From IMG/VR virus record IMGVR_UViG_3300042514_000542, positions 124,001 through 188,000 of that record: a stretch of DNA of 64,000 nucleotides; one strand, written 5' to 3'. The notes below the pieces were generated by a model. It was not told the origin of the DNA. It saw nothing but the letters and a program-made list of their open reading frames with translations, and searched no databases. The translations under genes and the position numbers were made by a program. This document shows positions 1 through 64,000 of the stretch, in pieces (within the stretch, counting starts at the first letter, position 1; each line of letters opens with the position of its first letter).

Positions 1-433
1 TTGGTGGTGGAAACGAGTAGTCATTAGTTTTCCAATCAAATATCAAACCACCAACACCATACTTATCTTTCGCACCTTTAAAAATTATAGGAGATAAAAA
101 TTTCAAAGCTGTCTCTTCCAAACTTTTTGCGTAACCCACTTCTGGTTCTTTTTTTGGAATTTCTCTACCCAATAATTCACTAATAGCTATTCCTTTCACT
201 GCCACGATACCAAATCCATCATCAGCTACTATATAATTAGCATTATGACCTATTTCACCATTTAATCCTACCCAATAATCAATAAACTTTTTAGCTTGTT
301 CTCTTGCGGTTGGACCACTATAAGTTTCAACCGTATCATCAGAATCCCCGCTATGATTTCTATAAGTAACCGTAATTTGTTCAGGTTTACTTAATTCTTG
401 ATTGTTTTCAAAAAATGTTTTAAATGTTATCAT
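1..433 (-). CDS. Hypothetical virion-internal protein with capsid-targeting-like N-terminus (partial, runs off window)
   Basis: Not in ORF track. Manual translation from ATG 433 gives MITFKTFFENNQELSKPEQ..., open to the window edge; TAAATA at 440-445, 6 nt upstream. Confidence 0.75.
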   Translation of the reverse strand, partial: MITFKTFFENNQELSKPEQITVTYRNHSGDSDDTVETYSGPTAREQAKKFIDYWVGLNGEIGHNANYIVADDGFGIVAVKGIAISELLGREIPKKEPEVGYAKSLEETALKFLSPIIFKGAKDKYGVGGLIFDWKTNDYSFPPP

Positions 434-442
434 TGCTGTTAT

Positions 443-2227
443 TTATCCAAATAGTCTCTCATATGCTCCCCACTGTTCATCCGTGAATGTTCTACTAGGA
501 TCTACGTGTGGCATACTACCACCAAGAAGATGCCAACCATCGGCTTGAAGTTGTGATATTTCATTCATTTGTTCAGTTTGTCCACCAAAAGCTATCGGTG
601 CTAGTCTCGATTGCTCAATTCTATGAACCTGTTCATTGGTATATATACTAGTAGCACTTTCGAAATACTGAATACCATAATCCAAGGGTGATATTTTGGA
701 TGGTTTACCACAGTTATCAAACTCTTCAATAGTGAACCATCTTTCACATAAATCTTTATCTAGAATCATCAATGCCCAAATCGTAGCCATGGTTCTGTCA
801 TCATGCTTACCGGAAACCGCACCCCAAGTATCATTTGGCAGTTTTACAAAGTCTTTAAAGATTTCCTCAAGGGATTGATCATTTCTAAAAACAACAACAC
901 CCCTATCGCTATAATAATAGCGAGCATTGGCACACGCATAGTATTTGGTGTTTCTGCTTGATATCATACCAAATAATTCCAAACTCTTTCTTCCAGCCAG
1001 TTTGGAACCCCAGTTAACTATCTTAGGGTATCCATAATCCATACCTAATCTATCAGCAACTTGACCACCTTGGTTATTTCTCTCAATACATACCAATGGA
1101 TTTCCCCAATGTTGTAATATCTCATATAACTTGTTGGAGAATTCTGCTACTGGAATTGTATTATCATAATATTCACCAACTTCAATGATTTCATTGAGAT
1201 CTGTAATATCTAATATCTTAATAACTGAATAGTCACCCCCAACACCCTCGGATACATCAACACCAGCGACATATAACTTATCTGGACTTGGTAATTCCCA
1301 TATCTTATACTTACCATCCATTAAAATCTCTACTGGTTCTCTAACTTCCTTTAATAAATTCTTATATAAAGTTTCATTTAAAGATGATGTTCCTGTATTA
1401 ATGAAAACACATTCATATTCCTGTTGCCACTTTTCTTCAGATGCAAGACCACTTTTAATTTTATCAGCCCATGTCTGGGTTCTACCTGGTACTTCATTCC
1501 ATAAAATTTTATCATGAACCCACCCATTCTTACCTTCCACTGCACCTGAATATAATGTATGGAAAAGATTACCCGTACCATTAGCAGTAGAACAAATGAA
1601 AACTTTTGATGTATTGGATGCTGAAACGATGGGGAATACAGATGCCCAGAATGGGTCCATTAAATGTTCTTCGATGAAAGCACACTCATCAATAACCAGT
1701 ATAGATACTGCCTGACCACGGGCAGCAGTTCCAGTTGTTGTTGAAATCTGAATTCTACTTCCATTTTCTAAATCCATTCCCGTCTTACCATAAGTTTCAG
1801 CGATTGGGGATTTTAACCAGTTTGGCATTAATTCATACGCCATTCTAATTCTACCAAAAATTTCAATAGCGGTTGCCTCTTTGTTAGCTACTAGAAGAAT
1901 ACGCTCATCGTTGAAGAATAATGCAACCCATAATAGATAGATTGTCATAAGGGTGGATTTACCGATCTGACGACTTGCTAAAAGAATAAAGAATCTATCA
2001 TTTCTCATCTTCTTCAAAATTCTCTTTTGAGCCTTATAAAGTTTAATTGTCTCTTTACCTTTACCGGGAATAAGAATGAAGAAATAATTTTCAGCGAAAT
2101 ATAAAATATCATTTTTACACTTCTCCATTTCCTTAACCATCTCAGGTGTGTATTCAAATTCAGCACCTCTAGCTGGGACATTTGGATTTCCCATGTAAAA
2201 TTTATCCTTTTTATCTCTATTTGCCAT
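443..2227 (-). CDS. 17: Terminase large subunit (T4 gp17-like)
   Basis: ASRQIGKS Walker A, ILVIDECAF Walker B, STANG, GVDVSEG and HDD nuclease motifs; start moved to ATG 2227 (MANRD), 8 nt after TAAATA. Confidence 0.95.
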   Translation of the reverse strand: MANRDKKDKFYMGNPNVPARGAEFEYTPEMVKEMEKCKNDILYFAENYFFILIPGKGKETIKLYKAQKRILKKMRNDRFFILLASRQIGKSTLMTIYLLWVALFFNDERILLVANKEATAIEIFGRIRMAYELMPNWLKSPIAETYGKTGMDLENGSRIQISTTTGTAARGQAVSILVIDECAFIEEHLMDPFWASVFPIVSASNTSKVFICSTANGTGNLFHTLYSGAVEGKNGWVHDKILWNEVPGRTQTWADKIKSGLASEEKWQQEYECVFINTGTSSLNETLYKNLLKEVREPVEILMDGKYKIWELPSPDKLYVAGVDVSEGVGGDYSVIKILDITDLNEIIEVGEYYDNTIPVAEFSNKLYEILQHWGNPLVCIERNNQGGQVADRLGMDYGYPKIVNWGSKLAGRKSLELFGMISSRNTKYYACANARYYYSDRGVVVFRNDQSLEEIFKDFVKLPNDTWGAVSGKHDDRTMATIWALMILDKDLCERWFTIEEFDNCGKPSKISPLDYGIQYFESATSIYTNEQVHRIEQSRLAPIAFGGQTEQMNEISQLQADGWHLLGGSMPHVDPSRTFTDEQWGAYERLFG

Positions 2228-2235
2228 ATCATATA

Positions 2236-2250
2236 TATTTACACTAAATA
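2236..2250. promoter_or_regulatory. Back-to-back divergent late promoters TATTTA-cac-TAAATA
   Basis: TAAATA on each strand, 8 and 7 nt before the ATGs at 2227 (-) and 2258 (+). Confidence 0.8.
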
Positions 2251-2257
2251 ACTGTAT

Positions 2258-3181
2258 ATGAGACACAACGATGCCGTAACTATTGGTGATATGTATGGGA
2301 AAATGTTAAATCCCTTGAGATATACACTAAAGGAATCAAATAAGAATGCATTTGGTAATCAACCAGAAATCGTTGGGGATGGTCCAAAAACCGATGGGTA
2401 TAATGAGGCACTTAATGATGAGATGCCCAAACCCACAAAACGTCAAGCTATTGTTAAAAAATTAGATTCTAAACTTAAAGATAGTAAATTGACTGATGCC
2501 CAAAAGAAAAAAATTAGAAAACATAGAGATGCAATGACTGCGGAAGAAGCAGAAGAGGAATTATTTGTTAAAGAAAATAGAAAAAATATTCGTGTAATGG
2601 TAAATAATAACATGAGCAAATCAGTGTTCGACAAACTATACAATAAAGTCCTTAAGGAAAACTTCGGCCAAGAAGATCAAGATATTGATGCCCTTGGGTT
2701 AGATGACTCAACACCAGACTCCGATTTTGGAGATGATTTTGGTGATGATGAATTTGGAGATGAAGGTGGAGACGAGGTTACATTCACACTTCCAAAAGAT
2801 GTAGCACAACAATTAATCGACGTTCTACAAGCATCCATTGGTGGTGAAGAAGAAGGTTTCGATGATGAAGGTGATGATCTAGATTTCGGTGACGAAGGTG
2901 GAGATGATGATCTAGATTTCGGTGGAGATGATGATGGAATGGACTTTGATGAAGATGAAGAAACTCAAGGAACCAAACCTGCTGTCGATAAAAAGAAAGC
3001 ATTCCAAGGAAAATCTAATAAGGTTTCTGGACCACCATCCCCAAAGAGTGGTAAGGCCAAGACTGATGTGACCGACGAATGTGGAACCAAAGATGGTGCG
3101 CCAAGCTTCTCAGCACTACAAGGTAAGAACAACCAAGTTCCCGGTTCAACCCTAAAGAAAGCTACTGATTACTTCCGTTAA
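2258..3181 (+). CDS. Acidic prohead core/scaffold-like protein, with probable second in-frame start at 2612
   Basis: D/E/G/F-rich low complexity (DDLDFG repeats), LKE/VKE sites, adjacent to terminase. Confidence 0.55.
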   Translation: MRHNDAVTIGDMYGKMLNPLRYTLKESNKNAFGNQPEIVGDGPKTDGYNEALNDEMPKPTKRQAIVKKLDSKLKDSKLTDAQKKKIRKHRDAMTAEEAEEELFVKENRKNIRVMVNNNMSKSVFDKLYNKVLKENFGQEDQDIDALGLDDSTPDSDFGDDFGDDEFGDEGGDEVTFTLPKDVAQQLIDVLQASIGGEEEGFDDEGDDLDFGDEGGDDDLDFGGDDDGMDFDEDEETQGTKPAVDKKKAFQGKSNKVSGPPSPKSGKAKTDVTDECGTKDGAPSFSALQGKNNQVPGSTLKKATDYFR

Positions 3182-3206
3182 TCTTAGTTAATAAATAATC
3201 AACCAA

Positions 3207-3237
3207 CAAAAGCCTATCCTAATCGATAGGCTTTTTT
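3207..3237 (+). terminator. Intrinsic terminator
   Basis: aaaa-gcctatc-ctaatc-gataggc-tttttt hairpin with T-tract after stop 3181. Confidence 0.85.
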
Positions 3238-3250
3238 GTTAAATAGTATT

Positions 3251-4063
3251 ATGATACCCTTCAAACAGTTTTTCTTAGAGAATTTCACCAACTCGATAGA
3301 TAATGAATACTTTGAAGCAATCCATAATGATGACTTATCCAAAGTTCAGAATATGGTAGATATAAAAGCCAAAAATATGGGGTATAATGTTAAAGCTTGG
3401 CATGGGACACCTATTGGAGAGTTCGACACCTTTAAATTGAGTAAATCCTTCGGATCTTTATATTTTTTTGCTAAGACCGAAGAATACGCAAAGTATTACG
3501 CCAATAGATTTAAAGGATCACCTAACCCGACAGTTATGGGAGTTTTTTTAAAAATCGAAAATCCGTTAAAGGTTGATAAATTTGAACCAGAGGGTGTTAA
3601 AACGGCATATGAGTTAAGGAAAAAAGGATACGATTCGGTAGAGACACCTAATGCATATATAGTATTTCTACCAGATCAAATAAAATCTGCAAACCCAATC
3701 ACCAAAAAGGGTGATAAAATCATCCCACTATCTAAAAGGTTTAATGTAGAATCTAATCTACTGTCTGAATATCGTCACAATCTTGCTGATGGAACACCAT
3801 CACAATCTATTCAAGCGCATAATGGTAAAGATCCCAACCGTCTAGATAAAAAGATTCTACACACTGTAGGTGATTATAAGAAAGAGAATCCTAAGATGAA
3901 TATTCCGGGTAGTGTTCTAACACCAATGGAATTAGCCGATATGGGAATCACATACGAACATGGTAAAATTTTTCAAAATGTTAAGAATAGTGGATTCGGA
4001 ATTGAGATGACCTCTATTAATGGCAAACCAATGGGTCGAGTATTCAAGTCTCGTATTAAATAA
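3251..4063 (+). CDS. Capsid-targeted protein with ADP-ribosyltransferase-like (ART-PolyVal type) domain
   Basis: MIPFKQFFLE N-terminus; AWHGT...LYFF...VFLKIENPL...KGYDSV...YIVFLPDQIKS pattern; TAAATA 5 nt before ATG 3251. Confidence 0.6.
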   Translation: MIPFKQFFLENFTNSIDNEYFEAIHNDDLSKVQNMVDIKAKNMGYNVKAWHGTPIGEFDTFKLSKSFGSLYFFAKTEEYAKYYANRFKGSPNPTVMGVFLKIENPLKVDKFEPEGVKTAYELRKKGYDSVETPNAYIVFLPDQIKSANPITKKGDKIIPLSKRFNVESNLLSEYRHNLADGTPSQSIQAHNGKDPNRLDKKILHTVGDYKKENPKMNIPGSVLTPMELADMGITYEHGKIFQNVKNSGFGIEMTSINGKPMGRVFKSRIK

Positions 4064-4068
4064 CTTAT

Positions 4069-4851
4069 ATGGCTTGCCCAACAACACCACTCTCCTGCTT
4101 AGAACCTGTTAATATATTCGCAGGTGTTTATAATCCTCGTTGCGGTGGATTTGCAGACCCCTCAAACTTTCAAGCTGAAAAGGCTGTATTTGCTAGTGGA
4201 TATCAGGAATTGATTAATAACTATGGTGTGGATGTTAATTATTATGTGAATGGGTTTAATTTATCTGCAATGAACCTATTGTATGGTGAACAGCCAACAC
4301 AAGAATATGCTGGACCATTTGTTATTAAGTCTTATCTAGAATTGGAAGAAATGGTATCCTTATCACAGTTCGGTATGTCATCAGACGACGAATTGAAAGC
4401 TTATATAGCTATTAAAGATTTCACAAATTTATTCGCACTGTCTGCTAACGTTTTTTCCAATAATGGTCAAAGAGTCGAACCTAAATCTGATGATTTGATG
4501 GAAATTACAGCACTTGGTTGTGATAGACCCGGAGATAGAGGTTCTAAGATATTTCGAATAACTGAAGTATTAGATCAAAGTGTTCAGGATGGAATTAATC
4601 CAATTATGGGTCATTATATCTGGAAAATCACAGCGAAACGCTATGAGACATCTATGGAAACCAATGCGCCACAAGAATCTGGCAATGATCAGGTGTATGA
4701 TAATACATTCAGTGGTAAATTATCATCTACACTATTCCCAACACTAACTAGCGATGAGAAGGTGTATGATTTCAATATTGATACCATAAGTCAAGAGACT
4801 GTGTATGATATGGATAATACATCAAATAACATCTACGGAGACTATTATTAA
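4069..4851 (+). CDS. 14: Neck/head-closure protein (T4 gp14-like)
   Basis: ELINNYGVDVNYY, LYGE, LSQFGM..DEL, EPKSDDL, IFRITEV, YIWKITAKRYE pattern. Confidence 0.75.
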   Translation: MACPTTPLSCLEPVNIFAGVYNPRCGGFADPSNFQAEKAVFASGYQELINNYGVDVNYYVNGFNLSAMNLLYGEQPTQEYAGPFVIKSYLELEEMVSLSQFGMSSDDELKAYIAIKDFTNLFALSANVFSNNGQRVEPKSDDLMEITALGCDRPGDRGSKIFRITEVLDQSVQDGINPIMGHYIWKITAKRYETSMETNAPQESGNDQVYDNTFSGKLSSTLFPTLTSDEKVYDFNIDTISQETVYDMDNTSNNIYGDYY

Positions 4852-6887
4852 ATCATAGATAATGATTGATATAAGGTATCCAAAATGATATGTTCAAACA
4901 CCCCATTCGTATTGAATAGTGTGGAACTCGTTGAAGATGATAGAATTGATGTTTTTGTGTTATTGAAGTCAACAATACCACCAATTGGAGTATTGTCATA
5001 TACATCGACATAATCAAAGAATAGATAGTATTTTTCAATATCGGAGAAATTAAAAGTTGTGGGTAGGATCAAAGCCCAACCCCAATCAGACGAGTATGTT
5101 GAGAGAGGATATGTATGACTACCCAAAGCTGATACTGGTTGATATGTATTAAGTAATGAATATGTATTACTAAATTTCTCAAGCGCAACAATCGGTCTAT
5201 TGGAACTAACCGTATATGTCACTGTGTCGATCACATTCCCAATATTTACCCCAAATTTATCTTTAGTTGTTCTTCCACGAACGTCAAAATTCTCCCTAAA
5301 TTTATTAAGTTCTCCTATGAGTTTTGATCTATCCATCGACATTAAACCCATTATACGTTTGATTTTATTTGGATATACATAATTCTCTTCTCCATAATTA
5401 TTATAACCAATAGATTCCGCTAGAGAATTTAAAAAATCAATCTCAGAATAATCTAAGTCTTGAGTATTATTAACCATATTTGCAATCTTCTCATACATTT
5501 GCACACCAATAGCATCGTGGTCAGAGTTTTCATCCCCAAATATATCCTTAAAGAACGTCTCAAACAGAACAGTCTTATCCTGAAGAGTTTCTTGAAATCT
5601 TAGATCCATAAGAGTTTGAGTGGGATTAAAATCTTCATTAATCTTCCATAAATCGTAATAATTTTTATTATATACATTGAATTCCGTAGAAATACCACTC
5701 AATGTGTAAGAGGATAATTGATCATTTACGAGTGTCGATGAAACTAGAAGTTGAATTGTTTCCAGTTTATCGAAATTCGTATATGGGAATGTAATATAAC
5801 CCCTAAATGCACCGCCATGGTTCTGTGCAGAGAGAGTATAATTAATAGATGATATACTATATTGAGTGGGATCTAGGATATTTCCTGATGATAAAATAGT
5901 AAAAACTATATCAGACTTTTCAACCGGATTAAAGTTTTTAATTGTGAAGTTATATTGATCCTTAACTTTAACAACAAATGGTATCCTAGTATTGAAGAAT
6001 TTAATAGGATTAATATCAAAAGATGTTATATGTGTTCCGTCACCATCCAAACCATTGGATGTTACTGAAAGATATGCTGGAATGTTGTCAACAATATTTG
6101 CAGATAGGGAAATTTTAAGAAGATTCTGATAATTTGTCGTAGTTGCGTTTTTGATTGCTACATTAGACTTATCGAACCAAGTATCTATAACTACTAAATC
6201 GGATATAGAATCATCTTTATAGTATACATCCTTAGTTCCCGACATCCCAACAAAACATGAACCTGAATCATTATCAGAACAATACTCGATTGTATTATTA
6301 ACCACCCTAGCGTAAATAGAAACCTTTGATGGGACTATCTTATCAATTTCAACATATTGATATGCAGAAATGGAATAATTGTATGTTTTTTCATAAAATG
6401 TATGAAAATTCTCAAGATGTTTAAATTTAAAATTCAAGTTCCAATAATTATCGCTATTATTTCCAATTGATGAATAAAATATATTAGTGTGTTGTTGATA
6501 TGGTGGATAGAAACAATCAATAGTCCACGGTCCATATATCTCACCACACTTAATTTCCGACCCGGTTAAAGTTATAGTGTGGGTAAATGTTATAAAGTCG
6601 TATATCGAAACACTTTTAACGACCGTTGATATCATTGCGTTGTTGTTACAGTCATAAACTATAAGAGATACATTGTATATACCCGGATACTCATAATATT
6701 TTGTGGCTGATATCGAAGTTGATGTCGTACCATCACCAAAATCCCAGACCACCCTACGATGTCTATCTAATTCATTTGAATCTGATATAAATATCATTGG
6801 TGTTATGGGTAACGCAAATGATGAGAGCGCATCCACACCTTTATAATCAATAGAACTGAATCCTATATATGTTGTTGTATTATTCAT
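4848..6887 (-). CDS. PKD-domain baseplate/structural protein
   Basis: WDFGDGTTS...YEYPGIYNVSL PKD motif; coupled to gp6-like gene. Confidence 0.7.
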   Translation of the reverse strand: MNNTTTYIGFSSIDYKGVDALSSFALPITPMIFISDSNELDRHRRVVWDFGDGTTSTSISATKYYEYPGIYNVSLIVYDCNNNAMISTVVKSVSIYDFITFTHTITLTGSEIKCGEIYGPWTIDCFYPPYQQHTNIFYSSIGNNSDNYWNLNFKFKHLENFHTFYEKTYNYSISAYQYVEIDKIVPSKVSIYARVVNNTIEYCSDNDSGSCFVGMSGTKDVYYKDDSISDLVVIDTWFDKSNVAIKNATTTNYQNLLKISLSANIVDNIPAYLSVTSNGLDGDGTHITSFDINPIKFFNTRIPFVVKVKDQYNFTIKNFNPVEKSDIVFTILSSGNILDPTQYSISSINYTLSAQNHGGAFRGYITFPYTNFDKLETIQLLVSSTLVNDQLSSYTLSGISTEFNVYNKNYYDLWKINEDFNPTQTLMDLRFQETLQDKTVLFETFFKDIFGDENSDHDAIGVQMYEKIANMVNNTQDLDYSEIDFLNSLAESIGYNNYGEENYVYPNKIKRIMGLMSMDRSKLIGELNKFRENFDVRGRTTKDKFGVNIGNVIDTVTYTVSSNRPIVALEKFSNTYSLLNTYQPVSALGSHTYPLSTYSSDWGWALILPTTFNFSDIEKYYLFFDYVDVYDNTPIGGIVDFNNTKTSILSSSTSSTLFNTNGVFEHIILDTLYQSLSMI

Positions 6888-8694
6888 CTATAACGTCGAT
6901 TCGGTTTGCCATAGAATTTGGCCTATATAAATATGGAAATTTAAAAAATGGAAGGGTGGTTGTTTGGTTGATGAATTCCTCATCAACACCTTCAAATAAT
7001 GGTGTCCAAGCGATGAATGACAATCCATTGAATGACACATTCTGAGATGAATTGACGGTTCTAATACCCTTCACTCCACGTATACTTAAAATTTGTGAGG
7101 TGATGTCTGACATGTCAATCTTTTGACCCAATTTTATATTAGAATTTGAAAAATATTCGGTTAACACAGATAACACCCTAGTTTTCAAATTCTCTGCATT
7201 TAATTTCTCATTCTTCTCTCTAATTATAACAAGTCTAGTATCCAGATATACATTTTTTGATGGATCGGTATTACCAAATCCAAAATCCAATGCGACATAA
7301 ATAGGATCTCTAGGTACGACTTCATTACTAATAATCTTCTTATCATTAGTAATAGTCTTAATTAGAGTTTTAAAATTATCACTAAGGTAATCGGGGTGGT
7401 CGCCATCCGTAGTTAATTCAAAAGTCGGAACACAAAAAACATTAATATTATTAAAATCACATGAATCTGCGAAATTCACCTGATTTAGAATCACTCTATT
7501 CACCTTATTAGGATCTACACATATTTTATAAAAGTAGTCGATATATTCAGATATAAAGGTATTATTATCAACCACTTTAACATCGGATAAAATGTTCGGG
7601 ATTGTTTTCTTGAGATATTTTTCGTAATCCGATTCTGTCACCAATCTCAATTGTGAAGCAAGAAATATGGGAGCATTTTCCCTTATTTGTTCAACATTCT
7701 CCGCATCGTGTATGAGTGTCGAATTCGAGGGATTACTGAATGTTAGGTATGTACCTTCAATATCTGTCAATTGGGATTCATATATATTTGTGGAAATATC
7801 ATCATATATTTCGTTAAATCTCAAACTATTGTAAGTGAAAAGTTTATTACCATTTATAGCATTTTTAGATATCTGCCCCCTTTGTCCATCACTTAGGATA
7901 TAGAATACTGCGACCTGATAACCAGACTGTAGACTCTTACCAAATATACCATTACCAAATTTAACTTCATAATGACCATTTTCATTTAATCTAAGATCAA
8001 ATACTCTATCTAGAGGTGACGATAAAAATAAGCTATCGACCTCTTCATATTCAAACCAAGTATCAGTATCCGACTCTTTAACATATACTGATATTGAGCC
8101 ATGTGATATAAATCGAGTATCCGTTGTGGATACTATATTATCTACAACAATAGTGAAATTTTCATATTCAAGACCTTCCGCCACATAAATCGGATATTCA
8201 CCCACGACCCCTTGATATAAGGATACATTTTTATTGATACTTTCGATAGATTCGACACCACTTGTCGTTTTTTCGAAAGATTCATTACTTGGAAATGTGT
8301 ATTGAATATTATCAATTAAGAAATAGCTATATTTTCTGATTAGGTAATTACCAACACTCAAATTGGAATTAGCCACACAATTTATAGGAACTAGAGATGT
8401 CTGTTTACCTGTAGGTTTATATCCTATAAGCTTAACAATCTTATTCATGTTCTCATATATAGTAGCCTGAGAAAACATTGTTTCAGACGATGTTTGGTTC
8501 AAATAGAACATTAAAACATGTGTGTAATAAGCCAATATATCCATGATACTGGATATATTGCTACCTTCATAATTTTGATCGGTAAACGTCCCACCTTTGT
8601 TTAATTGATCAATCATGAATGATTTCAATGATTGAGCATCAAAGTTTAAATATGCATTTTGCGGGAGGTTGAACTCTAGATTTTGATTATCCAC
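6880..8694 (-). CDS. 6: Baseplate wedge subunit (T4 gp6-like)
   Basis: FTDQNYEGSNISSIMDILAYYTH, IGYKP, YEVKFGNGIFGK, QLRLVTESDY; GTG start. Confidence 0.9.
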   Translation of the reverse strand: MDNQNLEFNLPQNAYLNFDAQSLKSFMIDQLNKGGTFTDQNYEGSNISSIMDILAYYTHVLMFYLNQTSSETMFSQATIYENMNKIVKLIGYKPTGKQTSLVPINCVANSNLSVGNYLIRKYSYFLIDNIQYTFPSNESFEKTTSGVESIESINKNVSLYQGVVGEYPIYVAEGLEYENFTIVVDNIVSTTDTRFISHGSISVYVKESDTDTWFEYEEVDSLFLSSPLDRVFDLRLNENGHYEVKFGNGIFGKSLQSGYQVAVFYILSDGQRGQISKNAINGNKLFTYNSLRFNEIYDDISTNIYESQLTDIEGTYLTFSNPSNSTLIHDAENVEQIRENAPIFLASQLRLVTESDYEKYLKKTIPNILSDVKVVDNNTFISEYIDYFYKICVDPNKVNRVILNQVNFADSCDFNNINVFCVPTFELTTDGDHPDYLSDNFKTLIKTITNDKKIISNEVVPRDPIYVALDFGFGNTDPSKNVYLDTRLVIIREKNEKLNAENLKTRVLSVLTEYFSNSNIKLGQKIDMSDITSQILSIRGVKGIRTVNSSQNVSFNGLSFIAWTPLFEGVDEEFINQTTTLPFFKFPYLYRPNSMANRIDVIDE

Positions 8695-8707
8695 TATACT
8701 ATTTATG

Positions 8708-9193
8708 TTAAAGTATAGAGTATCCCGTAGAATTTAATTGAGATTTTATAGACACGCCATATATACCCAAAGATGGAACATTTATTTGCATATTAATGAA
8801 TATGGTATTTATATCTTCATCACCTGAAACCTCAACATCTACAAGTTCAATCCTTGGCTCAGATCTAGGCAATTTACTCTCAATATCATCTTTTATAATA
8901 TCTAAAGTGAAATCATCTAATGGTTCAAATAAATATTGTCTCAAATCAACACCATAAGTGGGAGATAGTATTTTATCTCCCGGTGTCGTTAGAAATGCCG
9001 TAGCGATACTATTTTTAACTGCCTCTATGTCATATATCGCAGCGACATCATTAAGGGATTCCTTTTTGTTTAATTGGGAATTGAAATATACAGAACTCTC
9101 TAAGTCCAAAGATAAATCTTTATATAGATAATTTTTATCTAAGCTTTTCTTAGATATCTCTGGAACCTTTAATGTCTTGATCTTAATATTCAC
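8708..9193 (-). CDS. 25: Baseplate wedge protein (T4 gp25-like)
   Basis: YKDLSLD, AVKNSI...TTPGDK..PTYGVDLRQYLFEP, EPRI. Confidence 0.9.
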   Translation of the reverse strand: MNIKIKTLKVPEISKKSLDKNYLYKDLSLDLESSVYFNSQLNKKESLNDVAAIYDIEAVKNSIATAFLTTPGDKILSPTYGVDLRQYLFEPLDDFTLDIIKDDIESKLPRSEPRIELVDVEVSGDEDINTIFINMQINVPSLGIYGVSIKSQLNSTGYSIL

Positions 9194-9198
9194 TACTA

Positions 9199-11151
9199 TT
9201 ATTTATAGTAAGAAAGAACTTCCATGGTATCAAGTTTAAAATCATCATCATCCCAGACTTTCTCGTTGATAAGTTTTTCAAACATTTTGTCGAAGGATTC
9301 CTTTACCTTAACCTTTGTCCCATCTATATCAGTTTTTATAGCCGCATATAATCGCATAAATGAATTATATCTATTACCTCCGCTAATATCCATCGGTTTA
9401 GGACTTGCAAGTACCAATATATGACGCATCTTAAATGATTCGGGTAAGCCTAATTCGTTGATAAGTTCTCTAATCAAATCTTTACTAAGTTTATTAATCC
9501 ATACATCTCTAACCTTTAATCCGGTTAATGATGGAACTATCTCCAACAGTCTCGGTGACTTAAATTTCGCAGCGACACTATCAAATAACTCATCACCCTT
9601 CATACCCTTAAACGCTAACAAATATTCACTTAAAGTATCCCAAACATCACTCTTACTTTCGTCATATTCCTTACTCTTCAATTGAATGGGTTTAGTGGAA
9701 ACCCCTTTAAATACATTAAGTATAATGGAGAATGGTAACTTCTCAAAATCTCTAACTGATGTTATATTAGCATTTCTGTCGAGTTGTAAACTCGTCACAT
9801 ATTCTCTATTATCATACGCTCTTTGGAATCTCTCAAGATATCCTATGAATGGGTTAATATTAGGATCTTCTGATGTTAAGCATAGAAGTTTATCAATTTT
9901 ATCATTGTTACTTGACGGCATACCAGACCAACTAATTTGAGAAAAATCTTTGACTGTTTTTTCTTTAGGAACTTGTAGGTCTTTGATTATACGCCTAGCT
10001 GAAGAATTAACCTCGTCTATAAATTGAATTTGTGTTTCTTTATCTACTTTTTCGTTAATCGCATTGATTTGATTTATATGGTCTTCAACATTTTTCAAAT
10101 CGTTTACAACATCTCGATATTTTTCTTCCATTACTTCAATCTCTTCAATCAAATCTAAGATTTTAGCCTTTTCTCGAACAATAGCCGAACTACTTAAATT
10201 AGCATTTGTGTGCTTATCTTCCAGATTAATCTTTCGTCTAACCGCAGATCTATATCGTTTAACTTCAGGTAATGCTTTTTCGTATTTTTTACTATTAATT
10301 TTCTTCGTTAGGGATGATATATTATCACTAATAGTGGATATATTACTATTCAAATTTTTTACTTTAGTTACATCCTTCGTTAAAAGAATTTCATGATTCA
10401 AATTCTTCAAAAGTTTTGTTTTGGTTTCAATTTCACGATACATGTCATATATATCAAAGAAATGTGTGTTTTTACTTTTCTTATTGTTATCCTCTATCGC
10501 CTTGACTCTCGCAGATATTTCAGCATATAATTCCCTAAGTTGATTGAATTTAGTTGGTGAGGAATTATACTTTTCATAATCGTTTACCCTGACACGATAA
10601 TGTCGCAGTCGAGTTTGTAATTCTGTGACCTCTTCAGCCCTTTTAACCTTCATGAAATTGAGATTGTCTAATTTCTTCTCATAATCATACGCTTCTTTGA
10701 CTTCTCTACCTCTAAAATCTTCAACGGTTCTAGATAGCCCATACGATGCCCTCTGTTTACCAAAACTTGTAGCAAGTTTGTTAAAATTTGTAATGAATGT
10801 TGGATCATTAGCCAATAACCCAAAGCTGGTTGTGAAACTTGCGTACATCATAGATCCAGCAGCAGCACCTATATCACCACGCTTTTTAATATCCAATTTA
10901 CCATCCTTTGAAATATTATATTCGTATGGATTGAATTCCCATCTAGAAATCGGAACAACCGCTTCAGGGTTATCATTTCTACCAACTGAACTCGATCCAA
11001 CCTTACCTACAAATTTACCATCTCCTGCATTCACCATCTGAGTTGGGTCTGACTCCATAGCATTATGGATTCTAGCACCACCCATATTCTTAGGGGCTGA
11101 TGGTCTAAATCCCGCTTCGGTGACTAAATTGAACAGTTTTTCGAACTTCAT
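9199..11151 (-). CDS. Large coiled-coil putative internal head protein
   Basis: MKFEKLFNLVTE N-terminus, central coiled coil, KESFDKMFEKLINE C-terminal motif; late promoter. Confidence 0.6.
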   Translation of the reverse strand: MKFEKLFNLVTEAGFRPSAPKNMGGARIHNAMESDPTQMVNAGDGKFVGKVGSSSVGRNDNPEAVVPISRWEFNPYEYNISKDGKLDIKKRGDIGAAAGSMMYASFTTSFGLLANDPTFITNFNKLATSFGKQRASYGLSRTVEDFRGREVKEAYDYEKKLDNLNFMKVKRAEEVTELQTRLRHYRVRVNDYEKYNSSPTKFNQLRELYAEISARVKAIEDNNKKSKNTHFFDIYDMYREIETKTKLLKNLNHEILLTKDVTKVKNLNSNISTISDNISSLTKKINSKKYEKALPEVKRYRSAVRRKINLEDKHTNANLSSSAIVREKAKILDLIEEIEVMEEKYRDVVNDLKNVEDHINQINAINEKVDKETQIQFIDEVNSSARRIIKDLQVPKEKTVKDFSQISWSGMPSSNNDKIDKLLCLTSEDPNINPFIGYLERFQRAYDNREYVTSLQLDRNANITSVRDFEKLPFSIILNVFKGVSTKPIQLKSKEYDESKSDVWDTLSEYLLAFKGMKGDELFDSVAAKFKSPRLLEIVPSLTGLKVRDVWINKLSKDLIRELINELGLPESFKMRHILVLASPKPMDISGGNRYNSFMRLYAAIKTDIDGTKVKVKESFDKMFEKLINEKVWDDDDFKLDTMEVLSYYK

Positions 11152-11156
11152 ATAGT

Positions 11157-11180
11157 TATTTATCTCTAAAATGTTAAATA
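11157..11180. promoter_or_regulatory. Divergent pair of late promoters
   Basis: TAAATA 5 nt before ATG 11151 (-) and 5 nt before ATG 11186 (+). Confidence 0.8.
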
Positions 11181-11185
11181 AGTCT

Positions 11186-11743
11186 ATGGGAAAGAAATTT
11201 GACGCAATTTTTGAAGCAGTAGTATCAAGGTATCAGATTGGCGGGTATTTGCCGGGAGATATCGTGAAGTTTCGACCAAATTATAAATCAACACCAACAT
11301 ATAAAGCTATGCATTCTGAAATGCAGAGAGAGCTTGACGAATTGGTAAAAAGTGGACTTAATATCAAAGTTACTCAAGTCGGTTCAAAGACCTACAACCA
11401 ATCTTCCGCAAATGATCACAAAACCGCCGATAATGTAGTTATTACAATTGCTGGGGATCATGGTGGTGGTCGCCATTTCGGATCTATTACAGTTTCCCCA
11501 GAAATGATTGATATTGTTGGTGCTGGAGATCCCACACCACCTGTTGCATCTCAATTCTATAGAGACGATGAGAAGTATCTCAATGGTAAGACCGAAGAAT
11601 GGAAGGCAGACCAACAAAACATTACTAGAGTCACTGATAAAGGAAATGGTAAGAACACTCCAACCGATCTTAAATTAGCGGGAGAAGGAACTCGCCTTAA
11701 GAGGGATAATGATAATATGGCGATGCTCTATGAAGGACTTTGA
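11186..11743 (+). CDS. Hypothetical virion protein
   Basis: MGKKFDAIFE start after TAAATA-N5. Confidence 0.65.
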   Translation: MGKKFDAIFEAVVSRYQIGGYLPGDIVKFRPNYKSTPTYKAMHSEMQRELDELVKSGLNIKVTQVGSKTYNQSSANDHKTADNVVITIAGDHGGGRHFGSITVSPEMIDIVGAGDPTPPVASQFYRDDEKYLNGKTEEWKADQQNITRVTDKGNGKNTPTDLKLAGEGTRLKRDNDNMAMLYEGL

Positions 11744-12857
11744 TAAAAATAATATAGCGAAACTATATTTAGAAAATGTCAATCCAAACATCTCAGAAGA
11801 GGATCAGAAGAAACTTGCTGATTTTTTCGTTCAATTAGTTGTAAAAATTGAACAAGGTGATCAGGAAGCTCAACAATTACTAAACCTACCACCTGATCAA
11901 CTATTACAACATATTCAAAACTCTCAACAAGTCCAACAGGAAGCATTTGAAAATATTAGAAGTAGGATTGGTGGAGCATTTAAAGGAACTGGGCCAGCAC
12001 AGCAAAGATATGGAATTCTGCTCAAGAATGTTCAAAAGAAGTTGTGGGAGTTGGGACAAGATATCCAATCGACACAAGATCAGAATAATATAGCGTCATA
12101 TCAAGATCTTATATCCCAAGTTCAAGCAGTTGAACCAACAATGGTTCCCACACCGGGATCTCTTCAACAATTGGGATATAATATTGGGAAGGGTGTTGGG
12201 GCTGTAGGTAAGATAGCGGGAACAGTGGCAGGTGCAGGATTAATAGCCAGCACATTATCCACGGTGGGTCTTCCCATTGCTGCGGTTGGTGCTGTTGTTG
12301 GTGGTGGTATCAGCACACTCAAAAACCTATCAAACACCAACATGACTCCGGGTGAAAAGATTAAAAAAGCTTTGATAAGCGCAGGACTCGGTGCTGTTAC
12401 GGCATATGCTCTTAGTGAATTGAGAGATGCTATGTCCGACACATCAATGGATGCGGCAAGAGCAGAAGCGGATAGAATAGACCTAAATGGGGAAACGCTT
12501 AGAAGTTCTGAAGAATTAATAGATCAAGGCGTTGAAGGTGTCCCAGAAACGGGAGTTGCTCAAGGCGTTGAAGGTGTCCCAGAAACGGGAGTTGCTCAAA
12601 ACGCATCCGGTGGGATAGATTCTACCGCAAAAGTACGTATTGCGGCTCCAGATCTTCCGAATTCCGAACGAATTGCATTCACTAGAGGTAAAATACAAGC
12701 ATTGCGACAATTGACCGCACATTTAGGGACTGATACAATACGGGGTGTCACATATGATCAAGTTATTGGTGCAGATGGTAATATGTATGTTACCGCTAAA
12801 TGGTCACAGGCAATGTCGGATACTGCTGCTAAAATTTCTAGACAGATGGGAAATTAA
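11730..12857 (+). CDS. Putative ejected/membrane-active head protein with Gly/Ala-rich hydrophobic hairpin
   Basis: Start MKDFDKNNIAKLYLE at 11730; GKGVGAVGKIAGTVAGAGLIA...AVGAVVGGGI segment. Confidence 0.55.
   Translation: MKDFDKNNIAKLYLENVNPNISEEDQKKLADFFVQLVVKIEQGDQEAQQLLNLPPDQLLQHIQNSQQVQQEAFENIRSRIGGAFKGTGPAQQRYGILLKNVQKKLWELGQDIQSTQDQNNIASYQDLISQVQAVEPTMVPTPGSLQQLGYNIGKGVGAVGKIAGTVAGAGLIASTLSTVGLPIAAVGAVVGGGISTLKNLSNTNMTPGEKIKKALISAGLGAVTAYALSELRDAMSDTSMDAARAEADRIDLNGETLRSSEELIDQGVEGVPETGVAQGVEGVPETGVAQNASGGIDSTAKVRIAAPDLPNSERIAFTRGKIQALRQLTAHLGTDTIRGVTYDQVIGADGNMYVTAKWSQAMSDTAAKISRQMGN
12524..12599 (+). repeat. Perfect 36-bp tandem duplication (QGVEGVPETGVA x2)
   Basis: caaggcgttgaaggtgtcccagaaacgggagttgct at 12525-12560 and 12561-12596. 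Confidence 0.95.
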
Positions 12858-12860
12858 ACA

Positions 12861-13163
12861 ATGAATAAACAAGATCAAATAAATATAGCGCAACTCTACG
12901 AAGAAGGGTTATGGGATAGGATGAAAGCATCGGCTTCCGGTGTATCTGCTGGAGTCAAAGGGTTCTTGGGTGGTAATGGTTATGCTAAATCGGCACAATC
13001 GGCAAAAAAATCCAGCTTAATGAGGGGTAAACTTTCATCAATATTGCAAGATATTCAAAAATTTGAAACTGACATGGGAAGATATAAAAATGATCCGTCT
13101 GCATCGACATTCTCACAAAAAACATCTCAAATTAAACAAATAATTAACAATTTCAATAAATAA
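12861..13163 (+). CDS. Small putative head protein
   Basis: MNKQDQINIAQLYEE-GLWDRMKA. Confidence 0.65.
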   Translation: MNKQDQINIAQLYEEGLWDRMKASASGVSAGVKGFLGGNGYAKSAQSAKKSSLMRGKLSSILQDIQKFETDMGRYKNDPSASTFSQKTSQIKQIINNFNK

Positions 13164-13167
13164 TATT

Positions 13168-13821
13168 ATGTCAGCATACAATCGCAGCGATATGAAACTT
13201 CTTGAAGAAGCCTATAACCTTAGACTCCTTAAAGAACAAGCCCCACACATGACAATCAATGATGTAAAGAACCGTTTACATCTGATGAATGAATCAGAAC
13301 TGGAATATATTAACACTGTTAACGAAAGAATTCTTAATGAATTCTGGGGTGGACTTAAAAGTGTCGGTCAAGGAATTAAAAATGCTGGTGGTGCGGCTTT
13401 ACAAGCTGGTAAGAATGCTGGGAATGCTGCTCTACAGGCTGGAAAGGCTGCTGCTGGGAATGTAGCCAATGCTGCTTCTGCGGCTGGACAGGGCGCACTT
13501 GCCGCTGGCAAACAAGTCGTAGATAATGCTAAGGACATGTATAGTGCTGGTAATGTCGCATCACAATCCGATGAAGCAATTACTAAGGCTCAGACATCAA
13601 TGCAACAACTTATCGACCTTGTAACACAAGCACAAGCAAATGGTCTTATTAAGGCTCAAGGTGATGTTACAGACATGACATTAGCTGATATCATCGATGA
13701 ACTTACAACTGCACAACAATCAGCACAAACATTCAAGCAAGGGGCGCAAACTAAAGGATTTACTGGTGGTGCTGGACAAGCAGCTAAAGCTGCATATCAA
13801 GGAGCGAGACAACCAATTTAA
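13168..13821 (+). CDS. Ala/Gly/Gln-rich putative head protein
   Basis: KNAGxAALQAG repeats, ILNE-FWGGLK motif, TAAATA-N5-ATG. Confidence 0.65.
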   Translation: MSAYNRSDMKLLEEAYNLRLLKEQAPHMTINDVKNRLHLMNESELEYINTVNERILNEFWGGLKSVGQGIKNAGGAALQAGKNAGNAALQAGKAAAGNVANAASAAGQGALAAGKQVVDNAKDMYSAGNVASQSDEAITKAQTSMQQLIDLVTQAQANGLIKAQGDVTDMTLADIIDELTTAQQSAQTFKQGAQTKGFTGGAGQAAKAAYQGARQPI

Positions 13822-14735
13822 ACGTCCTCTAAATTCAACAAACATGCAAAGAAATTAATCTCTTTGTCATTAACACGGGTAGCTTTATCCAAATGGTCGG
13901 CAATGGTAATAATCATTGCCTTCTTTTTTGAATCATCTATGGATTGATCGTAAATATAATTCAATAGATCTACTAAAAGTTGCTCCCAATCAGAGTTGAA
14001 CTGTGCATCGTTTGCAATTAGATGCTTTCTAGTCTCCAAGGACTTCTTAGACACTACATTCTTGAAGACCATATCACATAATTGTGAATTGTTGATAGAT
14101 TCTCCAATAGTTAGAACTCCATTCACACAATGCTTCTGTAGTTCACCAATACACTTTCTTAAATCTGGAAATGATTGCTTAACTAGACGAATTACCTGTT
14201 TCTTCTGATCCTGATCAATTTCAACACCTTCAGACTTGAGAATGTTTAAACATCTAATGACTGTATCTCTCAATGTGGATCTTATGTCAAAACTTTGACA
14301 ACGAGATTGGACGGCAACACTAATTTTATGTCTTGAGTTACCAGTTAGAATGAATCTAGCTGAATTAGCATAAGATTCCATAAGATTTCTCAAACATTTT
14401 TGACCATCTATCGTCAAACCATCCGCTTCATCTAAAATGACAAGCTTCAAATTACCATCCAGACTTTTGGTTTGAACGAATCCGGTGACTTTGTTTCGGA
14501 TAGTATCGATACCATTCTCATCGGATGCATTGATATAAAGATAGTCACAATCCAATATAGTCTGAGCTAAAATTCTAGCTAATGTGGTTTTACCCGATCC
14601 GGGTTTACCTATAAATAATAAGTGAGGAATTTCATTACCCCAACTTAAAATTATCTCTCGTAATTCATCTGATATACAGAGATCATCAAGAGTCTGTGGG
14701 CGGTATTTTTCAATCCAAAGGTTGTCGTATCTCAT
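13818..14735 (-). CDS. 44: Clamp loader ATPase subunit (gp44/RFC small subunit-like)
   Basis: LWIEKYRPQ, GKPGSGKTT, INASDENG, ILDEAD, SRC. Confidence 0.95.
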   Translation of the reverse strand: MRYDNLWIEKYRPQTLDDLCISDELREIILSWGNEIPHLLFIGKPGSGKTTLARILAQTILDCDYLYINASDENGIDTIRNKVTGFVQTKSLDGNLKLVILDEADGLTIDGQKCLRNLMESYANSARFILTGNSRHKISVAVQSRCQSFDIRSTLRDTVIRCLNILKSEGVEIDQDQKKQVIRLVKQSFPDLRKCIGELQKHCVNGVLTIGESINNSQLCDMVFKNVVSKKSLETRKHLIANDAQFNSDWEQLLVDLLNYIYDQSIDDSKKKAMIITIADHLDKATRVNDKEINFFACLLNLEDV

Positions 14736-15466
14736 ATCTCTTTCAGAAAGATATCACGATTGGTTCTTTTGTCAAGAGCGCGAACAAATTCGGCACACTC
14801 CAATAGATCGTCATGTGTGCCACAATCAAACCAAACCCCGTCAAATTCATCAACCCCAACACCCTCTTCCAAATCCATAGCACGAATAAGATCAACTATT
14901 TCCAATTCCCCTCTATGTGATGGTCTGATAGTCTTAGCTAGTTCTACAGCTTTATTGGTGAATACATATAATCCTATAACAGCATCATTACTGACAAATG
15001 TTGAAGGTTTTTCAACTAAATGTGAAATACATCCAAATTCATCACATTTAACCACACCATACGCTGATGGATCTTTAACTTTATATGTGAAAATGGTGTT
15101 TGGTTGGGAATTTAATGGACTACCACCCAAAAATACATTATCACCCAATATCAAAGTAACATCATCATCACCAATAAATTCCTCACCTAGAATAAATGCT
15201 TCAGCTAATCCATTAGCCTCTCCTTGTATCACATATTGGATATTGACACCATATTTTTTACCATAATACAAATATCCTAGAAATATATCTAATTGTTCTT
15301 CTGAAGAAACTATAATTAAAATGTCCTTAATACCCATGTCGATCAAAGTCTTCAATGGGTAAAATATCATTGGTTGTTTATACACTGGTAGTAATTGCTT
15401 ACTAATACCATATGTTAATGGATATAGTCTACTACCCTTACCTCCAGCTAAAATTATTCCTTTCAT
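14732..15466 (-). CDS. rmlA: Glucose-1-phosphate thymidylyltransferase
   Basis: KGIILAGGKGSRLYPLT, SKQLLPVY, LGDN, EKP, RGELEI, WFDCGT. Confidence 0.93.
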   Translation of the reverse strand: MKGIILAGGKGSRLYPLTYGISKQLLPVYKQPMIFYPLKTLIDMGIKDILIIVSSEEQLDIFLGYLYYGKKYGVNIQYVIQGEANGLAEAFILGEEFIGDDDVTLILGDNVFLGGSPLNSQPNTIFTYKVKDPSAYGVVKCDEFGCISHLVEKPSTFVSNDAVIGLYVFTNKAVELAKTIRPSHRGELEIVDLIRAMDLEEGVGVDEFDGVWFDCGTHDDLLECAEFVRALDKRTNRDIFLKEI

Positions 15467-16371
15467 ACTCCTCGAACCCCGTTTATACCATTACAAACCA
15501 TATTCAAAATTTCATCTTCTGTGTGTAGTTTACAAATCTTCGATGCCTTAGTATTATTCAATACACAATTACTTCTAGGTGCTGCTATATTGAGTTCATC
15601 GACAGACACCCAATTCGGGTCGAGTTTTCTCCAATTACCCCCATTCATATAATTCAACTTATCTATCACATTATATGTATCCATTGGCTCCGAATTAACC
15701 ACATTGTAAATGTCTTGCCCTAACCAATCCAAACATTTGGTGATGAGAGCTTCTATAAAATTACACAGATCTGGAATATATGTCTTAGAATTTGTGTAAT
15801 TAACAAGATTTGGATATTTCATGATCTTATTAAGATAATTTCTGGGATTATCTAGATCATTACAGATGGGCATCCTAACTCGAACAATCTTATTGTGTAG
15901 GTGGGATGACCCTAACTCAAATGCATGTTTACTTTTACTATAGAAACTGCTATAGTCGAAAAGACCAAAATCTGGAGTGTCTTTTTCGGTATATTCCTTC
16001 AAATATCCACTATATATACATCCTGAAGAGATGTGGATATATCTAATCCCCAATCTATTACATAATGAATTTATCCTAAGCGGCGATAGAACGTTCAACT
16101 CCCAACACTCTGGTTTACGTGATTCAGCTTCATCTACATTTGGCTTTCCAGTAAACCCAGAACAATTAACCACATAATCAATATTGTGATTTAAAAGGTA
16201 TTTCGAAAGTTCCGATAAATCGTGGTAGTTGATGTGTTTACTACTAATAATCTCCACATTAAATTTACCACTATTCGTAAGATAGTGATGTAGGGCTGAT
16301 CCGATATATCCCGAACCCAAAATACAAATTTTATCCTTCAATGGACTCTTCAATAAATTCTCTGATGTCAT
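15463..16371 (-). CDS. NDP-4-keto-6-deoxyhexose epimerase/reductase (RmlD/NRS-ER-like SDR)
   Basis: LGSGYIG, GFTGKPNVD, SSGCIY, YSKSK catalytic motif; start uncertain. Confidence 0.8.
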   Translation of the reverse strand: MTSENLLKSPLKDKICILGSGYIGSALHHYLTNSGKFNVEIISSKHINYHDLSELSKYLLNHNIDYVVNCSGFTGKPNVDEAESRKPECWELNVLSPLRINSLCNRLGIRYIHISSGCIYSGYLKEYTEKDTPDFGLFDYSSFYSKSKHAFELGSSHLHNKIVRVRMPICNDLDNPRNYLNKIMKYPNLVNYTNSKTYIPDLCNFIEALITKCLDWLGQDIYNVVNSEPMDTYNVIDKLNYMNGGNWRKLDPNWVSVDELNIAAPRSNCVLNNTKASKICKLHTEDEILNMVCNGINGVRGV

Positions 16372-16546
16372 TTAGAGACATCGTATCATTTGATTGAATG
16401 ATGTCAAGCATCATTTCCGAAAATTGATCACCCATTGAGCTTAGTTCTGAATCTTCAGTGGAATCGAGCAATTCCTGAATTTCATAAATAGCATCTAACA
16501 GTTTATCTTCCTTATCCTTCAGTTTTTTTAGCAATTTTCTAGTCAT
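16331..16546 (-). CDS. Small acidic hypothetical protein
   Basis: TATAAATA-N6-ATG; heads the sugar-enzyme/clamp-loader operon. Confidence 0.7.
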   Translation of the reverse strand: MTRKLLKKLKDKEDKLLDAIYEIQELLDSTEDSELSSMGDQFSEMMLDIIQSNDTMSLNDIREFIEESIEG

Positions 16547-16621
16547 TTGTTGTATTTATACTCCACGCAAGAATATCAAGCATATAATTGTATAATGATG
16601 TTAAATCTCTAAATAATTAGG

Positions 16622-19294
16622 ATGGCACTATCAATTCAACTTGGATATCCAGATGTCCCTAAGTCAATAACAAATCCGAACGTTAAATTACATGACGCTT
16701 TGGATGTTGACGGACCGATATCATTTTTGGAGTTCATCAAAACAATTAATACATCATTTGAACCCGACACCCTACAAAAATATTATAATTTTTATTTGAC
16801 GACTTGGAGTAATAAAAATTCTAATAAGAATACTGACGCTCAAGATCTAATTGTAGAGAATTATAGGACATTTATAAAAGAGGTCGCCATAAACTATACA
16901 ACCAACGAAGAGAAACAATTCCTTAAGTCTATTGATTTCGATGATGAGTTTGATATGGATGTGATTTTAGGTTTCTATAGCAAAAAACTATTGGAATTAT
17001 CATCACTGTATAATAAGAAGAGAACGGATGTTAAGTTTGGCATAACTAGGAATAAACTTAGAGGAACAAATATCGGAATCAGTAAGGAAATTATTGAAAC
17101 CACACTATCGTATCTAAAAAACTTAGAGGGTGGTAAAATTTTATTCGACTATGATTTGATAAAATCTAGATTAGAGGTTGAAATAAGTGAATTATACGAC
17201 GGATATGCCTATTACTTCAATCAAATTCCAAATACGGCAATTTACGACAATAAAGACTTGGATTATGGTTATGATATTTTCTTAAAGGATAATACCACCC
17301 TAATTTCAGAAATTTTTAGTGGATTGTCTGAAGAAATGAGAGATCTGAAAGAGGTTAATGACCTATTTGATAATAAAAGGAAACTCACAGAAAAATACAT
17401 ATCTACAGATTTTTATTACTTATCGACTGGAAATACCACTTCGGAATTTCTATCAGGTAAATTATTTTCATCAGATAATCAATCAGCCAATTTTAAAAAT
17501 CGCAAATTTCCAACTACTGCATCGACACCCAGAACTGAAAACTTAGTAGATAAGAGAGATGTTGGGTTCTTTAAGCCTTGTAAACACGCTATTATAACTC
17601 TTGATGGAACTTCCAAGGGGTTCGCATTCAATTTTGAAAATCTAGAACCAAACTCTCTATATTATTTTCCAGATCCCACAATAACAGGGGATAATGGAGA
17701 TGTAATAACATTTATTATAGATGATAGTCAAATTAAAAAGAACTACTCTTCAGGAATCGCAGCGAATCAACCGAATAGTTCAGATAGAGACACTCAATAT
17801 TTCGGATATGTCACAAAGACACCACCAGTGCCTCAAAAATATCTCGACTATGTGTTCAACTCAGGGTTTGTTCAAGACTTAAAGTATGATATTTTTGGTA
17901 ACACATTTGGTTTATTTAAAGATGATCATAGACATAAGAAAACTATAAAATTTTTACCGGACACCGATATCTACAATGTAGTGTTTAATGGGTATCAATT
18001 TTACGATGGTCTATATAATGAATATCTATCATTCAACTATCAAACAAGTGATAGTGTAACTTATAATGAAACCATTAGAAGTGGATTATCTTCCAATACA
18101 TCAGGATTTACGAACTTCCAATCGGATGTAGTGGCATCATTCGGAGTATTCTCACCTTATAATGAGATAGTAGAATCAACTGAAAATGTAACTACATATA
18201 GAATACTTGAAGGCGCATTTATATCTAAAGATGATTTTTCACTATACCCAGAAGTATCGTCAGATTTATCGGCTTTTGAAATATCAACAACTCCAATGTA
18301 TTACACTGTCTTGATTGAAGGTGGTATAGCGGATATCAACCCTCTTCAACGAGCATTAAACGACCCCCTATACCCAAATCTGAGTGCTGATTTAACAGAA
18401 TTCATACAAACATCGGCTATATCTATCGTTGATGGTGGGTTTTTCGAAGACGGTTCGGATTTCAATATATCTATAACACCCAACGACTATGTATTTTTTC
18501 CCGATGTTGAAAATACCACAACATATACCCTAACCACAACGCCATACGATTCGGATTATGATTTAAATGGTCAAATTTACGTTAAAAATTACTCAAATAA
18601 GACCATTTATACATTATCTGAAATGCTTCCATATTTATCCAATAAATACTCCTCTGGTGTATTGGATGAATTGAATACTAATGTGATTAGGTTCGATATT
18701 GCCAACGATGTAATGTTTTTCGAAACCCCATCATACCTTATAATTGATAGGGTACTTATGAATGATGGAGTGTTTGTAGACCCCAGAACTGCTCCGATAA
18801 CGATAGTTACGGGTGATGAATATAGTAAAATATCCAATAGATTCAGAGTCAACCAAACAGTCTATTACTGTAATACTAAAACTCAAACACCCGCCATATC
18901 ATCTAATAATTTTATAGTATATCCAGAGATATACGCATTCGATCTAGTTAATTTTAGAAATAATAAAATATTCCCACTCGATGAAGCCGATATAACTACC
19001 TTCTTTAGTATATCTGGTGATGGTGTTAGATATACCTATCTGGATAGTCCAATACTGACCTATAGTAGTAAAAACAATATCTTTAACCTCTCATTTTTAA
19101 TGAAAGACCAAAACGATATGCCTAGATTGCATCAGTTGGATTTCTATCTTAACCCAAACATATCATTTAGTTCCCATACTATTCACAATTTTTCACCCTT
19201 CTCAAAGTCATACACCCTATCGTCTATAAACAATCTATCCCTATACTTATCTGGGGGTAATATAACATATGTTGGGGAAGAACTTATACTATGA
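16622..19294 (+). CDS. Large baseplate/tail structural protein
   Basis: 890 aa, late promoter, N/S/T/Y-rich, first gene of the tail cluster. Confidence 0.6.
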   Translation: MALSIQLGYPDVPKSITNPNVKLHDALDVDGPISFLEFIKTINTSFEPDTLQKYYNFYLTTWSNKNSNKNTDAQDLIVENYRTFIKEVAINYTTNEEKQFLKSIDFDDEFDMDVILGFYSKKLLELSSLYNKKRTDVKFGITRNKLRGTNIGISKEIIETTLSYLKNLEGGKILFDYDLIKSRLEVEISELYDGYAYYFNQIPNTAIYDNKDLDYGYDIFLKDNTTLISEIFSGLSEEMRDLKEVNDLFDNKRKLTEKYISTDFYYLSTGNTTSEFLSGKLFSSDNQSANFKNRKFPTTASTPRTENLVDKRDVGFFKPCKHAIITLDGTSKGFAFNFENLEPNSLYYFPDPTITGDNGDVITFIIDDSQIKKNYSSGIAANQPNSSDRDTQYFGYVTKTPPVPQKYLDYVFNSGFVQDLKYDIFGNTFGLFKDDHRHKKTIKFLPDTDIYNVVFNGYQFYDGLYNEYLSFNYQTSDSVTYNETIRSGLSSNTSGFTNFQSDVVASFGVFSPYNEIVESTENVTTYRILEGAFISKDDFSLYPEVSSDLSAFEISTTPMYYTVLIEGGIADINPLQRALNDPLYPNLSADLTEFIQTSAISIVDGGFFEDGSDFNISITPNDYVFFPDVENTTTYTLTTTPYDSDYDLNGQIYVKNYSNKTIYTLSEMLPYLSNKYSSGVLDELNTNVIRFDIANDVMFFETPSYLIIDRVLMNDGVFVDPRTAPITIVTGDEYSKISNRFRVNQTVYYCNTKTQTPAISSNNFIVYPEIYAFDLVNFRNNKIFPLDEADITTFFSISGDGVRYTYLDSPILTYSSKNNIFNLSFLMKDQNDMPRLHQLDFYLNPNISFSSHTIHNFSPFSKSYTLSSINNLSLYLSGGNITYVGEELIL

Positions 19295-19785
19295 ATACAT
19301 ATACGATAAATTTATCCTCGAATTCATCCAATTATAGTCAAAAACTATCAACCACACATTTTGATGATATTTCGAAACTTGAAATAATCCCCCATAATCT
19401 TTTTAGTGGGTCAATTCCACTATATATAGTGATTGATTGGGGTGACGGTGTATCTGAGACTATAAATAATTCTATAGAATCTGATAGATTGGCTGCAACA
19501 GTGTCCACCACTCATGATATGTTTTATAAAACATATAGCCATGAATATTATCCATCGACTAATTCACTATACAAACAATTAAGCGCACAAATACTGGTCT
19601 TCTATATGAATGGTGAGTTTTCTTTTTTTGTAATACCTATTCAAATCAGAACATACGATTATTTCGAATCGATGTATGACATACATCTGAAACACACGAA
19701 TATTCTACCCCTTGAATACAATCCAAAGGAACATTATTTCTCAACTGAGAGAGATGGTTACTTAATAGAACTACGAGGTAATTAA
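19291..19785 (+). CDS. PKD-like structural protein
   Basis: IDWGDG motif; ATGA coupling. Confidence 0.6.
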   Translation: MNTYTINLSSNSSNYSQKLSTTHFDDISKLEIIPHNLFSGSIPLYIVIDWGDGVSETINNSIESDRLAATVSTTHDMFYKTYSHEYYPSTNSLYKQLSAQILVFYMNGEFSFFVIPIQIRTYDYFESMYDIHLKHTNILPLEYNPKEHYFSTERDGYLIELRGN

Positions 19786-19793
19786 ATAATATT

Positions 19794-22163
19794 GTGGTAT
19801 CTGTAGTCAACATATCTGCGATGAATTCCAATAGTTTAAGTTCTAACTTAAACGGATTTACATTTAAGCAATTTAAAAGAAACTATCCGGGAAATTATAC
19901 TATAAATTTTGCCCATAGTTTATCGTCGTTTAATGATTTCCAAATTAAAAACTATACTAATTTCTACCTAACCAACGATTATAAAATTAGTGATATATTT
20001 GATTTCGATACAACTCCCCTAAAAGCATCTTCTATTCACACGCCCATATTATGGGGAAGTGGGTATTTATCATTTTCAGGTATAGACTCGGAAGCATATG
20101 CCTTAGCCAACAGATACCATGAGAGTAAGAATTACGGTGTTGCCATTATCGGTGAAACCGAATCTTCGCTCTCCATAGATATACTTGATAATAATATATG
20201 TAATATTTATCACACCAAAAATTATCAAAAGTTTTTTCTTGTAGTTGATGATACAAATTCTTTGGTTTTTGTGAAACAGAATTTGTTATCAACTGACCCA
20301 ATGGTGGTTAAACCTCAAGATTTTCATTATCTATTTTCTGAAAATGGTAATTTATTCTATCTGTTTAAAAAAACCTCAACTGGGACAAATATTGTGACCG
20401 TTGTTGATGGAGAACCGTTAGTCACTCCTGTTCTCAACAATAATACATCCTATATTAATTGGTTTTTTAAAATCGAAAAAAGTATCTACTCATACCCCAC
20501 CAAAAATCTAAACACATCATTCATAACCTATGATACGAATAATATGTTGGATAAGGATAAGAGTGATTTCGAATTATCAAATAACCTACTATTACATAAA
20601 AAAATATCTAGCGATGTTACAGACGTTATCATTCTAAAAAATCAATTATTACAGAATAATATATATTCATCTTCAAACAATCTATTATCTGGATTTAATA
20701 AGAATATATTTGTAAATGAGTTGAGAGAATATACCTCTATTGGAAATTCTATAGATTCAGAGACATCTGAGGCATTAGATTTGAATTATGTATTTTACAA
20801 TAAACCTTATAAAATTGTAACTGGTAGTAATATATTTTATAGTTCGTCAAGCATAGAACCATTCACACAGTTGAATATAAATGATACAAAATTTATAGAG
20901 GCTGGTGCATTTCCATACCTAACACCGGAATTTTCAGATAGAGTCTATCATCTATCAAATGATACCAATAACTATGATAATGGTCAACATTTACTATGTA
21001 CTTGGCTTTCTGGTTCACCCTTCCTCAATAATAGTGTATGGGTTGATAGGTATTATTATCCGAATCTAATCGAGAAATCCGAAGCATTAGCTGGATCGTC
21101 CACTCTATCTATAACGTATGATGATTATATTGAGGTTCTGGTGAATAGTAATTCACAGAAAAAGGAAAATATAAAAATACAGAAATTTTTTGACAAGAAA
21201 AGCGATCTAGTCTTTACCCCAAATCAAAAATACAACTATGAGAGAATCTCACAAATAGGTGTCGAATCGTTGTCGTCAAATTATTCATATTGTCAGACAA
21301 CTTTGAGTGCATACCCAACAAACTATTTCAAAGATATAAACACCAGTGGTGAAGTGAGTGTTGCATTTACGTTCTTTGGCGATGATTCAAGTTGGACAAT
21401 TCAAAGTGATAGAGGATATATAGACTCTGGAATATCTATAATCAAAACTAATAACAAGATTACAATAACTTGTAAATTCTATGATGCCACAACAAGAGAT
21501 TTTAGCGGAGAATGGTTTTCCTTTAGTAAGACCCTAGATATCAAGAGCTTAAAGACTAATAATTTATGCGTATCGGTAGATGTTAAGTTGGGTATTGGAT
21601 ATTTCTTCTTTAATAATGAAATTGTCTACAATTTTACGCTACCCCAATATCAATTACTAGGTAAAGATATCATTCATGGAGACTTTAAATATATTAAAGA
21701 ACAAACTTATGATTTATTATATGATGAAATAAATGGAATTTCAAATGTTTTTATAAATGATCTATACATAACCCCCGAACGAGCATTTTTAATTTTTACT
21801 CTTAATAGTAACGGGATTGACGATATTTATATAACACTACCATGTGGAATGAGGAACAGTGTTGATGATATAGCATACCTGAACAGTGTATGTGGAACAT
21901 CAACATTTAAATCAAACTATATTGATATTGAACTAAAAAATATTGGTATAACCGATGACTCAATCATAAATGATTTAAAATTAATTATCTCAGATATTGG
22001 TGAGAAGAATCTACCAGCATCAACGACCATCAATGATATAAAATTCAATGATTATAGGAAAATGAAACCCAATGCTGATACTATTACGGTTCCACCATAT
22101 GCACTAGTGTATAATGGAAACCTTATTACATATAATGGTATTGTCATTATATCAACACCTTAA
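19794..22163 (+). CDS. Tail/baseplate structural protein
   Basis: GTG start after TAAATA-N5; CTWLSG, WVDRYYYP. Confidence 0.6.
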   Translation: MVSVVNISAMNSNSLSSNLNGFTFKQFKRNYPGNYTINFAHSLSSFNDFQIKNYTNFYLTNDYKISDIFDFDTTPLKASSIHTPILWGSGYLSFSGIDSEAYALANRYHESKNYGVAIIGETESSLSIDILDNNICNIYHTKNYQKFFLVVDDTNSLVFVKQNLLSTDPMVVKPQDFHYLFSENGNLFYLFKKTSTGTNIVTVVDGEPLVTPVLNNNTSYINWFFKIEKSIYSYPTKNLNTSFITYDTNNMLDKDKSDFELSNNLLLHKKISSDVTDVIILKNQLLQNNIYSSSNNLLSGFNKNIFVNELREYTSIGNSIDSETSEALDLNYVFYNKPYKIVTGSNIFYSSSSIEPFTQLNINDTKFIEAGAFPYLTPEFSDRVYHLSNDTNNYDNGQHLLCTWLSGSPFLNNSVWVDRYYYPNLIEKSEALAGSSTLSITYDDYIEVLVNSNSQKKENIKIQKFFDKKSDLVFTPNQKYNYERISQIGVESLSSNYSYCQTTLSAYPTNYFKDINTSGEVSVAFTFFGDDSSWTIQSDRGYIDSGISIIKTNNKITITCKFYDATTRDFSGEWFSFSKTLDIKSLKTNNLCVSVDVKLGIGYFFFNNEIVYNFTLPQYQLLGKDIIHGDFKYIKEQTYDLLYDEINGISNVFINDLYITPERAFLIFTLNSNGIDDIYITLPCGMRNSVDDIAYLNSVCGTSTFKSNYIDIELKNIGITDDSIINDLKLIISDIGEKNLPASTTINDIKFNDYRKMKPNADTITVPPYALVYNGNLITYNGIVIISTP

Positions 22164-22232
22164 ATAAATAATATCATATCGAATATATCTAGGTCAGGTA
22201 AGCACCGCCAACTAATAATGAAAAGAATTTAA

Positions 22233-23999
22233 ATGAGCTACTTAAAATATACATCAGGTGAGTCTTTCACTCTAAATTCCGAAGATTATTCTGGTTATTT
22301 TAGAGTAGTTGGTGATACTGCATTTTCCGGTAGAATTGGTGGGCTTGAACTAACACCAAAAGATACTTTTATGTCTAAATTATATATTGATTTATATAAT
22401 TTAGATACTACCTATAAAAATATACAAAATCTCAATAATGTATATGCAAATACCCTAGACACTCTAGATAAGTTGGGTATAGATAGAATATTAGAATCCC
22501 TTCATAATAATAATAAAATTTGTTATAAATCATTAGTATTATCAAATCCAACGGTATTCAAATACGATGAAACTGGGGGATTCTTCTATGGTTTATCTGC
22601 GACTGATGAATATAATGATAAAATATATCCGAAAAGGGGTGTTGTTAATATCAATACGTTGTCTGACTCTGATTATTGGTCGTTTTTAGATAAAATTACA
22701 ACAGGACACCATTTAGTTGATACATATGAAAACTTTAAATATATTTGCACTGATGGATTTGTCACGTATACTCTATCCGGTAATTTTAATGGGAATATTC
22801 CTCTAACAAAAATTTCAGAATACCCCAACGTTCCATATTACGATAAAATTTACCATATTCATCACGATATCGATGATGGTAGAATGTTTTTCGTGAAAAA
22901 TGATTATATTGAAATTTATGACGCATCTAATTTTGAATTATGCGATAATCTAATACTAGTTGATAGAATTAGTCTTATTCCGACAACAACAACTGAGCAT
23001 ATTTGGAACACTTTAGACGTTAACTGGAATGATTTCCAACAACTTTGGAATGTTCTATTCGATACTATCAATAATAATACTCCTGAAACTATTAAAATCG
23101 GTAAAAATCTAAGAACTGGTATAAGTAGTGATCTAACAACACTTAACCTGTATAACAAATACTCGAATAAAATTCATAGGCAAATTAGTTTAGCTGAATT
23201 GGATATACAATCCGTGATTGATGTAGATATCAACTCCAATAGTGACGATATTTTGATTCTATACCAGAATAAAAATTCTGATGTAATGATATGCTTTATT
23301 GATATCACCACACCCAATGTGAAAAAACTATCTAAGTTGGAATCACTTTTTGGAACTACTTATAATATTAAATTCACAGAGTTTGATTCCAATGTATTCT
23401 ATATTTGGAATAGTAATGGATATCAAACTAGAAATATATCGAATTCTACATACCCATCCGGTAGATTGGAGTTAAATGATTTAAAATATCCAAAGGATTA
23501 CATCTGGAACACCACCGATGAAATTTGGAATTTCCTAAATCTTAGATGGGATGTTAATGGATCTCTGGCGAACAGATACAATAATTTAAATACATCGGTG
23601 ACTATATCAAATAATAAAATGTATATGTTACTGCACAATATTGGCAGATTATATGTTATGAATCAAACAATGGATGATAGATTCTACTCCAATATACCCC
23701 TAAATTTACAATCATTCTTCACAGAATCTACATGTTCTGAATCATCCATTGGTATATATCTAAATACAAATATTGCGAATATCGCAAAAGATACATTGAA
23801 CATACTGAGCAAATCTAATGGGAGTTTCGATATATACGAGAGATCCGTATTCTTGAAACAAATTGATGACTTTATTCTGGACACTAATAACTTATACCTA
23901 AATGGTAATGAAAACATCAATATCACAAGCATTCAAAGGATTTTACTCTCTATCCTAAATATACAGAGTAAAATCTTACCCGTATCTATTGAAAATTAA
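22233..23999 (+). CDS. Tail/baseplate structural protein with two Trp-periodic segments
   Basis: 588 aa ORF within the tail cluster. Confidence 0.6.
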   Translation: MSYLKYTSGESFTLNSEDYSGYFRVVGDTAFSGRIGGLELTPKDTFMSKLYIDLYNLDTTYKNIQNLNNVYANTLDTLDKLGIDRILESLHNNNKICYKSLVLSNPTVFKYDETGGFFYGLSATDEYNDKIYPKRGVVNINTLSDSDYWSFLDKITTGHHLVDTYENFKYICTDGFVTYTLSGNFNGNIPLTKISEYPNVPYYDKIYHIHHDIDDGRMFFVKNDYIEIYDASNFELCDNLILVDRISLIPTTTTEHIWNTLDVNWNDFQQLWNVLFDTINNNTPETIKIGKNLRTGISSDLTTLNLYNKYSNKIHRQISLAELDIQSVIDVDINSNSDDILILYQNKNSDVMICFIDITTPNVKKLSKLESLFGTTYNIKFTEFDSNVFYIWNSNGYQTRNISNSTYPSGRLELNDLKYPKDYIWNTTDEIWNFLNLRWDVNGSLANRYNNLNTSVTISNNKMYMLLHNIGRLYVMNQTMDDRFYSNIPLNLQSFFTESTCSESSIGIYLNTNIANIAKDTLNILSKSNGSFDIYERSVFLKQIDDFILDTNNLYLNGNENINITSIQRILLSILNIQSKILPVSIEN

Positions 24000-24021
24000 A
24001 CAATCACGTTAAATAAACATA

Positions 24022-24843
24022 ATGAGTACTTTCACTAATCAATTCATTTTAAACACATACGGTGGTATATTACACTCAGATGGAGAGTTGAATATTTCCC
24101 AGAAATCGATCATGTATGACGGATTCGGTAACGAATCCGCATTAACATTGGGTCGAAAAAATAATGGGGCTAGTGTTAGTGGTAATTTATCATCAACATC
24201 TTTAAATGTCGGACAATTAACTTTCCCGTCTCTTTCAAGTGATGTCAATAACGTGTTGATACAAAAGGCCGATGGAATTGTGGATTTTTCTGACACCATA
24301 CCATCATCTCTACTCGCAGATCTAAACCCAAATCCAGAAAATGTATATAATACTATAAAGTCCATTACTGTAAATTCTAAAGGTCTTACGACAAAAGTTG
24401 ATACTTGGGGGAGTTCAAATAATACCATAACATCCACAACCTATAAAGAAAATGCTGGAACACCATTTTCAGTAGTCACCGTAACTGCCGATGTATGGAC
24501 AAAGGTGTTTTTAACGGACGCTATACCACCAGAAGATGTTTCTAGCGTTAAAGCTGTTATACTATACGTTGAACCTACAGGTAATTTAGCCGCATATAGA
24601 AAATCATATACGCTAGTTGCATCTCCAAATCAAAGTGATGTGTATCCAATATATCAAGTCATTGGTGGTGAAGATGCGGGGGGTGGAAACGATACTTACG
24701 GTATAGGTGTTCAATGTTCCGTCCGTATTGGAGGAATTGGAACAAATTCAATATACATATACCTTAAAAACCCCATCACAAAAAGTAACTCCGATAATGC
24801 GACTTACTCATTTAATGTTCATTTAATAGCTTATCAACGATAA
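24022..24843 (+). CDS. Tail fibre-like protein
   Basis: DGFGNESALTL; ITVNSKGLTT fibre-shaft motif. Confidence 0.6.
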   Translation: MSTFTNQFILNTYGGILHSDGELNISQKSIMYDGFGNESALTLGRKNNGASVSGNLSSTSLNVGQLTFPSLSSDVNNVLIQKADGIVDFSDTIPSSLLADLNPNPENVYNTIKSITVNSKGLTTKVDTWGSSNNTITSTTYKENAGTPFSVVTVTADVWTKVFLTDAIPPEDVSSVKAVILYVEPTGNLAAYRKSYTLVASPNQSDVYPIYQVIGGEDAGGGNDTYGIGVQCSVRIGGIGTNSIYIYLKNPITKSNSDNATYSFNVHLIAYQR

Positions 24844-24844
24844 T

Positions 24845-25867
24845 ATGCCAAATATAGAAATAGCTAAGTTAAAAACAAGAAGAGGCACGAATAATCAAAG
24901 AAAACGTGTCATCTTTGACCAAGGGGAAATTGTATCTACCGTTGATACTAATAGATTATTCCTTGGAACCGGAACGTTGAGTGGCGGTGTTGTGATAGGT
25001 TCGAAAGTTCATCAACCTATCACTAATTATTCATCATTATCAAATATCGCAGCCGAAGTTGGTGATTTAGCATATGCTAATAATATATTTTACCAGTTAA
25101 CGGCATCACCACCATCAAATATCAACAATTGGATGTCTACTGGAATTAAACTAGACAGTGGATTATTCTCGTATGATTCAGATAATACACTTAGATTAAA
25201 TCTATCCTCTCTATCGGCAGTGCATATCAATCCACTAACCGTATCGAATGGAATTAAGATATCTGGTGGGATTCTTCAAAGCAATTTTAATACAAAATCT
25301 TTAGAAATTTCATCATATCAATTATCCCTAAAGGCTAATGGTATAGATGAAAGAGAGCTAAACTCGACAACTTTTGGTTACGGAATTAGTGGGGGATCAG
25401 GAACTAAAGTAGTTCTGGACGTAAATCCATCACAGTTTCGTTTCAATGGTGATACCCTAAATCTCACGAATTCTACATCCATATCCGCAGTAGATAATTC
25501 ATCATTAATTCTAAGCTCTGGTGTAATATCAGTAAATAATAATGGGGCTTCTGGTAGTTATCAATGGCCAAGAATTGTAGTGGATACTTTCGGTAGAGTG
25601 ACTACAGCAGAATCATCAATATTAGATGTTTTAACAGGTAATGCATCTCTATCAAGCTATAACCGTAATAATTCACTCTCCGCAATATATAATGGTGATT
25701 CTATGGGATTATCATCTATAGCAATAACGAGATTTACTGCACTATCATCCGATGGAACAAGCATTATACATCTTTCATCTGCTGGGTTTATAACATTCGA
25801 AGGAGGGACCACAACAAGGAGTGGAACTTCCGTTGGAAGATTCGCAATCCCAATTTATAGATATTAA
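24845..25867 (+). CDS. Tail fibre protein with Mtd_N-like N-terminal domain
   Basis: RRGT..R....DQGEI....DTNRLFLGTG; VDTFGRVTTA shaft motif. Confidence 0.7.
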   Translation: MPNIEIAKLKTRRGTNNQRKRVIFDQGEIVSTVDTNRLFLGTGTLSGGVVIGSKVHQPITNYSSLSNIAAEVGDLAYANNIFYQLTASPPSNINNWMSTGIKLDSGLFSYDSDNTLRLNLSSLSAVHINPLTVSNGIKISGGILQSNFNTKSLEISSYQLSLKANGIDERELNSTTFGYGISGGSGTKVVLDVNPSQFRFNGDTLNLTNSTSISAVDNSSLILSSGVISVNNNGASGSYQWPRIVVDTFGRVTTAESSILDVLTGNASLSSYNRNNSLSAIYNGDSMGLSSIAITRFTALSSDGTSIIHLSSAGFITFEGGTTTRSGTSVGRFAIPIYRY

Positions 25868-25870
25868 TAT

Positions 25871-26731
25871 ATGGAAATTCTCAACAATACAATTATTAAA
25901 TTAATAGTCCGTCAAGGTGCAAATACTGATCGAAAGTATATTCTTTTGAATTCTGGCGAACCCGCATTTACGACAGATACTCATAGATTTTATGTAGGGA
26001 CTGGTATATTGAGTGGTGGTGTTGTTGTTGGAAATAAATACCAAGGGTCTTCCACAGATGTTACTGGATTTACATCTGCTGTAAATGGAGATGATGCATA
26101 TGATTCCGATAAACACAAACTTTATAAAGTAATTAATGATACTGACACCACTCAACTCTCGAATTGGGAGTATGTTGGGGGTGTTTACTCTTCTGGTGAT
26201 AATTATATTGAAATAAGTAGCGATAATCAGATATCTCTGAATGCGTTATCCGCCAATGCCTTATCTAATGACTTAGTGAAAGGTCCAATTATCTTAGATT
26301 CTGGAAGAATCTCATTATCTGCGACAATTCCTTATCAATCAGTATCTACAAAAACTATAACTATATCTAATGGTTTAAAAGCCACTATTAATGGATTAAG
26401 TGTTACTGGAAACGCAGTTAATGTGTTATCATCCAATCTAGTAGTATCAACCAAGCAATTATTTGCGAGATATAATGGTGTAACCCAAACACTGACAAAC
26501 TATCAGAATATTTCTTCTGTTAACTGGTTATCAGCAGGTCATTATGTGTTCAATTTCGAACCAGTTCTCAGTAATTCCAATTATGTCCCCTTAACGCAAA
26601 TAATTGGAATTAACGGTCTAGGATATCATTCTAGAGTTATATCAACAACCATTTCATCATGTCATGTGGTGATATTGAGTACTAATGAGGCAAAAACCGA
26701 TGTAGATTTATCTCTATTGATTAATTATTAA
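25871..26731 (+). CDS. Tail fibre protein with Mtd_N-like N-terminal domain (paralog of preceding gene)
   Basis: RQGANTDR...GEPAFTTDTHRFYVGTG.LSGGVVVGNK; C-terminal SAGHYVFNF. Confidence 0.7.
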   Translation: MEILNNTIIKLIVRQGANTDRKYILLNSGEPAFTTDTHRFYVGTGILSGGVVVGNKYQGSSTDVTGFTSAVNGDDAYDSDKHKLYKVINDTDTTQLSNWEYVGGVYSSGDNYIEISSDNQISLNALSANALSNDLVKGPIILDSGRISLSATIPYQSVSTKTITISNGLKATINGLSVTGNAVNVLSSNLVVSTKQLFARYNGVTQTLTNYQNISSVNWLSAGHYVFNFEPVLSNSNYVPLTQIIGINGLGYHSRVISTTISSCHVVILSTNEAKTDVDLSLLINY

Positions 26732-26732
26732 T

Positions 26733-27452
26733 ATGTCATTCCCTTCCGATGTTTTATTACCAGTAAATGCGAAATATTTTGGAATTATAGAACCTGATTA
26801 CGCATTCAACCCACATTGGGACTTAACTTGGAGTTTTTCATATGCATTGACTGGAACTGAGCATGGTATCTGTACTTTTCTCTGTGATAATTCAACTGTA
26901 ACATCACCACCCGGACACTATATTGGTTATGGTGGGCTAAGTGCGTCTAAATTTGTATTAGGTGTTGCGTTGGATTCAACTGGGCTTTTCGCATTATCTA
27001 CTAATTACTCTTCAGGTGTCCCCCGTTCGCAAATAAAAAGAGATAGTCTCATTATAAGAGATCAAACCAATAATGTAATTTTTAATCAGTCGCTTTCTAC
27101 ACTGGACTCAACCTTTAACATAGCTACATCAGCGAAAGAATATAAGACAATTCGAATTCGCTACTCCAATGTGGGTAGGAAGATCTATATAGACTATAAA
27201 ATTGGCGATACTAAGTATATAAATCTCACTAGTATTAGTCATATTTCACTAGACACATCAACATACGAAAATCTTTATGTTGGTTTATCATATTCGTCAC
27301 CTATTTCAAGTAGTTCCATAACACCATCAAAAATATGGGTCAAGAACTTCCACATTCAAGGTAATATCGAAAACCCTACATATAATACATTGGCATACAC
27401 ACCGATTTCATCAAATGTAGTTAATTCATTCTCGTCAATTAACATATTCTAA
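26733..27452 (+). CDS. Putative ConA/L-type lectin-fold receptor-binding protein
   Basis: GICTFL...IGYGG...LGVALDSTG...TIRIRY...IYIDY...LYVGLSYS beta-sandwich pattern. Confidence 0.55.
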   Translation: MSFPSDVLLPVNAKYFGIIEPDYAFNPHWDLTWSFSYALTGTEHGICTFLCDNSTVTSPPGHYIGYGGLSASKFVLGVALDSTGLFALSTNYSSGVPRSQIKRDSLIIRDQTNNVIFNQSLSTLDSTFNIATSAKEYKTIRIRYSNVGRKIYIDYKIGDTKYINLTSISHISLDTSTYENLYVGLSYSSPISSSSITPSKIWVKNFHIQGNIENPTYNTLAYTPISSNVVNSFSSINIF

Positions 27453-27551
27453 CACTTTCGGGATTTGTTCAAGGTATAACTAGTCAATCATTTTATAATA
27501 ATTTAATTCACTCTGATGCTTTCGTCACTAGACAAGCATTAAATAACAGAA

Positions 27552-27899
27552 ATGTCTTCTTCTTCTTCTTCGTCTTCCAGTTCTTCCACACCTCCAGTAA
27601 CATTACCACCACCGGTAACACCACCACCGGTAAATTTTGAGTGTACTCCGTGTTATCCACCTATTCCATCCACACCAGAATTCCCACCGAATTTTACACT
27701 ACCGACAACCAAAACAGCACAGCCAGAATTTATTATAACAACACCACCCCCACCAGTTAACCCTCTAACTATAAGTATAAACATAACTACTACTTCAACT
27801 ACAACAACTCAAATAGTGACACCACCAGTGACACTACCACCACTGATAACCCCATCAGTGAAAGAATGTAATGATGGTTGCAATGCTCTAAATTTTTAG
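27552..27899 (+). CDS. Mucin-like Ser/Thr/Pro-rich protein
   Basis: Poly-Ser N-terminus, TPPVTLPP twice, TTTSTTTT, 4 Cys; TAAATA-N6-ATG. Confidence 0.75.
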   Translation: MSSSSSSSSSSSTPPVTLPPPVTPPPVNFECTPCYPPIPSTPEFPPNFTLPTTKTAQPEFIITTPPPPVNPLTISINITTTSTTTTQIVTPPVTLPPLITPSVKECNDGCNALNF

Positions 27900-27909
27900 T
27901 AATTACTCC

Positions 27910-28740
27910 ATGAGGAATCTAACAATTGGAATGGCAACGCATGATGATTTCGATGGGTTGTATTTCACAATTCAAAATATACGTTTGAATCATAAAGAAA
28001 TCTTAGATAAGATAGAATTTGTTATTATTGATAATAATCCAAATAGTAAACATGGTAAGAGTATTCGAAACTTTATGCAATGGATAAAGGAACCCGTCCA
28101 ATATCTTCCCTTCACTAAGTTTCAATCCACTACAGTTAAAAACAAAGTATTCGAACTGGCAGATACGCCATATGTTCTATGTATAGATTCCCATGTTCTA
28201 TTAGAACAAGGTTCTTTGAAAAAACTCATAAATTTCTACGAAAGTGGTAAAGATTATGGTAATTTACTACAAGGTCCATTAGTATATGATGATATGGAAA
28301 ATATTAGCAGTCACTTCGATCTAACTAAATGGGGTGGCAATATGTGGGGTCAATGGGGGTCAGATGATAGGGCTAAAAATCCAAATAATGAACCCTTTGA
28401 AATCCCAGCACAAGGTATGGGTCTTTTTTCCTGCCGTAAAGATGCTTGGTTAGGTTTTAATAAGGAATTTAGAGGATTTGGTGGTGAAGAAGGTTATATT
28501 CACGAAAAATATCGTAAAAATGGTAAAAAAGTTATATGTTTACCCTTTTTACGATGGGTTCATAGGTTTGATCGACCAAATGGAACCACGTATCCAAACA
28601 TTTTGGAGGATAGGTTTCGAAATTATTACATAGGGTTTAAAGAACTTGGTCTTGATACCACAGAACTCTTTGAAAACTTTCCAGAGTTTTCTAATACCGA
28701 AAATCTCAATAAATTAGACTTAGAAATATCCAAATTTTAG
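27910..28740 (+). CDS. GT-A glycosyltransferase with polypeptide GalNAc-transferase-like motifs
   Basis: VIIDN, LCIDSH (DxH), MGLFS, GFGGEE, WVHRF. Confidence 0.8.
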   Translation: MRNLTIGMATHDDFDGLYFTIQNIRLNHKEILDKIEFVIIDNNPNSKHGKSIRNFMQWIKEPVQYLPFTKFQSTTVKNKVFELADTPYVLCIDSHVLLEQGSLKKLINFYESGKDYGNLLQGPLVYDDMENISSHFDLTKWGGNMWGQWGSDDRAKNPNNEPFEIPAQGMGLFSCRKDAWLGFNKEFRGFGGEEGYIHEKYRKNGKKVICLPFLRWVHRFDRPNGTTYPNILEDRFRNYYIGFKELGLDTTELFENFPEFSNTENLNKLDLEISKF

Positions 28741-28967
28741 ATATTTCCCAAGGAAGCTTCACACTCTACATCGTGTAACATAGCTGGAAATCTATCTTTG
28801 ATGTATGATTCGATGGCTAATGGCTTAATCATATCAATAGGATCGACATTTAGATCCTTCGCCTTCTCTTCAATGAAGTGAAATGCCTCAACCAAACACA
28901 TCCATCTGGTAAATTCACCAGTTGTCATTTCTTCCACTATCCCATCACCTCGTTTTATTGTAATCAT
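28737..28967 (-). CDS. Hypothetical protein
   Basis: 76 aa ORF filling the gap, convergent with the GT. Confidence 0.65.
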   Translation of the reverse strand: MITIKRGDGIVEEMTTGEFTRWMCLVEAFHFIEEKAKDLNVDPIDMIKPLAIESYIKDRFPAMLHDVECEASLGNI

Positions 28968-28993
28968 AAGTCCCTATTGTAGTTCGGTTTTAA

Positions 28994-29467
28994 TTAATTA
29001 TTTTTACCAACTAATTCATCAAAGGTCTGCTCAATATTCAATGGTTCCGAAACCAAAACAGTGTTATAGTTGATGTCAACCTTATAATACTGTTTACATT
29101 TTTCACACTGGACTACGTTATCGGTATTTGGTGAAAATAAGCCTTGGAACGTATTACCACCACATACACAAGGAAGTTCTACTAGCAAAGAATCGAAAAT
29201 GTCCTCATAATCGAGGATAACTTTCCTCTGTTCTTCGTCTTTCAGAGAGTGTTCAGCGATAATTAGATCTTGCGTCTTAATAATCTCTTGAGATTCTAAA
29301 TCTGGGCTGTTTTTCTTAAGTAAGAAAGCGCAAACACCCCAAGATATAGGCAAAACAATTGATAATGATCTAACGTAATCATCCAGACCAATTCCATAAG
29401 AGATTAATACCGAAATTGCCGTAGCGATGACAAAATATTGCCAGTTTTGTTTAAGATACTCTGTCAT
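28994..29467 (-). CDS. Two-TM membrane protein with C-terminal Zn ribbon
   Basis: Start MTEYLK after early promoter; two hydrophobic helices; CVC...CEKC. Confidence 0.7.
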   Translation of the reverse strand: MTEYLKQNWQYFVIATAISVLISYGIGLDDYVRSLSIVLPISWGVCAFLLKKNSPDLESQEIIKTQDLIIAEHSLKDEEQRKVILDYEDIFDSLLVELPCVCGGNTFQGLFSPNTDNVVQCEKCKQYYKVDINYNTVLVSEPLNIEQTFDELVGKNN

Positions 29468-29474
29468 TTGAATG

Positions 29475-29502
29475 AGTCTATCAGATTTTCTAAGATTGTC
29501 AA
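29475..29502 (-). promoter_or_regulatory. Sigma70-type early promoter
   Basis: TTGACA-N16-TAGACT, 7 nt before ATG 29467. Confidence 0.75.
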
Positions 29503-29876
29503 TCCATTTCTTCGAAATCGAGGTCACGATCACCTAAATGTCTCGCTCCAATGGTATATTTTTCCAATGTGGAGTCCACGTTTTGTAAAAGATATACGAC
29601 CATCTTCTCTGTATTCTTCTTAAGCTTTAGTAATTGCTTCTTATTCTTAAATTCTTTGGTTTTTAAAGCAACTTCAATGGCCTTACAAGCCTGAATACCA
29701 TTATCTACCATATTTCCATAATATTCTGGAATTTCTGCCATTTCATATGGTAAAACATTCGGACCATAATGGGTTTCTTTTTCTTCAGCTTTCCATTTTC
29801 TCATCTGGGTTCTTGGATCGTGATCGTGATCGATCTCTCCAGATGCAAATTTTGTGGAATATGGTGACTCAGGCAT
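29499..29876 (-). CDS. Hypothetical protein
   Basis: True start MPESPY at 29876 (TAAATA-N5); the longer ORF call overlaps the opposite-strand gene. Confidence 0.7.
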   Translation of the reverse strand: MPESPYSTKFASGEIDHDHDPRTQMRKWKAEEKETHYGPNVLPYEMAEIPEYYGNMVDNGIQACKAIEVALKTKEFKNKKQLLKLKKNTEKMVVYLLQNVDSTLEKYTIGARHLGDRDLDFEEMD

Positions 29877-29913
29877 ACATATATTTAGTTGCCAATGACT
29901 AAATATATAAAGT

Positions 29914-30354
29914 ATGAGTAAATTCGCAAAAAACTTCCTTGAAGTATTAAAAGAAGCAGATCTTGATAGAGATCTTGAGAGACAAGCTATGGAAGGTTCT
30001 CTTGATGACGGTATCGATCCTTCTGAATTCGATACCGATATGGAGATGTCCCCTGAAGAAGCACAAGCCACTGATGAAGTTGCCGATGCTATGTCGAAAC
30101 GTAACCAACAAATCATTTCAGAACTCCAAGGTTGGATTGATCAAGTCGAAGAGTTCCTTAGCTTTCTTAACAGTGAAGATCCTAATAGTGTCCAATCACG
30201 TTTGGCTGCTGCTGAACCAGATACCGTTATGGATAAGATGAAACAGTCTCAACAAACTAAAATTAGTCGTGTTGCATCTGACTTAGCGAGTTTACATCAA
30301 AACTTCCTTGGATTCATGGCTCAAACTTCCAACGCAAGATTTAAATATGTGTGA
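29914..30354 (+). CDS. Acidic putative prohead/internal protein
   Basis: MSKFAKNFLEVLKE; late promoter. Confidence 0.7.
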   Translation: MSKFAKNFLEVLKEADLDRDLERQAMEGSLDDGIDPSEFDTDMEMSPEEAQATDEVADAMSKRNQQIISELQGWIDQVEEFLSFLNSEDPNSVQSRLAAAEPDTVMDKMKQSQQTKISRVASDLASLHQNFLGFMAQTSNARFKYV

Positions 30355-30430
30355 TTTTTGTTGATAATCAACGAGTTATAACTTTCATTAAGAAAACTTC
30401 AACACTTTAGATAAATAATAGTATAATTTT

Positions 30431-30766
30431 ATGAAAAAGAAAGATCAAGAAGCAATTACCAAGTTATATACAGAGGGAGATCATTCCAATGACTATAGAT
30501 GAATGGATGATGATTCTTCGGAGTATGATTCATCCAATTTATATTATCCCTCGGATGAGGAAGAACAATTAAAACGTGGATTGATACCAGTTGGAGGGAT
30601 AATTAGAGCTTTGAAAGCTGCGAACTTACCTAACAAAAATATTTTGAATTATTTTATAGATATTACATCCGATGATTATGATGATGGTATGATTAATAGA
30701 ATAGCAGAGGTTATCCTATCAACTGGGAAGTTCAATTTATCCATTGAAGATCTTGAAAATTTTTAA
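30431..30766 (+). pseudogene. Head-protein-like gene interrupted by an in-frame TGA (30500-30502)
   Basis: MKKKDQEAITKLYTEGDHSNDYR*MDDD... in one frame. Confidence 0.6.
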
Positions 30767-30767
30767 C

Positions 30768-31844
30768 TCATAACTTTCCAAACAAAATCTTAAATTTAAC
30801 AATAGCACCTTTACCACAGGTGCTATTTGCTTTTAGAAACCCATGTTTAATCTCATCAAGTCCACAATGAATACACAATTCATTAAAGTCTTTAAACTCT
30901 TTAAACTTCTCGGGCCAAATAAAGACACACTCTCCCATCTCTAGAAGAACTTGAGTCTTTAATCGAGATGCTTTATCAATCCATTGGTTATCTAATACCC
31001 AAATCTTATTAAAAAGCTTCAGTTCTTCTAGTTGATCTAACTGAATTGGTGTGAACTTGTGGTGTCCTTCATTGATACCTGCCACAGCCACTCCATTTCG
31101 CACAAAACAGGCATCTAGGGGGCCTTCAAAGATGAAAACGTCATCTAGTGCTGAATCGATCCTATCTATCCCAAAAATCGATTTGTCGGAGTTGAATTTA
31201 GATATGTAATTGGGTTTCTCATCCCATTCAAACAATCTTCTCGACTGATAGTGAATAAAATTACCGGAAGTGTCTAAAAATGGTATCGTTAACCTATTCT
31301 TATGACTATAATCCTTAAGAGATATGTAAAAATTACATCTATTGATTGCCGTATCTAATCTACGACTCTTAATATAAGTCAAAGCTGTCTGAACTATGTG
31401 ATTATCCTTATAAAACTCCCTCTGAGTGGGATCACTAAGGTTAATACTATCGTCAGGTAGAGATGGCTGCTTCTTTCGTTGAATTGGCTCATCAAAATTC
31501 AATTCAACTGACACTTCATTGTTACCAACGTCCTTACGGATCTGTTCATCTGTCATTCCAGAGACTTTTCGTATCCAATTATAGGGTTTTAGACTTGAAC
31601 CGCAGTTATGACAGAAAATATTGTCATCTTTGGGAATATAGAAACATCTTTTCTTATTCCCCCAACTCTTACCCTCTTTACAGATGGGACAACAAGAGTT
31701 ATATACGTTCGTATAGTTATTATAGGATACTTTATACCCCAATTCGTAAAATTTAGCTACAACATAATCATTCGGAAGATCGAACGACTTCTTTGTTGTG
31801 GATGAATTGAGCTTTGGAAGTTTTTTTAACAGGCTTGGGTGCAT
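30768..31844 (-). CDS. 61: DNA primase (T4 gp61-like)
   Basis: CPIC...CHNCG zinc finger, FEGPLD TOPRIM, KDFNEL. Confidence 0.92.
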   Translation of the reverse strand: MHPSLLKKLPKLNSSTTKKSFDLPNDYVVAKFYELGYKVSYNNYTNVYNSCCPICKEGKSWGNKKRCFYIPKDDNIFCHNCGSSLKPYNWIRKVSGMTDEQIRKDVGNNEVSVELNFDEPIQRKKQPSLPDDSINLSDPTQREFYKDNHIVQTALTYIKSRRLDTAINRCNFYISLKDYSHKNRLTIPFLDTSGNFIHYQSRRLFEWDEKPNYISKFNSDKSIFGIDRIDSALDDVFIFEGPLDACFVRNGVAVAGINEGHHKFTPIQLDQLEELKLFNKIWVLDNQWIDKASRLKTQVLLEMGECVFIWPEKFKEFKDFNELCIHCGLDEIKHGFLKANSTCGKGAIVKFKILFGKL

Positions 31845-32046
31845 TTTCTACAAATTCTAAAATATCATTCGTCAATCCAAAGTCAAACTCATCTTTCGGA
31901 ACCCATAAATTCTCCATAACGGGAATAGCTAAAAATCCATGCTGAGAAGAATTGGATTCAATATATACCAACATTTTACCTGCATGTTTTCCTGTAGTGC
32001 AAGCGTATATATTACCAAACTTTATTTTATTCTTGAAAAATAGCAT
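31768..32046 (-). CDS. Hypothetical protein
   Basis: ORF in operon upstream of primase. Confidence 0.65.
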   Translation of the reverse strand: MLFFKNKIKFGNIYACTTGKHAGKMLVYIESNSSQHGFLAIPVMENLWVPKDEFDFGLTNDILEFVENAPKPVKKTSKAQFIHNKEVVRSSE

Positions 32047-32047
32047 A

Positions 32048-32350
32048 TTAATTTATACGTGAATTCATAAAGCGACCAATTTCTTCCATGAAAGCGTTAT
32101 CCAGAGCAGATTTTTCAATCTTTTCTTTGTATACTGTCATATTAATCGGATTACCATCTAGATCATAACCTATGAGCTTGAAGCATGATAGAAATTCTCC
32201 TATAGTTCCAATCAAGGCATTGTTCAGTATATTCTTTTTAGGAATCTTTCTTTTATCTTTTAACTGTAAGGATAAAGCTTCCTTAAGAATATTTTTTATC
32301 TCGTCATCACTAAACTCTTTAAAGTCTGGTTGTTCTGGAGTATCTTCCAT
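32048..32350 (-). CDS. Hypothetical protein
   Basis: TAAATA-N5-ATG. Confidence 0.7.
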   Translation of the reverse strand: MEDTPEQPDFKEFSDDEIKNILKEALSLQLKDKRKIPKKNILNNALIGTIGEFLSCFKLIGYDLDGNPINMTVYKEKIEKSALDNAFMEEIGRFMNSRIN

Positions 32351-32358
32351 GAAGATAT

Positions 32359-32865
32359 TTAACTATCAACTTCAACTTTACTAGTGTATTGATTATCTTC
32401 GGTTTTTTGAGGGACACCCTTCTCGATTAGAGTAGTGATAATGATTTCCATTGATTGTGTTTTAAGGGAATAGTTCTTAAACCTGTTACCACCATCATTA
32501 AATTCAAAGTGAACTTCACCCGGAGATTCTTTATTTACATAACATGTAATAATTAAACAATGACCACCTGGATCTACCATGATAGTCCATTTACGTGGAT
32601 CTGAAATTGGATAATCTTTAAATAAACGAATCGCAATGAATCCACTGTCCCTCAATCTATTTAAAAAATAGCCACCTGTTGTAATCGAATTTTTTTTCTT
32701 GTTCATTGGTTTAAATTTGTATTGGAAGTAGTCTTTAGTTATTCCCATCTTTTCATAATCTATTGTAAGTGATCTACCGGTGTAATCTGGTGCAGGTATG
32801 TCCACAGATATAAGTTCTGGAAACTCAAATGGTTGTTCTTGGTTTATATTGAATCCACTTAACAT
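32359..32865 (-). CDS. Hypothetical protein
   Basis: Starts 1 nt after the clamp stop codon. Confidence 0.6.
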   Translation of the reverse strand: MLSGFNINQEQPFEFPELISVDIPAPDYTGRSLTIDYEKMGITKDYFQYKFKPMNKKKNSITTGGYFLNRLRDSGFIAIRLFKDYPISDPRKWTIMVDPGGHCLIITCYVNKESPGEVHFEFNDGGNRFKNYSLKTQSMEIIITTLIEKGVPQKTEDNQYTSKVEVDS

Positions 32866-32866
32866 A

Positions 32867-33583
32867 TTACTTACTAAGGCTGCTTAGGATATAATTTAGT
32901 TCAACATTACCATTTTTCAAGCTAATGCTACCGATTCCCATCTTATTAATTCTAAGAGTGAATACTTTTGAATCACCGAATGATAATAGACGAATGTTAT
33001 CAAGATTTAAAATGAATTCATCCATTTCAAAATCGACATCATCTCCTTCAATGGTTAGAACATCGGTGTTCATCATTGTTCTATCACCCAATGACCAATA
33101 TAACTTCTCATCTTCTGTAAAGATGTATAATTTATTAGTGTCTTTGAAAATTGAGGACTGTTTAATAACAGTGTCCAGAAAAGATTTACTTACATCGAAT
33201 TCATATTCGTATTGCAGACTCTCAATCTTTGAAAGAGTCAATTTAGGGGCGACCAAAATTCCATCACCATAAAGATGGTATTTGAATTTGATTTTCTTAC
33301 CTTTATATTCTAAATTATTTGAATTTAGAATGAACTCTACCTCCTTATCTGGTATAAGATCCAAGGACTTGGATAACTTCTTAACAGATGGTAGATTTAA
33401 AACTTGTGGATCATCATAATCACTGTCTAACGTAGACCATAGAAACATGCTTCGATCTTCGGATGAAGAGATTGCATATATTCTATCTGTTTCTACATTG
33501 AGGATCGAGGAATCACTTACTTTGGACAATCCTTCGAGAAAATTCTTAAAATCGTCCTTATTAAACTTAATTGTTTTTTGCAT
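32867..33583 (-). CDS. 45: Sliding clamp (gp45/PCNA-like)
   Basis: 238 aa acidic protein with duplicated clamp-like helix/strand pattern, in the replication block. Confidence 0.7.
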   Translation of the reverse strand: MQKTIKFNKDDFKNFLEGLSKVSDSSILNVETDRIYAISSSEDRSMFLWSTLDSDYDDPQVLNLPSVKKLSKSLDLIPDKEVEFILNSNNLEYKGKKIKFKYHLYGDGILVAPKLTLSKIESLQYEYEFDVSKSFLDTVIKQSSIFKDTNKLYIFTEDEKLYWSLGDRTMMNTDVLTIEGDDVDFEMDEFILNLDNIRLLSFGDSKVFTLRINKMGIGSISLKNGNVELNYILSSLSK

Positions 33584-34061
33584 TTTGTTTCAACTTTGGG
33601 ACAATTGTATCTTCCTTTGTTGATTTTTCAAGCAACGAAATAACTTTTGTCAACTTTTTCGAAATATCTCTCAAAAGGTCATTAGTAATTGTTTGCTCGG
33701 ATGTATTGAAAGAAAACTCCAACTGATCACCAGGATCGGGTGTTGGTAATTGCGGGTTATGTTGCGGTTGCACATATGGCGTGTATGACGCAGTTCCCAT
33801 AATTGGATCTGGTTGATCCAAGGGTATTGCTGGTGGTACATACATGGGTTGTGGACGAACAACAGAGTTCAGAGCAAGATTTTGCGCTTGCTCTAAACCC
33901 TGTTTAATAGACATACTACCATTATCCTTATGTGTTCCCGGCATGGGATTATTCGAGATAAAAGATTCGACAACTCTCGACTCTTGATATAAGGGTCCAG
34001 CAAATGCCGCCAAAGCAGCAAAATCATCGGGTGTCATTGGTGGTATGTATCCGTCGTCCAT
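33567..34061 (-). CDS. Pro/Gln-rich hypothetical protein
   Basis: ORF between gp32 and the clamp; contains a QLEFSF motif. Confidence 0.65.
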   Translation of the reverse strand: MDDGYIPPMTPDDFAALAAFAGPLYQESRVVESFISNNPMPGTHKDNGSMSIKQGLEQAQNLALNSVVRPQPMYVPPAIPLDQPDPIMGTASYTPYVQPQHNPQLPTPDPGDQLEFSFNTSEQTITNDLLRDISKKLTKVISLLEKSTKEDTIVPKLKQNAKNN

Positions 34062-34086
34062 ATGATTAATTAATCATTGGTTTCGT

Positions 34087-35004
34087 TTAGTCAATATCTA
34101 ATTCTTTAAGTAGATCATCTACATCAGTATCAGCACTGCTACGAAGACTATCGGTGTCAAAATCCATAGGAATCTCATCCTCTGGTTCTTCGCTAACCTT
34201 TTTATCAGCCTTTGGTTTGGTTTCCTTCTTAGGAATAGACTTACGTTCTTCCTTTTTAGGTTCAACTACACCATCAGTATCGAAATGTTCTTCAAGTAGT
34301 GCTTGAAGTTCTTCGACTGTCTTCACAGGATAGACTTGGGTAAGATCATGCACGCTCGCATAAACTTCATCGATTTCCTTATCAGTAAGGTCTAACTTAG
34401 TCTTAGAAGAGAATCTTGAAGATTTATAAGTTGTATAAATTCCTTGTTCCTCTGCTTTGATTTTGAAATCGCAACCATCTTTTGATAAATCAAAGATAGC
34501 AGCACCGAATTCATCGGCATCCTCACCTGTCATTGCAGCATCTACAATCGTCTTAAGTTGTGGACCCATGTTAAGAATCTTAACGGTTCCATTATTTTCT
34601 GGATTTGCAGGATCATCGATAACATAAACGTTAACGAACCATGCTTCCTTCTCCTTAATCGGATTTTCAAACTTCTCATCCTTAGCGGGTTCAGTATCTT
34701 TCCAACCCTTATAGAGTTTCCAACGGACTTCATTGATAGGATCTCTTTCCCCAAAAGACTTTAGGGAAATTGCATTAACAAATGATCCATCTTTCTTAGA
34801 AGTCCACTGATTTAAATAGTGATGGAAGAATGTCTTGTCATCACCACTTTCAAGTCCATCAACGTCTGGAATCAACCTAAGTGTATAGGTATGTCCTGCT
34901 GGGAACTTGATGATATTTGCGAAAGATCCACTAGGGGTTCTTTCCGTCTTTTTAAGAGCATCTTTGATCTTGTCAAACATACTCGCATTGTATTTTTTTG
35001 CCAT
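34087..35004 (-). CDS. 32: Single-stranded DNA-binding protein (T4 gp32-like)
   Basis: NVYVIDDPANPENNGTVKIL, FDLSKDGCDFKIK, TYKSSRF, acidic tail DVDDLLKELD. Confidence 0.92.
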   Translation of the reverse strand: MAKKYNASMFDKIKDALKKTERTPSGSFANIIKFPAGHTYTLRLIPDVDGLESGDDKTFFHHYLNQWTSKKDGSFVNAISLKSFGERDPINEVRWKLYKGWKDTEPAKDEKFENPIKEKEAWFVNVYVIDDPANPENNGTVKILNMGPQLKTIVDAAMTGEDADEFGAAIFDLSKDGCDFKIKAEEQGIYTTYKSSRFSSKTKLDLTDKEIDEVYASVHDLTQVYPVKTVEELQALLEEHFDTDGVVEPKKEERKSIPKKETKPKADKKVSEEPEDEIPMDFDTDSLRSSADTDVDDLLKELDID

Positions 35005-35079
35005 ATTCTTATTATTGTTTTAGTTTATTTTCTAGTTTTGTTTGTTTTGTTTGAAGGTTTTCACCTTCAAAAGTATTTA
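35005..35079 (-). promoter_or_regulatory. Gene 32 leader: promoter, GAAA-tetraloop hairpin and unstructured A-rich tract
   Basis: TAAATA 35074-35079; stem 35050-35071; A/C-rich 45 nt up to the ATG. Confidence 0.6.
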
Positions 35080-35770
35080 ACGTAAGTTTTAAATTATTCA
35101 ATCTCGCTTCTCTCATTTTTTGTTTTGTCTCTTCAGAATGCTTATAACCTAATCTGGCAGTTCTTGCATTTTCTTTATGCTCTTCCGACAAAGGTTTTCC
35201 TATTTTCGATTCTCTAATTTTAATCTTTGTTTCTTCCGACATTTGTTTTCCCATTTTCGAGATTCTCATCTTTTCTTTCGACTCTTCGGTATGTTTCCGT
35301 CTTCGACACTTTTCTTTGAAAGAATCAGATTTTGGTTTTTTCATTTTATTTTTTGTATATTCCGAATGTTTCTTACCCCTTTGACCTTCACTCATTCTTT
35401 TCCGAACTTCTTCAGAGCATTTATATCCAGTTCTATCAGTTGAATATTTACAGATATTATATCCTATATTTCTATCGGTGGAATTATAGATTCCAATATA
35501 ATGAGCCTCTCTATCAAAAAGTTTTTCTTTATCTAAATTTTTATTAAAATTTTCAAATATTTCTAGTATATCTATTTCAAAATTTTCCCACCCATATTTA
35601 ATCAATGCATTTTCAAAATGAAATCGTCCAAATTTTCTATTACAACACGATTTATGATACGACAATCTATTATAGATATTTACGGATTTACCTATATATA
35701 TTTTACCACTTACTATACAGACAAGTTTATATATTCCCGCCTTCTTTGGTATTTCCATTGTTTGATTCAT
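35012..35770 (-). mobile_element. GIY-YIG homing endonuclease with NUMOD3 repeats (Seg-like)
   Basis: GIYKL...IYIGKS, GYN, HSEETKQKM repeats. Confidence 0.92.
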
Positions 35771-36410
35771 TTATATATTTAATCAAATTATTAGAAATTT
35801 TTGTTTTTGCTTGTTTTGCAAATTCTTTCATCTTTTTGGATGTGTAGAACTTGTTTTTTGTTTGTTGAAACACCAAGTAAAAATCAGGGAATATGAATTC
35901 CAATATTTCTGATTCTATCTGGGGTTTTTTGAAAGTCAATGCCTGAAGCGTGTAATAATTGATCTTGTGATCTTTTAAATGTTGCACGAAACATGGCATT
36001 GTTCCTTCTATATTTAGTTCATAATCAGATAATTGCAAAGACTGCTCCTTACAATATTTCGCTACAAACTTAAGACTTTCTGCCAGTCTTCTAAGGCTAT
36101 CGGAAGAGTCTGGATCTTGTAATTCCAGTTGCTTCATATAATCACTATAACACTTAATTGCTTTAGGTTTAGTGTAAAAATCCAGAGGATAGTAATCATC
36201 ATCTGAATAAATTTTGTGGGGGGCTAAAAAGAAATCTTCTTGAATGAGATTGGGATATGAATTGAAAAGTCTGGATAGTTTTTGAAGAACCATCACTTGA
36301 TCTTCATCAAGTTTAGAAAAATCCTTTTTGAGTTTGAATGGTTCATTCTTAGCCTTTCTTGAAGCAACCAAATGGTTGTTATAGATCTGCTTTTCAAATT
36401 CAGTTATCAT
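35727..36410 (-). CDS. Probable helicase loader (gp59-like)
   Basis: Size, basic helical composition, T4 synteny 59-seg-32, KINYYTLQAL segment. Confidence 0.45.
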   Translation of the reverse strand: MITEFEKQIYNNHLVASRKAKNEPFKLKKDFSKLDEDQVMVLQKLSRLFNSYPNLIQEDFFLAPHKIYSDDDYYPLDFYTKPKAIKCYSDYMKQLELQDPDSSDSLRRLAESLKFVAKYCKEQSLQLSDYELNIEGTMPCFVQHLKDHKINYYTLQALTFKKPQIESEILEFIFPDFYLVFQQTKNKFYTSKKMKEFAKQAKTKISNNLIKYINESNNGNTKEGGNI

Positions 36411-36679
36411 TTCTTATTACTATTCAAAAATTTTGTGACGTATTTGCTTTTTGCAATCGTCGGATCGAAATCTAAGAACACCCTAACAAGCTCATAGTCA
36501 GTGTCAAGGTTTAGAATCTCCTTTAAAATTGTTTTTAACTTTTCACTTGAGAGTGTTTGAATGAAAACGTTCTGAATAGAAAGCTTTTTACCTTTCAAGT
36601 TCATGACGAATGTGCAAAAACATAAGAAAAGGTGAGTTGATTCCTCATCCTCGATATTTTGTGAAGGATCAGTTATCAT
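36407..36679 (-). CDS. Hypothetical protein
   Basis: Likely start MITDPSQ at 36679, overlapping the HEG end. Confidence 0.6.
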   Translation of the reverse strand: MITDPSQNIEDEESTHLFLCFCTFVMNLKGKKLSIQNVFIQTLSSEKLKTILKEILNLDTDYELVRVFLDFDPTIAKSKYVTKFLNSNKK

Positions 36680-37517
36680 TTTTAATTTCCAACCTTTCTC
36701 TTTTAGATTGTCTAATTTTCTCTTTGGTTTCTTCCGAACATTTTTTTCCAGTATTAGCGATTGAAATCTTCGCCTTTGCTTCCTCTGAACACGGAACACC
36801 TTTTTTAAGATTACTCATATTTGATTTCCATTCATCTGTTCTTTTTTTACCTTTATTTTTCATACTAATTTTTTTTCTGGTTTCTTCAGAACAAAGTCTA
36901 CCTAGTCTAGCCGCACTCATTTTTTTCCTAGTTTCTTCGGATACTATATGAGTAGTTATTCTACCTTTTCTCTGTATACTCATTTTTTCCTTCGAATTTT
37001 CTGAATGTTTTTTACCCAATCTATGATTTCTTATTTTTTCCTTTGCATCGTCGGACATTTTCTTACCTAATCTACATTGTCTAAGTTGTTCTCGTTTCTC
37101 GTCGTCAAAAATCCTTATTACTTTTTTCTGTGCTTGACTCATTTTCAGTTTAGATTCTTCTGAACAAATATGTCCAGTTCTATCCGTTGAATGTTTACAA
37201 ATATTATAACCCTTTTCATTATTAGTGGTATCAAACATCTCAATAAATTTGGTTTCCGTGTCGAGAAGTTGTTGATTATGTTCTGGATTTGATTTAATAA
37301 AATTTTCAAAAACATCTAAAATTTCAACGGTAAATGAATCCCATCCATATTTTACAATGGCGTGTGCTATTTTATATTTTTTATTGGGTATAATCTTAGA
37401 TTTTCTATGATCATTTATTCTACGTTTAATGTTGATGGTCTTTCCTATGTATACTTTATTGTTTGTCAAACATGTCAATTTATAAATTCCTGCCGCTTTT
37501 GGATATTCTAATATCAT
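36669..37517 (-). mobile_element. GIY-YIG homing endonuclease with NUMOD3 repeats
   Basis: GIYKL...VYIGKT, many SEETRKK repeats; start 37517 after TAAATA-N5. Confidence 0.92.
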
Positions 37518-37598
37518 GTATATATTTAGTAATCCGAGTCGTTTCTTCTTCAATTAAATTTGTTAATAGGTCAATAAGATCTGATGACGGGTCGTAAT

Positions 37599-37823
37599 TC
37601 ATAAACTAAAAATTTCATCTAACCATAACCCCTCAACATAAAAACATGTTCCTGAATGCATTTGAATCATTGATAAATCATGGTCATTCTTTCTAATCAT
37701 AAATGCTATTGACTTTTTATTCACATATAATTTTTCTTTATGTAAATCATATTGAAAATTTTTACCCAAAGTGTAATAATAGTCAAATTCAATAAGTTTG
37801 TTTTTCCATCTATTTGCGCTCAT
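37599..37823 (-). CDS. Hypothetical protein
   Basis: ATGA-coupled to upstream gene. Confidence 0.55.
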   Translation of the reverse strand: MSANRWKNKLIEFDYYYTLGKNFQYDLHKEKLYVNKKSIAFMIRKNDHDLSMIQMHSGTCFYVEGLWLDEIFSL

Positions 37824-38686
37824 ATCTGTATAAGTTTTTGTGTAAAGTCCAAGAACTTTTGGGATATCTTCCCACCACTAGCCCATTCTCCACCCCCTCC
37901 ATTACAAAGATTTTCAGCCATGAATGTGATGTTCGCTATTGATCCTTCGGGTTTTCTAAAGGAAACGAACTGAGTATCTGGATTCACAACGATAATGACA
38001 TCCTTTTTGTGATTGTCAATCAGCTTTTTGGCGATTTCGTTCACGGAGAACTTGGAAAACACCGCTACAACTGACCATTCTTTAAAAGTTCCTTCGTAAA
38101 GTTCTAAATTTTTATATTCTGTATCAATAGCATCGAAGAATGATTCAGCTAATACCATTTCCTTATCAGTAAGACCATCATAACCATTCCAGAACCTATT
38201 AACGAACACTTTGAAACGATTGAAGCGTGTATTCCTGAATAATCCATTCAAATACTCCGATTCTTTGTGTTTTAGAGAGTATACGTTGTAATCATCGACA
38301 TAAAGTATTAGTTTCTTAAGATCGTTTGGTATATCGAACTTATCCTTGAACTTTTTATACAATAACTTACAACAAGATGATGTTTCTTCGGAAATCATAG
38401 TGGAATCAAAGACGTTTAACTTCTCACCACGATCAGAAACGAATACTACCTTATAATCATCGATCTTATTGATCAGAGATTGATCCAAAACCATTCCAAT
38501 TATGAATACTTTGTCATAATTCTCAAGATTATGCTCCCATTCAGCATATTGATTGGCGAAATCACCAAAGAATGCTGATTTATACTCCATATCTGGAAAT
38601 ATATTACCCAAAAGGATGGTGGAACACGCCCCATCTAGATCAGAATTAGCCCATACAAAAATCTTACTCACGTTATAATTACTCAT
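37820..38686 (-). CDS. DHH/DHHA1 phosphoesterase-like protein with degenerate motifs
   Basis: SDLDG, VSFRK, NGGGGEWASGG; next to the helicase. Confidence 0.7.
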   Translation of the reverse strand: MSNYNVSKIFVWANSDLDGACSTILLGNIFPDMEYKSAFFGDFANQYAEWEHNLENYDKVFIIGMVLDQSLINKIDDYKVVFVSDRGEKLNVFDSTMISEETSSCCKLLYKKFKDKFDIPNDLKKLILYVDDYNVYSLKHKESEYLNGLFRNTRFNRFKVFVNRFWNGYDGLTDKEMVLAESFFDAIDTEYKNLELYEGTFKEWSVVAVFSKFSVNEIAKKLIDNHKKDVIIVVNPDTQFVSFRKPEGSIANITFMAENLCNGGGGEWASGGKISQKFLDFTQKLIQI

Positions 38687-40003
38687 TTACGATGCTTTTG
38701 CAAGTCTTTCTAAAAAGTTTAAATCTTCCTCACCCATACATTCCTCTTCTTCGTCACTCTGGACAATAGTGAGTGTCGTATATGTAATTTTCATAGCCTG
38801 AACGATTTTTTTAGGTCCATATCTATTCTTAGCTAGACCAAATCTAATTATTCCCATCTCTTGATCTTCTTCTTCTTGGAAAAGTGATATAATTACATCG
38901 GCTACAGCCGCAATTGCTATACTTTCCCCAATACTATCCATTCCGGGGGCTGTTTGCTTACCATAAGCTGAACGTGTAAACTGAACTGCTGAAATAAATG
39001 GAATCTTAAAGACATATGACAATGCCCTCACTTGCTCACAGATGTATTTCCCACGCTCGTAGGAGTTAGTTCCTCTATCAGTGTGTAGAAGCGTTAGATA
39101 ATCGATTACAACGGCATCTAAATGGACACCACCATCAATAAGTTTCTTAATAAATGCCGAAATTTGATTCGGAGACATCGTGGAAGGTGGAAATTCCTTG
39201 ATATAAATCTTTCCACTTTTCTTTTCTTCCTCTTCTAGAGCAAATCTTAGTGTGTGAACATCTTCCTTGAAATTACTTAAGGGAATTTTGGTCACATTGG
39301 ATGCAATTCTCTTAGCATACAACATTTCAGACATTTCCAAGGTAATAACAAGAACATTCTTACCTTGTTCAGCTATATTCTTGGCTGCATTTCCAAGAAC
39401 TATACTTTTACCAATATTTGCCTCGCCACCATAGATATATAAGGCTTTTCCATCTCTTCTATATCCACCACCAAGGTTTTTATCCACCCACTCCCATCCA
39501 GAAGAGATGTGAATGTCTTCATTTAGAACATCTTCGATGATTTTCTCTTTATCACCAAATAATTCGATACCTCTATCAGAATCTAGGCAAATTTTACATA
39601 TATCCTCAAATGCTTCTAATACTTCAGAAGGATTCTTAACTTTCTTCTCCGAATTCTCTGCAATATCTAGAATATTGCACCAAGTAGCACGTTCTTTAAG
39701 GAATCTTTCAGTATTTTCATACAATTCATCCTTATCATAGAGCTTATCCATCGTTTTGAATGACTCTACAAGCTTTTTAAAGTCATTTCTTTGCCCCTCG
39801 GTCGTCAAATAGGGCTTTATTTCGGTTATTGTTGGTAATTTTTGACGTTTATCGTAAAAATCCTTAACAATTTGGAAATAATTAGCAATATTTGGCTGCT
39901 CAAAGTATTCAGGTTTGACATAATCAGCAATAGAAGTCAAATATGTGGAGTCCGTCATAGCTTTATAGGCTATGATTTGCTCATATTCAGTTAGGTCGAT
40001 CAT
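38687..40003 (-). CDS. 41: Replicative helicase (T4 gp41/DnaB-like)
   Basis: GEANIGKS, ITLEMSE, IKEFP, VIDYL, KNRYG. Confidence 0.95.
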   Translation of the reverse strand: MIDLTEYEQIIAYKAMTDSTYLTSIADYVKPEYFEQPNIANYFQIVKDFYDKRQKLPTITEIKPYLTTEGQRNDFKKLVESFKTMDKLYDKDELYENTERFLKERATWCNILDIAENSEKKVKNPSEVLEAFEDICKICLDSDRGIELFGDKEKIIEDVLNEDIHISSGWEWVDKNLGGGYRRDGKALYIYGGEANIGKSIVLGNAAKNIAEQGKNVLVITLEMSEMLYAKRIASNVTKIPLSNFKEDVHTLRFALEEEEKKSGKIYIKEFPPSTMSPNQISAFIKKLIDGGVHLDAVVIDYLTLLHTDRGTNSYERGKYICEQVRALSYVFKIPFISAVQFTRSAYGKQTAPGMDSIGESIAIAAVADVIISLFQEEEDQEMGIIRFGLAKNRYGPKKIVQAMKITYTTLTIVQSDEEEECMGEEDLNFLERLAKAS

Positions 40004-40200
40004 TTACGAACAGCTAATATAATTTTACCACCTCTAGTCAACTCAATTGCTATATGTTTTATATCTTTACTATAATAATTAGGATGGATTAATATCATTT
40101 TATCGTTATAAATTACATATTGATAACCCACCTCTTCGATAATCTCATATTCTTTTATCATTTGTATTTTTCTAAAAAGTATTTTTCTCCAGCTTTCCAC
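40000..40200 (-). CDS. Small hypothetical protein (start uncertain)
   Basis: Fills the gap between GT and helicase, ATGA-coupled. Confidence 0.45.
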   Translation of the reverse strand: MESWRKILFRKIQMIKEYEIIEEVGYQYVIYNDKMILIHPNYYSKDIKHIAIELTRGGKIILAVRK

Positions 40201-40856
40201 TCATCGGTGAACTCTCGCAACCCCGGAGACTCATGTGTGATCAAAATATCACCAACGCCAACTCTACCACCCTTTAAATGGAAGTCAAGCGATGCCAGCA
40301 AGTCATAAAAATGGAATTTTGATGGACAATCCTCATCAAACCTCATTTCTTCCATAGCCTTTCTATTAAGTGCCATGAAAACACCATCAATCATAACAAC
40401 TTTGTGTGGATATTTTCCAAAAGTTGATGCAGGTTTTACCACTTCTTCATATTGACATCCATAAAAAGCAGTATCGTTTTTAACTAAATGTTGAACACAT
40501 CCATGTAAGTGACCACCTTGGAATCCTCCACCCATCAAATGCCACAAAGCAGGACTCTTAAGTTCAATTTTGGATGCTCCAGCAACCCCAACCAAATCAT
40601 AATCATCAAATAACTTCTCAAGTTTTGGAATTGGGTCTTCCTCAAGGATAACATCGTCGTGAACTAGAATTAAACAGTCTCTATTCTCTTCCAATGCTTC
40701 GTCAATAGCCTGATTATATCTTTTAGCTAAGGATTCTGTATTATTTAAATGTGTCTGGCAAAGTAATTCATATCTCCAAATACTTTCATTCAATGTATAG
40801 TCTTTAAATTTGGATTTTTGAGTGCAACACACCACTTTTGCGTTTTTGATCTCCAT
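40158..40856 (-). CDS. GT-A (GT2-like/StrF-type) glycosyltransferase
   Basis: SLAKRYN, LVHDDV, GVAG, IDGVFMA, FDE..FHFYD, HESPG; start 40856 after early promoter. Confidence 0.8.
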   Translation of the reverse strand: MEIKNAKVVCCTQKSKFKDYTLNESIWRYELLCQTHLNNTESLAKRYNQAIDEALEENRDCLILVHDDVILEEDPIPKLEKLFDDYDLVGVAGASKIELKSPALWHLMGGGFQGGHLHGCVQHLVKNDTAFYGCQYEEVVKPASTFGKYPHKVVMIDGVFMALNRKAMEEMRFDEDCPSKFHFYDLLASLDFHLKGGRVGVGDILITHESPGLREFTDEWKAGEKYFLEKYK

Positions 40857-40861
40857 ATCTG

Positions 40862-40899
40862 ACAGTATCACAGATAAATCCACAGTCAACAGATAAATA
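40862..40899. promoter_or_regulatory. Divergent early (-) and late (+) promoters
   Basis: TTGACT-N16-TACTGT-N5-ATG on -; TAAATA-N5-ATG on +. Confidence 0.75.
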
Positions 40900-40904
40900 T
40901 AGTT

Positions 40905-42896
40905 ATGACTAAATATGGATTTGACTATTTTACCAAACGTGCAGAACTCTTAACAGAGATGGCTAGAACGACTACCCGCTATAATGGGTTGAATGTTGGA
41001 GGTGAATATGATTATGATTTCGTTGCTCTTAGAGCGAAAGTGTTGAATGCTATTAAAAGTGGAATGTCCCCGCATAATGCGTCAGATCCGTTGGTAGATG
41101 AAGACGGGAAAACTGCAACAGGTGTGGTTGATGGATCTCAATATAGATCATTGATATACATGTTTTCTAAAGTGTATAATACGATATTAGATAATGAAGA
41201 GTTTGATATCGATGCCGATGTTGAATTTGAAAATGCTAAGGGTTTACTATCATCGGACATATCCAAACTGCCAGTTAGCGAAGATGTTCACGCGATTATA
41301 TATGAAATACAAAATCAAATCAAGGAAAATGGTATTAAATTAGATAAACCTACATTAGATAATGTAACTAGAGAAATTATATCAAAATACGTTCCAAATA
41401 TTGCGGAAATTTTAAAGGCTCATGATAGTGGAGATAAGAATTCGGGAATAGAAGAGCTTCCTGTAATTCCCGTTGATATTTATCGAGATCCCTCAAGGTT
41501 CTTATCATCTTTATTTGAAATCCGTAATTCTAAAACCACTAGTGGTAGAAAAGTAGTCGATGACCCCAATAAAAAACCCGGAAAACAACCCACTCTTATA
41601 GAAGAATATACTAAAAAAATGCAATCTTTGGCAAGGAAAATATATAAACAATATGTCGAAAACCCCAAAAAAGCACCAAGCGGTCCAGAAATTTTTGAAG
41701 CTGCCACTATCGTCCTCATAAAAAAGCATCCGGAATTAATTTTCGATAAATCATTTGTAAATTCCGTATTAGATCCTGTAAATATTGCCACTTTTATCAA
41801 TAAAGGGGAGTCAGGTGAGGGGATTGTCGTACTGGATCATGAAACATCAAAACTGGCAGCAAGAAATATTGGTGAAATGTATGGTATAAACGCTAAATCT
41901 TATAATGAGTTGATGTCGAAGTCTAGAAAGGTCAGAACACAATTAAGTTATCTATCTCGCGCAGATGCAAAGAGAAAAGTGAAAACTTCCCCGACTGTAG
42001 AAAAAAAATCAAGTCCCGATAAATTAGATAATTTACATACCCAAAACGTAGATAACATTCTTACTATATTACTAGCTTTAAAAGAAGACAAGATCGACTT
42101 GGATGAACAGATTGAAATTAAGAGTGAATTATTTAAGGACCCTTACGATGTGATCCTAACAATACATGACGAAACAGACGTTCCAATAAAGTGGATAACA
42201 TCAATGATGAAGCTCAAGGGTACACAAGTTATCGACAGATTATACGATGTTTTTCTTACATTAGAAAATGTAGGAATTGATATTGACACTTTTAATGAAA
42301 ATATGGAGGAGTTAAAATCAAAAAAACCAGAATTGGTGGGGTTTATCGATATTTTCACTAAAGACGTTTCACTAAAAATAAAAGCAGATACTCCAAAGTC
42401 GAATGTCCTTAGTTTTCCGGGATTCGCCCAAGAACATATTGAAAAAGTTCTCGATACTCCAGAAAAGAAAAACATCTTCTCCACTTATTATAATTATATC
42501 TATGTTAAAGATTTGAAGCGAGCAGCCGCAGAAGTTCAGCAAAAATTAGACGTTGATGCAGGTAAAGAAGTTGTGGGAAAACCAGTTACCCTATATGCTA
42601 TGCGTCAAGCTGAAAAGAATTTCCAAAAGAGTAGTGGTAAGTTTGGTAATAGGGGTGAAAATATGGAACGTGAGGCAGAACTAGCTAAACGTGAGAAGGA
42701 CAAAGAATTTAAAAAGGATCAAAATAAACTAAGCAAGGGGATACAAGATATAATCGGTAAACCTCTACGCAACGAATCATATGTTATGAATTATATGACA
42801 GAACAATTCCAAAAAGATAGGTTCAAAACCAAAGGTGAATTTAAAGATCGTGGATACAAAAAACCAACCAATTACTGGCAAGGTAGAAACCTATGA
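40905..42896 (+). CDS. Large putative internal head protein
   Basis: Late promoter, LLTE-MAR site; inserted antisense in the replication block. Confidence 0.65.
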   Translation: MTKYGFDYFTKRAELLTEMARTTTRYNGLNVGGEYDYDFVALRAKVLNAIKSGMSPHNASDPLVDEDGKTATGVVDGSQYRSLIYMFSKVYNTILDNEEFDIDADVEFENAKGLLSSDISKLPVSEDVHAIIYEIQNQIKENGIKLDKPTLDNVTREIISKYVPNIAEILKAHDSGDKNSGIEELPVIPVDIYRDPSRFLSSLFEIRNSKTTSGRKVVDDPNKKPGKQPTLIEEYTKKMQSLARKIYKQYVENPKKAPSGPEIFEAATIVLIKKHPELIFDKSFVNSVLDPVNIATFINKGESGEGIVVLDHETSKLAARNIGEMYGINAKSYNELMSKSRKVRTQLSYLSRADAKRKVKTSPTVEKKSSPDKLDNLHTQNVDNILTILLALKEDKIDLDEQIEIKSELFKDPYDVILTIHDETDVPIKWITSMMKLKGTQVIDRLYDVFLTLENVGIDIDTFNENMEELKSKKPELVGFIDIFTKDVSLKIKADTPKSNVLSFPGFAQEHIEKVLDTPEKKNIFSTYYNYIYVKDLKRAAAEVQQKLDVDAGKEVVGKPVTLYAMRQAEKNFQKSSGKFGNRGENMEREAELAKREKDKEFKKDQNKLSKGIQDIIGKPLRNESYVMNYMTEQFQKDRFKTKGEFKDRGYKKPTNYWQGRNL

Positions 42897-43660
42897 ACGA
42901 ATTCATAAATTTATATAAATCTCTAATGTTGGAGATGGCTAGACCCTCATCACTTGGGCCAAAAATGTTGGGTGATGAATTATTCAAAAAATTCAACACA
43001 TTATTAGCTGAAGTTAATGATAGGTTCAAGTATGGCGTTCACAAATATCCAGAACTAGTAGACTTTAAAGGGGAAGAAGCATATGGTCTACACGATAAAG
43101 TTTTACAAGAGAGGAAACTTAGATATTTCTTTTTTTGTTTAAACAAAAACTATAAAAATTTAGATTATAAAGAAGAAATTACCATGGATAATGAGAGAGC
43201 TAGATCCATAGGCGAAATGACACAATACTGTAAACAAAAAGGAATACATTATAGTCTCGGATCAATTAGAATGACCACTTCTGCTATTTTTGAAAAAATA
43301 AAAGACGATGAGAAGTGGTTTTTGTCAAAAAACTTCCAAAAGATATTATTAGATCCTAAACTTATGGCTAGTTATATGAATGCTTCGAGGGAGACATTTA
43401 ACCAATCATCTATAAATGCCGCAGCAAAACGTGAGAAAGAGGGTGGAATGGGTATACGAGATCTAGATAAATTCAGGGCAGAATACCGTGATGTAGATAA
43501 AGCATTAAGTTACAAGGAGAGGGGTACGGGTCTTAAACAAAAAGCCGCAGAAAAAAGAGAAAAGATTGAAACTCTTCGTAAGAAAAAAGAGATGGCTAAT
43601 GCGAAGCGTAAACAGACATGGGCTAATAAGAAACTAAACAAAAAAACCCAAGGAATTTAA
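42893..43660 (+). CDS. Putative internal head protein, partial paralog of preceding gene
   Basis: LMLE-MAR; shared F...LDP...A.(F/Y).N and LSY..R segments. Confidence 0.65.
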   Translation: MNEFINLYKSLMLEMARPSSLGPKMLGDELFKKFNTLLAEVNDRFKYGVHKYPELVDFKGEEAYGLHDKVLQERKLRYFFFCLNKNYKNLDYKEEITMDNERARSIGEMTQYCKQKGIHYSLGSIRMTTSAIFEKIKDDEKWFLSKNFQKILLDPKLMASYMNASRETFNQSSINAAAKREKEGGMGIRDLDKFRAEYRDVDKALSYKERGTGLKQKAAEKREKIETLRKKKEMANAKRKQTWANKKLNKKTQGI

Positions 43661-43672
43661 TCCTTGGGTTTT
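43641..43672. terminator. Bidirectional intrinsic terminator
   Basis: aaaacccaagga-atttaa-tccttgggtttt between convergent genes. Confidence 0.85.
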
Positions 43673-43686
43673 CTCTATTTTAAAGA

Positions 43687-44895
43687 TTAAGACTCATCGT
43701 CATCTTCTTCCTCGATCTCATCAATCTTCTTAGAAACCTTTTTCTTAAGATTTTTTAAAGCATCCAAAGGGTTGTCACATTGAACTTCTTCATCAGGGGA
43801 ATCCTCTTCGTCATCATCTTCGGGTGGTGCTTCCTCATTGGAATACTTCCACTCATCCTGAATACGGTTCTCAAGTTCTGGTAGAAGTTTTTTCCAGACA
43901 GCTTTATCCTTTCTCCAAGACTTATAATATCCAAGAGATTCACCGTTCCAATCCTTATATGTTTTACCATCAAGAACAACAACACCAAGACCTCTCATAA
44001 TCTCAAGAAGACCATAATACTTATCTAGTCCAGTCGCAAAGGATAGGTATAGTTCAGCTTCAAGGAATTGTTTGATGAAGCGATTCTTAACAGTTAAGCA
44101 TCGTAGGATAACACCAGAGAAACTTTTCTGACCAGCAGCAAGAGTATTATCTACTGTTTTACCATCATCATCCTTCATAGGCTTCCTAGCCAATTGAACA
44201 GTTACAGACGGTTTGTAAATTGCAGCACGACCTCCAGGCATGTTCTTCTCAAGAGAAGGATACATCGCACTAGGATCATCATATACCTCATTGGTTAGAA
44301 CAATAGTAGTCTTGGTGATTTTACCCCAGTTAACACATGTCTTAAGGAATGACTTAATAGACTTAGCAAATGTCCCCATGTCGGCAGCAGTAGAATCTTT
44401 TTCCATTCTAGCTTCTCCAAGTTCTGATTCCATTTGCGCCATTGAATCAACCACGATAAGGAATTCACCTTGTCTACCAGTTTCGGCAACTTTCTTAAGA
44501 AACTTATTGATGGCATTTCGAGTGTTCTCAATAGTGGTTGTTGGAACATACTTAACTTTAGTTGGATCAATTCCAAACCCAATAGCACCTTCCGCATCAA
44601 TAGCATTCTCACTATCAAAAACCACAACATACTTACCCATCTTTTGAGCAGATGCGATTATCTTCTGAATAAAGAATGTTTTACCAGTCATAGATGGTCC
44701 AGCAAATTGAATCACTCGACCACAAGGCACACCCTTATACATAGAACCGGAAATAATAGCATTGAGTGCTAGTGATCCAGTGTCAATCCATTCATCAACA
44801 TTAGAAAATGTTGACTCGCTCAAGTAAGTCGAATAGGGATTGACCGAATCGATCTCATCCATCAGCTTACGCATATCTTTTTCGTTTTTATTCAT
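43687..44895 (-). CDS. uvsX: RecA-like recombinase
   Basis: IDTGSLALNAIISGS, GPSMTGKT, FDSE, VDS, ADMG, PGGR, VKNRF; start at MNKNE. Confidence 0.93.
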   Translation of the reverse strand: MNKNEKDMRKLMDEIDSVNPYSTYLSESTFSNVDEWIDTGSLALNAIISGSMYKGVPCGRVIQFAGPSMTGKTFFIQKIIASAQKMGKYVVVFDSENAIDAEGAIGFGIDPTKVKYVPTTTIENTRNAINKFLKKVAETGRQGEFLIVVDSMAQMESELGEARMEKDSTAADMGTFAKSIKSFLKTCVNWGKITKTTIVLTNEVYDDPSAMYPSLEKNMPGGRAAIYKPSVTVQLARKPMKDDDGKTVDNTLAAGQKSFSGVILRCLTVKNRFIKQFLEAELYLSFATGLDKYYGLLEIMRGLGVVVLDGKTYKDWNGESLGYYKSWRKDKAVWKKLLPELENRIQDEWKYSNEEAPPEDDDEEDSPDEEVQCDNPLDALKNLKKKVSKKIDEIEEEDDDES

Positions 44896-44900
44896 AAATT

Positions 44901-45104
44901 TTAGCAAAGGTATTGTGAGTGTGTTGAAAGTCCTGTGAATTTGGTATCTAGAAATTGCCACCCCAAATCTACATTGGGTGTAACTTTTTTCATAACTAAG
45001 CCAATATGTTGTTTAATAACTATTACCTGTTCTTCCGTTAAAGTATCGCTATGGGTCAGTTCGAAATAGCCTTGTAACCAGTATACAAAATTTTCAGGTG
45101 TCAT
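44901..45104 (-). CDS. Small phage hypothetical protein
   Basis: MTPENFVYWLQGYFEL. Confidence 0.7.
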   Translation of the reverse strand: MTPENFVYWLQGYFELTHSDTLTEEQVIVIKQHIGLVMKKVTPNVDLGWQFLDTKFTGLSTHSQYLC

Positions 45105-45400
45105 AATACAATTGTTGCAATGATTGTTTCAAGTTTTTGATTACGTCCTATAACTCTATTCTCAATCTCAGACAATGCACCACATAGCTCGGTTCTATAT
45201 CCCACTGGTTGGGCTATTTTAGCATTACAATCGGTAGATATAGGTAGGGATTCCAAAATTGGTCCAAGTTTATATTCGAGTTTCGTCAAAAGATCTTCAT
45301 TGCGAGCCAATAGCTCATAGATAATTTCAATTTTATAAAAGACTTCGGACTCGGATTTGGGGATGCCTTTCGCACACTCATCATAAGTATAATCTTTCAT
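45101..45400 (-). CDS. Hypothetical protein
   Basis: Coupled ORF. Confidence 0.6.
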   Translation of the reverse strand: MKDYTYDECAKGIPKSESEVFYKIEIIYELLARNEDLLTKLEYKLGPILESLPISTDCNAKIAQPVGYRTELCGALSEIENRVIGRNQKLETIIATIVL

Positions 45401-45401
45401 A

Positions 45402-45755
45402 TTAAAGGTCGTTGATTGAAATTACTTTAGGGTTGTTTTGAACCTCTACTTTAGGTTCAGGTGGTGTGTTAATAGCAGCATATCTACTAAGAATATCCGC
45501 ATTTAGCTCAATATTACTAACCGTGATAGCCGACTTATTATAAGTCCAAGAATTTTTCTCTCTACTACCCTTTTCTAATAGTTCGAAGAAGAACAGAGGG
45601 TATAGTTGTAGTTCCAACTGACCAGTCTGAGAAGGTTGGAAATGGACAATAATTGGATTATCCAATGTGAGTTCGGCTGAAGTGTTGGAGGTTTCAATTC
45701 CAAGAATGGTTCTACCGATTTGATCGATGATTACAGTGTGTTTTACGTCTTGCAT
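45402..45755 (-). CDS. Hypothetical protein (small beta-rich)
   Basis: Start MQDVK, 8 nt after TTGACA-N16-TAAATT. Confidence 0.7.
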   Translation of the reverse strand: MQDVKHTVIIDQIGRTILGIETSNTSAELTLDNPIIVHFQPSQTGQLELQLYPLFFFELLEKGSREKNSWTYNKSAITVSNIELNADILSRYAAINTPPEPKVEVQNNPKVISINDL

Positions 45756-45759
45756 ACAG

Positions 45760-46137
45760 TTATAATTTATCATCATATGAGATAATGTCAACCTTTAAAT
45801 TCCTTAAAAATTCCTTAGCCTTCTTTGCAATTCTACTTCTAGCCTTCGCACCAACTAGCCCTTTGTTGAACTCCACTATCTCCAAAATGGATTTATCAAT
45901 TTCTGTCATAGACTCAATATCCACTTCGTCTCCTCTCAAGAAATCTAAAACGAAATCATAATTTCTAGATGTTGTAATTGGTGTCGATTGAATTGTCAAA
46001 ATCCTTTGTCTAATTTCTTCCATTGCTGGATTATTAAATGGTGGTGTGTCATTACCATCCAATGCACTGGTTAGTTTTTCGATTGCTTCTTTCTCCGCAA
46101 CATCCAACCCTTTAATATAAGCCTCCTGTATATTCAT
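45760..46137 (-). CDS. Hypothetical protein
   Basis: Starts 2 nt after the polymerase stop codon. Confidence 0.65.
   Translation of the reverse strand: MNIQEAYIKGLDVAEKEAIEKLTSALDGNDTPPFNNPAMEEIRQRILTIQSTPITTSRNYDFVLDFLRGDEVDIESMTEIDKSILEIVEFNKGLVGAKARSRIAKKAKEFLRNLKVDIISYDDKL
45764..45791 (-). promoter_or_regulatory. Sigma70-type early promoter
   Basis: TTGACA-N16-TAAATT with TG extension. Confidence 0.75.
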
Positions 46138-46139
46138 AA

Positions 46140-48710
46140 TTAACTAAAAAAATCTTCAAGTTCAATCTTTACATTCTCATTAGGTTTGCGTAACTTCCAA
46201 TTAACAGCTTTATAAAAAACCTCAATCGATTTATACAATAGATTACCAAACATTTTCTCATAGTCAATCTCAAATATTTCGGAGAATTCGTGTGGATATT
46301 TACCCTTAAATCCGATAACACTTATCCCATATTTATTTGGCGTTTTCAAATAAAGCCTTTTAACTTTATCACCAGATTTAAATTTTTCATACTTATTAGA
46401 TATACCCAATTCATCCACTAAGGTATCGTGAAAATGTGCAGCCCCAACATGGTTTGGAACTGATGGTTTACCTTTGGTGAGGACATATCCATTCATTCTA
46501 GGTTTATGTTTATCATAATCACTCATGGAACAGTTCATATAAATTGAATCAATATCAAGACCTTTGAAAATCTCATAGGCATCCATGAATTTAGCATTAG
46601 TGGTGGCCATTGATTGAGACATTACCATAGTCTCCATGATCGCTTTGACATATGGTTTAATTGCCTTGGGCATGGTTGTCTTAACAACCGACACACCTTT
46701 ATATTTGAACTTGTTGACTGCCATACCTTCATCATCAAGAATATGTAGCACATAATTCTTACCACTCACGAAAATAACATTATCACAAATCGATTCGCGC
46801 TTGAATACAAATCGAGAATCCTTACTTAATAAAGATTTCACCGACCACAAATTCATACCATCATTCAGATAATTTTCGAACTTATCACACAACTGAAAGA
46901 AATCGTCTGATATTTTCTCACCATCCTTTAGGACAATTCCAGCATCCTCAAATAATTTCATAGAGATGTAGATGGAATCAGTATCATTATAAATCAATGC
47001 ATTATCACATTTACCAGATAAATCTGGATAAAATTCCCCAACAAACCTCTCAAATAATTCATTACTCTTTTTGATGACAGCTTGACCCGTTAATGTTACT
47101 GAGCTACCAATTTCATCATCACCCAATGGTGCATACTTATTAGCACAATAGCCATAAGTGGAGTTGAGAGTAATTTTATAGGCATTTTGGAATGTATCGA
47201 ACTTCTTAACTTGTGTTTTAAGTTCGGATATTTCTTTTTTGGAAAGCTTAGGATTTTCTAGGGCTTTCTTAGCTTGGAACATTTTACCCTTCATTTCTTT
47301 TCTCTTAGTATATAAGAAATCCAAGAATTCTGGCATAATTCCAACTTTCTTTTGTGAGAATAATACATTGGCTTTGGATAAGGATGCCTTTTCTTCCTTT
47401 AGAAAAGTTACAAAATTCTCCTTCGATAAATCAAAAGTTTTTCCTGATACATGTTTGATACTATAGATATCTCCAATTTTCTCCAAAGAGCCAAGTTTGG
47501 TTTCTGGTGACATGTTTAAAGATATCATAACACTTGGATACAGAGAGTTGGCATCAAAGCTCACTACATTTTGAGAAAATCCCAACTTGGGTTTAGCAAC
47601 GTATCCACCGGGAATCTTTCCTTCGGTTTTTGGTCTAACAAAAGTTGGAATCTTCTCATCTCTATGTCTCGCACGTATCGCAACAGCACCATTAATAACT
47701 GGAACTGTTTTAATGGCATTCTCAAGATTACATAACCCAAGGTATGCAATGAATCGTAATAGATCCAGATACTTCAACTCTTCATCCAAATCGACAACTA
47801 GTTTAACGTCCTGAATGTTATAATCCACATAAGTTTCCCAATCCTTAACAGATAAATCCCAAAGTGACCCCTCATAAGAAACTTTCTGATCATCCAATTC
47901 AACTTCACCAATATAATCAAGTTTATATGACTCTTGTGGTTCAAGTGCGAATTTTTTATAAAGAACCATGTAATCGATACATGAAATTCCTTCAATTACA
48001 TACTCTGTAGTTGGCATTCCAAACTTTCCCGTAGAATTAACCTTTTCATAAATTCTCTCAATCGGAGATAACTTATCAGCCCACTCTTTTCCCAATTGAA
48101 AAGTAATTCTATTAACTAGATATGGTATATCGAACCCACTCGTATTCCATCCAACCAAACAGTCGGGAAAATCTGAAGAAAAGTGATTAATAAATCTCTT
48201 TAGAAGATCTTCTTCTGACTTACAGTGATGATATTTTACGTTTTTTTCCTTCGGTTCGTAATTCTTTAACCCAAAAACTGTATATTTTTTAGATAATGAG
48301 TCATAACATGTCAATAAATTTATAACATTTTCTGCAAGTTTGGGTTCTGGAAACGCACCAACACCCGGACACTCAATGTCAAAATACATAATCTTGAGAG
48401 GATGGGCAGCGAAGTCTTCATCTTCATTACAGTGATAGTAATTATCAATTAGGAATTGTTGGTATGGTGGAAGATTCTCAAAAATTCTTCTAATACCACT
48501 CTCATTAACGAATTTATCACGATCCCACTTAGTATTGAACTCGCGTTTGAGAATTGCGGTTCCATAAATGGATGTAGCATCCCCAACCTTGCTCTCCAAA
48601 TACAAATATGGAAGGAAGTCCAACTCTTGAAAGACCCTGTTTCCAGAGGCATCCCAAGTCCAAAGATGCACACTTTTGGTTTTGTTGTTATAGACGCAGT
48701 TACGATACAT
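46140..48710 (-). CDS. 43: Family B DNA polymerase (T4 gp43-like)
   Basis: FDIE exonuclease, SFDANSLYPS, KITLNSTYG, YNDTDS. Confidence 0.97.
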   Translation of the reverse strand: MYRNCVYNNKTKSVHLWTWDASGNRVFQELDFLPYLYLESKVGDATSIYGTAILKREFNTKWDRDKFVNESGIRRIFENLPPYQQFLIDNYYHCNEDEDFAAHPLKIMYFDIECPGVGAFPEPKLAENVINLLTCYDSLSKKYTVFGLKNYEPKEKNVKYHHCKSEEDLLKRFINHFSSDFPDCLVGWNTSGFDIPYLVNRITFQLGKEWADKLSPIERIYEKVNSTGKFGMPTTEYVIEGISCIDYMVLYKKFALEPQESYKLDYIGEVELDDQKVSYEGSLWDLSVKDWETYVDYNIQDVKLVVDLDEELKYLDLLRFIAYLGLCNLENAIKTVPVINGAVAIRARHRDEKIPTFVRPKTEGKIPGGYVAKPKLGFSQNVVSFDANSLYPSVMISLNMSPETKLGSLEKIGDIYSIKHVSGKTFDLSKENFVTFLKEEKASLSKANVLFSQKKVGIMPEFLDFLYTKRKEMKGKMFQAKKALENPKLSKKEISELKTQVKKFDTFQNAYKITLNSTYGYCANKYAPLGDDEIGSSVTLTGQAVIKKSNELFERFVGEFYPDLSGKCDNALIYNDTDSIYISMKLFEDAGIVLKDGEKISDDFFQLCDKFENYLNDGMNLWSVKSLLSKDSRFVFKRESICDNVIFVSGKNYVLHILDDEGMAVNKFKYKGVSVVKTTMPKAIKPYVKAIMETMVMSQSMATTNAKFMDAYEIFKGLDIDSIYMNCSMSDYDKHKPRMNGYVLTKGKPSVPNHVGAAHFHDTLVDELGISNKYEKFKSGDKVKRLYLKTPNKYGISVIGFKGKYPHEFSEIFEIDYEKMFGNLLYKSIEVFYKAVNWKLRKPNENVKIELEDFFS

Positions 48711-48719
48711 TACGAATTG

Positions 48720-48747
48720 AGAATATCACCACCAAGCAGGATGTCAA
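48720..48747 (-). promoter_or_regulatory. Sigma70-type early promoter of the DNA polymerase gene
   Basis: TTGACA-N16-TATTCT, 9 nt before ATG. Confidence 0.8.
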
Positions 48748-48989
48748 CCAACCTGATCCTGAATATAGCTTAAATGTGCTGTGTCTCCATTAACTCTACA
48801 GTTTAATTTCATACTACCTCTAATTCCTCGATCAACTTCGGCTACATTTTCACCAATAATTAATTTATACCCACGGTGAGTCGCTATATGTTCCCCATTC
48901 GGTAATACCCCATTAACTATTTTAACTTCCCACTCACCACTATACATTTCAAGTAATAGGTTTTGAATATTCGCAACATCCTTTTTCAT
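48744..48989 (-). CDS. Small late protein
   Basis: TAAATA-N5-ATG; LLLE site. Confidence 0.65.
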   Translation of the reverse strand: MKKDVANIQNLLLEMYSGEWEVKIVNGVLPNGEHIATHRGYKLIIGENVAEVDRGIRGSMKLNCRVNGDTAHLSYIQDQVG

Positions 48990-49021
48990 AACATTATTTA
49001 TTCCACTTTTTCAAATAATGT

Positions 49022-49195
49022 TTATTTAATTGTCTGATTTGGTAAAAGCTCGATAATTGCTTTAAAGTCTTCTTTAAAATTTGGCAAATGTGCATATCCC
49101 TTTAATTCTCTATTATCGAATTCTTCATCCATTATACGTTGACCAATCTCAGCACGATCATCCATCTCTTTTAACAATTTCTCTATTTCAGTCAT
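49022..49195 (-). CDS. Small late protein
   Basis: Start MTEIEKLLKE after TAAATA-N5. Confidence 0.6.
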   Translation of the reverse strand: MTEIEKLLKEMDDRAEIGQRIMDEEFDNRELKGYAHLPNFKEDFKAIIELLPNQTIK

Positions 49196-49206
49196 AATGA
49201 TATTTA

Positions 49207-50415
49207 TTAAGGGTTCCACTTTTTCAAAAATGGTCGTTTATCAGATCCCCATTCCGTATTGAACGCTTCAAGATAACATCCAATGTTCTGTGGATGTTCT
49301 AGGAATCGTGTTTCTCCAAGTTTTCTAAGTTCTGGAACCAGACTATAATATTTAGAACGGTTTTTCCAATTAGTCATCATCTCGATTTTATGTTCTAATT
49401 CGTCAGCAGTCTTAAACCTAAGCATATCGGGAGCGGAACTATATGTAACCATGTCTTGGCATAGACATGGGATTCCAAGTTGTGCCGCTTCGATAAATTT
49501 GATGTCGGATTTACTACGATTGAATGGAATATCCATCAATGGGGCAATAAACAGTTGTGCATTTAATGATGCTAGGAAATTAGGATAGTTTAAGAATGAT
49601 TGCCATCCATGAACCTCGATTTCCTTGGAATCAACGTAAGGTTTTAGTGCTGGTGGATATGCACCAATAAATACAAACTGGTATTTGTGTCGATTGTCAA
49701 TGATAAATTCATTAACGTGGGTAAAATCATCCTGACCACCAGCTAAGTTCTTAACATCAAAGTGTGCGCCAGATCCAGCATAGATAATACGAGGCTTTTT
49801 CTTGAATGTTTCAAAATTATTACAGATTTTTCTATAATCATATTGATGACCACTCCACCAATGAGGCATAAAGTTAGGAACCACTGTTATTTTTTGTTGT
49901 CCAGTCTTCTCAATATATAAATCTTTCATATATTGGCATGTAACTGTAACCTCATCAACCATATTGATCATATCGATACAGTTTTGGCGAATCTCTTCGG
50001 TGTCGAATCCATGTTTTGAAGCATTGTGATCAGGAATTTCCTCGCGAAACACAACGTCATCCACCTCATAAATCAATTTAAATCCCATTTCTGGTTGAAT
50101 TGATTTCAGATAAGCAATAAAATCTTTTTGATGGGATGCTGCTTGCCTTTGCAGAGTTACACTTTTAATATTATGGTAGAAACCCTTCTCTAAGACCATC
50201 TTAGTGATGTCAACAGAATCACCATAACCACTCATATTGATGTGATTTGTGATAAAAGATCTACGGAACTGTGCGCAGCCATCCCTTCCTGCAAGAAAAT
50301 TGATATAACGATTTTCTAGTTGTGGAGGCATTTCCACTCTAGGTTGCTTTACATAAGTATTGCCACCATAAGGAGATTTTGGAAATGGGCTTGCGAACGG
50401 ACTATTCTGAAACAT
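49207..50415 (-). CDS. GT-B glycosyltransferase (GT4-like)
   Basis: YEVDD, VTVT, VVPN, IAPLMDIPFNRSKSDIKFIEAAQLGIP. Confidence 0.8.
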   Translation of the reverse strand: MFQNSPFASPFPKSPYGGNTYVKQPRVEMPPQLENRYINFLAGRDGCAQFRRSFITNHINMSGYGDSVDITKMVLEKGFYHNIKSVTLQRQAASHQKDFIAYLKSIQPEMGFKLIYEVDDVVFREEIPDHNASKHGFDTEEIRQNCIDMINMVDEVTVTCQYMKDLYIEKTGQQKITVVPNFMPHWWSGHQYDYRKICNNFETFKKKPRIIYAGSGAHFDVKNLAGGQDDFTHVNEFIIDNRHKYQFVFIGAYPPALKPYVDSKEIEVHGWQSFLNYPNFLASLNAQLFIAPLMDIPFNRSKSDIKFIEAAQLGIPCLCQDMVTYSSAPDMLRFKTADELEHKIEMMTNWKNRSKYYSLVPELRKLGETRFLEHPQNIGCYLEAFNTEWGSDKRPFLKKWNP

Positions 50416-50442
50416 ACAATAATTAGTATGTTTTTTGACAAG

Positions 50443-52239
50443 TCAACTCACAATTCTTCTAGTAATCTTATTTTCTTTCTCAAGATTAACTGTTTCTCCA
50501 TCAATATGCTTTAATGTCTCCTGTCTATGAGAAATTGCATAACATGATAATGAATGTTTATCAATTCTTTCCTTCAAAACTTCTATCAGTTTATCAAATC
50601 CGACAGGATCGAAGGCCGCATCGAAAATCTCATCAAAAAATTCAACATTGGATGATACCCCAGAAATCTTTCTCTTAATATCCTTGAATGCCCATGAACA
50701 AGCAATATCAACAGTTCTACGTTCCCCACCAGAGAAATTCCAATAAGTAGTAGCCTTTCCTGTATCAGTCGTTATATGTTCATCAAAATATTCATCAAAC
50801 TTACATCTCATGGTCATACCCAAAGAAATAATATATTTCTGAATAGACGCATTCAACATATCCAAAAGTCTCTTAATGATGAATGACTTAATACCTTCTT
50901 CTCCAAGAATAAACTTACACATCTCCAAATCACTTTGGGACTGTTGTAATTCTTCGACAATTTTTGATTCCTTCTCAAGCCTATCCTGAACTTCTTTGAT
51001 CTTCTCTTCAAAAGAAATATTATCGAGTTCCTCAACAACCATATTTTTTAATATGTCCTTCTGAAGTTCTATCGTTGATAAAATGGTATCCTTATCATAT
51101 TCGATTTGTTTCGCATCCTTCAAAATTCTAGAATTCTCCCATATTTTAGTTTGGATCTTGGACTTCTTATCTATCCAACTAACCTCCTCATCATTTAATT
51201 TTTCGATGTTATTTTCCAATTGGTTTATGATATTCACCATTTCAACCTTCATGGACTTAATATGTTCTATATGAGTTTCTGGAATGTTCTGTAAACACTT
51301 ATCACATGTAGATCCATCAACACCATCGGCTTTGGACAACTTACCCTTCTCTACTTTTAATGCAGCAGACTCCTCTGATCTTTTGAAAACAATTCTACTA
51401 AGTTTACCGTCAATATTTTCCCACACCTTATGTAATTTAACATTTTCTTCTTCTATTCCATCAATTGGAATAGATTTCATGGAATCATATCTGACTTGAA
51501 GAAGGTCTATCTTATCCTGTAACTCTTTACGGGCTTTCTTTTCACGTTCACCCCTTTCGTCGTTTTTCTTCCTTTGTTCTTCGGATAATCTAATCAGTGG
51601 GTCGATTGAATTGGATATTTCCGAAACTTTAGTCAAACCAATTGTTAATTCAGCCTTATTATCCTTAATCTGTTCCTTCAGATCCTTCAACATCTTACCA
51701 AAAATTTCCAATGCAAAGATATCCTCAATAAACTTGCGTTTTTCTTCTGGCTTTTTCGCCATGAATGGTGTGTTATCACTCAACGAAAGGATGTCACATG
51801 ATTTACATATGACTGGATTAGATCCAATCAGATCACAAATATATTTGTTGGTATTTGCTATGGAATCTTTGGAAATATCTTCATCTTGATCGCCAAGTTT
51901 CCACAATTCTACTGTTGATGGCTTTAGTTGTCTAACAACTTTATAAGAACTTGTTCCAGTATCAGTCTGAACATCAAACCATAAAGTAATACAACCCTTA
52001 CCTTTCGTAACATTATTAACTACGAACTCTTTTTTAATCTCTCTGATGGTAGTTCCAAACAGAGCATAATAGAACGATTCAATGATAACAGATTTTCCTG
52101 CACCATTTCTACGTTCTGGATTATCAATATCGACACCAGTTATGAGATTCAGACCATTCTGAAAATCAATAACCAAAGTATCGTTTCCAACACTTAGGAA
52201 ATTCTGAACAGACAATCTGGAGTATTTAATTTTTCTCAT
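50443..52239 (-). CDS. 46: Recombination endonuclease ATPase subunit (gp46/Rad50-like)
   Basis: NFLSVGN, NGAGKS, CDKC hook, FSGGE, FFDE, ISH. Confidence 0.95.
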   Translation of the reverse strand: MRKIKYSRLSVQNFLSVGNDTLVIDFQNGLNLITGVDIDNPERRNGAGKSVIIESFYYALFGTTIREIKKEFVVNNVTKGKGCITLWFDVQTDTGTSSYKVVRQLKPSTVELWKLGDQDEDISKDSIANTNKYICDLIGSNPVICKSCDILSLSDNTPFMAKKPEEKRKFIEDIFALEIFGKMLKDLKEQIKDNKAELTIGLTKVSEISNSIDPLIRLSEEQRKKNDERGEREKKARKELQDKIDLLQVRYDSMKSIPIDGIEEENVKLHKVWENIDGKLSRIVFKRSEESAALKVEKGKLSKADGVDGSTCDKCLQNIPETHIEHIKSMKVEMVNIINQLENNIEKLNDEEVSWIDKKSKIQTKIWENSRILKDAKQIEYDKDTILSTIELQKDILKNMVVEELDNISFEEKIKEVQDRLEKESKIVEELQQSQSDLEMCKFILGEEGIKSFIIKRLLDMLNASIQKYIISLGMTMRCKFDEYFDEHITTDTGKATTYWNFSGGERRTVDIACSWAFKDIKRKISGVSSNVEFFDEIFDAAFDPVGFDKLIEVLKERIDKHSLSCYAISHRQETLKHIDGETVNLEKENKITRRIVS

Positions 52240-52525
52240 TCAAGTCTTCCCTTTCAGTTTTACATATAGCAAAGACACGATCAAGCATCCTATTGGCATT
52301 AGCAAGCATCTTACATGTTTTAAACGCACTTAATAAATCATATAATTTAGACATTCGGATATACTCACCGTCAGATTTTTCATCATTTAAACGAATTATG
52401 AAATCTTCAACAGATTCCAATTTTCCCCAATCTAATGAGTATGGAATTTGTGTAAATTTGGATTGGTGTCGTATCCAATGTTCAACTCTATCCTTTTTAA
52501 TTACGAAAATTGGCTGTTTTTTCAT
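52226..52525 (-). CDS. Hypothetical protein
   Basis: ORF between gp47 and gp46. Confidence 0.6.
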   Translation of the reverse strand: MKKQPIFVIKKDRVEHWIRHQSKFTQIPYSLDWGKLESVEDFIIRLNDEKSDGEYIRMSKLYDLLSAFKTCKMLANANRMLDRVFAICKTEREDLNEKN

Positions 52526-52531
52526 ATAATA

Positions 52532-52699
52532 TTATTGCGCCCATTCCGGTAAGAGTTCACATTGAGATTTAGGAAAAAGGAATCCAAAAGTCATATTACC
52601 TAAATATTCACCGTCTTCGAAATTACATTTGAAGAAACCAATTTTTCCATCTGTGAAAAATACCTTAAAATTTTTACCTATATTATTTGTGTCGTTCAT
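52532..52699 (-). CDS. Small hypothetical protein (55 aa, below track cutoff)
   Basis: MNDTNNIGKNFKVFFTDGKIGFFKCNFEDGEY...PEWAQ fills the gap. Confidence 0.55.
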   Translation of the reverse strand: MNDTNNIGKNFKVFFTDGKIGFFKCNFEDGEYLGNMTFGFLFPKSQCELLPEWAQ

Positions 52700-53702
52700 A
52701 TAATTCTTTCATTATTTTTTCCACACGTTTTTCTTTTTCATCTTCCATTTTCAACTGCTCAATAAACTCATCAATCGAATCCAGAAGATCCACACTATCA
52801 AGTTCTTCAACATCATCAACTGTTTTAGTGGATGTGTTATATTCGGTATGGAATTGAAATGGTTTGTATTTGGAAATGTAGGTTTGAATCTTTTCAACTT
52901 GCTTTTCCGTAGCCTCAACGTCAACAATGAGTTTAACAATGTTATTTTCAAAGTCAACCTTTGTATATGACTTCAATTTCGACAATGTGATCTTCTTAAA
53001 CTTCGGTGAAACCGTATTTTCAAAGAATTCCAATGATCCGTCTTCAATATCCAAAATATGATAACCTTTAATATTACCAGCATCGGCAAAATCCATTGGA
53101 AACGTGTTACCAATATAATGAATTGAACCCTCATTATACTTCTTGGTGTTTCTATGGTGGAAATGACCAGAGAATACGGTATCGGTTCTTGATGCTAGAA
53201 AGTCCATCGATGATAATCCATGATCACAAACCTTAAAGTTATTCATCTTGAAGTTCTGGATTTCAAAGTGACCAAAAATATAGTCAAATTTCCCTTCTGG
53301 TAATTCACTATTCCATGGAACGAATAACAAATCCTTATCGAATGCGTTTATTTCAATGTTTTGATCAACGATTGTTAGGTTTTTATGACCACGTAGTAAT
53401 CCAAGACTATGAACATCTGCTCTATTCTTGTAAAAAGCATCGTGATTTCCAACAATGATTATCATATTGAATTCTGAGAACATATCTAGAATTTCAGATG
53501 CAACGTGGATAGTTTGAACACTGATTTCAGAACGATTATGAAAAAAGTCACCAAGGAATAATATATCCTTAATCTTCTTTTTCTTCAATTCTTTCACCAT
53601 CCACCTAGCCCACACTTTAGCGACTTCGTGCCAAGATTCAGAGTTTCCATAAAGACCTAAATGTAGGTCAGAAAATAGTGCTACTTTTGATTTCTTAATC
53701 AT
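52683..53702 (-). CDS. 47: Recombination endonuclease nuclease subunit (gp47/Mre11-like)
   Basis: SDLHLG, LGDFF, GNHD, GHFE, SGHFH. Confidence 0.95.
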   Translation of the reverse strand: MIKKSKVALFSDLHLGLYGNSESWHEVAKVWARWMVKELKKKKIKDILFLGDFFHNRSEISVQTIHVASEILDMFSEFNMIIIVGNHDAFYKNRADVHSLGLLRGHKNLTIVDQNIEINAFDKDLLFVPWNSELPEGKFDYIFGHFEIQNFKMNNFKVCDHGLSSMDFLASRTDTVFSGHFHHRNTKKYNEGSIHYIGNTFPMDFADAGNIKGYHILDIEDGSLEFFENTVSPKFKKITLSKLKSYTKVDFENNIVKLIVDVEATEKQVEKIQTYISKYKPFQFHTEYNTSTKTVDDVEELDSVDLLDSIDEFIEQLKMEDEKEKRVEKIMKELYERHK

Positions 53703-53967
53703 GTTTCCAATTTCGATCTAAAAATTTAGACATCTCAGCTAATGCAGGTTTGAATAAATTATTATATGAATAATCCGAGTAGTTAGCGCATTTATATTCG
53801 AATACATCTTCAGAATATCCATTAAGATGGCATCGGATAATCCACTTACCATCTTCATATCTACCATCTATTTTATCAACTCTCCTATGTTTCATATTAG
53901 TCATAACATCCGTCCTCTGAATCATGTTCCAACATCGGTCTAACATAAACCGACCCTTGTGATGCAT
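53695..53967 (-). CDS. Hypothetical protein (true start probably near 53900)
   Basis: Fills the gap between gp55 and gp47. Confidence 0.5.
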   Translation of the reverse strand: MHHKGRFMLDRCWNMIQRTDVMTNMKHRRVDKIDGRYEDGKWIIRCHLNGYSEDVFEYKCANYSDYSYNNLFKPALAEMSKFLDRNWKHD

Positions 53968-54343
53968 CGCTCATTTCATTTTCATAAACCATCTGTTTAT
54001 ATTCTTCCAGACCTTCGTGTTGTCTATTCTCTTTCTTGATACGATTGGAAAATGCATTCCATGCAATCTGATTGAAGTATGAGAATGGATTGAATTCTGA
54101 TTCAATCTTAAATTTCTTATCTTCCAATGCTGAATACATCTTCAAAATGGCATCACCCACCATCTCATCTTTCCATGTGTAATTGATAAACCTATAATTA
54201 TAACTAAGACCTTCAGCAATCTTAACTATGTTCAAGGCTAGTTCATTCGACATTACATCATCCTCGTAGTATTTCTCCAATTGCTGGCGAAATAGTTTTG
54301 ATGACACATAATACTTCTCTTTAACGTCTTTATTTGTTATCAT
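53897..54343 (-). CDS. 55: Late transcription sigma factor (gp55)
   Basis: KIAEGLS...FINYTWKDEMVGDA, NPFSYFNQIAWNAF..RIKKE. Confidence 0.93.
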   Translation of the reverse strand: MITNKDVKEKYYVSSKLFRQQLEKYYEDDVMSNELALNIVKIAEGLSYNYRFINYTWKDEMVGDAILKMYSALEDKKFKIESEFNPFSYFNQIAWNAFSNRIKKENRQHEGLEEYKQMVYENEMSDASQGSVYVRPMLEHDSEDGCYD

Positions 54344-55077
54344 AATTCTTTATTCTTTCTTGGTCGTTTACTTCCACTATTTCTTAACCTGCTCGCCTCA
54401 CCTATTCTTTTTCTAGTTTCTTCTGAATGGGTGTATGTAGAATTTTTTCTTGATTCTCTCATCTTTTCCTTTGTCTCTTCTGATAGAGGGATTCCCACCT
54501 TAAGTTGTCTCAATTTTTCTTTAGTTTCTTCACTCGTCTTATACCCCAATCTTACATTTCTCATTTTTTCCTTGGTTTCATCCGATACTTTCCTCCCCAA
54601 ATTAGACTTTCTATTTTTTTCATTAGATTCTTTTGAATGGTGTTTACCTATTCTCGAAAGCCTTATTTTTTCTCTAGTTTCTTCGGATTTTGGTTTCCTC
54701 ATTTTTTCTTTAGATTCTTCTGAATGATAATATCCGGTTCTATCTCGGGAATATTTGCATATATTATAACCTATATCATTATTTGTAGAATCTAGTAGTG
54801 ATATATAATGAGATTCTAGTTCTAATAGATCCGTATTATCTTTAAATTTATCAAAATTTTCATAGATCTCTAATATCTCAATAGTGAATGAATTCCATCC
54901 ATATTTTTTAATAACGTGTTGTAAATAACACTTGCCTTGCTTTTTATTTTCACAATATTTATGAGATATAAATCTATTTTTCAGGTTTATCGATTTTCCC
55001 ACATATATCTTATTTGTCACACCACATGTTAATTTATATACTCCAGCAACATTTTTATATTCAGAATAATTATTCAT
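54340..55077 (-). mobile_element. GIY-YIG homing endonuclease with NUMOD3 repeats
   Basis: GVYKL...IYVGKS, GYNICKYS, SEETKEK repeats. Confidence 0.92.
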
Positions 55078-55081
55078 ATAA

Positions 55082-56530
55082 TTATTTAGATGAAAGGTTT
55101 AGTTCAGTCTCCTTCCACGGTATCTGTTCGTCGTCATAAAATGTCTTTCTAAGATCTGCATGTTCAGTGGATGATTTCATATTATCATACAAATCGAAAA
55201 TTGTAAGTAAATCTTTACTATGATGTAATCTTAATCCACGACCGATTGACTGAACTATTCGAACGAATGATTTACCATTACCAGCGAACATGACATAATG
55301 TAAATTCTTAACATTGATACCAGTTGAGAAAATGGATGCCATGGCAACACATACGATATTATCCTGCGATTCCATTCTCTCGATTATAGCCATTCTCTCT
55401 AATACGGGCATCGCACCACTAACAAAATAAAATTCCTTGTCGTCAAATTTTAGATGTTCTGATAAATGCTCACCATGTTCCAGTCTATTGACTAGTATAA
55501 GAATATTCTTATTCAATTTAGATACTATTTTTCGTATGGTATTATTACGAGTCTCATCAGTATGAATAAATTCCAATTCTTTCTTATATCCTCTTGGTGG
55601 ATGTTTATGGATTAGTTTTATAACTCTGATCGTAGCATGGGCTAAAAACTTAGCATCCCTAAGTTCCTTTGAATTTTTCTCGTATATAATCGGACCGAAT
55701 GTTCCTATGATTTTCCACACATCAATTTTCTCTTTCGGTAAAGTTCCAGTAAACCCGAACTTGTTGGGAGTTTTTATCTTGGATAGGATTTTTGTCATCA
55801 CATTTCCAAGTTTGGTCTGGTGACACTCATCCCTCAATACCAGATCGACATCCAATAAATTTGTAAAGTTCCCGAATTGGGAACACAAACATTCAGTATT
55901 GACTATAATGACTTCCGTATCCGTTAAAGGTAACTTATAATTTCCCTTGGTATCAGTCTCGCCTGTCCATCCAGAGAAAGTAAACGAAACTTCGTATTCC
56001 TTAAAGTCATTCAACAACTGATGAACCAATCCTGTGCCGGGAACAACGAGTAAACATTTCACATTCCCTTTGATTTTTTTCCAATTCTCGATAAGAGATG
56101 CTTGAATCAAAGACTTACCACCACCTGTTGCCACCACAACAGTCCCACGACCCACTTTTAGGCAAGTTTCAACTGTTTCCACCTGATAGTCCCTCAAAGG
56201 ATACTTAAGCCCGTCAAATAGCTCATAGTCCTTAAAACCGCACATCAGACATTCCTTAAAATTATCTGTATAAGTTATTTCTGATATAGATTCGGATATA
56301 AGAAATTTTCGAATATCAACAAACAATCCAAAATCAAATAATCCACTGGCTTGAATAGCATACTTTCTATCAGGAATTTTGGATTTCTTACCAAGACTCT
56401 TAGCTTTATGATTTACAAAAGAGGCAGATGCATCCTTTTCTGAGAAATGGTTACGAACAAACGTCAAGATTGAATCATCACAGATCAATCTTCCTTTTCT
56501 ATAGGATTTGTCGTAGTCGAATGTGATCAT
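55082..56530 (-). CDS. uvsW: SF2 DNA helicase
   Basis: LRDYQ, ATGGGKS, DECH, GFTGT, STGIN, QSIGRGLR. Confidence 0.93.
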   Translation of the reverse strand: MITFDYDKSYRKGRLICDDSILTFVRNHFSEKDASASFVNHKAKSLGKKSKIPDRKYAIQASGLFDFGLFVDIRKFLISESISEITYTDNFKECLMCGFKDYELFDGLKYPLRDYQVETVETCLKVGRGTVVVATGGGKSLIQASLIENWKKIKGNVKCLLVVPGTGLVHQLLNDFKEYEVSFTFSGWTGETDTKGNYKLPLTDTEVIIVNTECLCSQFGNFTNLLDVDLVLRDECHQTKLGNVMTKILSKIKTPNKFGFTGTLPKEKIDVWKIIGTFGPIIYEKNSKELRDAKFLAHATIRVIKLIHKHPPRGYKKELEFIHTDETRNNTIRKIVSKLNKNILILVNRLEHGEHLSEHLKFDDKEFYFVSGAMPVLERMAIIERMESQDNIVCVAMASIFSTGINVKNLHYVMFAGNGKSFVRIVQSIGRGLRLHHSKDLLTIFDLYDNMKSSTEHADLRKTFYDDEQIPWKETELNLSSK

Positions 56531-56919
56531 TCCATTTCTAATTTTTTATGATCAATTCGATTTTTCATATCTTGATGAATCCAAGAAATCATATTCACTA
56601 CACGATCCAGATATTCTATCAGGAATTCCAGTTCAGCAAGTCTTTCGTTGATATCTTCCAACTTGGAATCATTCTCAATGCCATCCAATGTAGTTTTTGA
56701 TAAGTTGACAACACCTGACGCAACTCGACTTTCGATAAGAGCGTCTTTAATCTTCTTCTTAGCCTTGATAAGTTTTGATTTATCAATCTTTGCTAAGATC
56801 AAACGATAAATCCATGAATGTTTTACCGCTGGAATTCTTCTCAAGCGATCATCCATGTTAAAATCATCAAATTTTAGGAACTCGATTATCTCCTGTTGGT
56901 ATTCTTCAAGTTTACTCAT
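56527..56919 (-). CDS. uvsY: Recombination mediator UvsY-like
   Basis: 130 aa helical protein, IPAVKHSW, DMKNRID, directly upstream of uvsW. Confidence 0.75.
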   Translation of the reverse strand: MSKLEEYQQEIIEFLKFDDFNMDDRLRRIPAVKHSWIYRLILAKIDKSKLIKAKKKIKDALIESRVASGVVNLSKTTLDGIENDSKLEDINERLAELEFLIEYLDRVVNMISWIHQDMKNRIDHKKLEME

Positions 56920-56932
56920 CTCGTATCTTGAT

Positions 56933-56960
56933 AGTATAAATACATATATGAGATTGTCAA
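56933..56960. promoter_or_regulatory. Overlapping divergent early (-) and late (+) promoters
   Basis: TTGACA-N16-TATACT on - overlaps TATAAATA (56935-56942) on +. Confidence 0.75.
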
Positions 56961-57196
56961 TAGAAGAACAAACAAAACTTGCAAATATTTACGAAACTAA
57001 GGTGTTAGTTGAAATGGATGTAGCGGGAATTATGGGTGGTGCGCCAACTTCTGGTGGTAGTCTTGAGAATGTTGATGGTTATGCCGCTGGGGATAATAGG
57101 ATTCCTAAAATCTTAGGTGGTATTCAGACTCGTAGGGGTCTTGCGAAGAAAAATGGTAAGAAAAAGAGGAAAGTTGGCACGAAATCTGCGTCCTAA
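56948..57196 (+). CDS. Small late protein with basic tail
   Basis: Start MRLSIEE after TATAAATA-N5. Confidence 0.7.
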   Translation: MRLSIEEQTKLANIYETKVLVEMDVAGIMGGAPTSGGSLENVDGYAAGDNRIPKILGGIQTRRGLAKKNGKKKRKVGTKSAS

Positions 57197-57438
57197 TAAG
57201 TTATTATAATTGTTATAACTACTTTATAACTATTTCTTATTCTTTATTGTACATTAATATATAATAACTATAACTATATTAATAGTACCTAGCCCGCCCA
57301 CCACCCCTTAAGTATAACTACAATAACAGAAAGTCAATAGGGTAAATTGAAAATAGTTGAAAAAAGAAAATTTACTACTAATTAGTAGTAGTTAGTATAG
57401 TAAGTTATAGTTATTGTACAATAATAGAAAGAAACAAA
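57197..57438. other. Candidate replication origin / structured non-coding region
   Basis: Longest intergenic region; ATAACTA repeats, 18-bp and 14-bp palindromes, isolated G-rich tract. Confidence 0.5.
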
Positions 57439-57882
57439 ATGGACAACACAACATGGAAAAACCTACCAGAAGATTACAGTGACATTTTCGGCTTCGTTTA
57501 CATAATTAAAAATCATCACCCAGAAGCGATTAAAAAATACTACATAGGTTGTAAACAGTGTCAGAAAAGAGTGAAGAAGAAACCATTAAAGGGTAAAACA
57601 AGGAATAGAATACAGTTCAAGGATAATGATGTTCTAAAGTATTGGGGATCGTCAAAAGAATTACTAGCAGACATTGAGAATTATGGTATAGAACATTTCA
57701 CAAGAGAAGTTATACAACTATGTGATTCAAAGTTTGATATGAAGTATTCTGAACTTCATTGGCAGTTACTCACAAATGCTTTATTGGATAGTAGGTTTTA
57801 CAATGGGATCATTAACATTCGTCTAGTAGCACCGAAAAATTACGTTGACAAACCAAGAAGTCTCGATACACTCAATTTATGA
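57439..57882 (+). CDS. Short GIY-YIG-family nuclease
   Basis: GFVYII...YYIGCKQ, YWGSS, FTREVI, FYNG. Confidence 0.75.
   Translation: MDNTTWKNLPEDYSDIFGFVYIIKNHHPEAIKKYYIGCKQCQKRVKKKPLKGKTRNRIQFKDNDVLKYWGSSKELLADIENYGIEHFTREVIQLCDSKFDMKYSELHWQLLTNALLDSRFYNGIINIRLVAPKNYVDKPRSLDTLNL
57845..57872 (+). promoter_or_regulatory. Sigma70-type early promoter
   Basis: TTGACA-N16-TACACT-N6-ATG. Confidence 0.75.
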
Positions 57883-58373
57883 TTTTCATAAAAGAGTATA
57901 ACGGTGTTGTTTTTGAAGACTTGGAATCCGTTTTTAAAAAAACCAATATAGATTTTTACAATTATATAACAGAAATGGGTATAGAAATAGATCTTTCCAA
58001 AAAGGATCAACAAAAAATATATCTACATCATTTTATAATTTATCTATGTAATGTTTTAAAGACCCATAATGATAAAATAATATTCCATATTAATTCATTT
58101 AATATTTGCGATATTCAGAAAAAAATAATTAAAAAGATTAAGAGAATATTTGGAATACGCATATGGGTGTCTCCCTATACTATTGATACGTTTTTGGAAA
58201 ATTTGAAGAATCGTGATGTTACCATAACGGATTCTTTCGAATTATACTTAAACATCAAATCTAAACCAAAATCATTTAGACATATTAAAAAATATTTAGA
58301 TAAGGAAGGCTTTACCAGTCTTTCAGATAGTTATTTCCAAGACATAGCAAACAAAATGGTTATTCTTTGTTAA
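57879..58373 (+). CDS. Hypothetical protein
   Basis: 164 aa ORF after early promoter. Confidence 0.7.
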   Translation: MIFIKEYNGVVFEDLESVFKKTNIDFYNYITEMGIEIDLSKKDQQKIYLHHFIIYLCNVLKTHNDKIIFHINSFNICDIQKKIIKKIKRIFGIRIWVSPYTIDTFLENLKNRDVTITDSFELYLNIKSKPKSFRHIKKYLDKEGFTSLSDSYFQDIANKMVILC

Positions 58374-58382
58374 ATAATCAAT

Positions 58383-58823
58383 ATGAGTAAATTCCTTAAT
58401 CTTATAGAACAGTTCGATCCACAAAACACTGAAGATCCCAAGTGGAAACTGATTGATTATCTTAAATCCAAAGGTGTTCATGTAGAACTTGTAAGGGATA
58501 CCGATATGGTTCATATCCATACAGATGGTGATGTCATTGCGGTTAATGTTTCCATTCCAGAAGAAGAGGCTGAAAGTATTAATGCTGGAACTGGAACCTA
58601 TGAAGTAGATCAAGAGGTTGAAAATCTTGGAAATAAGGCTAATAGCGGATTAAGAGGATTGGCAGCAAAAGCTTGGGGAACTCCAGCACAAAAAGCTAAA
58701 ACAGCGGTGAAAGAGCGTCAACAAGTTGCTGGACAAGCTGTAGATGCATATAAAAAAGGAACCGAAAGAATCCAAAAAGGATTACAAGCGGTTAAAAAAT
58801 CAGCAATCGGCAGAACATACTAA
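58383..58823 (+). CDS. Putative head/internal protein
   Basis: MSKFLNLIE; TAAATA-N6. Confidence 0.65.
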   Translation: MSKFLNLIEQFDPQNTEDPKWKLIDYLKSKGVHVELVRDTDMVHIHTDGDVIAVNVSIPEEEAESINAGTGTYEVDQEVENLGNKANSGLRGLAAKAWGTPAQKAKTAVKERQQVAGQAVDAYKKGTERIQKGLQAVKKSAIGRTY

Positions 58824-59197
58824 TGAAATCTAAAACTTTACAACTAATCAATCGTTATCACCGTCTTATTAGAGAGCAAGGTGAAGACCCATCTATGGAA
58901 CAAGACCCTAATGCTATGGAACAACCACAAGATGCTGTTGATCCAAATGCTGGAGGTGCTGGAGAAGAGGAATTACCATTAACGTCTCAAGGTGAAGATA
59001 AGTATATTGCTGATCTTATTGATGCAGCATTATTCGAGCCATCAGCAGAAGACGCTAGAACACTTTTAAATCTCCAAAACGTAATGCAAATGAAGCGTTA
59101 CAAAAATGCTAGAGAAGAAGTTCTACCATTAGTATTATCTCTTATTAGTTCTGAAACCCAAGGTGGGGATCTTAAAAAGAGCTTGAATTCAATTTAA
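58823..59197 (+). CDS. Putative head/internal protein
   Basis: LIRE-QGED site; TAATG coupling. Confidence 0.65.
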   Translation: MKSKTLQLINRYHRLIREQGEDPSMEQDPNAMEQPQDAVDPNAGGAGEEELPLTSQGEDKYIADLIDAALFEPSAEDARTLLNLQNVMQMKRYKNAREEVLPLVLSLISSETQGGDLKKSLNSI

Positions 59198-59222
59198 CCT
59201 AAACATTTTAATAAATAATACT

Positions 59223-59621
59223 ATGAAGTTCCGCGATAGAGAAAATGCTTTAATTTGGGAGAGATATGTTGATCCATACACCCAATTAGAAATGGATGGA
59301 GATGAATCATTGAATGATCCTACAGTTGAAGACCCTATGATGGGTGAAGAGGATCTTGAGGTTCTGGCATTTGAACCAGAAATGGATATTGAAACCGAAG
59401 AACATGAAGCGTGTAATGAAGTTATATATTCTGATATCAAAAAACTTGCCGAATATTCAAAAAGAATTCTTGGAATTTGTCAAGAAAAAGAAATGGAACC
59501 TTGGATGCAAGCAAAACTTATAAAAGCTTCTGATTATGTTTCTGAAGTATGGCATAGACTTGATTCGGAAGCAGATTTTGCAAATACTGGATTTGAACAG
59601 TCCGACAACATTAGTTTCTAA
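59223..59621 (+). CDS. Acidic putative head protein
   Basis: RENALIWE; EPWMQAKLIKASDY motif; TAAATA-N5. Confidence 0.65.
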   Translation: MKFRDRENALIWERYVDPYTQLEMDGDESLNDPTVEDPMMGEEDLEVLAFEPEMDIETEEHEACNEVIYSDIKKLAEYSKRILGICQEKEMEPWMQAKLIKASDYVSEVWHRLDSEADFANTGFEQSDNISF

Positions 59622-59622
59622 T

Positions 59623-59898
59623 ATGAGTAAGTTTTTGACGAAGAGCGAGGAATATCAATTGATGTGGGAAAAAACCCAAATCAAAGAGTCCAATGTTCAA
59701 CCAATAAATGTATTATTGGAATCAAAACATATGTTAGAAAACATAGTAAAAACTATTAATATCAACTCTGGTTCGATGAAACCTATAAAAGAGAATAAAA
59801 ATCAACCATCGGTTGATGATGTGGTGAAAGTATATGATACATTACTCAAAATAACCAAACAGATGGGTGTTGATACAACACTTCAACCAGTGATTTAA
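59623..59898 (+). CDS. Putative head/internal protein
   Basis: Start MSKFLTK 1 nt after the upstream stop; IKE and LLE sites. Confidence 0.6.
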   Translation: MSKFLTKSEEYQLMWEKTQIKESNVQPINVLLESKHMLENIVKTININSGSMKPIKENKNQPSVDDVVKVYDTLLKITKQMGVDTTLQPVI

Positions 59899-59901
59899 TG
59901 A

Positions 59902-60342
59902 ATGAGAAGTTTCAAGCAATATTTTGTAGAGAAAACCGTTTTAGGTTTGGAAGAAACTATCTACGTTGATGGTGTTGGACAACTACGTGCGAAATTAGAC
60001 ACGGGAAATGGAGCGTTTAATGTTCTACATGGACAGAAAATTCAAATAGATGGTGATATGGTTAGGTTCACCACTGAAAATGGTGTGGTATTAGAGAAAC
60101 CTATTTCAGATCATATAACAATTAACTTGGGTGCTGGTAATACCGAAGATCGTCCAGTGGTATTATTAAATATAAAAATGGGTGATAAGATTTTCAAGGA
60201 TATCCCATTCTCAATCGGAAACAGATCACAAAATACCCATAAAGTTTTAATTGGTAAGAGCTTCATACAAAATGAATTAGATGCATTAATTGATGTGGGT
60301 CTTGTAGATGTAGCTAAAAGAAATATAGAAGTTAATATATGA
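59902..60342 (+). CDS. Retropepsin-like (RimK-associated type) aspartic peptidase with capsid-targeting-like N-terminus
   Basis: AKLDTG, EDRPVV, FSIGNRS, VLIG; MRSFKQYFVE. Confidence 0.8.
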   Translation: MRSFKQYFVEKTVLGLEETIYVDGVGQLRAKLDTGNGAFNVLHGQKIQIDGDMVRFTTENGVVLEKPISDHITINLGAGNTEDRPVVLLNIKMGDKIFKDIPFSIGNRSQNTHKVLIGKSFIQNELDALIDVGLVDVAKRNIEVNI

Positions 60343-60839
60343 AAAAGTTTACTCAAAAAGAATTGTTGAATGAGGGGTTTTGGGACAGTTTTCCAGCTAG
60401 AGTTCTTAAGGGTGCTGCTGTTGTTGGTAAATTTGCGACTAAGACACTCGCACCTGAAATATACAACCCTATCTCCAGTGTGGTGTCGGGAATTAAAGAT
60501 CTAAATCAACAATTGATTAAAGCTACCACACCAGAGGCTTCATATATAATAAATAAATTGGCGAATCAAGGATATTCAATAGTTGGTGATATTGGTAAGA
60601 TTAAAATGAGACAAGGGGATGATAAACAATTGTATAAAGTATCAGTTGTAATAAGACAAAATTTTATCAGTTCTGGAGAACCCAATCCTCAAAAAATATT
60701 CTTAGTGGACAAAGATGGTAATATAGTAAGAGATTTAAGTGCTAAAAACGCCGCAAAGGGTGGGAAAAAACCACAAAAACAAAGAGTTTCACCAGTTGTA
60801 ACAAATCCACAAACCAAAAAAGTTCCACCGAAACCTTGA
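60339..60839 (+). CDS. Putative head/internal protein
   Basis: LLNE-GFWDS motif. Confidence 0.65.
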   Translation: MKKFTQKELLNEGFWDSFPARVLKGAAVVGKFATKTLAPEIYNPISSVVSGIKDLNQQLIKATTPEASYIINKLANQGYSIVGDIGKIKMRQGDDKQLYKVSVVIRQNFISSGEPNPQKIFLVDKDGNIVRDLSAKNAAKGGKKPQKQRVSPVVTNPQTKKVPPKP

Positions 60840-60873
60840 CATAATAGACCTGTCTGATATTGTTCTAGTTGTT

Positions 60874-61122
60874 ATGAACAAAATTGAAGCTAAAAAGTTT
60901 GGTGAAGTGTATGTTGCTACCGATGGTGAGAGATCTGCAATTGGTAAGACCGAGGAAGACGCAATTAAAGCTATTGAGGATATGCAAGCACTAGCACAGG
61001 CCGCTATTGATGAGCAAACATCTAAGAGCAATGCCGCCCCCCTAGAAAATTCTAAGGAGGGACATCCGTTCGATCCATTTGGTGGAACTTCTTGGTCTGG
61101 AAAACGTAATAGTTTTGACTAA
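60874..61122 (+). CDS. Small hypothetical early protein
   Basis: After TTGACA-N16-TATTGT (60836-60863). Confidence 0.65.
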   Translation: MNKIEAKKFGEVYVATDGERSAIGKTEEDAIKAIEDMQALAQAAIDEQTSKSNAAPLENSKEGHPFDPFGGTSWSGKRNSFD

Positions 61123-61856
61123 ACGCCCAAAACTTGGGTGATATGTTTGAGCAACGGTGATCTAACAATATCTGTCACATCAAATTCGACACAATGGATG
61201 TTATTTTTTCTTGAAAACTCTGTATCGAATAAATCGAAGACATCCGAGAAACCTGAATCTCTAATATCCTTTTGCTTACCATCACCACAAATAATATATT
61301 TGGTTCCTCTACCAAATCTTGTTAAGATTGTGGTTAATTCAGATCTGGTGGCATTTTGAGCTTCATCAAATATGACAATAGAATTGTTGAATGTTAAACC
61401 ACGGGCAAAGTTAACAGGTATAGCTTTGATATATTCCTGTTCAATCATAGCATTGTAAGATGCTTTATCAGTGGTTTCCAAACATTTTTCATTTAGAACC
61501 ATTGTATATGCTGCAAACTTTTCGTTTTCATCACCCTTTAGATATCCCATAGAACGGGAAGCACTCTCAATGACAGTTCTGATATAAATGATCTTATCAG
61601 CCTTACGTTCCTTTAACATTTCCAAGGCAGAAAACACGGCACAATATGATTTTGCGGAACCTGCTGGTCCATCTAGAAGAACCATATTCGTCTTATCATT
61701 TTTCACCAAATCTATAAAAGATTTTTGACGATCTGTTAGGGGAAATTGCTTTTTAATAGTTATATTAGAACAATCAAAGTTCTGTTTATAGTTTTTATTG
61801 AATTCATCGGTTATATCCACTTCCTTCCTCTTGCGAGGTGCGCTTTTCTTTTGCAT
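61119..61856 (-). CDS. phoH: PhoH-family ATPase
   Basis: GPAGSAKS, GYLKG, RGLTF, DEAQN, TRFG, GDGKQKD, DIVRS. Confidence 0.93.
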   Translation of the reverse strand: MQKKSAPRKRKEVDITDEFNKNYKQNFDCSNITIKKQFPLTDRQKSFIDLVKNDKTNMVLLDGPAGSAKSYCAVFSALEMLKERKADKIIYIRTVIESASRSMGYLKGDENEKFAAYTMVLNEKCLETTDKASYNAMIEQEYIKAIPVNFARGLTFNNSIVIFDEAQNATRSELTTILTRFGRGTKYIICGDGKQKDIRDSGFSDVFDLFDTEFSRKNNIHCVEFDVTDIVRSPLLKHITQVLGV

Positions 61857-61863
61857 TCATTAT

Positions 61864-61912
61864 TATTTAATATATTTTAGTGAATTGACAAATTAAAAAT
61901 AAATGTTAAATT
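61864..61912. promoter_or_regulatory. Divergent late (-) and early (+) promoters
   Basis: TAAATA-N7-ATG for phoH; TTGACA-N16-TAAATT-N6-ATG for the kinase. Confidence 0.75.
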
Positions 61913-61918
61913 ATTAAC

Positions 61919-62647
61919 ATGAGGATAGCAATATCAGGCACGGCAAATTCCGGTAAAACTACATTAATCGATGCATTTAAAAATCGATGGCCGATGTATA
62001 CAACACCATCGAAGACATATAGAGATGTAATTAAGGAGAATAATTTAGAACATTCATCCAATACAAATGACGATTCACAATTGTTAATTCTAAATTGGAT
62101 GATGGAGGAGCAGAAAAAGTATAATAAAGATTCGTATGTCATCTATGATAGATGTCCATGGGATAATTTAGCATATACATTACAGGGAAATGCATTAGAT
62201 AAAATTTCAGATACAGTTACAGCCGCAACTATTTCCTTTGTTAAGGAATCCATGAAGGATCTTGATATTATTTTCTGGCTGAAGTATAATCCAGCTATTA
62301 AAGTCGTAGAAGATGGGCTTAGAGATGCTAATGAAGCATATATCAAACAAACAGATCAGGTATTCCAAGGATTATTTGATCAGTATATGGATAATCTTGA
62401 AGAGGACGTATTCTACCCGAAAGATGACTGCCCTGCAATCGTTTGTATCGATGAACACTTTTCTACAGTTGATGATAGATTAATGTTTATTGGTGAATTT
62501 TTAGACCGTAAAGGTGATTTGATTGATGGGGAGAGTATGCTATCCGAAGAAAACCTGTCGATCTTAGAAGGAATTTTAGGTGATCAAGGTCGTGAAAAGG
62601 AAAACGAAGATAGAATTAATAAAATCATTAAAGAATTTAAGAAATGA
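61919..62647 (+). CDS. P-loop nucleotide kinase-like protein (AAA_28/dNMP kinase-like)
   Basis: IAISGTANSGKTT, YDRCPWD, EDGLR. Confidence 0.75.
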   Translation: MRIAISGTANSGKTTLIDAFKNRWPMYTTPSKTYRDVIKENNLEHSSNTNDDSQLLILNWMMEEQKKYNKDSYVIYDRCPWDNLAYTLQGNALDKISDTVTAATISFVKESMKDLDIIFWLKYNPAIKVVEDGLRDANEAYIKQTDQVFQGLFDQYMDNLEEDVFYPKDDCPAIVCIDEHFSTVDDRLMFIGEFLDRKGDLIDGESMLSEENLSILEGILGDQGREKENEDRINKIIKEFKK

Positions 62648-63471
62648 TTAACAAAAAAGAAACCATTGGTGTTGGTATTATAACCAAAGACCGTCAACAC
62701 CTTTTAAAAACTCTCATAAAAAGTCTCAAAGAGTGCGATTGGGATGAAATTGTCATTATAAACGATGGAAATAAAATTGAAGTAGATGGGTGGAATCATT
62801 GGTGTTATCATTATATTCAGAGAAATGATACAAATTTGGGGGTTGGTATATCAAAAAATAAAGCATTGAAATATCTTCTAGATATGGGATGTGATCATAT
62901 CTTTTTAATTGAAGATGACATCTTTATTAAAGATGGATCAGTTTTTGAAAAATATATTGAGACATCTAAAAAGACTGGTATTCAACATTTAAATTTCTCT
63001 CAACATGGGAGAATGAACAAAAAATGGCCAAATACAACACCAAATCCAAGAGTAGTCATAGATTATGGTGATGTTAAATTACCACTATACCCTCATTGTG
63101 TTGGTGCATTCTCATATTATTCTAGAAAATGTTTGGAGATTGCTGGACTTATGGACGAGCGATATTTCAATGCTTGTGAACACGTTGATCACACTTTAGA
63201 AATTATCAAAGCTGGGATACATCCACCATTTTGGTATTTTGCCGATATTGAAAATTCTTGGGAATATTTGGGTGATGAGGAATGGTCTATTGAAAAATCA
63301 ACCATATCATCTAATCCAAATCATAAACAAATGATGAAAGATGCCGATGTAATTTTTAGAGAGAAACATGGTTGCGTTCCGGGTGAGATTAAACTACTTG
63401 GAATTGATGAGGTTGGTAAAACTTTAAAACGTATTAAAAATGGGTATGGATCTGACAATAGTAACATGTAA
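62644..63471 (+). CDS. GT2-like glycosyltransferase
   Basis: VGIITKDR, IINDG, NLGVGISKN, LIEDD, MDERY..ACEH. Confidence 0.85.
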   Translation: MINKKETIGVGIITKDRQHLLKTLIKSLKECDWDEIVIINDGNKIEVDGWNHWCYHYIQRNDTNLGVGISKNKALKYLLDMGCDHIFLIEDDIFIKDGSVFEKYIETSKKTGIQHLNFSQHGRMNKKWPNTTPNPRVVIDYGDVKLPLYPHCVGAFSYYSRKCLEIAGLMDERYFNACEHVDHTLEIIKAGIHPPFWYFADIENSWEYLGDEEWSIEKSTISSNPNHKQMMKDADVIFREKHGCVPGEIKLLGIDEVGKTLKRIKNGYGSDNSNM

Positions 63472-64000
63472 TTATGATACACCTGATTTAATTACCAATT
63501 TAATGGTGTCTCTCGCTAATACTTGTGATGATATTCCTTATATGTTGGTTATAAGCACAGGAAAATATCCGCTTTTAAACCCAATGAAACCGTTATGGCA
63601 CAACCATAACATTCCACACACATCTCATGGAGATGCTGTTAATGAGGCTTTCAGTTTAGTAAAAACTAGATATATGTTGTTGGTCGATTCTGATGTTTTA
63701 TTTCTCAAGGACTTCTATGAGCCATATGAAAAATTCAAAGAGGGTAGATTTGCATTGATGGGTGAAGTTGTTGGTGATCGTGGCGGAAAGTTAATATATC
63801 CTAGAGTTAATCCATGGTTCTGTTTTATTGATTTGGAGCAACTCAAAGAACACAACATTAAATTCTATGACCATTACCGAACCAAAGAAATCAAATCTGA
63901 AAAGATATATGATATTGGATCTACAATGTTTGAGGATGTTATAAACGCTGGACTAACAATCGGCAATGCCAATATGGAAAATAAATATTTTAAACACTAT
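63446..64000 (+). CDS. GT2-like glycosyltransferase (partial, runs off window)
   Basis: Manual translation MDLTIVTCNYDTPDLI...HGDAVN...LLVDSDV...YDIGS. Confidence 0.8.
   Translation, partial: MDLTIVTCNYDTPDLITNLMVSLANTCDDIPYMLVISTGKYPLLNPMKPLWHNHNIPHTSHGDAVNEAFSLVKTRYMLLVDSDVLFLKDFYEPYEKFKEGRFALMGEVVGDRGGKLIYPRVNPWFCFIDLEQLKEHNIKFYDHYRTKEIKSEKIYDIGSTMFEDVINAGLTIGNANMENKYFKHY

Follow-up and report, generated by a model that had tools for sequence, protein, structure and literature searches.

A capsid-targeting-like N-terminal tag on otherwise unrelated late proteins of an uncultured T4-like lake phage

About a dozen unrelated late proteins of an uncultured lake phage begin with a short peptide that most likely corresponds to the capsid-targeting sequence (CTS) of T4, in a system expanded to 12–13 strong and ~14 probable proteins. 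The phage is a distant T4-like myovirus with a 206.6-kb genome from a lake-water metagenome assembly, and its capsid protein shares only ~30% identity with the counterparts in cultured T4-like phages. Positions given below are those of the window, the whole 64,000-nt stretch of this genome that was analysed, unless marked as genome positions; three related genomes of ~200 kb each (G001, G002 and G003) were used for comparison. The consensus tag, M-[I/K/R]-[T/S/P]-F-[K/S]-x-[F/Y]-[F/Y]-x(0-3)-E, is amphipathic and 9–17 residues long. In about as many other proteins the same Phi-x-x-Phi-Phi-x-E heptad starts slightly later in the chain.

Definition of the tag

The initial annotation had delimited the family by a hydrophobic-x-E ending, and this definition did not hold. 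Within the first ~20 residues, hydrophobic-x-E is found in 28 of 53 late N-termini (53%) and 11 of 42 early N-termini (26%), against 39% of 24-residue windows drawn at random from protein interiors. The late genes fall to ~42%, the background level, once the core-tag genes are removed. Being so near chance, it is unusable as a family definition. The core motif was defined as M-x-x-[FY]-x-x-Phi-Phi-x(0-3)-E, and a generalised, register-shifted heptad as Phi-x-x-Phi-Phi-x(0-2)-E.

The core motif occurs in 10 of 53 late-promoter genes, in no early gene (0/42) and in 1.6% of internal windows (binomial p ~1e-8). Genome-wide, a start Met directly precedes 8 of the 15 core-regex matches among 65,214 residues searched. 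The generalised heptad is found in 19/53 late and 3/42 early genes and in 12% of internal windows; the corresponding values in the three relatives are 28–33% versus 10%. A matrix trained solely on the present genome recovered 6–7 Met-anchored matches in each relative, an enrichment of 38–83x over other positions.

All 17 peptides listed in the initial annotation were found in the window where they were expected, 15 of them N-terminal. About 12 are supported as family members, while five are statistically inseparable from chance: LLTE-MAR, LLLE-MY, LIRE-QG, MKKFTQKELLNE and, less clearly, LMLE-MAR. The carriers are indeed otherwise unrelated: when 32 candidates were trimmed of their first 20 residues and compared with one another by BLASTP, no pair reached E<0.01. 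Eight further strict members lie beyond the window, six of them clustered at genome 37.5–47.5 kb. Some regex matches are plainly non-cargo proteins, for example the clamp loader (MRYDNLWIE), and false positives are therefore present within the tier 2 and tier 3 lists. A Sec, Tat or lipoprotein signal peptide, which would have an unbroken hydrophobic core behind a basic N-region, was considered and rejected: the tags are 9–17 residues long, intersperse Lys, Glu or Gln among their aromatic residues, and end in Glu.

Tagged genes and their products

Table 1. Candidate cargo genes in the window, by tier, and the late sigma factor. A slash stands after the Glu.
Position	Strand	Class	Product	Tag or N-terminus	Remark
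1..433 (genome 123702-124433)	-	tier 1 cargo	243 aa	MITFKTFFE, 433-407	3' end precedes window
2612..3181	+	tier 2	189 aa	MSKSVFDKLYNKVLKE, tag 2612-2659	own late-type promoter
3251..4063	+	tier 1 cargo	270 aa	MIPFKQFFLE, 3251-3280	late motif
9199..11151	-	tier 2 cargo	650 aa	MKFEKLFNLVTE, 11151-11116, then conserved AGFRPSAPKNMGGAR	
11186..11743	+	tier 2	185 aa	MGKKFDAIFE, 11186-11215	
11730..12857	+	tier 2	375 aa	MKDFDKNNIAKLYLE, 11730-11774	shifted heptad
12861..13163	+	tier 2	100 aa	MNKQDQINIAQLYEE, 12861-12905	
13168..13821	+	tier 2 to 3	217 aa	MSAYNRSDMKLLEE, then AYNLRLLKE	late motif
29914..30354	+	tier 2	146 aa, acidic	MSKFAKNFLEVLKE, 29914-29955	
40905..43660	+	tier 3	663 aa and 255 aa	...AELLTE/MAR and MNEFINLYKSLMLE/MAR	two overlapping late genes
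48744..48989	-	tier 3	81 aa	MKKDVANIQNLLLE/MY	matches generalised heptad only
53897..54343	-	late-expression machinery, not cargo	gp55-like late sigma factor		phrog_234, E 1.7e-26
56948..57196	+	tier 2	82 aa	MRLSIEEQTKLANIYE	then copy of capsid-protein segment
58383..58823	+	tier 1	146 aa	MSKFLNLIE, 58383-58409	late motif
58823..59197	+	tier 3	124 aa, acidic	...RYHRLIRE/QG	
59902..60342	+	tier 1	146 aa	MRSFKQYFVE, 59902-59931	
60339..60839	+	tier 3	166 aa	MKKFTQKELLNE/GFW	resembles T4 gp24 MAKINELLRE

Tag carriers include a CCA-adding enzyme, an ART-PolyVal protein, a PF05618 protease fold, an M90-like peptidase, a DUF5661 protein and a 1054-aa protein, and some tags sit on proteins without any enzyme domain. 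Orthologues retain the pattern of the tag but not its sequence, which on the CCA enzyme reads MITFSKFFKE, MIPFKKFFFE or MIRFHKLYRQLMRE.

On the product of 59902..60342, PF05618 (retropepsin-like 'Zn_protease', E 2.9e-11) begins at residue 13, directly after the tag. Across 116 orthologues (65–100% identity), F/Y4, Y/F7, F/Y8 and E10 are invariant and positions 2, 3 and 9 vary. In the AF2 model, residues 4–12 form a detached helix of low confidence, and a confidently folded beta domain starts at residue 16. In the product of 3251..4063 an ART-PolyVal ADP-ribosyltransferase domain (PF18760, E 1.4e-12) occupies residues 44–148, C-terminal to the tag; relatives retain a tag on a partly different protein, as MKLFKEFFNDYILNE and MKSFKAFFYE. 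Orthologues of 58383..58823 start with MSRFLSILE, MSKFLSILE or MSKFLEILE. The gene at 1..433 (-) has TAAATA 6 nt 5' of its ATG, and neither a Pfam family nor a phage homologue was found for its product.

The tier 2 gene for the 189-aa product is nested in frame within the ORF at 2258-3181; in relatives the longer ORF likewise contains both the tag motif and a TAAATA. N-termini of orthologues of the 650-aa protein read MKFDKLVQIVTE and MKFEKLVKILSE. A conserved four-gene late operon spans 11186-13821: orthologues of its first gene carry MGLKFDKIFE, MGKKFDAIYE or MGIKFNQIYDSILE, the G002 orthologues of the next two carry MKSIENNNIFQLYVE and MKNDDQLKIAELYEE, and orthologues of the last gene (13168..13821) read ...QVMLTE AYTLQLLKE. 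The gene at 29914..30354 has orthologues in all three relatives. In the 82-aa product of 56948..57196, residues 26–56 align with residues 61–94 of the major capsid protein (BLASTP, 53% identity), a stretch located after the predicted maturation cut.

Among tier 3 genes, the pair at 40905..43660 sits between replication genes, with a late motif at 40905 and a G001 counterpart reading MSEFDTLYRELMIE/MARP; a family search with its products found none, and its N-termini are statistically inseparable from chance. The gene at 58823..59197 (orthologues ...LKIIKE/QGE) forms one small late operon with two adjoining tier 1 genes. Orthologues of 60339..60839 read ...RELLAE/GFW and ...KDLLSE/GFW.

Tag-like motifs near C-termini had also been described, and both were located as quoted: KESFDKMFEKLINE at 9303-9262, 34 residues ahead of the stop of the 650-aa ORF, and DNDNMAMLYE at 11705-11734, 12 residues ahead of the stop of 11186-11743(+). 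In relatives the KESFDKMFEKLINE site precedes a C-terminal module of ~80 aa, which here is a separate tagged gene at genome 28652(-). Its position at the border of a module in those genomes suggests that the protein may be cleaved there. Comparison of the relatives further shows that fusion and fission events coincide with tag-like motifs.

Eight of the 13 strict carriers have TAAATA 5–6 nt 5' of the ATG and none has the early motif; the five without a late motif at the canonical 5–6 nt, a point against the CTS reading, start at genome 19425, 39660, 40090, 44277 and 183902. The genome also encodes head machinery of the T4 type: a gp21-type protease (Peptidase_S77, E 3.4e-29; 34% identical to T4 gp21), gp23 (E 4.5e-84) with a conserved ...WC-L-E-E/AG site ahead of the mature N-arm, and, between the two, a scaffold-like 294-aa protein starting MKKNLKSLFSE.

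Comparison with T4 and other phages

The proposed analogy with the T4 CTS is well supported by tags matching the N-termini of IPI, IPII and IPIII, by the fixed positions 4, 7, 8 and 10, and by the encoded gp21, gp23 and gp55 homologues. In the T4 record, ipII and ipIII start with MKTYQEFIAE and ipI with MKTFKEF... (MKTFKEFTSTTTPVSTITE); the tag of the Caulobacter phage Cr30 is MKTFKQFFNE. In T4, mutagenesis located the targeting determinants at residues 4 and 7 and those for processing at residues 8 and 10 (PMC9026906), the same four positions that are fixed in the orthologues. As with the T4 internal proteins, unrelated products of late-type genes share an N-terminal tag of ~10 residues, in which position 4 is aromatic, positions 7 and 8 are hydrophobic and Glu stands at ~10. 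A gp21-type protease is predicted to cut it, and the cargo set differs among relatives.

The set had been called unusually large, and in relative terms it is: 10–12 strict tags against 4 in T4, ~5 in KVP40 and 1–2 each in Cr30, HTVC008M and S-SM2, or 12–13 strict plus ~14 probable carriers per genome against 3–4 in T4. Unlike those of T4, the carriers are dispersed along the genome apart from an island of six genes, and tag-like motifs are also present within proteins where modules join. T4 internal proteins are small and basic, whereas the cargo here includes enzymes of 270–1054 aa. This point of size, with enzymes of 500–1054 aa exceeding the T4 internal proteins, speaks against a CTS reading, though a beta-galactosidase fusion can be packaged by T4 (PMC9026906).

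Like T4 Alt, the ADP-ribosyltransferase is encoded by a late-type gene among virion genes, has a short putative propeptide at its N-terminus and presumably acts on host proteins straight after injection. It differs in belonging to the ART-PolyVal (Tox-ART-HYD2) clade rather than to Alt/VIP2 (PMC5512222), and in having an IP-type tag where Alt has a 7-residue propeptide. The cargo shares ART-PolyVal and metallopeptidase-like domains with the polyvalent proteins of phages and conjugative elements, which are predicted to be co-injected with DNA (Iyer et al. 2017, PMC5512222), but here every such domain forms a protein by itself and has a tag of its own, and there is no giant multidomain polypeptide. 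A polyvalent protein, with 2–15 disparate domains per polypeptide, was rejected as an assignment: the ART-PolyVal carrier has a single domain in 270 aa, and other cargo has one recognisable domain, or the domain set of one enzyme, per protein. In the giant phages phiKZ, 201phi2-1 and SPN3US, many head and ejection proteins are cut after Glu by a gp21-related protease, at sites reported to have extremely few determinants besides Glu (PMC9026906); here, in contrast, there is a hydrophobic residue two before the Glu, as in T4, and a defined N-terminal tag.

Proposed delivery and its alternatives

From the T4 counterpart we infer that tagged proteins would bind the core, be cleaved, packaged and injected. 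The aromatic face of the tag (positions 4, 7 and 8) would dock the cargo on the scaffolding core during prohead assembly, and the gp21-type prohead protease would cleave after the Glu of Phi-x-E. The released cargo would remain in the head alongside the DNA and be injected at the next infection; at internal motifs the protease would split fused cargo at module junctions. Cleavage may not go with every tag, because several tags of relatives (MKTFEKFFKGVNSDIE and others) have no Phi-x-E nearby. The ADP-ribosyltransferase cargo fits the idea of injected effectors (PMC5512222).

It is unlikely, though still the best-surviving alternative, that the tag is another kind of protein-level signal: an inhibitory propeptide, an address to another part of the virion or cell, or a degradation signal. 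Potentially harmful cargo enzymes (ADP-ribosyltransferase, peptidases) make zymogen logic plausible, but the tag is so short, and stands so far apart from the modelled fold, that it could not block an active site, and it also occurs on proteins without an enzyme domain. Moreover, it is of the same kind as the T4 tag, for which experiments with fusions demonstrated a role in capsid targeting (PMC9026906, PMC3012670).

A signal at the RNA level, with the first ~30 nt selected for ribosome loading and not for the peptide, is quite improbable. It would agree with the AT-rich codons of the tag and with the promoter geometry: TAAATA stands 5–6 nt from the ATG in 62 cases, the early motif (a 22-nt promoter with 60 genomic copies that differs among relatives) precedes the ATG by exactly 6 nt in 41 of 58 cases, and the mRNAs therefore look leaderless. 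However, 43 of the 53 late genes have the same geometry and no tag. The tags use both Phe codons (TTT 51, TTC 18), which argues that selection acts on the protein, as do F/Y swaps at fixed positions; T4 uses the same peptide, and some copies of the motif lie within proteins, where modules meet.

Least credible of all is chance arising from the composition of an AT-rich phage, whose many F, K, I and E codons would yield amphipathic N-termini ending in hydrophobic-x-E; the background rates of hydrophobic-x-E given above and the matches of T4 non-virion enzymes to loose regexes (thymidylate synthase, MKQYQDLIKDIFE) favour it, but for the core set it is already refuted by a ~80x enrichment of the strict motif at start Mets with none in early genes, by four positions fixed across the 116 orthologues and by recurrence in independent genomes. 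For the tier 3 fringe, chance is the default reading.

If the tag acts as the T4 CTS does, the injected protein arsenal of uncultured phages would be readable directly from sequence, and a tag search would list candidate anti-defence and host-takeover effectors active before phage gene expression. The predicted cargo is unusual: a CCA-adding enzyme, if indeed packaged, would hint that the phage counters tRNA damage from host defences already on entry. It is also conceivable, though less likely than not, that the clade has turned the T4 CTS into a general delivery system of up to ~27 head-loaded and injected proteins per genome, some of them fused modules cut internally. The load would comprise a ready-made tRNA CCA-adding/repair enzyme, an ADP-ribosyltransferase and two peptidases, and at least one injected protein might redirect host transcription to the phage early promoter.

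The tags of T4, Cr30 and the clade are nearly identical even though the capsid proteins share only ~30% identity, which suggests that the site where they dock to the scaffolding core is ancient. By the same token, a tag from one phage may function in another, which would be useful for engineering protein delivery in laboratory phages. The clade is widespread in lakes: IMG/VR holds >360 related contigs, and one cargo protein has 482 homologues.

Genome, clade and late genes

The window covers bases 124001-188000 of a single contig of 206,590 bp with 35% G+C, whose sequencing-run record leads to lake-water metagenomes. Its DNA polymerase and major capsid protein (MCP) share only ~30% identity with their counterparts in T4-like cyanophages. 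No close relative of the genome was found in the cultured-phage collection, and neither megablast with 20 kb of the window nor tblastn with a 243-aa tagged protein returned a match there. In IMG/VR, 366 contigs carry capsid proteins related to the MCP (72–97% identity for the best 80 of the 366), and several of these relatives are complete ~200-kb genomes with terminal repeats. The genome belongs to a large uncultured clade, from which three relatives (G001, G002 and G003) were compared as whole genomes.

Of the T4 core machinery, the genome encodes gp23, a prohead protease of gp21 type (genome 4837-5505; Peptidase_S77 with E 3.4e-29, 34% identity to T4 gp21) and, between these two, a scaffold-like protein. 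Baseplate wedge proteins and the large terminase are encoded as well. The set further comprises a clamp loader, helicases, gp32, UvsX and a late sigma factor resembling gp55. The MCP has a conserved ...WC-L-E-E|AG site ahead of the mature N-arm. Near the maturation site the HMMER alignment with T4 gp23 cannot be relied on, so a cut after L-E-E56 is proposed from the motif itself and from how relatives conserve it, and not from alignment to the T4 site. In a late 82-aa protein, residues 26–56 copy MCP residues 61–94 with 53% identity, which is the segment directly after the predicted cut. This protein has N-terminal Phi-x-E sites of its own (Phi, hydrophobic residue), and by its sequence it resembles a capsid-protein N-arm standing on its own.

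Across the genome, TAAATA, an element resembling the T4 late promoter core, precedes ATG at a spacing of exactly 5 nt in 47 cases and 6 nt in 15, and the genes that it precedes lack a Shine–Dalgarno sequence. At this spacing transcripts would start at or beside the A of the ATG, so that late mRNAs appear to be leaderless. A 307-aa ORF with its own late motif contains a second late-type promoter and ATG in frame. The embedded TAAATA is kept in relatives as Leu-Asn-Lys codons, and the locus likely gives two products, of 307 and 189 aa.

An N-terminal tag and the T4 capsid-targeting sequence

The initial annotation listed peptides ending in hydrophobic-x-E, on otherwise unrelated proteins, as analogues of the T4 capsid-targeting sequence (CTS). 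All listed peptides were found at their implied places in the window, and their carriers do lack mutual similarity past residue 20. The hydrophobic-x-E criterion itself does not discriminate: 53% of late and 26% of early N-termini contain it, compared with 39% of internal windows taken at random. The pattern that does is M-x-x-[FY]-x-x-Phi-Phi-x0-3-E. Where a late- or early-type promoter pins down the gene start, this core motif opens 10 of 53 late and none of 42 early genes, against 1.6% of internal windows (p ~1e-8); its regular expression matches 15 times in 65,214 residues, eight of them directly on the start Met. The generalised heptad Phi-x-x-Phi-Phi-x-E occurs in 19 of 53 late N-termini versus 12% of internal windows and 3 of 42 early N-termini, and its excess in late N-termini is also present in the three relatives. 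A scoring matrix trained on this genome only recovers 6–7 Met-anchored tags per relative, enriched 38–83-fold over other positions. Chance accounts for the loose fringe of the list, five items of which are inseparable from it, but leaves the core motif unexplained. A second tag class of 'I-A-x-L-Y-x-E' peptides was considered and dropped: these show the same heptad 5–8 residues further in, and some are merely orthologues of each other.

In the T4 record, ipII and ipIII start with MKTYQEFIAE and ipI with MKTFKEFTSTTTPVSTITE; the consensus of the lake genome is M-I/K-T/S-F-K-x-F-F-x-E. Among 116 orthologues (65–100% identical) of a tagged PF05618 protein, F/Y4, Y/F7, F/Y8 and E10 are invariant, with free variation at positions 2, 3 and 9. 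In the T4 CTS, residues 4 and 7 are the main determinants of targeting, and residues 8 and 10 those of processing (head-assembly review, PMC9026906). The invariant positions are therefore the functional residues of the T4 CTS, and the proposed analogy holds position by position. Other substrates of T4 gp21 likewise carry Phi-Phi-x-E within ten residues of the start (gp21 ...LLIE, gp22 ...LIAE, gp24 ...LLRE), as do the protease (MALKLKLISE) and scaffold (MKKNLKSLFSE) of the lake phage. Replacing the Glu at the cut with Asp blocks cleavage in T4. T4 gp61.1, a 54-aa hypothetical protein encoded beside the primase gene, starts with MKTFKEFIKE; because this is a near-perfect CTS, gp61.1 may be an unrecognised packaged peptide of T4 itself.

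The tag could have another protein-level role, for instance as a different address or as the propeptide of a zymogen; this reading is less economical than one that follows T4, in which fusion experiments established what the tag does (PMC9026906, PMC3012670). A signal at the RNA level, serving leaderless translation, is unlikely: the tag is missing from most genes that have this promoter geometry, both Phe codons are used within tags (TTT 51, TTC 18) and the motif is found inside proteins too. We consider it probable that the tags of the lake phage are T4-type CTSs. Packaging, cleavage and injection of the tagged proteins are predicted by the CTS reading. A complex prediction for the gp21-like protease with the PF05618 protein scored zero, which is no answer and counts neither way.

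Tag numbers and putative cargo

Genome-wide, 12–13 proteins carry a strict tag and ~14 more a probable one. TAAATA directly precedes 8 of 13 strict carriers, and some others lie downstream in late operons. Counted with the same tools, strict CTS-like tags number 10–12 in this genome, 4 in T4, about 5 in KVP40, 1–2 in Cr30 (including MKTFKQFFNE), 1–2 in HTVC008M and 1 in S-SM2. On these counts the tag is shared by the whole superfamily, with a several-fold expansion in the lake clade; in tag numbers, the tagged set is unusually large, as first proposed. The literature searched contained no report of CTS tags beyond the T-even group. The CTS mechanism is already known; what is new is the uncultured lineage and an expanded, partly enzymatic list of putative cargo.

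Coordinates of the features discussed
Feature	Coordinates	Strand	Remarks
243-aa protein	window 433 (start)	-	strict carrier, tag MITFKTFFE; TAAATA before ATG
307-aa ORF	window 2258-3181	+	late motif at 2258
Nested gene	window 2612 (start)	+	TAAATA before ATG
ADP-ribosyltransferase carrier	window 3251-4063	+	strict carrier; TAAATA before ATG
650-aa protein	window 9199-11151	-	TAAATA before ATG
Gene start	window 11186	+	TAAATA before ATG
Putative sugar-nucleotide/transferase ORFs	window 14732-16371	-	
Putative sugar-nucleotide/transferase ORFs	window 49207-50415	-	
Putative sugar-nucleotide/transferase ORFs	window 61919-64000	+	
115-aa late ORF	window 27552-27899	+	
22-nt motif, example	window, upstream of 28967	-	
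GIY-YIG-like ORF	window 35012-35770	-	
GIY-YIG-like ORF	window 36669-37517	-	
GIY-YIG-like ORF	window 54340-55077	-	
82-aa late protein	window 56948-57196	+	MCP-like stretch
Tagged gene	window 58383 (start)	+	strict carrier; TAAATA before ATG
PF05618 protein	window 59902-60342	+	strict carrier, tag MRSFKQYFVE
354-aa protein	genome 19425		
Island of six strict carriers	genome 37.5-47.5 kb	both	212, 500, 178, 1054, 357 and 592 aa
22-nt motif, ~60 copies	genome 49-110 kb (outside the window)	mostly -	
T4 gp61.1	NC_000866, 18966-19130	-	

The tagged proteins include a 500-aa CCA-adding/poly(A) polymerase with an HD domain, an ART-PolyVal ADP-ribosyltransferase, a PF05618 retropepsin-like domain beginning at residue 13, an M90-like peptidase, a DUF5661 protein and a 1054-aa protein with a KOW motif. 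Most of the probable (tier 2) and near-chance (tier 3) carriers have no family in Pfam or PHROGs. A protein-atlas look-up gave no usable match for the 650-aa and 1054-aa proteins, and for the 592-aa protein a weak lead only, to PcfJ-like viral proteins. In the AlphaFold model of the PF05618 protein, residues 4–12 form a detached low-confidence helix, and a confident beta domain starts at residue 16.

Orthologues keep the pattern of the tag and not its letters: the CCA enzyme has MITFSKFFKE, MIPFKKFFFE or MIRFHKLYRQLMRE, and the M90-like protein MPFKLFYE, MESFSTFFE, MNFDQLTE or MNFYSLLE. Behind its tag, the ADP-ribosyltransferase carrier has only the C-terminal ~100 residues in common with relatives, so the putative cargo is swapped behind a constant address. 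The six-gene island looks like a variable cargo locus, by analogy with the T-even internal-protein locus, because the three relatives have homologues of just two of its products, the CCA-adding enzyme and the 212-aa protein.

The 354-aa protein corresponds to a ~65-aa tagged protein of relatives joined to a second one, and still has ...FKESYLSE|MAL inside, where the two meet. A C-terminal motif from the original list, KESFDKMFEKLINE, marks the place where relatives have an extra module that here is a separate tagged gene. These two cases of fusion and fission suggest that internal copies of the motif are cleavage points.

Early-type motifs and other loci

In 41 of 58 cases, a 22-nt motif, TTAATTAAAACCGAAnTAtAAT, lies exactly 6 nt before the ATG of a small gene of the early region; no conserved -35 element was found at the expected spacing. 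Every relative has a distinct, highly repeated early-type motif of its own (TTTAAAAACTAGAATAC, 41 times in G003; ATTAAACACTAA... in G001 and G002), and T4 and S-SM2 have no comparable repeat (at most 8 copies). Within the clade, the early promoter may change in step with the factor that recognises it.

Three ORFs inserted among replication genes, each with a late-type TAAATA before its ATG, have a common N-terminal ...AG[IV]YKL[TV]C...YIGKS, judged by eye to be the motif typical of GIY-YIG homing endonucleases. The 115-aa late ORF, at the end of a tail-fibre-like block, opens with 12 consecutive Ser; Pro/Thr/Val repeats follow, and then a Cys-rich tail. The window also holds ORFs of sugar-nucleotide type (by eye, N-terminus MKGIILAGGKGSRLYPLT...), a glycosyltransferase (phrog_7162) and, at its right end, a run of further possible transferase ORFs, which together may serve glycosylation of DNA or virion proteins.

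Follow-up and report, generated by a model that had tools for sequence, protein, structure and literature searches.

Do the late genes of a T4-like phage need a leader between promoter and start codon? The question is raised by a 64,000-nucleotide stretch (here, the window; positions 124,001 to 188,000 of IMG/VR record IMGVR_UViG_3300042514_000542) of the 206.6-kb genome of an uncultured lake-water relative of phage T4. In the window, the hexamer TAAATA, the 6-bp core of the T4 late box (TATAAATA), was seen 5-8 nt before 29 start codons, with late mRNAs predicted to start at or next to the AUG. The observation held in full, as all 29 hexamers are present on one or the other strand, each followed by an ATG or GTG that opens an ORF of at least 57 codons or one running off the window edge. 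The spacing is N5 in 17, N6 in 8, N7 in 2 and N8 in 2 cases. The sites are the following:

440..445, minus strand: TAAATA box, N6, ATG at 433; the gene runs off the left window edge (243 aa in genome coordinates).
2236..2241, minus strand: TAAATA box, N8, ATG at 2227, terminase large subunit TerL (443-2227); the spacing is N8-N12 in all relatives.
2245..2250, plus strand: TAAATA box, N7, ATG at 2258 (307 aa), back to back with the TerL box, with 30 bp between the two start codons.
2601..2606, plus strand: TAAATA box, N5, ATG at 2612.
3240..3245, plus strand: TAAATA box, N5, ATG at 3251 (270 aa).
4057..4062, plus strand: TAAATA box, N6, ATG at 4069, head-closure (Hc2-like) protein; the box is kept in 9 of 10 relatives.
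8700..8705, minus strand: TAAATA box, N5, GTG at 8694, baseplate wedge (gp6-like); the GTG start and the box are conserved in relatives.
9200..9205, minus strand: TATAAATA box, N6, GTG at 9193, baseplate wedge (gp25/53-like).
11157..11180, divergent pair of TAAATA boxes: 11157-11162 (minus, N5, ATG 11151, 650 aa) and 11175-11180 (plus, N5, ATG 11186, 185 aa), with only 34 bp between the two start codons.
13157..13162, plus strand: TAAATA box, N5, ATG at 13168 (217 aa).
16553..16615, divergent pair: 16553-16558 (minus, N6, ATG 16546, 71 aa) and 16610-16615 (plus, N6, ATG 16622, 890 aa).
19783..19788, plus strand: TAAATA box, N5, GTG at 19794 (789 aa).
24010..24015, plus strand: TAAATA box, N6, ATG at 24022 (273 aa).
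27540..27545, plus strand: TAAATA box, N6, ATG at 27552 (115 aa, Ser-rich N-terminus).
29882..29905, divergent pair: 29882-29887 (minus, N5, ATG 29876, 125 aa) and 29900-29905 (plus, N8, ATG 29914, 146 aa).
32356..32361, minus strand: TAAATA box, N5, ATG at 32350 (100 aa).
35776..35781, minus strand: TAAATA box, N5, ATG at 35770, GIY-YIG homing endonuclease.
37523..37528, minus strand: TAAATA box, N5, ATG at 37517, GIY-YIG homing endonuclease.
40894..40899, plus strand: TAAATA box, N5, ATG at 40905 (663 aa).
48995..49000, minus strand: TAAATA box, N5, ATG at 48989 (81 aa).
49201..49206, minus strand: TAAATA box, N5, ATG at 49195 (57 aa).
55083..55088, minus strand: TAAATA box, N5, ATG at 55077, GIY-YIG homing endonuclease.
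56937..56942, plus strand: TATAAATA box, N5, ATG at 56948 (82 aa).
58371..58376, plus strand: TAAATA box, N6, ATG at 58383 (146 aa).
59212..59217, plus strand: TAAATA box, N5, ATG at 59223 (132 aa).
61864..61869, minus strand: TAAATA box, N7, ATG at 61856, PhoH-like protein.

Because the genome is 65% A+T and the starts had been picked by eye, the pattern could be a by-product of composition and of choosing start codons to fit the motif. Positional enrichment against the A/T-rich background, which had been set as a test beforehand, refuted this explanation. In a motif-blind comparison of all 4096 hexamers over the whole genome, TAAATA ranks first for being followed at N5/N6 by an ATG/GTG opening an ORF of 60 or more codons, with 65 of 287 copies (22.6%) against 0.93% overall, a 24-fold enrichment. 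The spacing peak is sharp, with 50 copies at N5, 15 at N6, and 6 or fewer at any other spacing from 0 to 30, and TAAATANNNNNATG occurs 47 times against 5 for the reversed control. Of the 80 motif starts, 55 are the first start codon of their ORF, protein alignments with relatives begin at residue 1, and distant A/T-rich T4-like contigs show no such sites. TAAATA as such is under-represented, with 90 copies against 131 +/- 11 in window shuffles, and 287 against 397 under a Markov-1 expectation for the genome; outside starts it is depleted on both strands.

The motif behaves as an all-or-none hexamer, with 47 exact copies against 7 one-mismatch copies at N5. The full 8-bp TATAAATA box is not what is conserved, since only 9 copies occur in the window, no more than chance, and three of them lie at starts (9200, 16553, 56937). 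At motif genes, position -12 of the T4 numbering is unconstrained, although T4 gp55 flips A-12, and -13 is a purine in 81%. As in T4, there is no -35 element (the logo is flat from -30 to -14) and the segment that follows the box is A/T-rich (84% A+T), matching the melted segment described for T4.

The geometry places the start codon at the predicted transcription start. In T4 numbering TATAAATA covers -13 to -6, the flipped adenines are -12, -9 and -8, and the P23 template reads TATAAATA-CTCCT-G(+1); TAAATA-N5 therefore puts the A of ATG at +1. A pyrimidine is found at -1 in 88% of the late-box genes at N5, against 56% of other genes, and a purine is always found at +1. An alternative is that TAAATA is the late promoter but that transcripts carry leaders of a few nt, or are extended by slippage on the A/T-rich initial region, so that translation would not be strictly leaderless. 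In favor of this, 15 of 80 sites are N6 and several are N7-N8, TerL has its longer spacing in relatives as well, start-site choice by RNA polymerase can move by 1-2 nt, and the T4 numbering rests on one promoter, P23. However, N5 dominates in this genome and in 14 relatives, the pyrimidine at -1 and purine at +1 flank exactly the start codon, an independent sigma70-type class is offset by exactly one base (see below), and leaders of 1-3 nt behave as leaderless in the systems that have been studied; this alternative is considered unlikely.

The box precedes virion genes and homing endonucleases and no replication gene. The genes that carry it include prohead protease, TerL, head closure, two baseplate wedge proteins, tape measure, three tail-tube paralogues, sheath and three homing endonucleases. 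The box is present in 11 of 12 annotated virion genes but in only 1 of 17 replication and nucleotide-metabolism genes (Fisher p = 4e-6). The genome also encodes several of the protein parts of the T4 system:

53897..54343, minus strand: gp55-family late sigma factor (148 aa), next to gp47/gp46-like SbcD/SbcC genes, as in T4.
32867..33583, minus strand: sliding clamp (gp45/PCNA fold, 238 aa), the likely activator of late transcription by analogy with T4.
13818..14735, minus strand: clamp loader large subunit (gp44-like).

The gp55 homologue matches phrog_234 (E 1.7e-26) and T4 gp55 in PDB 7D7C_F (E 1.3e-9, residues 33-119 aligned to 41-125). L54, F86, Y97, E70 and D74 are conserved; however, three of the six T4 pocket residues covered by the alignment are replaced (R57, H95, T99), and N13 lies outside it. 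The clamp was identified by its ESM Atlas structure (TM 0.80-0.86 to gp45/PCNA clusters) with weak PCNA sequence hits, whereas the Pfam gp45 models did not hit, and the clamp loader matches phrog_168 (E 1.3e-72). No PHROG hit to the gp33 co-activator, which is short and poorly conserved, was found among the small ORFs of the window.

No gene class in this genome shows enrichment of Shine-Dalgarno (SD) sites. The SD core was found in 3.2% of motif genes and 6.0-7.9% of all or other genes, against a background of 5.7-6.7% (6.0% against 5.7% genome-wide), compared with 47% against 7% in T4 by the same method. The original prediction that the box leaves no room for an SD site is true but not specific.

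The lack of SD sites allows another possibility, that TAAATA is a translation signal on leadered, polycistronic mRNAs, an A/U-rich non-SD ribosome-binding or re-initiation element with promoters lying elsewhere. Bacteroidota use an A-rich motif a few nt before starts (GeneMarkS-2 group B, PMC6028130), in 16 of 62 motif genes the box overlaps the upstream stop codon (predicted to be frequent), and terminator-like sites are not enriched between genes. However, the group B motif is degenerate and precedes nearly all genes, including operon-internal ones, while TAAATA is exact, precedes only about a quarter of genes, which form a functional class (virion genes), and is avoided elsewhere. It also equals the core of the gp55 box in a genome that encodes gp55, and two sequence-unrelated -10-type motifs show the same geometry, each with the offset expected for its own recognition mode. 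The host uses TTGACA -35 elements, unlike Bacteroidota. Furthermore, eight divergent gene pairs have a box on each side, five of them 28-53 bp apart, the other three being the TerL/2258 pair (30 bp), the 29876/29914 pair (37 bp) and the 16546/16622 pair (75 bp), so that seven are 53 bp or less, leaving little or no room for leadered promoters. The translation-signal reading is thus improbable.

The start-abutting design is not specific to late genes, as two further promoter classes of the same genome share it. One is a 64-copy AAAACCGAAnTAnAAT-N6-ATG motif, with a pyrimidine at -1 in 94% of cases, and the other is TTGACA-N16-18-TAnnnT. The sigma70-type class uses TAnAAT-N6, one base more than the late box, as expected for a hexamer at -12..-7. 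In the window these classes are represented by:

28976..28991, minus strand: the single window copy of the 64-copy class (AAAACCGAACTACAAT), N8, ATG at 28967 (76 aa).
48720..48747, minus strand: an example of the third class, TTGACA-N16-TATTCT, N9, ATG at 48710 (DNA polymerase); similar sites lie before the clamp loader (14775), the RmlD-like gene (16407), primase (31886), the UvsY-like gene (56960), the 57879 gene and dTMP kinase (61885).

The late design is clade-wide. Fourteen related IMG/VR contigs show 108 copies at N5 and 29 at N6, and orthologous genes keep the box while flanking bases vary. In T4 the box lies 14-28 nt from starts, and in distant T4-like contigs 23-38 nt. The RNA data found were short metatranscriptome contigs, which cover only the capsid gene of relatives.

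Here it is proposed, with a probability of roughly 0.75, that TAAATA is the -10-like element of the late promoters of this phage, corresponding to positions -11 to -6 of the T4 box, and that it is read by host RNA polymerase carrying the gp55-family sigma factor, probably assisted by the sliding clamp by analogy with T4. Because five (sometimes six) A/T-rich bases separate the box from the start codon, transcription would begin at the A or G of the start codon, or one base before it, and the late mRNAs would be leaderless, translated by direct binding of ribosomes and initiator tRNA to a 5'-terminal AUG or GUG, without an SD site. The motif, its spacing, its gene set, its conservation and the presence of the protein parts were established by the analysis, whereas the position of the transcription start, the dependence on gp55 and the mode of translation are inferred from sequence alone. 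About 16% of the starts are GTG, which is a poor leaderless start in E. coli. Leaderless or near-leaderless expression looks like the default for this phage clade and, by implication, for its host.

The interpretation first offered is only partly supported. Leaderless late expression is well supported in silico, but the proposal that each gene is a self-contained cassette is overstated, as only about 14 of 23 genes (about 60%) in the late modules of the window, and 62-80 of about 294 genes genome-wide, carry their own box, and the rest must be co-transcribed. The most abundant late gene, that of the major capsid protein, has its box 61 nt upstream, followed by a hairpin-containing leader, and the spacing of TerL means a short leader. 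About 40% of genes have no adjacent promoter and must be translated internally without SD, so the host clearly has another SD-independent route. The proposed link between such cassettes and the scrambled orientation of the structural genes is plausible, but remains a hypothesis.

T4-type late transcription relies on the TATAAATA box, gp55, gp33 and the gp45 clamp, starts about 6 nt after the box, depends on gp55 and on replication, and likewise controls virion genes and GIY-YIG homing endonuclease genes; the present phage differs in conserving only 6 of the 8 box positions, in the distance of the box from the start codon and in the lack of SD use. Cellular leaderless genes with a -10 element (TANNNT) adjacent to the ORF are found in Deinococcus-Thermus and Actinobacteria (GeneMarkS-2 group C; PMC12340547, PMC6028130, PMC3160421). 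They share a -10-type element at a fixed few nt before the start codon, no SD and predominantly AUG starts, but there the housekeeping sigma reads TANNNT and leadered genes still use SD, while here an exact hexamer would be read by a phage gp55-type factor, three promoter classes share the design and SD is absent altogether. Middle/late transcripts of the Thermus phages phiYS40 and P23-45 are reportedly largely leaderless (Sevostyanova et al. 2007), from promoters also lacking -35 elements. These phages belong to an unrelated lineage, their promoters are read by host sigma A with phage-encoded modifiers instead of a gp55-family factor, and their host phylum is already known to be rich in leaderless genes.

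A broader reading, slightly more likely than not, is that a whole clade of uncultured, mostly lake-water T4-like phages of about 200 kb has abolished 5' untranslated regions and SD sites as a general rule. In this view all three temporal promoter classes (a 64-copy 22-bp early-type promoter, canonical TTGACA/TAnnnT promoters and the gp55-type TAAATA box) are fused to the start codon, each at the offset its own recognition mode requires, and expression would run on 5'-terminal AUG/GUG mRNAs, possibly helped by phage-encoded initiator-like tRNAs. This would be the first gp55-dependent leaderless regulon and would point to an abundant freshwater host that translates leaderless mRNA by default. 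T4 late transcription is a textbook system, and its promoters have always been described with leaders and ribosome-binding sites; a natural lineage that fuses the gp55 box to the start codon would show that the minimal late promoter can be as small as six base pairs, that a 14-bp unit can carry both the transcription and the translation start, and that large virulent phages can run essentially their whole programme on leaderless mRNA. The design also gives a clue to the translation biology of an apparently common freshwater host.

In practical terms, gene callers that expect a ribosome-binding site will misplace starts in such genomes, while the exact spacing gives a cheap way to call late genes and true start codons in metagenomic phage contigs. 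The site at 2601 is an in-frame internal start of the 2258-3181 gene, either an internal late start or chance, and two similar internal sites, missed by the original prediction, are found at 23587 and 60167.

The 206,590-bp IMG/VR viral record, of which the window covers bases 124001-188000, is rated as complete by CheckV, has 35% G+C and was assembled from lake-water metagenomes. It encodes a T4-type major capsid protein (Pfam Gp23, E 2.5e-85, genome 6914-8365), as well as TerL, baseplate wedge proteins, sheath, tube, and gp43-, gp41-, gp61-, gp32-, UvsX-, UvsY-, gp46/47- and gp44-like proteins. A megablast search of 12 kb against GenBank phages found no match, and the nearest cultured phages share only about 30% identity in the DNA polymerase and capsid proteins, placing this genome in a deep, uncultured branch of the T4-like phages. 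Rfam gave no hit in the window. Attempts to identify the host from sequence gave no assignment, as the RmlA-like gene had hits in all phyla at about 50% identity and no WhiB was found.

The original prediction listed 29 TAAATA hexamers, each 5-8 nt before a start codon, and this observation held. All 29 hexamers are present, and each is followed by ATG or GTG opening a real ORF, at N5 in 17 cases, N6 in 8, N7 in 2 and N8 in 2. To avoid choosing starts to fit the motif, all 4096 hexamers were tested genome-wide for being followed at N5 or N6 by ATG/GTG opening an ORF of at least 60 codons, and TAAATA ranked first, with 65 of 287 copies (22.6%) against 0.93% overall. The spacing profile is a spike, with 50 copies at N5, 15 at N6, and 6 or fewer at any other spacing, while the reversed pattern gave 5 matches against 47. 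In 55 of 80 cases the motif start is the first start codon of its ORF. These controls exclude chance as an explanation. Outside these sites the hexamer is avoided, with 90 copies against 131 +/- 11 in window shuffles and 287 against 397 expected in the genome; once the roughly 95 start-linked copies are removed, the rest is about half of expectation, on both strands. At N5 there are 47 exact copies but only 7 with one mismatch, the signal therefore being an exact recognition site and not an A/T-rich patch.

Genes with the box include the prohead protease, TerL, a head-closure protein, two baseplate wedge proteins, a tape-measure-like protein, three tail-tube paralogues, the sheath and three GIY-YIG homing endonucleases. 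Sixteen of the 17 annotated DNA- and nucleotide-metabolism genes lack it (Fisher p = 4e-6), including DNA polymerase, primase, helicases, SSB, UvsX/Y, SbcCD, clamp loader, RNR, dTMP kinase and the late sigma gene itself; one nucleotide-sugar epimerase carries it. This is the T4 late pattern, including late-promoter-driven seg-type endonucleases. The three endonuclease genes are paralogous and lie inside the replication module (window 35012-35770, 36669-37517 and 54340-55077, all on the minus strand), each with its own TAAATA-N5-ATG box as with T4 seg genes, whereas a fourth GIY-YIG-like gene (57439-57882, plus strand) has no box. TAAATA-N5-ATG/GTG sites were also found inside genes and in frame with them on the plus strand, at window 2601 (in 2258-3181), 23587 (in 22233-23999) and 60167 (in 59902-60342), and these may be internal late starts giving shorter products, as for T4 genes 17 and 21, or chance.

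The following components of a T4-type late transcription machinery are encoded in the window:
53897-54343, minus strand, a 148-aa gp55-family protein (phrog_234, E 1.7e-26), which aligns directly to T4 gp55 of PDB 7D7C (E 1.3e-9) and lies next to gp47/gp46-like genes, as in T4.
32867-33583, minus strand, a sliding clamp (ESM Atlas structure, TM 0.80-0.86 to gp45/PCNA clusters).
13818-14735, minus strand, the clamp loader.

The Pfam gp45 models PF02916 and PF09116 gave no hit, and a single-sequence AlphaFold model of the clamp candidate had a pLDDT of 34 and was discarded, the assignment being settled by the ESM Atlas comparison. No gp33 was recognized among the small ORFs of the window. A second, shorter gp55 paralogue (114 aa, 37% identical to the gp55 of the window and lacking the C-terminal tail) lies just after a tRNA gene outside the window, at genome 24657-25001 on the plus strand (locus L117:4657-4998); it is absent from the complete relative G001, and is not, therefore, a clade feature.

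The cryo-EM study of the T4 late complex states that gp55 flips the adenines at -12, -9 and -8, and its P23 template reads TATAAATA, then CTCCT, then G. The T4 box therefore spans -13 to -6, with five bases between it and +1, and TAAATA-N5-ATG thus puts the A of the start codon at +1. Four independent features agree with this. The base before the start codon is a pyrimidine in 88% of N5 genes, against 56% of genes without a motif (p = 4e-5), and the start base is always a purine. The five spacer bases are 84% A+T, like the melted segment described for T4, and nothing is conserved around -35. Finally, a second, sequence-unrelated promoter class of the same genome uses TAnAAT-N6-ATG, one base more, which is exactly what a sigma70-type hexamer at -12..-7 needs to start at the same A. 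However, a late promoter with short leaders instead of none cannot be excluded for the N6-N8 sites.

Eight divergent gene pairs carry a box on each side. Five lie 28-53 bp apart, including the 11151/11186 pair of the window (34 bp), and the other three are the TerL/2258 pair (30 bp), the 29876/29914 pair (37 bp) and the 16546/16622 pair (75 bp). A leadered promoter for either gene would have to lie inside the other gene. Intrinsic terminator-like sites and generic sigma70 consensus matches are not enriched in the late region.

Fourteen IMG/VR contigs whose TerL is 70-86% identical all keep the design, with 108 boxes at N5, 29 at N6 and 10 at N7. Three large relatives gave 43, 19 and 40 matches to TAAATANNNNNATG, against 4, 1 and 4 for the control. 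Orthologous genes keep the box at the same spacing while the flanking bases vary, and two baseplate genes keep a GTG start. In contrast, eight more distant T4-like contigs (TerL 29-38% identical, similar G+C) show at most one such site, a single TAAATA-N5 start in contig L028, and in them TATAAATA lies 23-38 nt before starts; in T4 it lies 14-28 nt before starts. The Shine-Dalgarno (SD) core was found upstream of 47% of T4 ORFs (7% background) and of 49-53% of ORFs in two of the distant groups, while in this genome the figure is 6.0% (5.7% background) and in the close relatives 6.7% (8.7% background). One distant group, contigs L027 and L028 (30-31% G+C), also lacks SD enrichment (9.3% against 7.1% background), and only one of their 97 TAAATA copies lies at N5/N6 from a start. 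As the 23-38 nt spacing was measured only for the eight distant contigs pooled, leaders in these two are likely but not shown separately. Loss of SD and loss of leaders therefore look like separate events among T4-like phages, and loss of SD alone would not produce this design.

The start-abutting design is not specific to late genes. A 22-bp promoter-like motif, TTAATTAAAACCGAAnTAnAAT (the AAAACCGAAnTAnAAT promoter), occurs 64 times (0 for the control), at genome 21-30 kb on the plus strand and mostly at 48-110 kb on the minus strand in front of small ORFs, with one copy in the window (28976-28991, minus strand), and it occurs 52 times in G001 (211.7 kb). In 37 cases the ATG follows at exactly N6, always with a pyrimidine before it, and one copy ends 5 nt before tRNA-Asp (genome 28714). 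The motif includes a conserved -28..-13 part. The possibility that the second gp55 paralogue drives this class was considered, but it is weakened because G001 has 52 copies of the promoter and only one gp55 gene. In addition, TTGACA-N16-18-TAnnnT occurs 35 times genome-wide, against 10 for permuted controls, and in 46% of cases an ORF start follows within 4-14 nt, against 5.9% for controls. In the window, such TTGACA/TTGACT promoters lie 5-14 nt before the start codons of replication and nucleotide-metabolism genes (14775, 16407, 31886, 48747 and 56960 on the minus strand; 57845, 60836 and 61885 on the plus strand), including DNA polymerase, clamp loader and dTMP kinase, with a TTGACT variant preceding primase. 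This suggests short or absent leaders for these genes too, and a host with ordinary sigma70 -35 recognition, the canonical -35 elements arguing against a Bacteroidota member. A translational A-rich element of the Bacteroidota type, as an alternative reading of TAAATA, is contradicted by its restriction to one functional class, the exactness of the hexamer, its avoidance elsewhere, the match to the gp55 box, and the parallel geometry of these two other -10-type motifs.

There are also exceptions to the design. The major capsid gene, outside the window, has its TAAATA 61 nt upstream (genome 6847-6852; the region to the ATG is genome 6847-6913, locus L009:2248-2314), followed by a short GC-rich hairpin with a GCAA loop and a purine-rich run before the ATG. 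Twenty metatranscriptome runs contain 5-13% of the words of the capsid region, and four of them yielded only short contigs, at 90-99% identity over the capsid gene of relatives, with no pile-ups of ends and nothing over the start-adjacent boxes. One contig from a relative reaches 45 nt upstream of its ATG, thus covering at least 45 nt of this leader, and ends 11 nt downstream of the +1 predicted for the distal box, which is compatible with the model but weak and not decisive. TerL (window 2227-2258 and the orthologous sites in loci L010-L016) keeps N8-N12 in every relative, while its divergent neighbor keeps N5-N7, and this may be a built-in way to lower TerL expression. About 40% of genes have no adjacent promoter and must be translated from internal positions without SD. 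Within the late modules of the window, about 14 of 23 genes have their own box, and the proposal in the original prediction that every gene is a self-contained cassette is therefore too strong; its interpretation is thus supported only in part.

Leaderless genes with a -10 element next to the ORF are established in Deinococcus-Thermus and Actinobacteria, and leaderless mRNAs also occur in Thermus phages. Full-text literature searches found no description of gp55-type late promoters fused to start codons, or of a T4-like phage without leaders. The design itself is well supported by sequence evidence, whereas transcription from the start codon is inferred from the geometry and not from mapped 5' ends.

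Outside the window, 23 tRNA genes were found at genome 21470-32161 and 55502-56048. Two tRNA-Met genes have a C1xA72 mismatch (initiator-like), which could favor leaderless initiation, and one tRNA has a CUA anticodon (amber suppressor type). TAG is the rarest stop codon (18 of 294 genes). Sugar-nucleotide genes are also encoded at window 14732-16371 (minus strand) and genome 110882-111856, comprising a glucose-1-phosphate nucleotidyltransferase-like protein, an RmlD/epimerase-like protein and a second epimerase, plus a glycosyltransferase at window 49207-50415, and they may serve DNA or surface glycan modification.

What the first reader, a model, noticed from the sequence alone, without database searches (positions are those of the whole stretch)
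11730..13821. Cryptic antimicrobial-peptide-like N-termini exposed by predicted protease cleavage
Seen in sequence: E-GLWDRMKASASGVSAGVKGFLGG (12861), E-FWGGLKSVGQGIKNAGGAALQAGK (13168) and E-AFENIRSRIGGAFKG plus a Gly/Ala hydrophobic hairpin (11730); also E-GFWDSFPARVLKGAAVVGKF at 60339. These are cationic, Gly/Ala-rich amphipathic helices that resemble dermaseptin/cecropin-type peptides in pattern. Inference: a cluster of pro-proteins activated in the head and ejected to breach the membrane or form a DNA conduit.
Basis: inference. Interest (0 to 1): 0.65.

Follow-up and report, generated by a model that had tools for sequence, protein, structure and literature searches.

The report
Protease-trimmed phage head cargo proteins
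An uncultured T4-like phage carries late genes whose products begin with T4-style capsid-targeting leaders ending in a conserved protease-type Glu site, so they are probably trimmed, packaged head proteins; their resemblance to antimicrobial peptides is only moderate and untested.

Summary
They lie in four adjacent + strand genes, which I call U190, A375, B100 and C217, and in a fifth gene, D166, at 60339. The window is part of a 206.6-kb uncultured, distant T4-like myovirus that encodes a gp21-type (Peptidase_S77) prohead protease.

In metagenomic homologues the predicted Glu sites are the best-conserved positions:
- **C217:** L-x-E|A-Y is kept in 63/63 clusters, with the x position hypervariable. 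A second hydrophobic-x-E sits just before F-W-G-G.
- **B100:** [LI]-Y-E-E-G..D-R is invariant in 36 sequences.
- **U190:** F5 and E10 are invariant in 21 sequences.

The leaders resemble the T4 IPII/IPIII capsid-targeting sequence. At least 10–15 other proteins of this genome carry a similar leader, including an ART-PolyVal ADP-ribosyltransferase. Two A375 orthologues carry this other leader type instead. U190 and C217 sit behind the same TAAATA motif that precedes the structural genes.

"Pro-proteins processed in the head" is therefore well supported by inference. The antimicrobial-peptide analogy is weak. Hydrophobic moments fall in the 87th–93rd percentile, charge is +1 to +2, and there is no homology. 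Only A375 has a transmembrane-grade (glycine-zipper) segment, and its "E|AFEN" site is non-canonical. Cleavage, packaging, ejection and membrane activity are all untested.

The parts
11175..11180 (+). TAAATA late-promoter-like motif, 5 nt upstream of the U190 ATG at 11186. A mirror copy on the - strand at 11157-11162 serves the divergent 650-aa gene.
   Evidence: The same motif, 3-9 nt before the start codon, occurs at 79 ORFs. These include the protease, scaffold, sheath, tube, gp6 and gp25 homologues. It is absent at the clamp loader and the 856-aa ORF I took for the DNA polymerase (not family-scanned).
11186..11743 (+). U190, with the real start at the sixth codon of the longest ORF. It is a conserved core protein of the clade. 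The 10-residue leader ends I-F-E|A (11186-11215). A conserved L-Y-E lies at the C-terminus (11726-11734).
   Evidence: F5 and E10 are invariant in 21 homologues down to 26% identity. The C-terminal [LI]-Y-E is conserved, and in relatives it is followed by different fused modules. No Pfam, PHROG or PDB match.
11730..12857 (+). A375. The leader ends L-Y-L-E15|N (11730-11774). An invariant Q-x-E71-A-F-E-N block lies at 11934-11954. A glycine-zipper hydrophobic region spans residues 149-232 (12174-12425). The C-terminal domain is variable and holds a perfect 36-bp tandem duplication (12524-12599).
   Evidence: A 19-residue Kyte-Doolittle window reaches 1.6 or more only at about residues 171-198. 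The N-terminal ~235 residues are conserved and the C-terminus varies. There are 23 clusters, all hypothetical.
12861..13163 (+). B100. The leader occupies 12861-12905 and ends [LI]-Y-E-E. The Gly/Ala-rich amphipathic start G-L-W-D-R... occupies 12906-12974. The predicted mature protein is basic (pI 10.2). It always lies directly downstream of A375.
   Evidence: The junction is invariant in 36 sequences. A375 and B100 are adjacent in every locus found. Hydrophobic moment 0.398 and Gly+Ala at the 99th percentile.
13157..13162 (+). Second TAAATA motif, 5 nt upstream of the C217 ATG.
13168..13821 (+). C217. Canonical site L12-x-E14|A15 (leader 13168-13209). Second site I-L-N-E58|F-W-G-G (13210-13341 would be a second propeptide piece). 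A Gly/Ala/Lys-rich region with 11-residue repeats spans 13342-13539, followed by a helical C-terminal domain.
   Evidence: Conserved in 63 clusters. A 33-bp tandem repeat lies at 13377-13453. Long-range amphipathicity peaks at 100 degrees (92nd percentile).
60339..60839 (+). D166. The 12-residue leader (F4, ending L-L-N-E12|G) occupies 60339-60374. The amphipathic start G-F-W-D... occupies 60375-60488. The predicted mature protein is basic (pI 10.1).
   Evidence: The junction is conserved in two homologues although leader length varies. The gene lies in a + strand run of small genes that carry similar leaders.

Best explanation
U190, A375, B100, C217 and the separate D166 are late-expressed pro-proteins of a distant T4-like myovirus. 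Each begins with a short leader that works like the T4 capsid-targeting sequence. The leader brings the protein into the scaffolding core of the prohead. The phage's gp21-type serine protease then removes it by cutting after a Glu that has a hydrophobic residue at P3. C217 probably loses a two-part, 58-residue propeptide. The mature products stay in the head with the DNA as internal proteins and most likely leave with it at infection.

B100 and D166 (pI about 10) and C217 would then begin with Gly/Ala-rich, Trp/Phe-bearing amphipathic segments. A375 carries a glycine-zipper hydrophobic hairpin and is the one credible membrane-inserting member. B100 is always encoded next to it and is probably its partner.

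Shown here: the sequences, their conservation, the protease gene, the leader family and the promoter-like motif. Inferred: targeting, cleavage, packaging and ejection. The most speculative step is action on the host membrane, at about 0.3.
For: 1. The genome encodes a Peptidase_S77 protease (E 3e-30, above the cut-off). It is 31% identical to T4 gp21 and conserves the GELNHP and GVS(S/T)R blocks. The scaffold and major capsid genes follow it.
2. The capsid protein has C-[LIF]-[EQ]-E|[AS] conserved in four genomes of the clade.
3. T4 IPII and IPIII begin M-K-T-Y-Q-E-F-I-A-E|A. In T4 the rule is L/I-x-E, the capsid-targeting sequence is 10-19 residues long, residues 4 and 7 target, and residues 8 and 10 govern processing (PMC9026906).
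4. Conservation matches that rule. U190 keeps F5 and E10 in 21 sequences. C217 keeps L12, E14 and A15 in 63 of 63 clusters with a hypervariable P2, and its second site slides in register while always keeping hydrophobic-x-E. The B100 junction is invariant in 36 sequences. E15 of A375 is invariant.
5. Leaders are swapped between orthologues. Two full-length A375 orthologues (36% identity) carry M-D-x-F-S-T-F-F-E|N in place of N-I-x-x-L-Y-x-E, and the two Glu residues align.
6. The leader M..F[KSEQT].[FYL][FYIL] occurs 10 times at N-termini and nowhere else in the proteome. Shuffling within N-termini gives a mean of 0.51 and a maximum of 4. Carriers include an ART-PolyVal ADP-ribosyltransferase, a PolyA_pol/HD enzyme and proteins of 592-1054 residues. 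The ADP-ribosyltransferase parallels T4 Alt.
7. In relatives the U190 C-terminal L-Y-E joins different fused modules, as expected of a cleavable junction.
8. The locus is plastic. The A375-B100 cassette is present or absent, gene order changes and fusions occur.
9. TAAATA-N3-9-ATG precedes the structural genes, U190, C217 and most leader-bearing genes, but not the clamp loader or the ORF I took for the DNA polymerase.
10. There is a precedent: SPN3US gp47 is a processed ejection protein whose mature part begins with a transmembrane helix (PMC5694885).
Against: - There is no experimental datum. The phage is uncultured and has no cultured relative carrying these genes.
- B100 lacks an aromatic residue at position 4, and its leader belongs to a second class known only from this clade.
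- The A375 second site has Q/N at P3.
- In U190 of this phage the C-terminal L-Y-E is followed by only two residues. Its conservation may therefore reflect binding rather than cleavage.
- Blocks conserved across a junction (E-E-G..D-R, Q-x-E-A-F-E-N) could be structural motifs unrelated to proteolysis.
- The leader regex was defined after looking at the data.
- Lysis genes are also late genes, so the promoter-like motif does not prove a virion location.
- The structure models are of low confidence (mean pLDDT 38 and 52).
- Amphipathicity is moderate.
Confidence: 0.55

Rival explanations
1. These are prohead core or DNA-associated internal proteins with no membrane role. They are targeted and trimmed as in the main explanation. 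The Gly/Ala/Lys-rich segments act inside the capsid, in core assembly, in binding the inner shell or in neutralising DNA charge, like the basic T4 internal proteins or the core proteins gp67 and gp68.
For: - Mature B100 and D166 have pI about 10, and C217 after its second site has pI 8.9.
- A 148-aa gene between the protease and scaffold genes has a similar F-F-G-A-A...K-K segment.
- Hydrophobic moments are only in the 87th-93rd percentile.
- None of B100, C217 or D166 has a transmembrane-grade segment.
- C217 and U190 are core genes of the clade, as expected of assembly components.
Against: - The A375 glycine-zipper hairpin is hard to explain inside a capsid.
- Trp/Phe is conserved at positions 2-3 of the predicted new N-termini in three unrelated families.
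- The A375-B100 cassette is accessory, not core.
Confidence: 0.25
2. These are not virion proteins. They are late membrane or lysis-associated proteins of the infected cell, for example a holin/antiholin-like A375-B100 pair or superinfection-exclusion proteins. On this view the conserved N-terminal blocks are ordinary structural or interaction motifs.
For: - A375 has hydrophobic segments and a variable C-terminal domain.
- Lysis genes are late genes too, so the promoter-like motif fits.
- No virion proteome exists.
- A generic hydrophobic-x-E is not enriched at N-termini.
Against: - A375 orthologues swap their leader for the same M..F..FFE leader that heads the ART-PolyVal and other large soluble proteins.
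- At C217 site 1, P2 is hypervariable while P3, P1 and P1' are invariant, which is the signature of a cleavage site.
- B100, C217, D166 and U190 have no transmembrane segment.
- A375 (375 aa) is larger than typical holins, which are small (my recollection, not tested here). It matched no PHROG family of any kind, holin families included.
- The cassette is missing from close relatives.
Confidence: 0.12
3. The resemblance to antimicrobial peptides is a compositional coincidence with no functional meaning, whatever the proteins do.
For: - There is no homology to any family.
- Charge is +1 to +2 and the hydrophobic moment is below the 95th percentile.
- B100 is amphipathic only over about 20 residues.
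- The junction regex is not enriched.
Against: - Gly+Ala enrichment is extreme.
- The start of the mature part is the most conserved region of B100 and D166.
- Profile comparison of four unrelated families aligns only these junction regions.
Confidence: 0.45

Closest known systems
T4 internal proteins IPI/IPII/IPIII and their capsid-targeting sequence, processed by gp21 (Mullaney and Black 1996, as reviewed in PMC9026906)
   Same: - A short N-terminal leader ends in hydrophobic-x-Glu.
- An aromatic or hydrophobic residue sits near position 4 (U190, D166, A375, C217).
- Mature products are small and basic (B100, D166).
- The cargo set is hypervariable while the leader is conserved.
- A gp21-type protease is encoded in the genome.
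   Different: - There is no sequence homology of the mature parts.
- A second leader class (N-I-x-x-L-Y-x-E) exists here.
- The same motif also occurs at the C-terminus of U190 and between fused modules.
- The leader-bearing set is much larger (at least 10-15 proteins, up to 1054 aa).
- Nothing has been tested experimentally.
Processed ejection proteins of giant phages (SPN3US gp47; phiKZ and 201phi2-1 inner-body proteins; PMC5694885, PMC9026906)
   Same: - Head proteins are cut after Glu by a gp21-related protease.
- Propeptides can hold several sites.
- The mature part of gp47 begins with a predicted transmembrane helix and is thought to meet the host membrane.
- The loci are divergent between relatives.
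   Different: - The giant-phage motif is S/A/G-x-E and the propeptides are mostly longer than 100 residues.
- This phage is T4-like in its leader and motif.
- There is no homology.
T4 Alt (packaged ADP-ribosyltransferase processed by gp21)
   Same: The ART-PolyVal protein at window 3251-4063 carries the class-I leader. This supports reading the leader as a packaging signal.
   Different: That gene lies outside the finding's cluster. The Pfam family is different, and homology to Alt was not tested.
Ejection proteins of short-tailed phages (P22 gp7/gp16/gp20; T7 gp14/15/16; PMC8402733, PMC8954989)
   Same: Internal virion proteins leave with the DNA and build a trans-envelope conduit. Some have membrane-active segments, as proposed for A375 with B100.
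   Different: - Those are podovirus systems and I recall no protease-removed leader in them (from memory, not checked).
- There is no homology.
- A contractile-tail phage already has a tube that reaches the membrane.
Adenovirus protein VI (and similar maturation-activated lytic peptides of non-enveloped viruses)
   Same: An internal capsid protein cut by the viral maturation protease carries a membrane-disrupting amphipathic peptide (10.1101/857581).
   Different: Adenovirus is a eukaryotic virus with an unrelated protease and unrelated proteins. The comparison is an analogy of logic only.
Dermaseptin/cecropin-type cationic helical antimicrobial peptides
   Same: The segment begins G/A-L-W, the sequence is rich in Gly, Ala and Lys, and helices are predicted.
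   Different: - There is no homology.
- There is no signal peptide or acidic propiece.
- The charge is lower, and by my recollection the hydrophobic moment is also lower than typical for this class (no reference peptide was computed here).
- The segments are parts of 85-304-residue proteins, not free peptides.

Membership tests
T4-type capsid-targeted, gp21-processed internal head proteins | The genome encodes a gp21-type (Peptidase_S77) prohead protease with conserved catalytic blocks. | tested here: met
   (102 bits, cut-off 27). One search shows 31% identity to T4 gp21 with GELNHP and GVS(S/T)R conserved. The assignment of His and Ser as catalytic residues is from memory.
T4-type capsid-targeted, gp21-processed internal head proteins | An N-terminal propeptide of about 10-19 residues ends in L/I-x-E, and P1 Glu is conserved. 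| tested here: met
   U190 E10 (21/21), C217 L12/E14 (63/63), B100 E14/E15 (36/36), A375 E15 (10/10) and D166 E12 (3/3). P3 is L, I, F, V or Y, so it is broader than in T4.
T4-type capsid-targeted, gp21-processed internal head proteins | Targeting residues at positions 4 and 7 of the leader (aromatic or hydrophobic in T4 IPIII). | tested here: inconclusive
   F4 in A375 and D166, Y4 in C217, F5 in U190. B100 has Q4. Ten other proteins fit M..F..[FY][FY].
T4-type capsid-targeted, gp21-processed internal head proteins | The protein is physically present in the head and its leader is removed. | not testable with these tools
   The phage is uncultured and no proteome exists. The predicted complex of protease with B100 residues 1-45 gave no verdict.
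T4-type capsid-targeted, gp21-processed internal head proteins | Late expression together with the structural genes. | tested here: inconclusive
   TAAATA-N5-ATG lies before U190 and C217 and is shared with the protease, scaffold, sheath and tube genes. This is a sequence motif only, with no transcript data.
Cationic alpha-helical antimicrobial peptides (dermaseptin/cecropin type) | Sequence homology to the family, or the secreted precursor architecture (signal peptide, acidic propiece, short mature peptide). | tested here: not met
   No Pfam hit. The leaders lack a hydrophobic signal core. The mature parts are 85-304 residues long.
Cationic alpha-helical antimicrobial peptides (dermaseptin/cecropin type) | Strongly amphipathic, strongly cationic helix. 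| tested here: inconclusive
   Hydrophobic moment 0.38-0.44 (87th-93rd percentile) and charge +1 to +2 over 18 residues. C217 and D166 show long-range periodicity near 100 degrees.
Cationic alpha-helical antimicrobial peptides (dermaseptin/cecropin type) | Membrane-permeabilising activity. | not testable with these tools
   This needs liposome or cell assays.
Holins | A small membrane protein with one or more transmembrane helices that is essential for lysis and matches known holin families. | tested here: not met
   A375 has 375 residues and no PHROG or Pfam match. It is absent from close relatives. Two orthologues carry the capsid-type leader.
Podovirus ejection proteins (T7 gp14-16, P22 gp7/16/20) | Sequence or profile homology. 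| tested here: not met
   No PHROG, Pfam or PDB-sequence match.

The most novel reading that the evidence does not exclude
Cleavage by the prohead protease arms these proteins. The new Gly/Ala-rich N-termini that begin G-[LF]-W or F-W-G-G, together with the glycine-zipper protein A375, would act like the fusion or lytic peptides of animal viruses: silent in the pro-form, then released with the DNA to open or line the host cytoplasmic membrane. That would be a maturation-activated membrane-penetration module in a contractile-tailed phage. It would be carried on a mobile two-gene cassette (A375-B100) and recur as a short junction motif in at least four unrelated protein families.
Probability: 0.2. 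Interest if true: 0.7.

Novelty: new member of a known kind. Interest (0 to 1): 0.45.

Why it matters
- **Reach of the T4 packaging logic.** If correct, the T4 pattern of a capsid-targeting leader plus a Glu-specific protease extends to a very distant, uncultured branch of T4-like phages. There it governs a much larger and more varied cargo, including enzymes and a membrane-type protein.
- **Finding injected proteins in metagenomes.** The two leader classes and the TAAATA-ATG signature give a simple sequence rule for finding packaged or injected proteins in metagenomic phage genomes. Such proteins are candidates for counter-defence and host take-over functions.
- **A testable question.** The A375-B100 pair and the conserved G-[LF]-W starts make it possible to ask whether myovirus heads deliver membrane-active proteins.
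- **Limit.** The antimicrobial-peptide idea by itself is not a strong lead.

Tried and rejected
- **Cultured-phage search.** DNA and protein searches of the cultured-phage collection with the region, C217 and U190 found nothing.
- **Family and structure-sequence searches.** PHROGs and Pfam gave no significant hit for U190, A375, B100 or C217, and Pfam none for D166, which was not scanned against PHROGs. The weak PspC/RTX hits on the A375 hydrophobic region (E 0.09-0.3) were ignored. PDB sequence-profile searches with the three family alignments gave nothing below E 0.027.
- **Structure prediction.** AlphaFold2 models were all-helical but of low confidence (A375 mean pLDDT 38.4, C217 51.8). I ran no fold search because matches to such models would be meaningless.
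- **ESM Atlas.** Best scores were 0.76 and 0.82, below the level at which a hit is even a lead.
- **Predicted complex.** Protease with B100 residues 1-45 gave no verdict, which is neither support nor evidence against.
- **Homology between the families.** Rejected. Profile comparison aligns only 9-22 columns at the junctions of B100, D166, C217 and the U190 extension.
- **Genome-wide enrichment tests.** Neither the junction regex (6 observed, 4 expected) nor generic hydrophobic-x-E at N-termini (342 observed, 332 expected) is enriched.
- **Exact T4 late-promoter octamer.** TATAAATA is not enriched in the window (9 observed, 13 expected). The shorter TAAATA placed next to start codons is the real signal.
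- **Not used.** The sequencing-run and read-mapping tools (reads cannot show proteolysis), the large representative-protein search (not needed), and any alternative genetic code.
Full report
**Context**

The window is bases 124001-188000 of a 206,590-bp IMG/VR virus record. The record encodes a Peptidase_S77 prohead protease (genome 4837-5505; 102 bits against a cut-off of 27). The protease gene is followed by a 148-aa gene, a scaffold-like gene and a major capsid gene.

The capsid protein is only about 32% identical to gp23 of T4-like cyanophages. The clamp loader is at best about 38% identical to any cultured phage. The phage is therefore a very distant, uncultured member of the T4 superfamily. 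Aligned with T4 gp21, the protease is 31% identical and keeps the GELNHP and GVS(S/T)R blocks.

The finding's region lies among structural genes: large terminase, a neck (head-closure) protein, and gp6- and gp25-like baseplate wedge proteins. It abuts the clamp loader gene.

**Observation**

Four co-oriented genes fill 11171-13821. I call them U190, A375, B100 and C217.
- U190 really starts at 11186.
- A375 occupies 11730-12857.
- B100 occupies 12861-13163.
- C217 occupies 13168-13821.

D166 lies at 60339-60839. None of the five proteins matches Pfam, and the four cluster proteins (D166 was not scanned) match no PHROG family. Profiles of U190, A375 and C217 match no PDB sequence. tblastn with U190 and C217, and blastn with the region, found nothing in 50,697 cultured-phage records.

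**Relatives**

I used the clamp loader as an anchor, and then the proteins themselves, to fetch about 100 related metagenomic viral loci. I also searched the 5.8-billion-protein collection.
- U190 and C217 are core genes of the clade and lie beside the clamp loader.
- A375 and B100 form an accessory pair. They are always adjacent to each other. They are present in some relatives, absent in others, and sometimes sit elsewhere among structural genes.

**Conservation of the predicted sites**

- **C217, site 1.** L12 is conserved in 63/63 clusters, E14 in 63/63, A15 in 63/63 and Y16 in 62/63. Position 13 takes at least six different residues (E, T, S, Q, G, V and others).
- **C217, site 2.** In the others it is displaced by one or two residues, but a hydrophobic-x-E always remains just before the F-[WF]-G start.
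- **B100.** [LI]12-Y-E-E-G16 and D19-R20 are invariant in 36 sequences and form the most conserved block of the protein.
- **U190.** F5 and E10 are invariant in 21 sequences down to 26% identity.
- **A375.** E15 (leader) and Q69-x-E71-A-F-E-N are invariant. P3 of the second site is Q or N, so that site is not canonical.
- **D166.** [IL]-L-x-E|G-F-W is kept in both homologues although leader length varies.
- **Capsid protein.** C-[LIF]-[EQ]-E|[AS] is conserved in four genomes of the clade.

**Why these are read as capsid-targeting leaders**

T4 IPII and IPIII start M-K-T-Y-Q-E-F-I-A-E|A. The literature gives the gp21 rule as L/I-x-E. It describes capsid-targeting sequences of 10-19 residues in which positions 4 and 7 target and positions 8 and 10 govern processing (PMC9026906).

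U190 (M-G-K-K-F-D-A-I-F-E|A) and D166 fit this closely. A375 has F4 and C217 has Y4.

Genome-wide, the pattern M..F[KSEQT].[FYL][FYIL] occurs ten times at N-termini and never elsewhere in about 51,500 residues. Shuffling within each N-terminus gives a mean of 0.51 and a maximum of 4 in 2000 trials. The pattern was defined after inspection, so the exact figures should be read with that in mind.

Proteins that carry this leader include:
- an ART-PolyVal ADP-ribosyltransferase (window 3251-4063);
- a PolyA_pol/HD nucleotidyltransferase;
- a DUF5661 protein;
- a PF05618 retropepsin-like protein (window 59902-60342);
- proteins of 592-1054 residues.

A packaged ADP-ribosyltransferase is what T4 Alt is, and Alt is processed by gp21 (PMC9026906).

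Two full-length A375 orthologues (36% identity, E 1e-45) carry this class-I leader (M-D-x-F-S-T-F-F-E|N) where A375 has N-I-A-K-L-Y-L-E|N, and the two Glu residues align. The two leader classes are therefore interchangeable on one protein family. This is the strongest argument that the second class, found on A375 and B100, has the same job.

**Modular junctions**

The C-terminus of U190 ends in a conserved [LI]-Y-E. In this phage only two residues follow it. In relatives the same motif is followed by different fused modules, one of which begins ...L-D-E|G-F-L-R-R-L.

Profile comparisons show that B100, D166, C217 and this extension are not homologous overall. They align only over 9-22 columns around the junction. 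As a bare regex the junction is not enriched in the proteome (6 observed, 4 expected). Its significance therefore rests on conservation within each family.

**Expression signal**

A TAAATA hexamer 3-9 nt before the start codon occurs at 79 ORFs.
- It precedes the protease, the 148-aa gene, the scaffold, the sheath, the tube, gp6, gp25 and the neck (head-closure) gene.
- It precedes most leader-bearing genes, including U190 (11175-11180) and C217 (13157-13162).
- It is absent before the clamp loader and the 856-aa ORF I took for the DNA polymerase (not family-scanned).
- It also precedes the GIY-YIG endonuclease genes.

It resembles the T4 late promoter TATAAATA (from established knowledge). 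The exact octamer is not enriched here. The motif independently supports the start codons that define the leaders.

**Physical chemistry**

Eighteen-residue hydrophobic moments (Fauchère-Pliska scale) of the predicted new N-termini:

| Protein | Hydrophobic moment |
|---|---|
| B100 | 0.398 |
| C217 | 0.440 |
| A375 (from A72) | 0.403 |
| D166 | 0.380 |

These values fall in the 87th-93rd percentile of the phage's own proteome, and net charge is +1 to +2. Other properties:
- C217 residues 59-124 and D166 residues 13-50 show long-range periodicity peaking at 100 and 96 degrees (92nd and 96th percentiles). B100 is amphipathic only over its first 20 residues or so.
- C217 has 11-residue repeats, seen as a 33-bp tandem repeat.
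- Gly+Ala in the first 40 mature residues is at or above the 99th percentile for B100 and C217.
- Mature B100 and D166 have pI about 10, and A375 has pI about 5.
- Only A375 has a segment that reaches a transmembrane threshold (about residues 171-198), within a run of small-xxx-small motifs.

The structure models are helical but of low confidence.

**Interpretation**

The best reading is a set of late pro-proteins that are loaded into the prohead by leaders resembling the T4 capsid-targeting sequence and then trimmed by the gp21-type protease. In other words, they are new cargo families of a known system.

Whether the mature proteins act on the host membrane is open. A375 with its constant neighbour B100 is the credible candidate, and SPN3US gp47 provides a precedent (PMC5694885). 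B100, D166 and C217 could equally be DNA- or core-associated internal proteins. The dermaseptin/cecropin likeness is compositional only.

A closer functional analogy, if the membrane idea holds, would be the maturation-activated lytic peptides of non-enveloped viruses, such as adenovirus protein VI (10.1101/857581).

**Limits**

Nothing here demonstrates cleavage, packaging, ejection or membrane activity. The predicted complex of protease with B100 residues 1-45 gave no verdict.

Noticed in passing
window 433 down to 2 (-), 3251-4063 (+), 9199-11151 (-), 42893-43660 (+), 58383-58823 (+), 59902-60342 (+); also genome 8468-10432, 18761-20489 and 37536-47464: A genome-wide family of at least 10-15 proteins begins with a leader like the T4 capsid-targeting sequence (M-x-x-F-[KS]-x-[FY]-[FY]-x-E). 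Members include an ART-PolyVal ADP-ribosyltransferase, a PolyA_pol/HD nucleotidyltransferase, a DUF5661 protein, a PF05618 retropepsin-like protein and proteins of 592-1054 aa. These are candidates for a large packaged or injected proteome.
   Followed up: partly
window 11157-11162 (-), 11175-11180 (+), 13157-13162 (+); 79 sites genome-wide: A TAAATA hexamer lies 3-9 nt before start codons of structural, leader-bearing and homing-endonuclease genes, but not before the clamp loader or the 856-aa ORF I took for the DNA polymerase. It looks like a late promoter placed so close to the ATG that the mRNAs would be nearly leaderless. It also corrects several start codons, for example U190 and the ART gene.
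   Followed up: partly
window 11726-11743: U190 ends L-Y-E-G-L-stop and overlaps the A375 start by 14 nt, with A375 in the +1 frame. In relatives U190 is fused at the same L-Y-E to other modules. Whether a fused product is ever made here by frameshifting was not examined.
   Followed up: no
window 12524-12599: A perfect 36-bp tandem duplication (2.1 copies) in the variable C-terminal part of A375 encodes a repeated 12-residue unit. Close relatives have one copy.
   Followed up: partly
genome 5514-5960 (outside the window; L002 1615-2061): A 148-aa gene between the prohead protease and scaffold genes has an N-terminal F-F-G-A-A...K-K Gly/Ala/Lys segment like those of C217 and B100. It sits roughly where T4-like phages keep small prohead-core genes. 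It has a weak DUF3008 hit only (E 8e-4, below the cut-off).
   Followed up: partly
window 35012-35770 (-), 54340-55077 (-); probably also 36669-37553 (-): Several GIY-YIG/NUMOD3 homing-endonuclease genes are scattered among the replication genes (Pfam hits for the first two). Each is preceded by the TAAATA motif.
   Followed up: partly
window 14732-16371 (-): A nucleotidyl-transferase gene (PF00483, E 4e-53) and an RmlD/epimerase-like gene lie directly after the clamp loader. They suggest nucleotide-sugar synthesis by the phage, possibly for DNA or surface modification.
   Followed up: partly
L113 (JGI 3300045416 contig), 682-2097: In this relative the A375-B100 pair, here with the class-I leader on A375, sits next to a tail-tube-like gene rather than next to U190 and the clamp loader. 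The pair therefore moves as a unit.
   Followed up: partly
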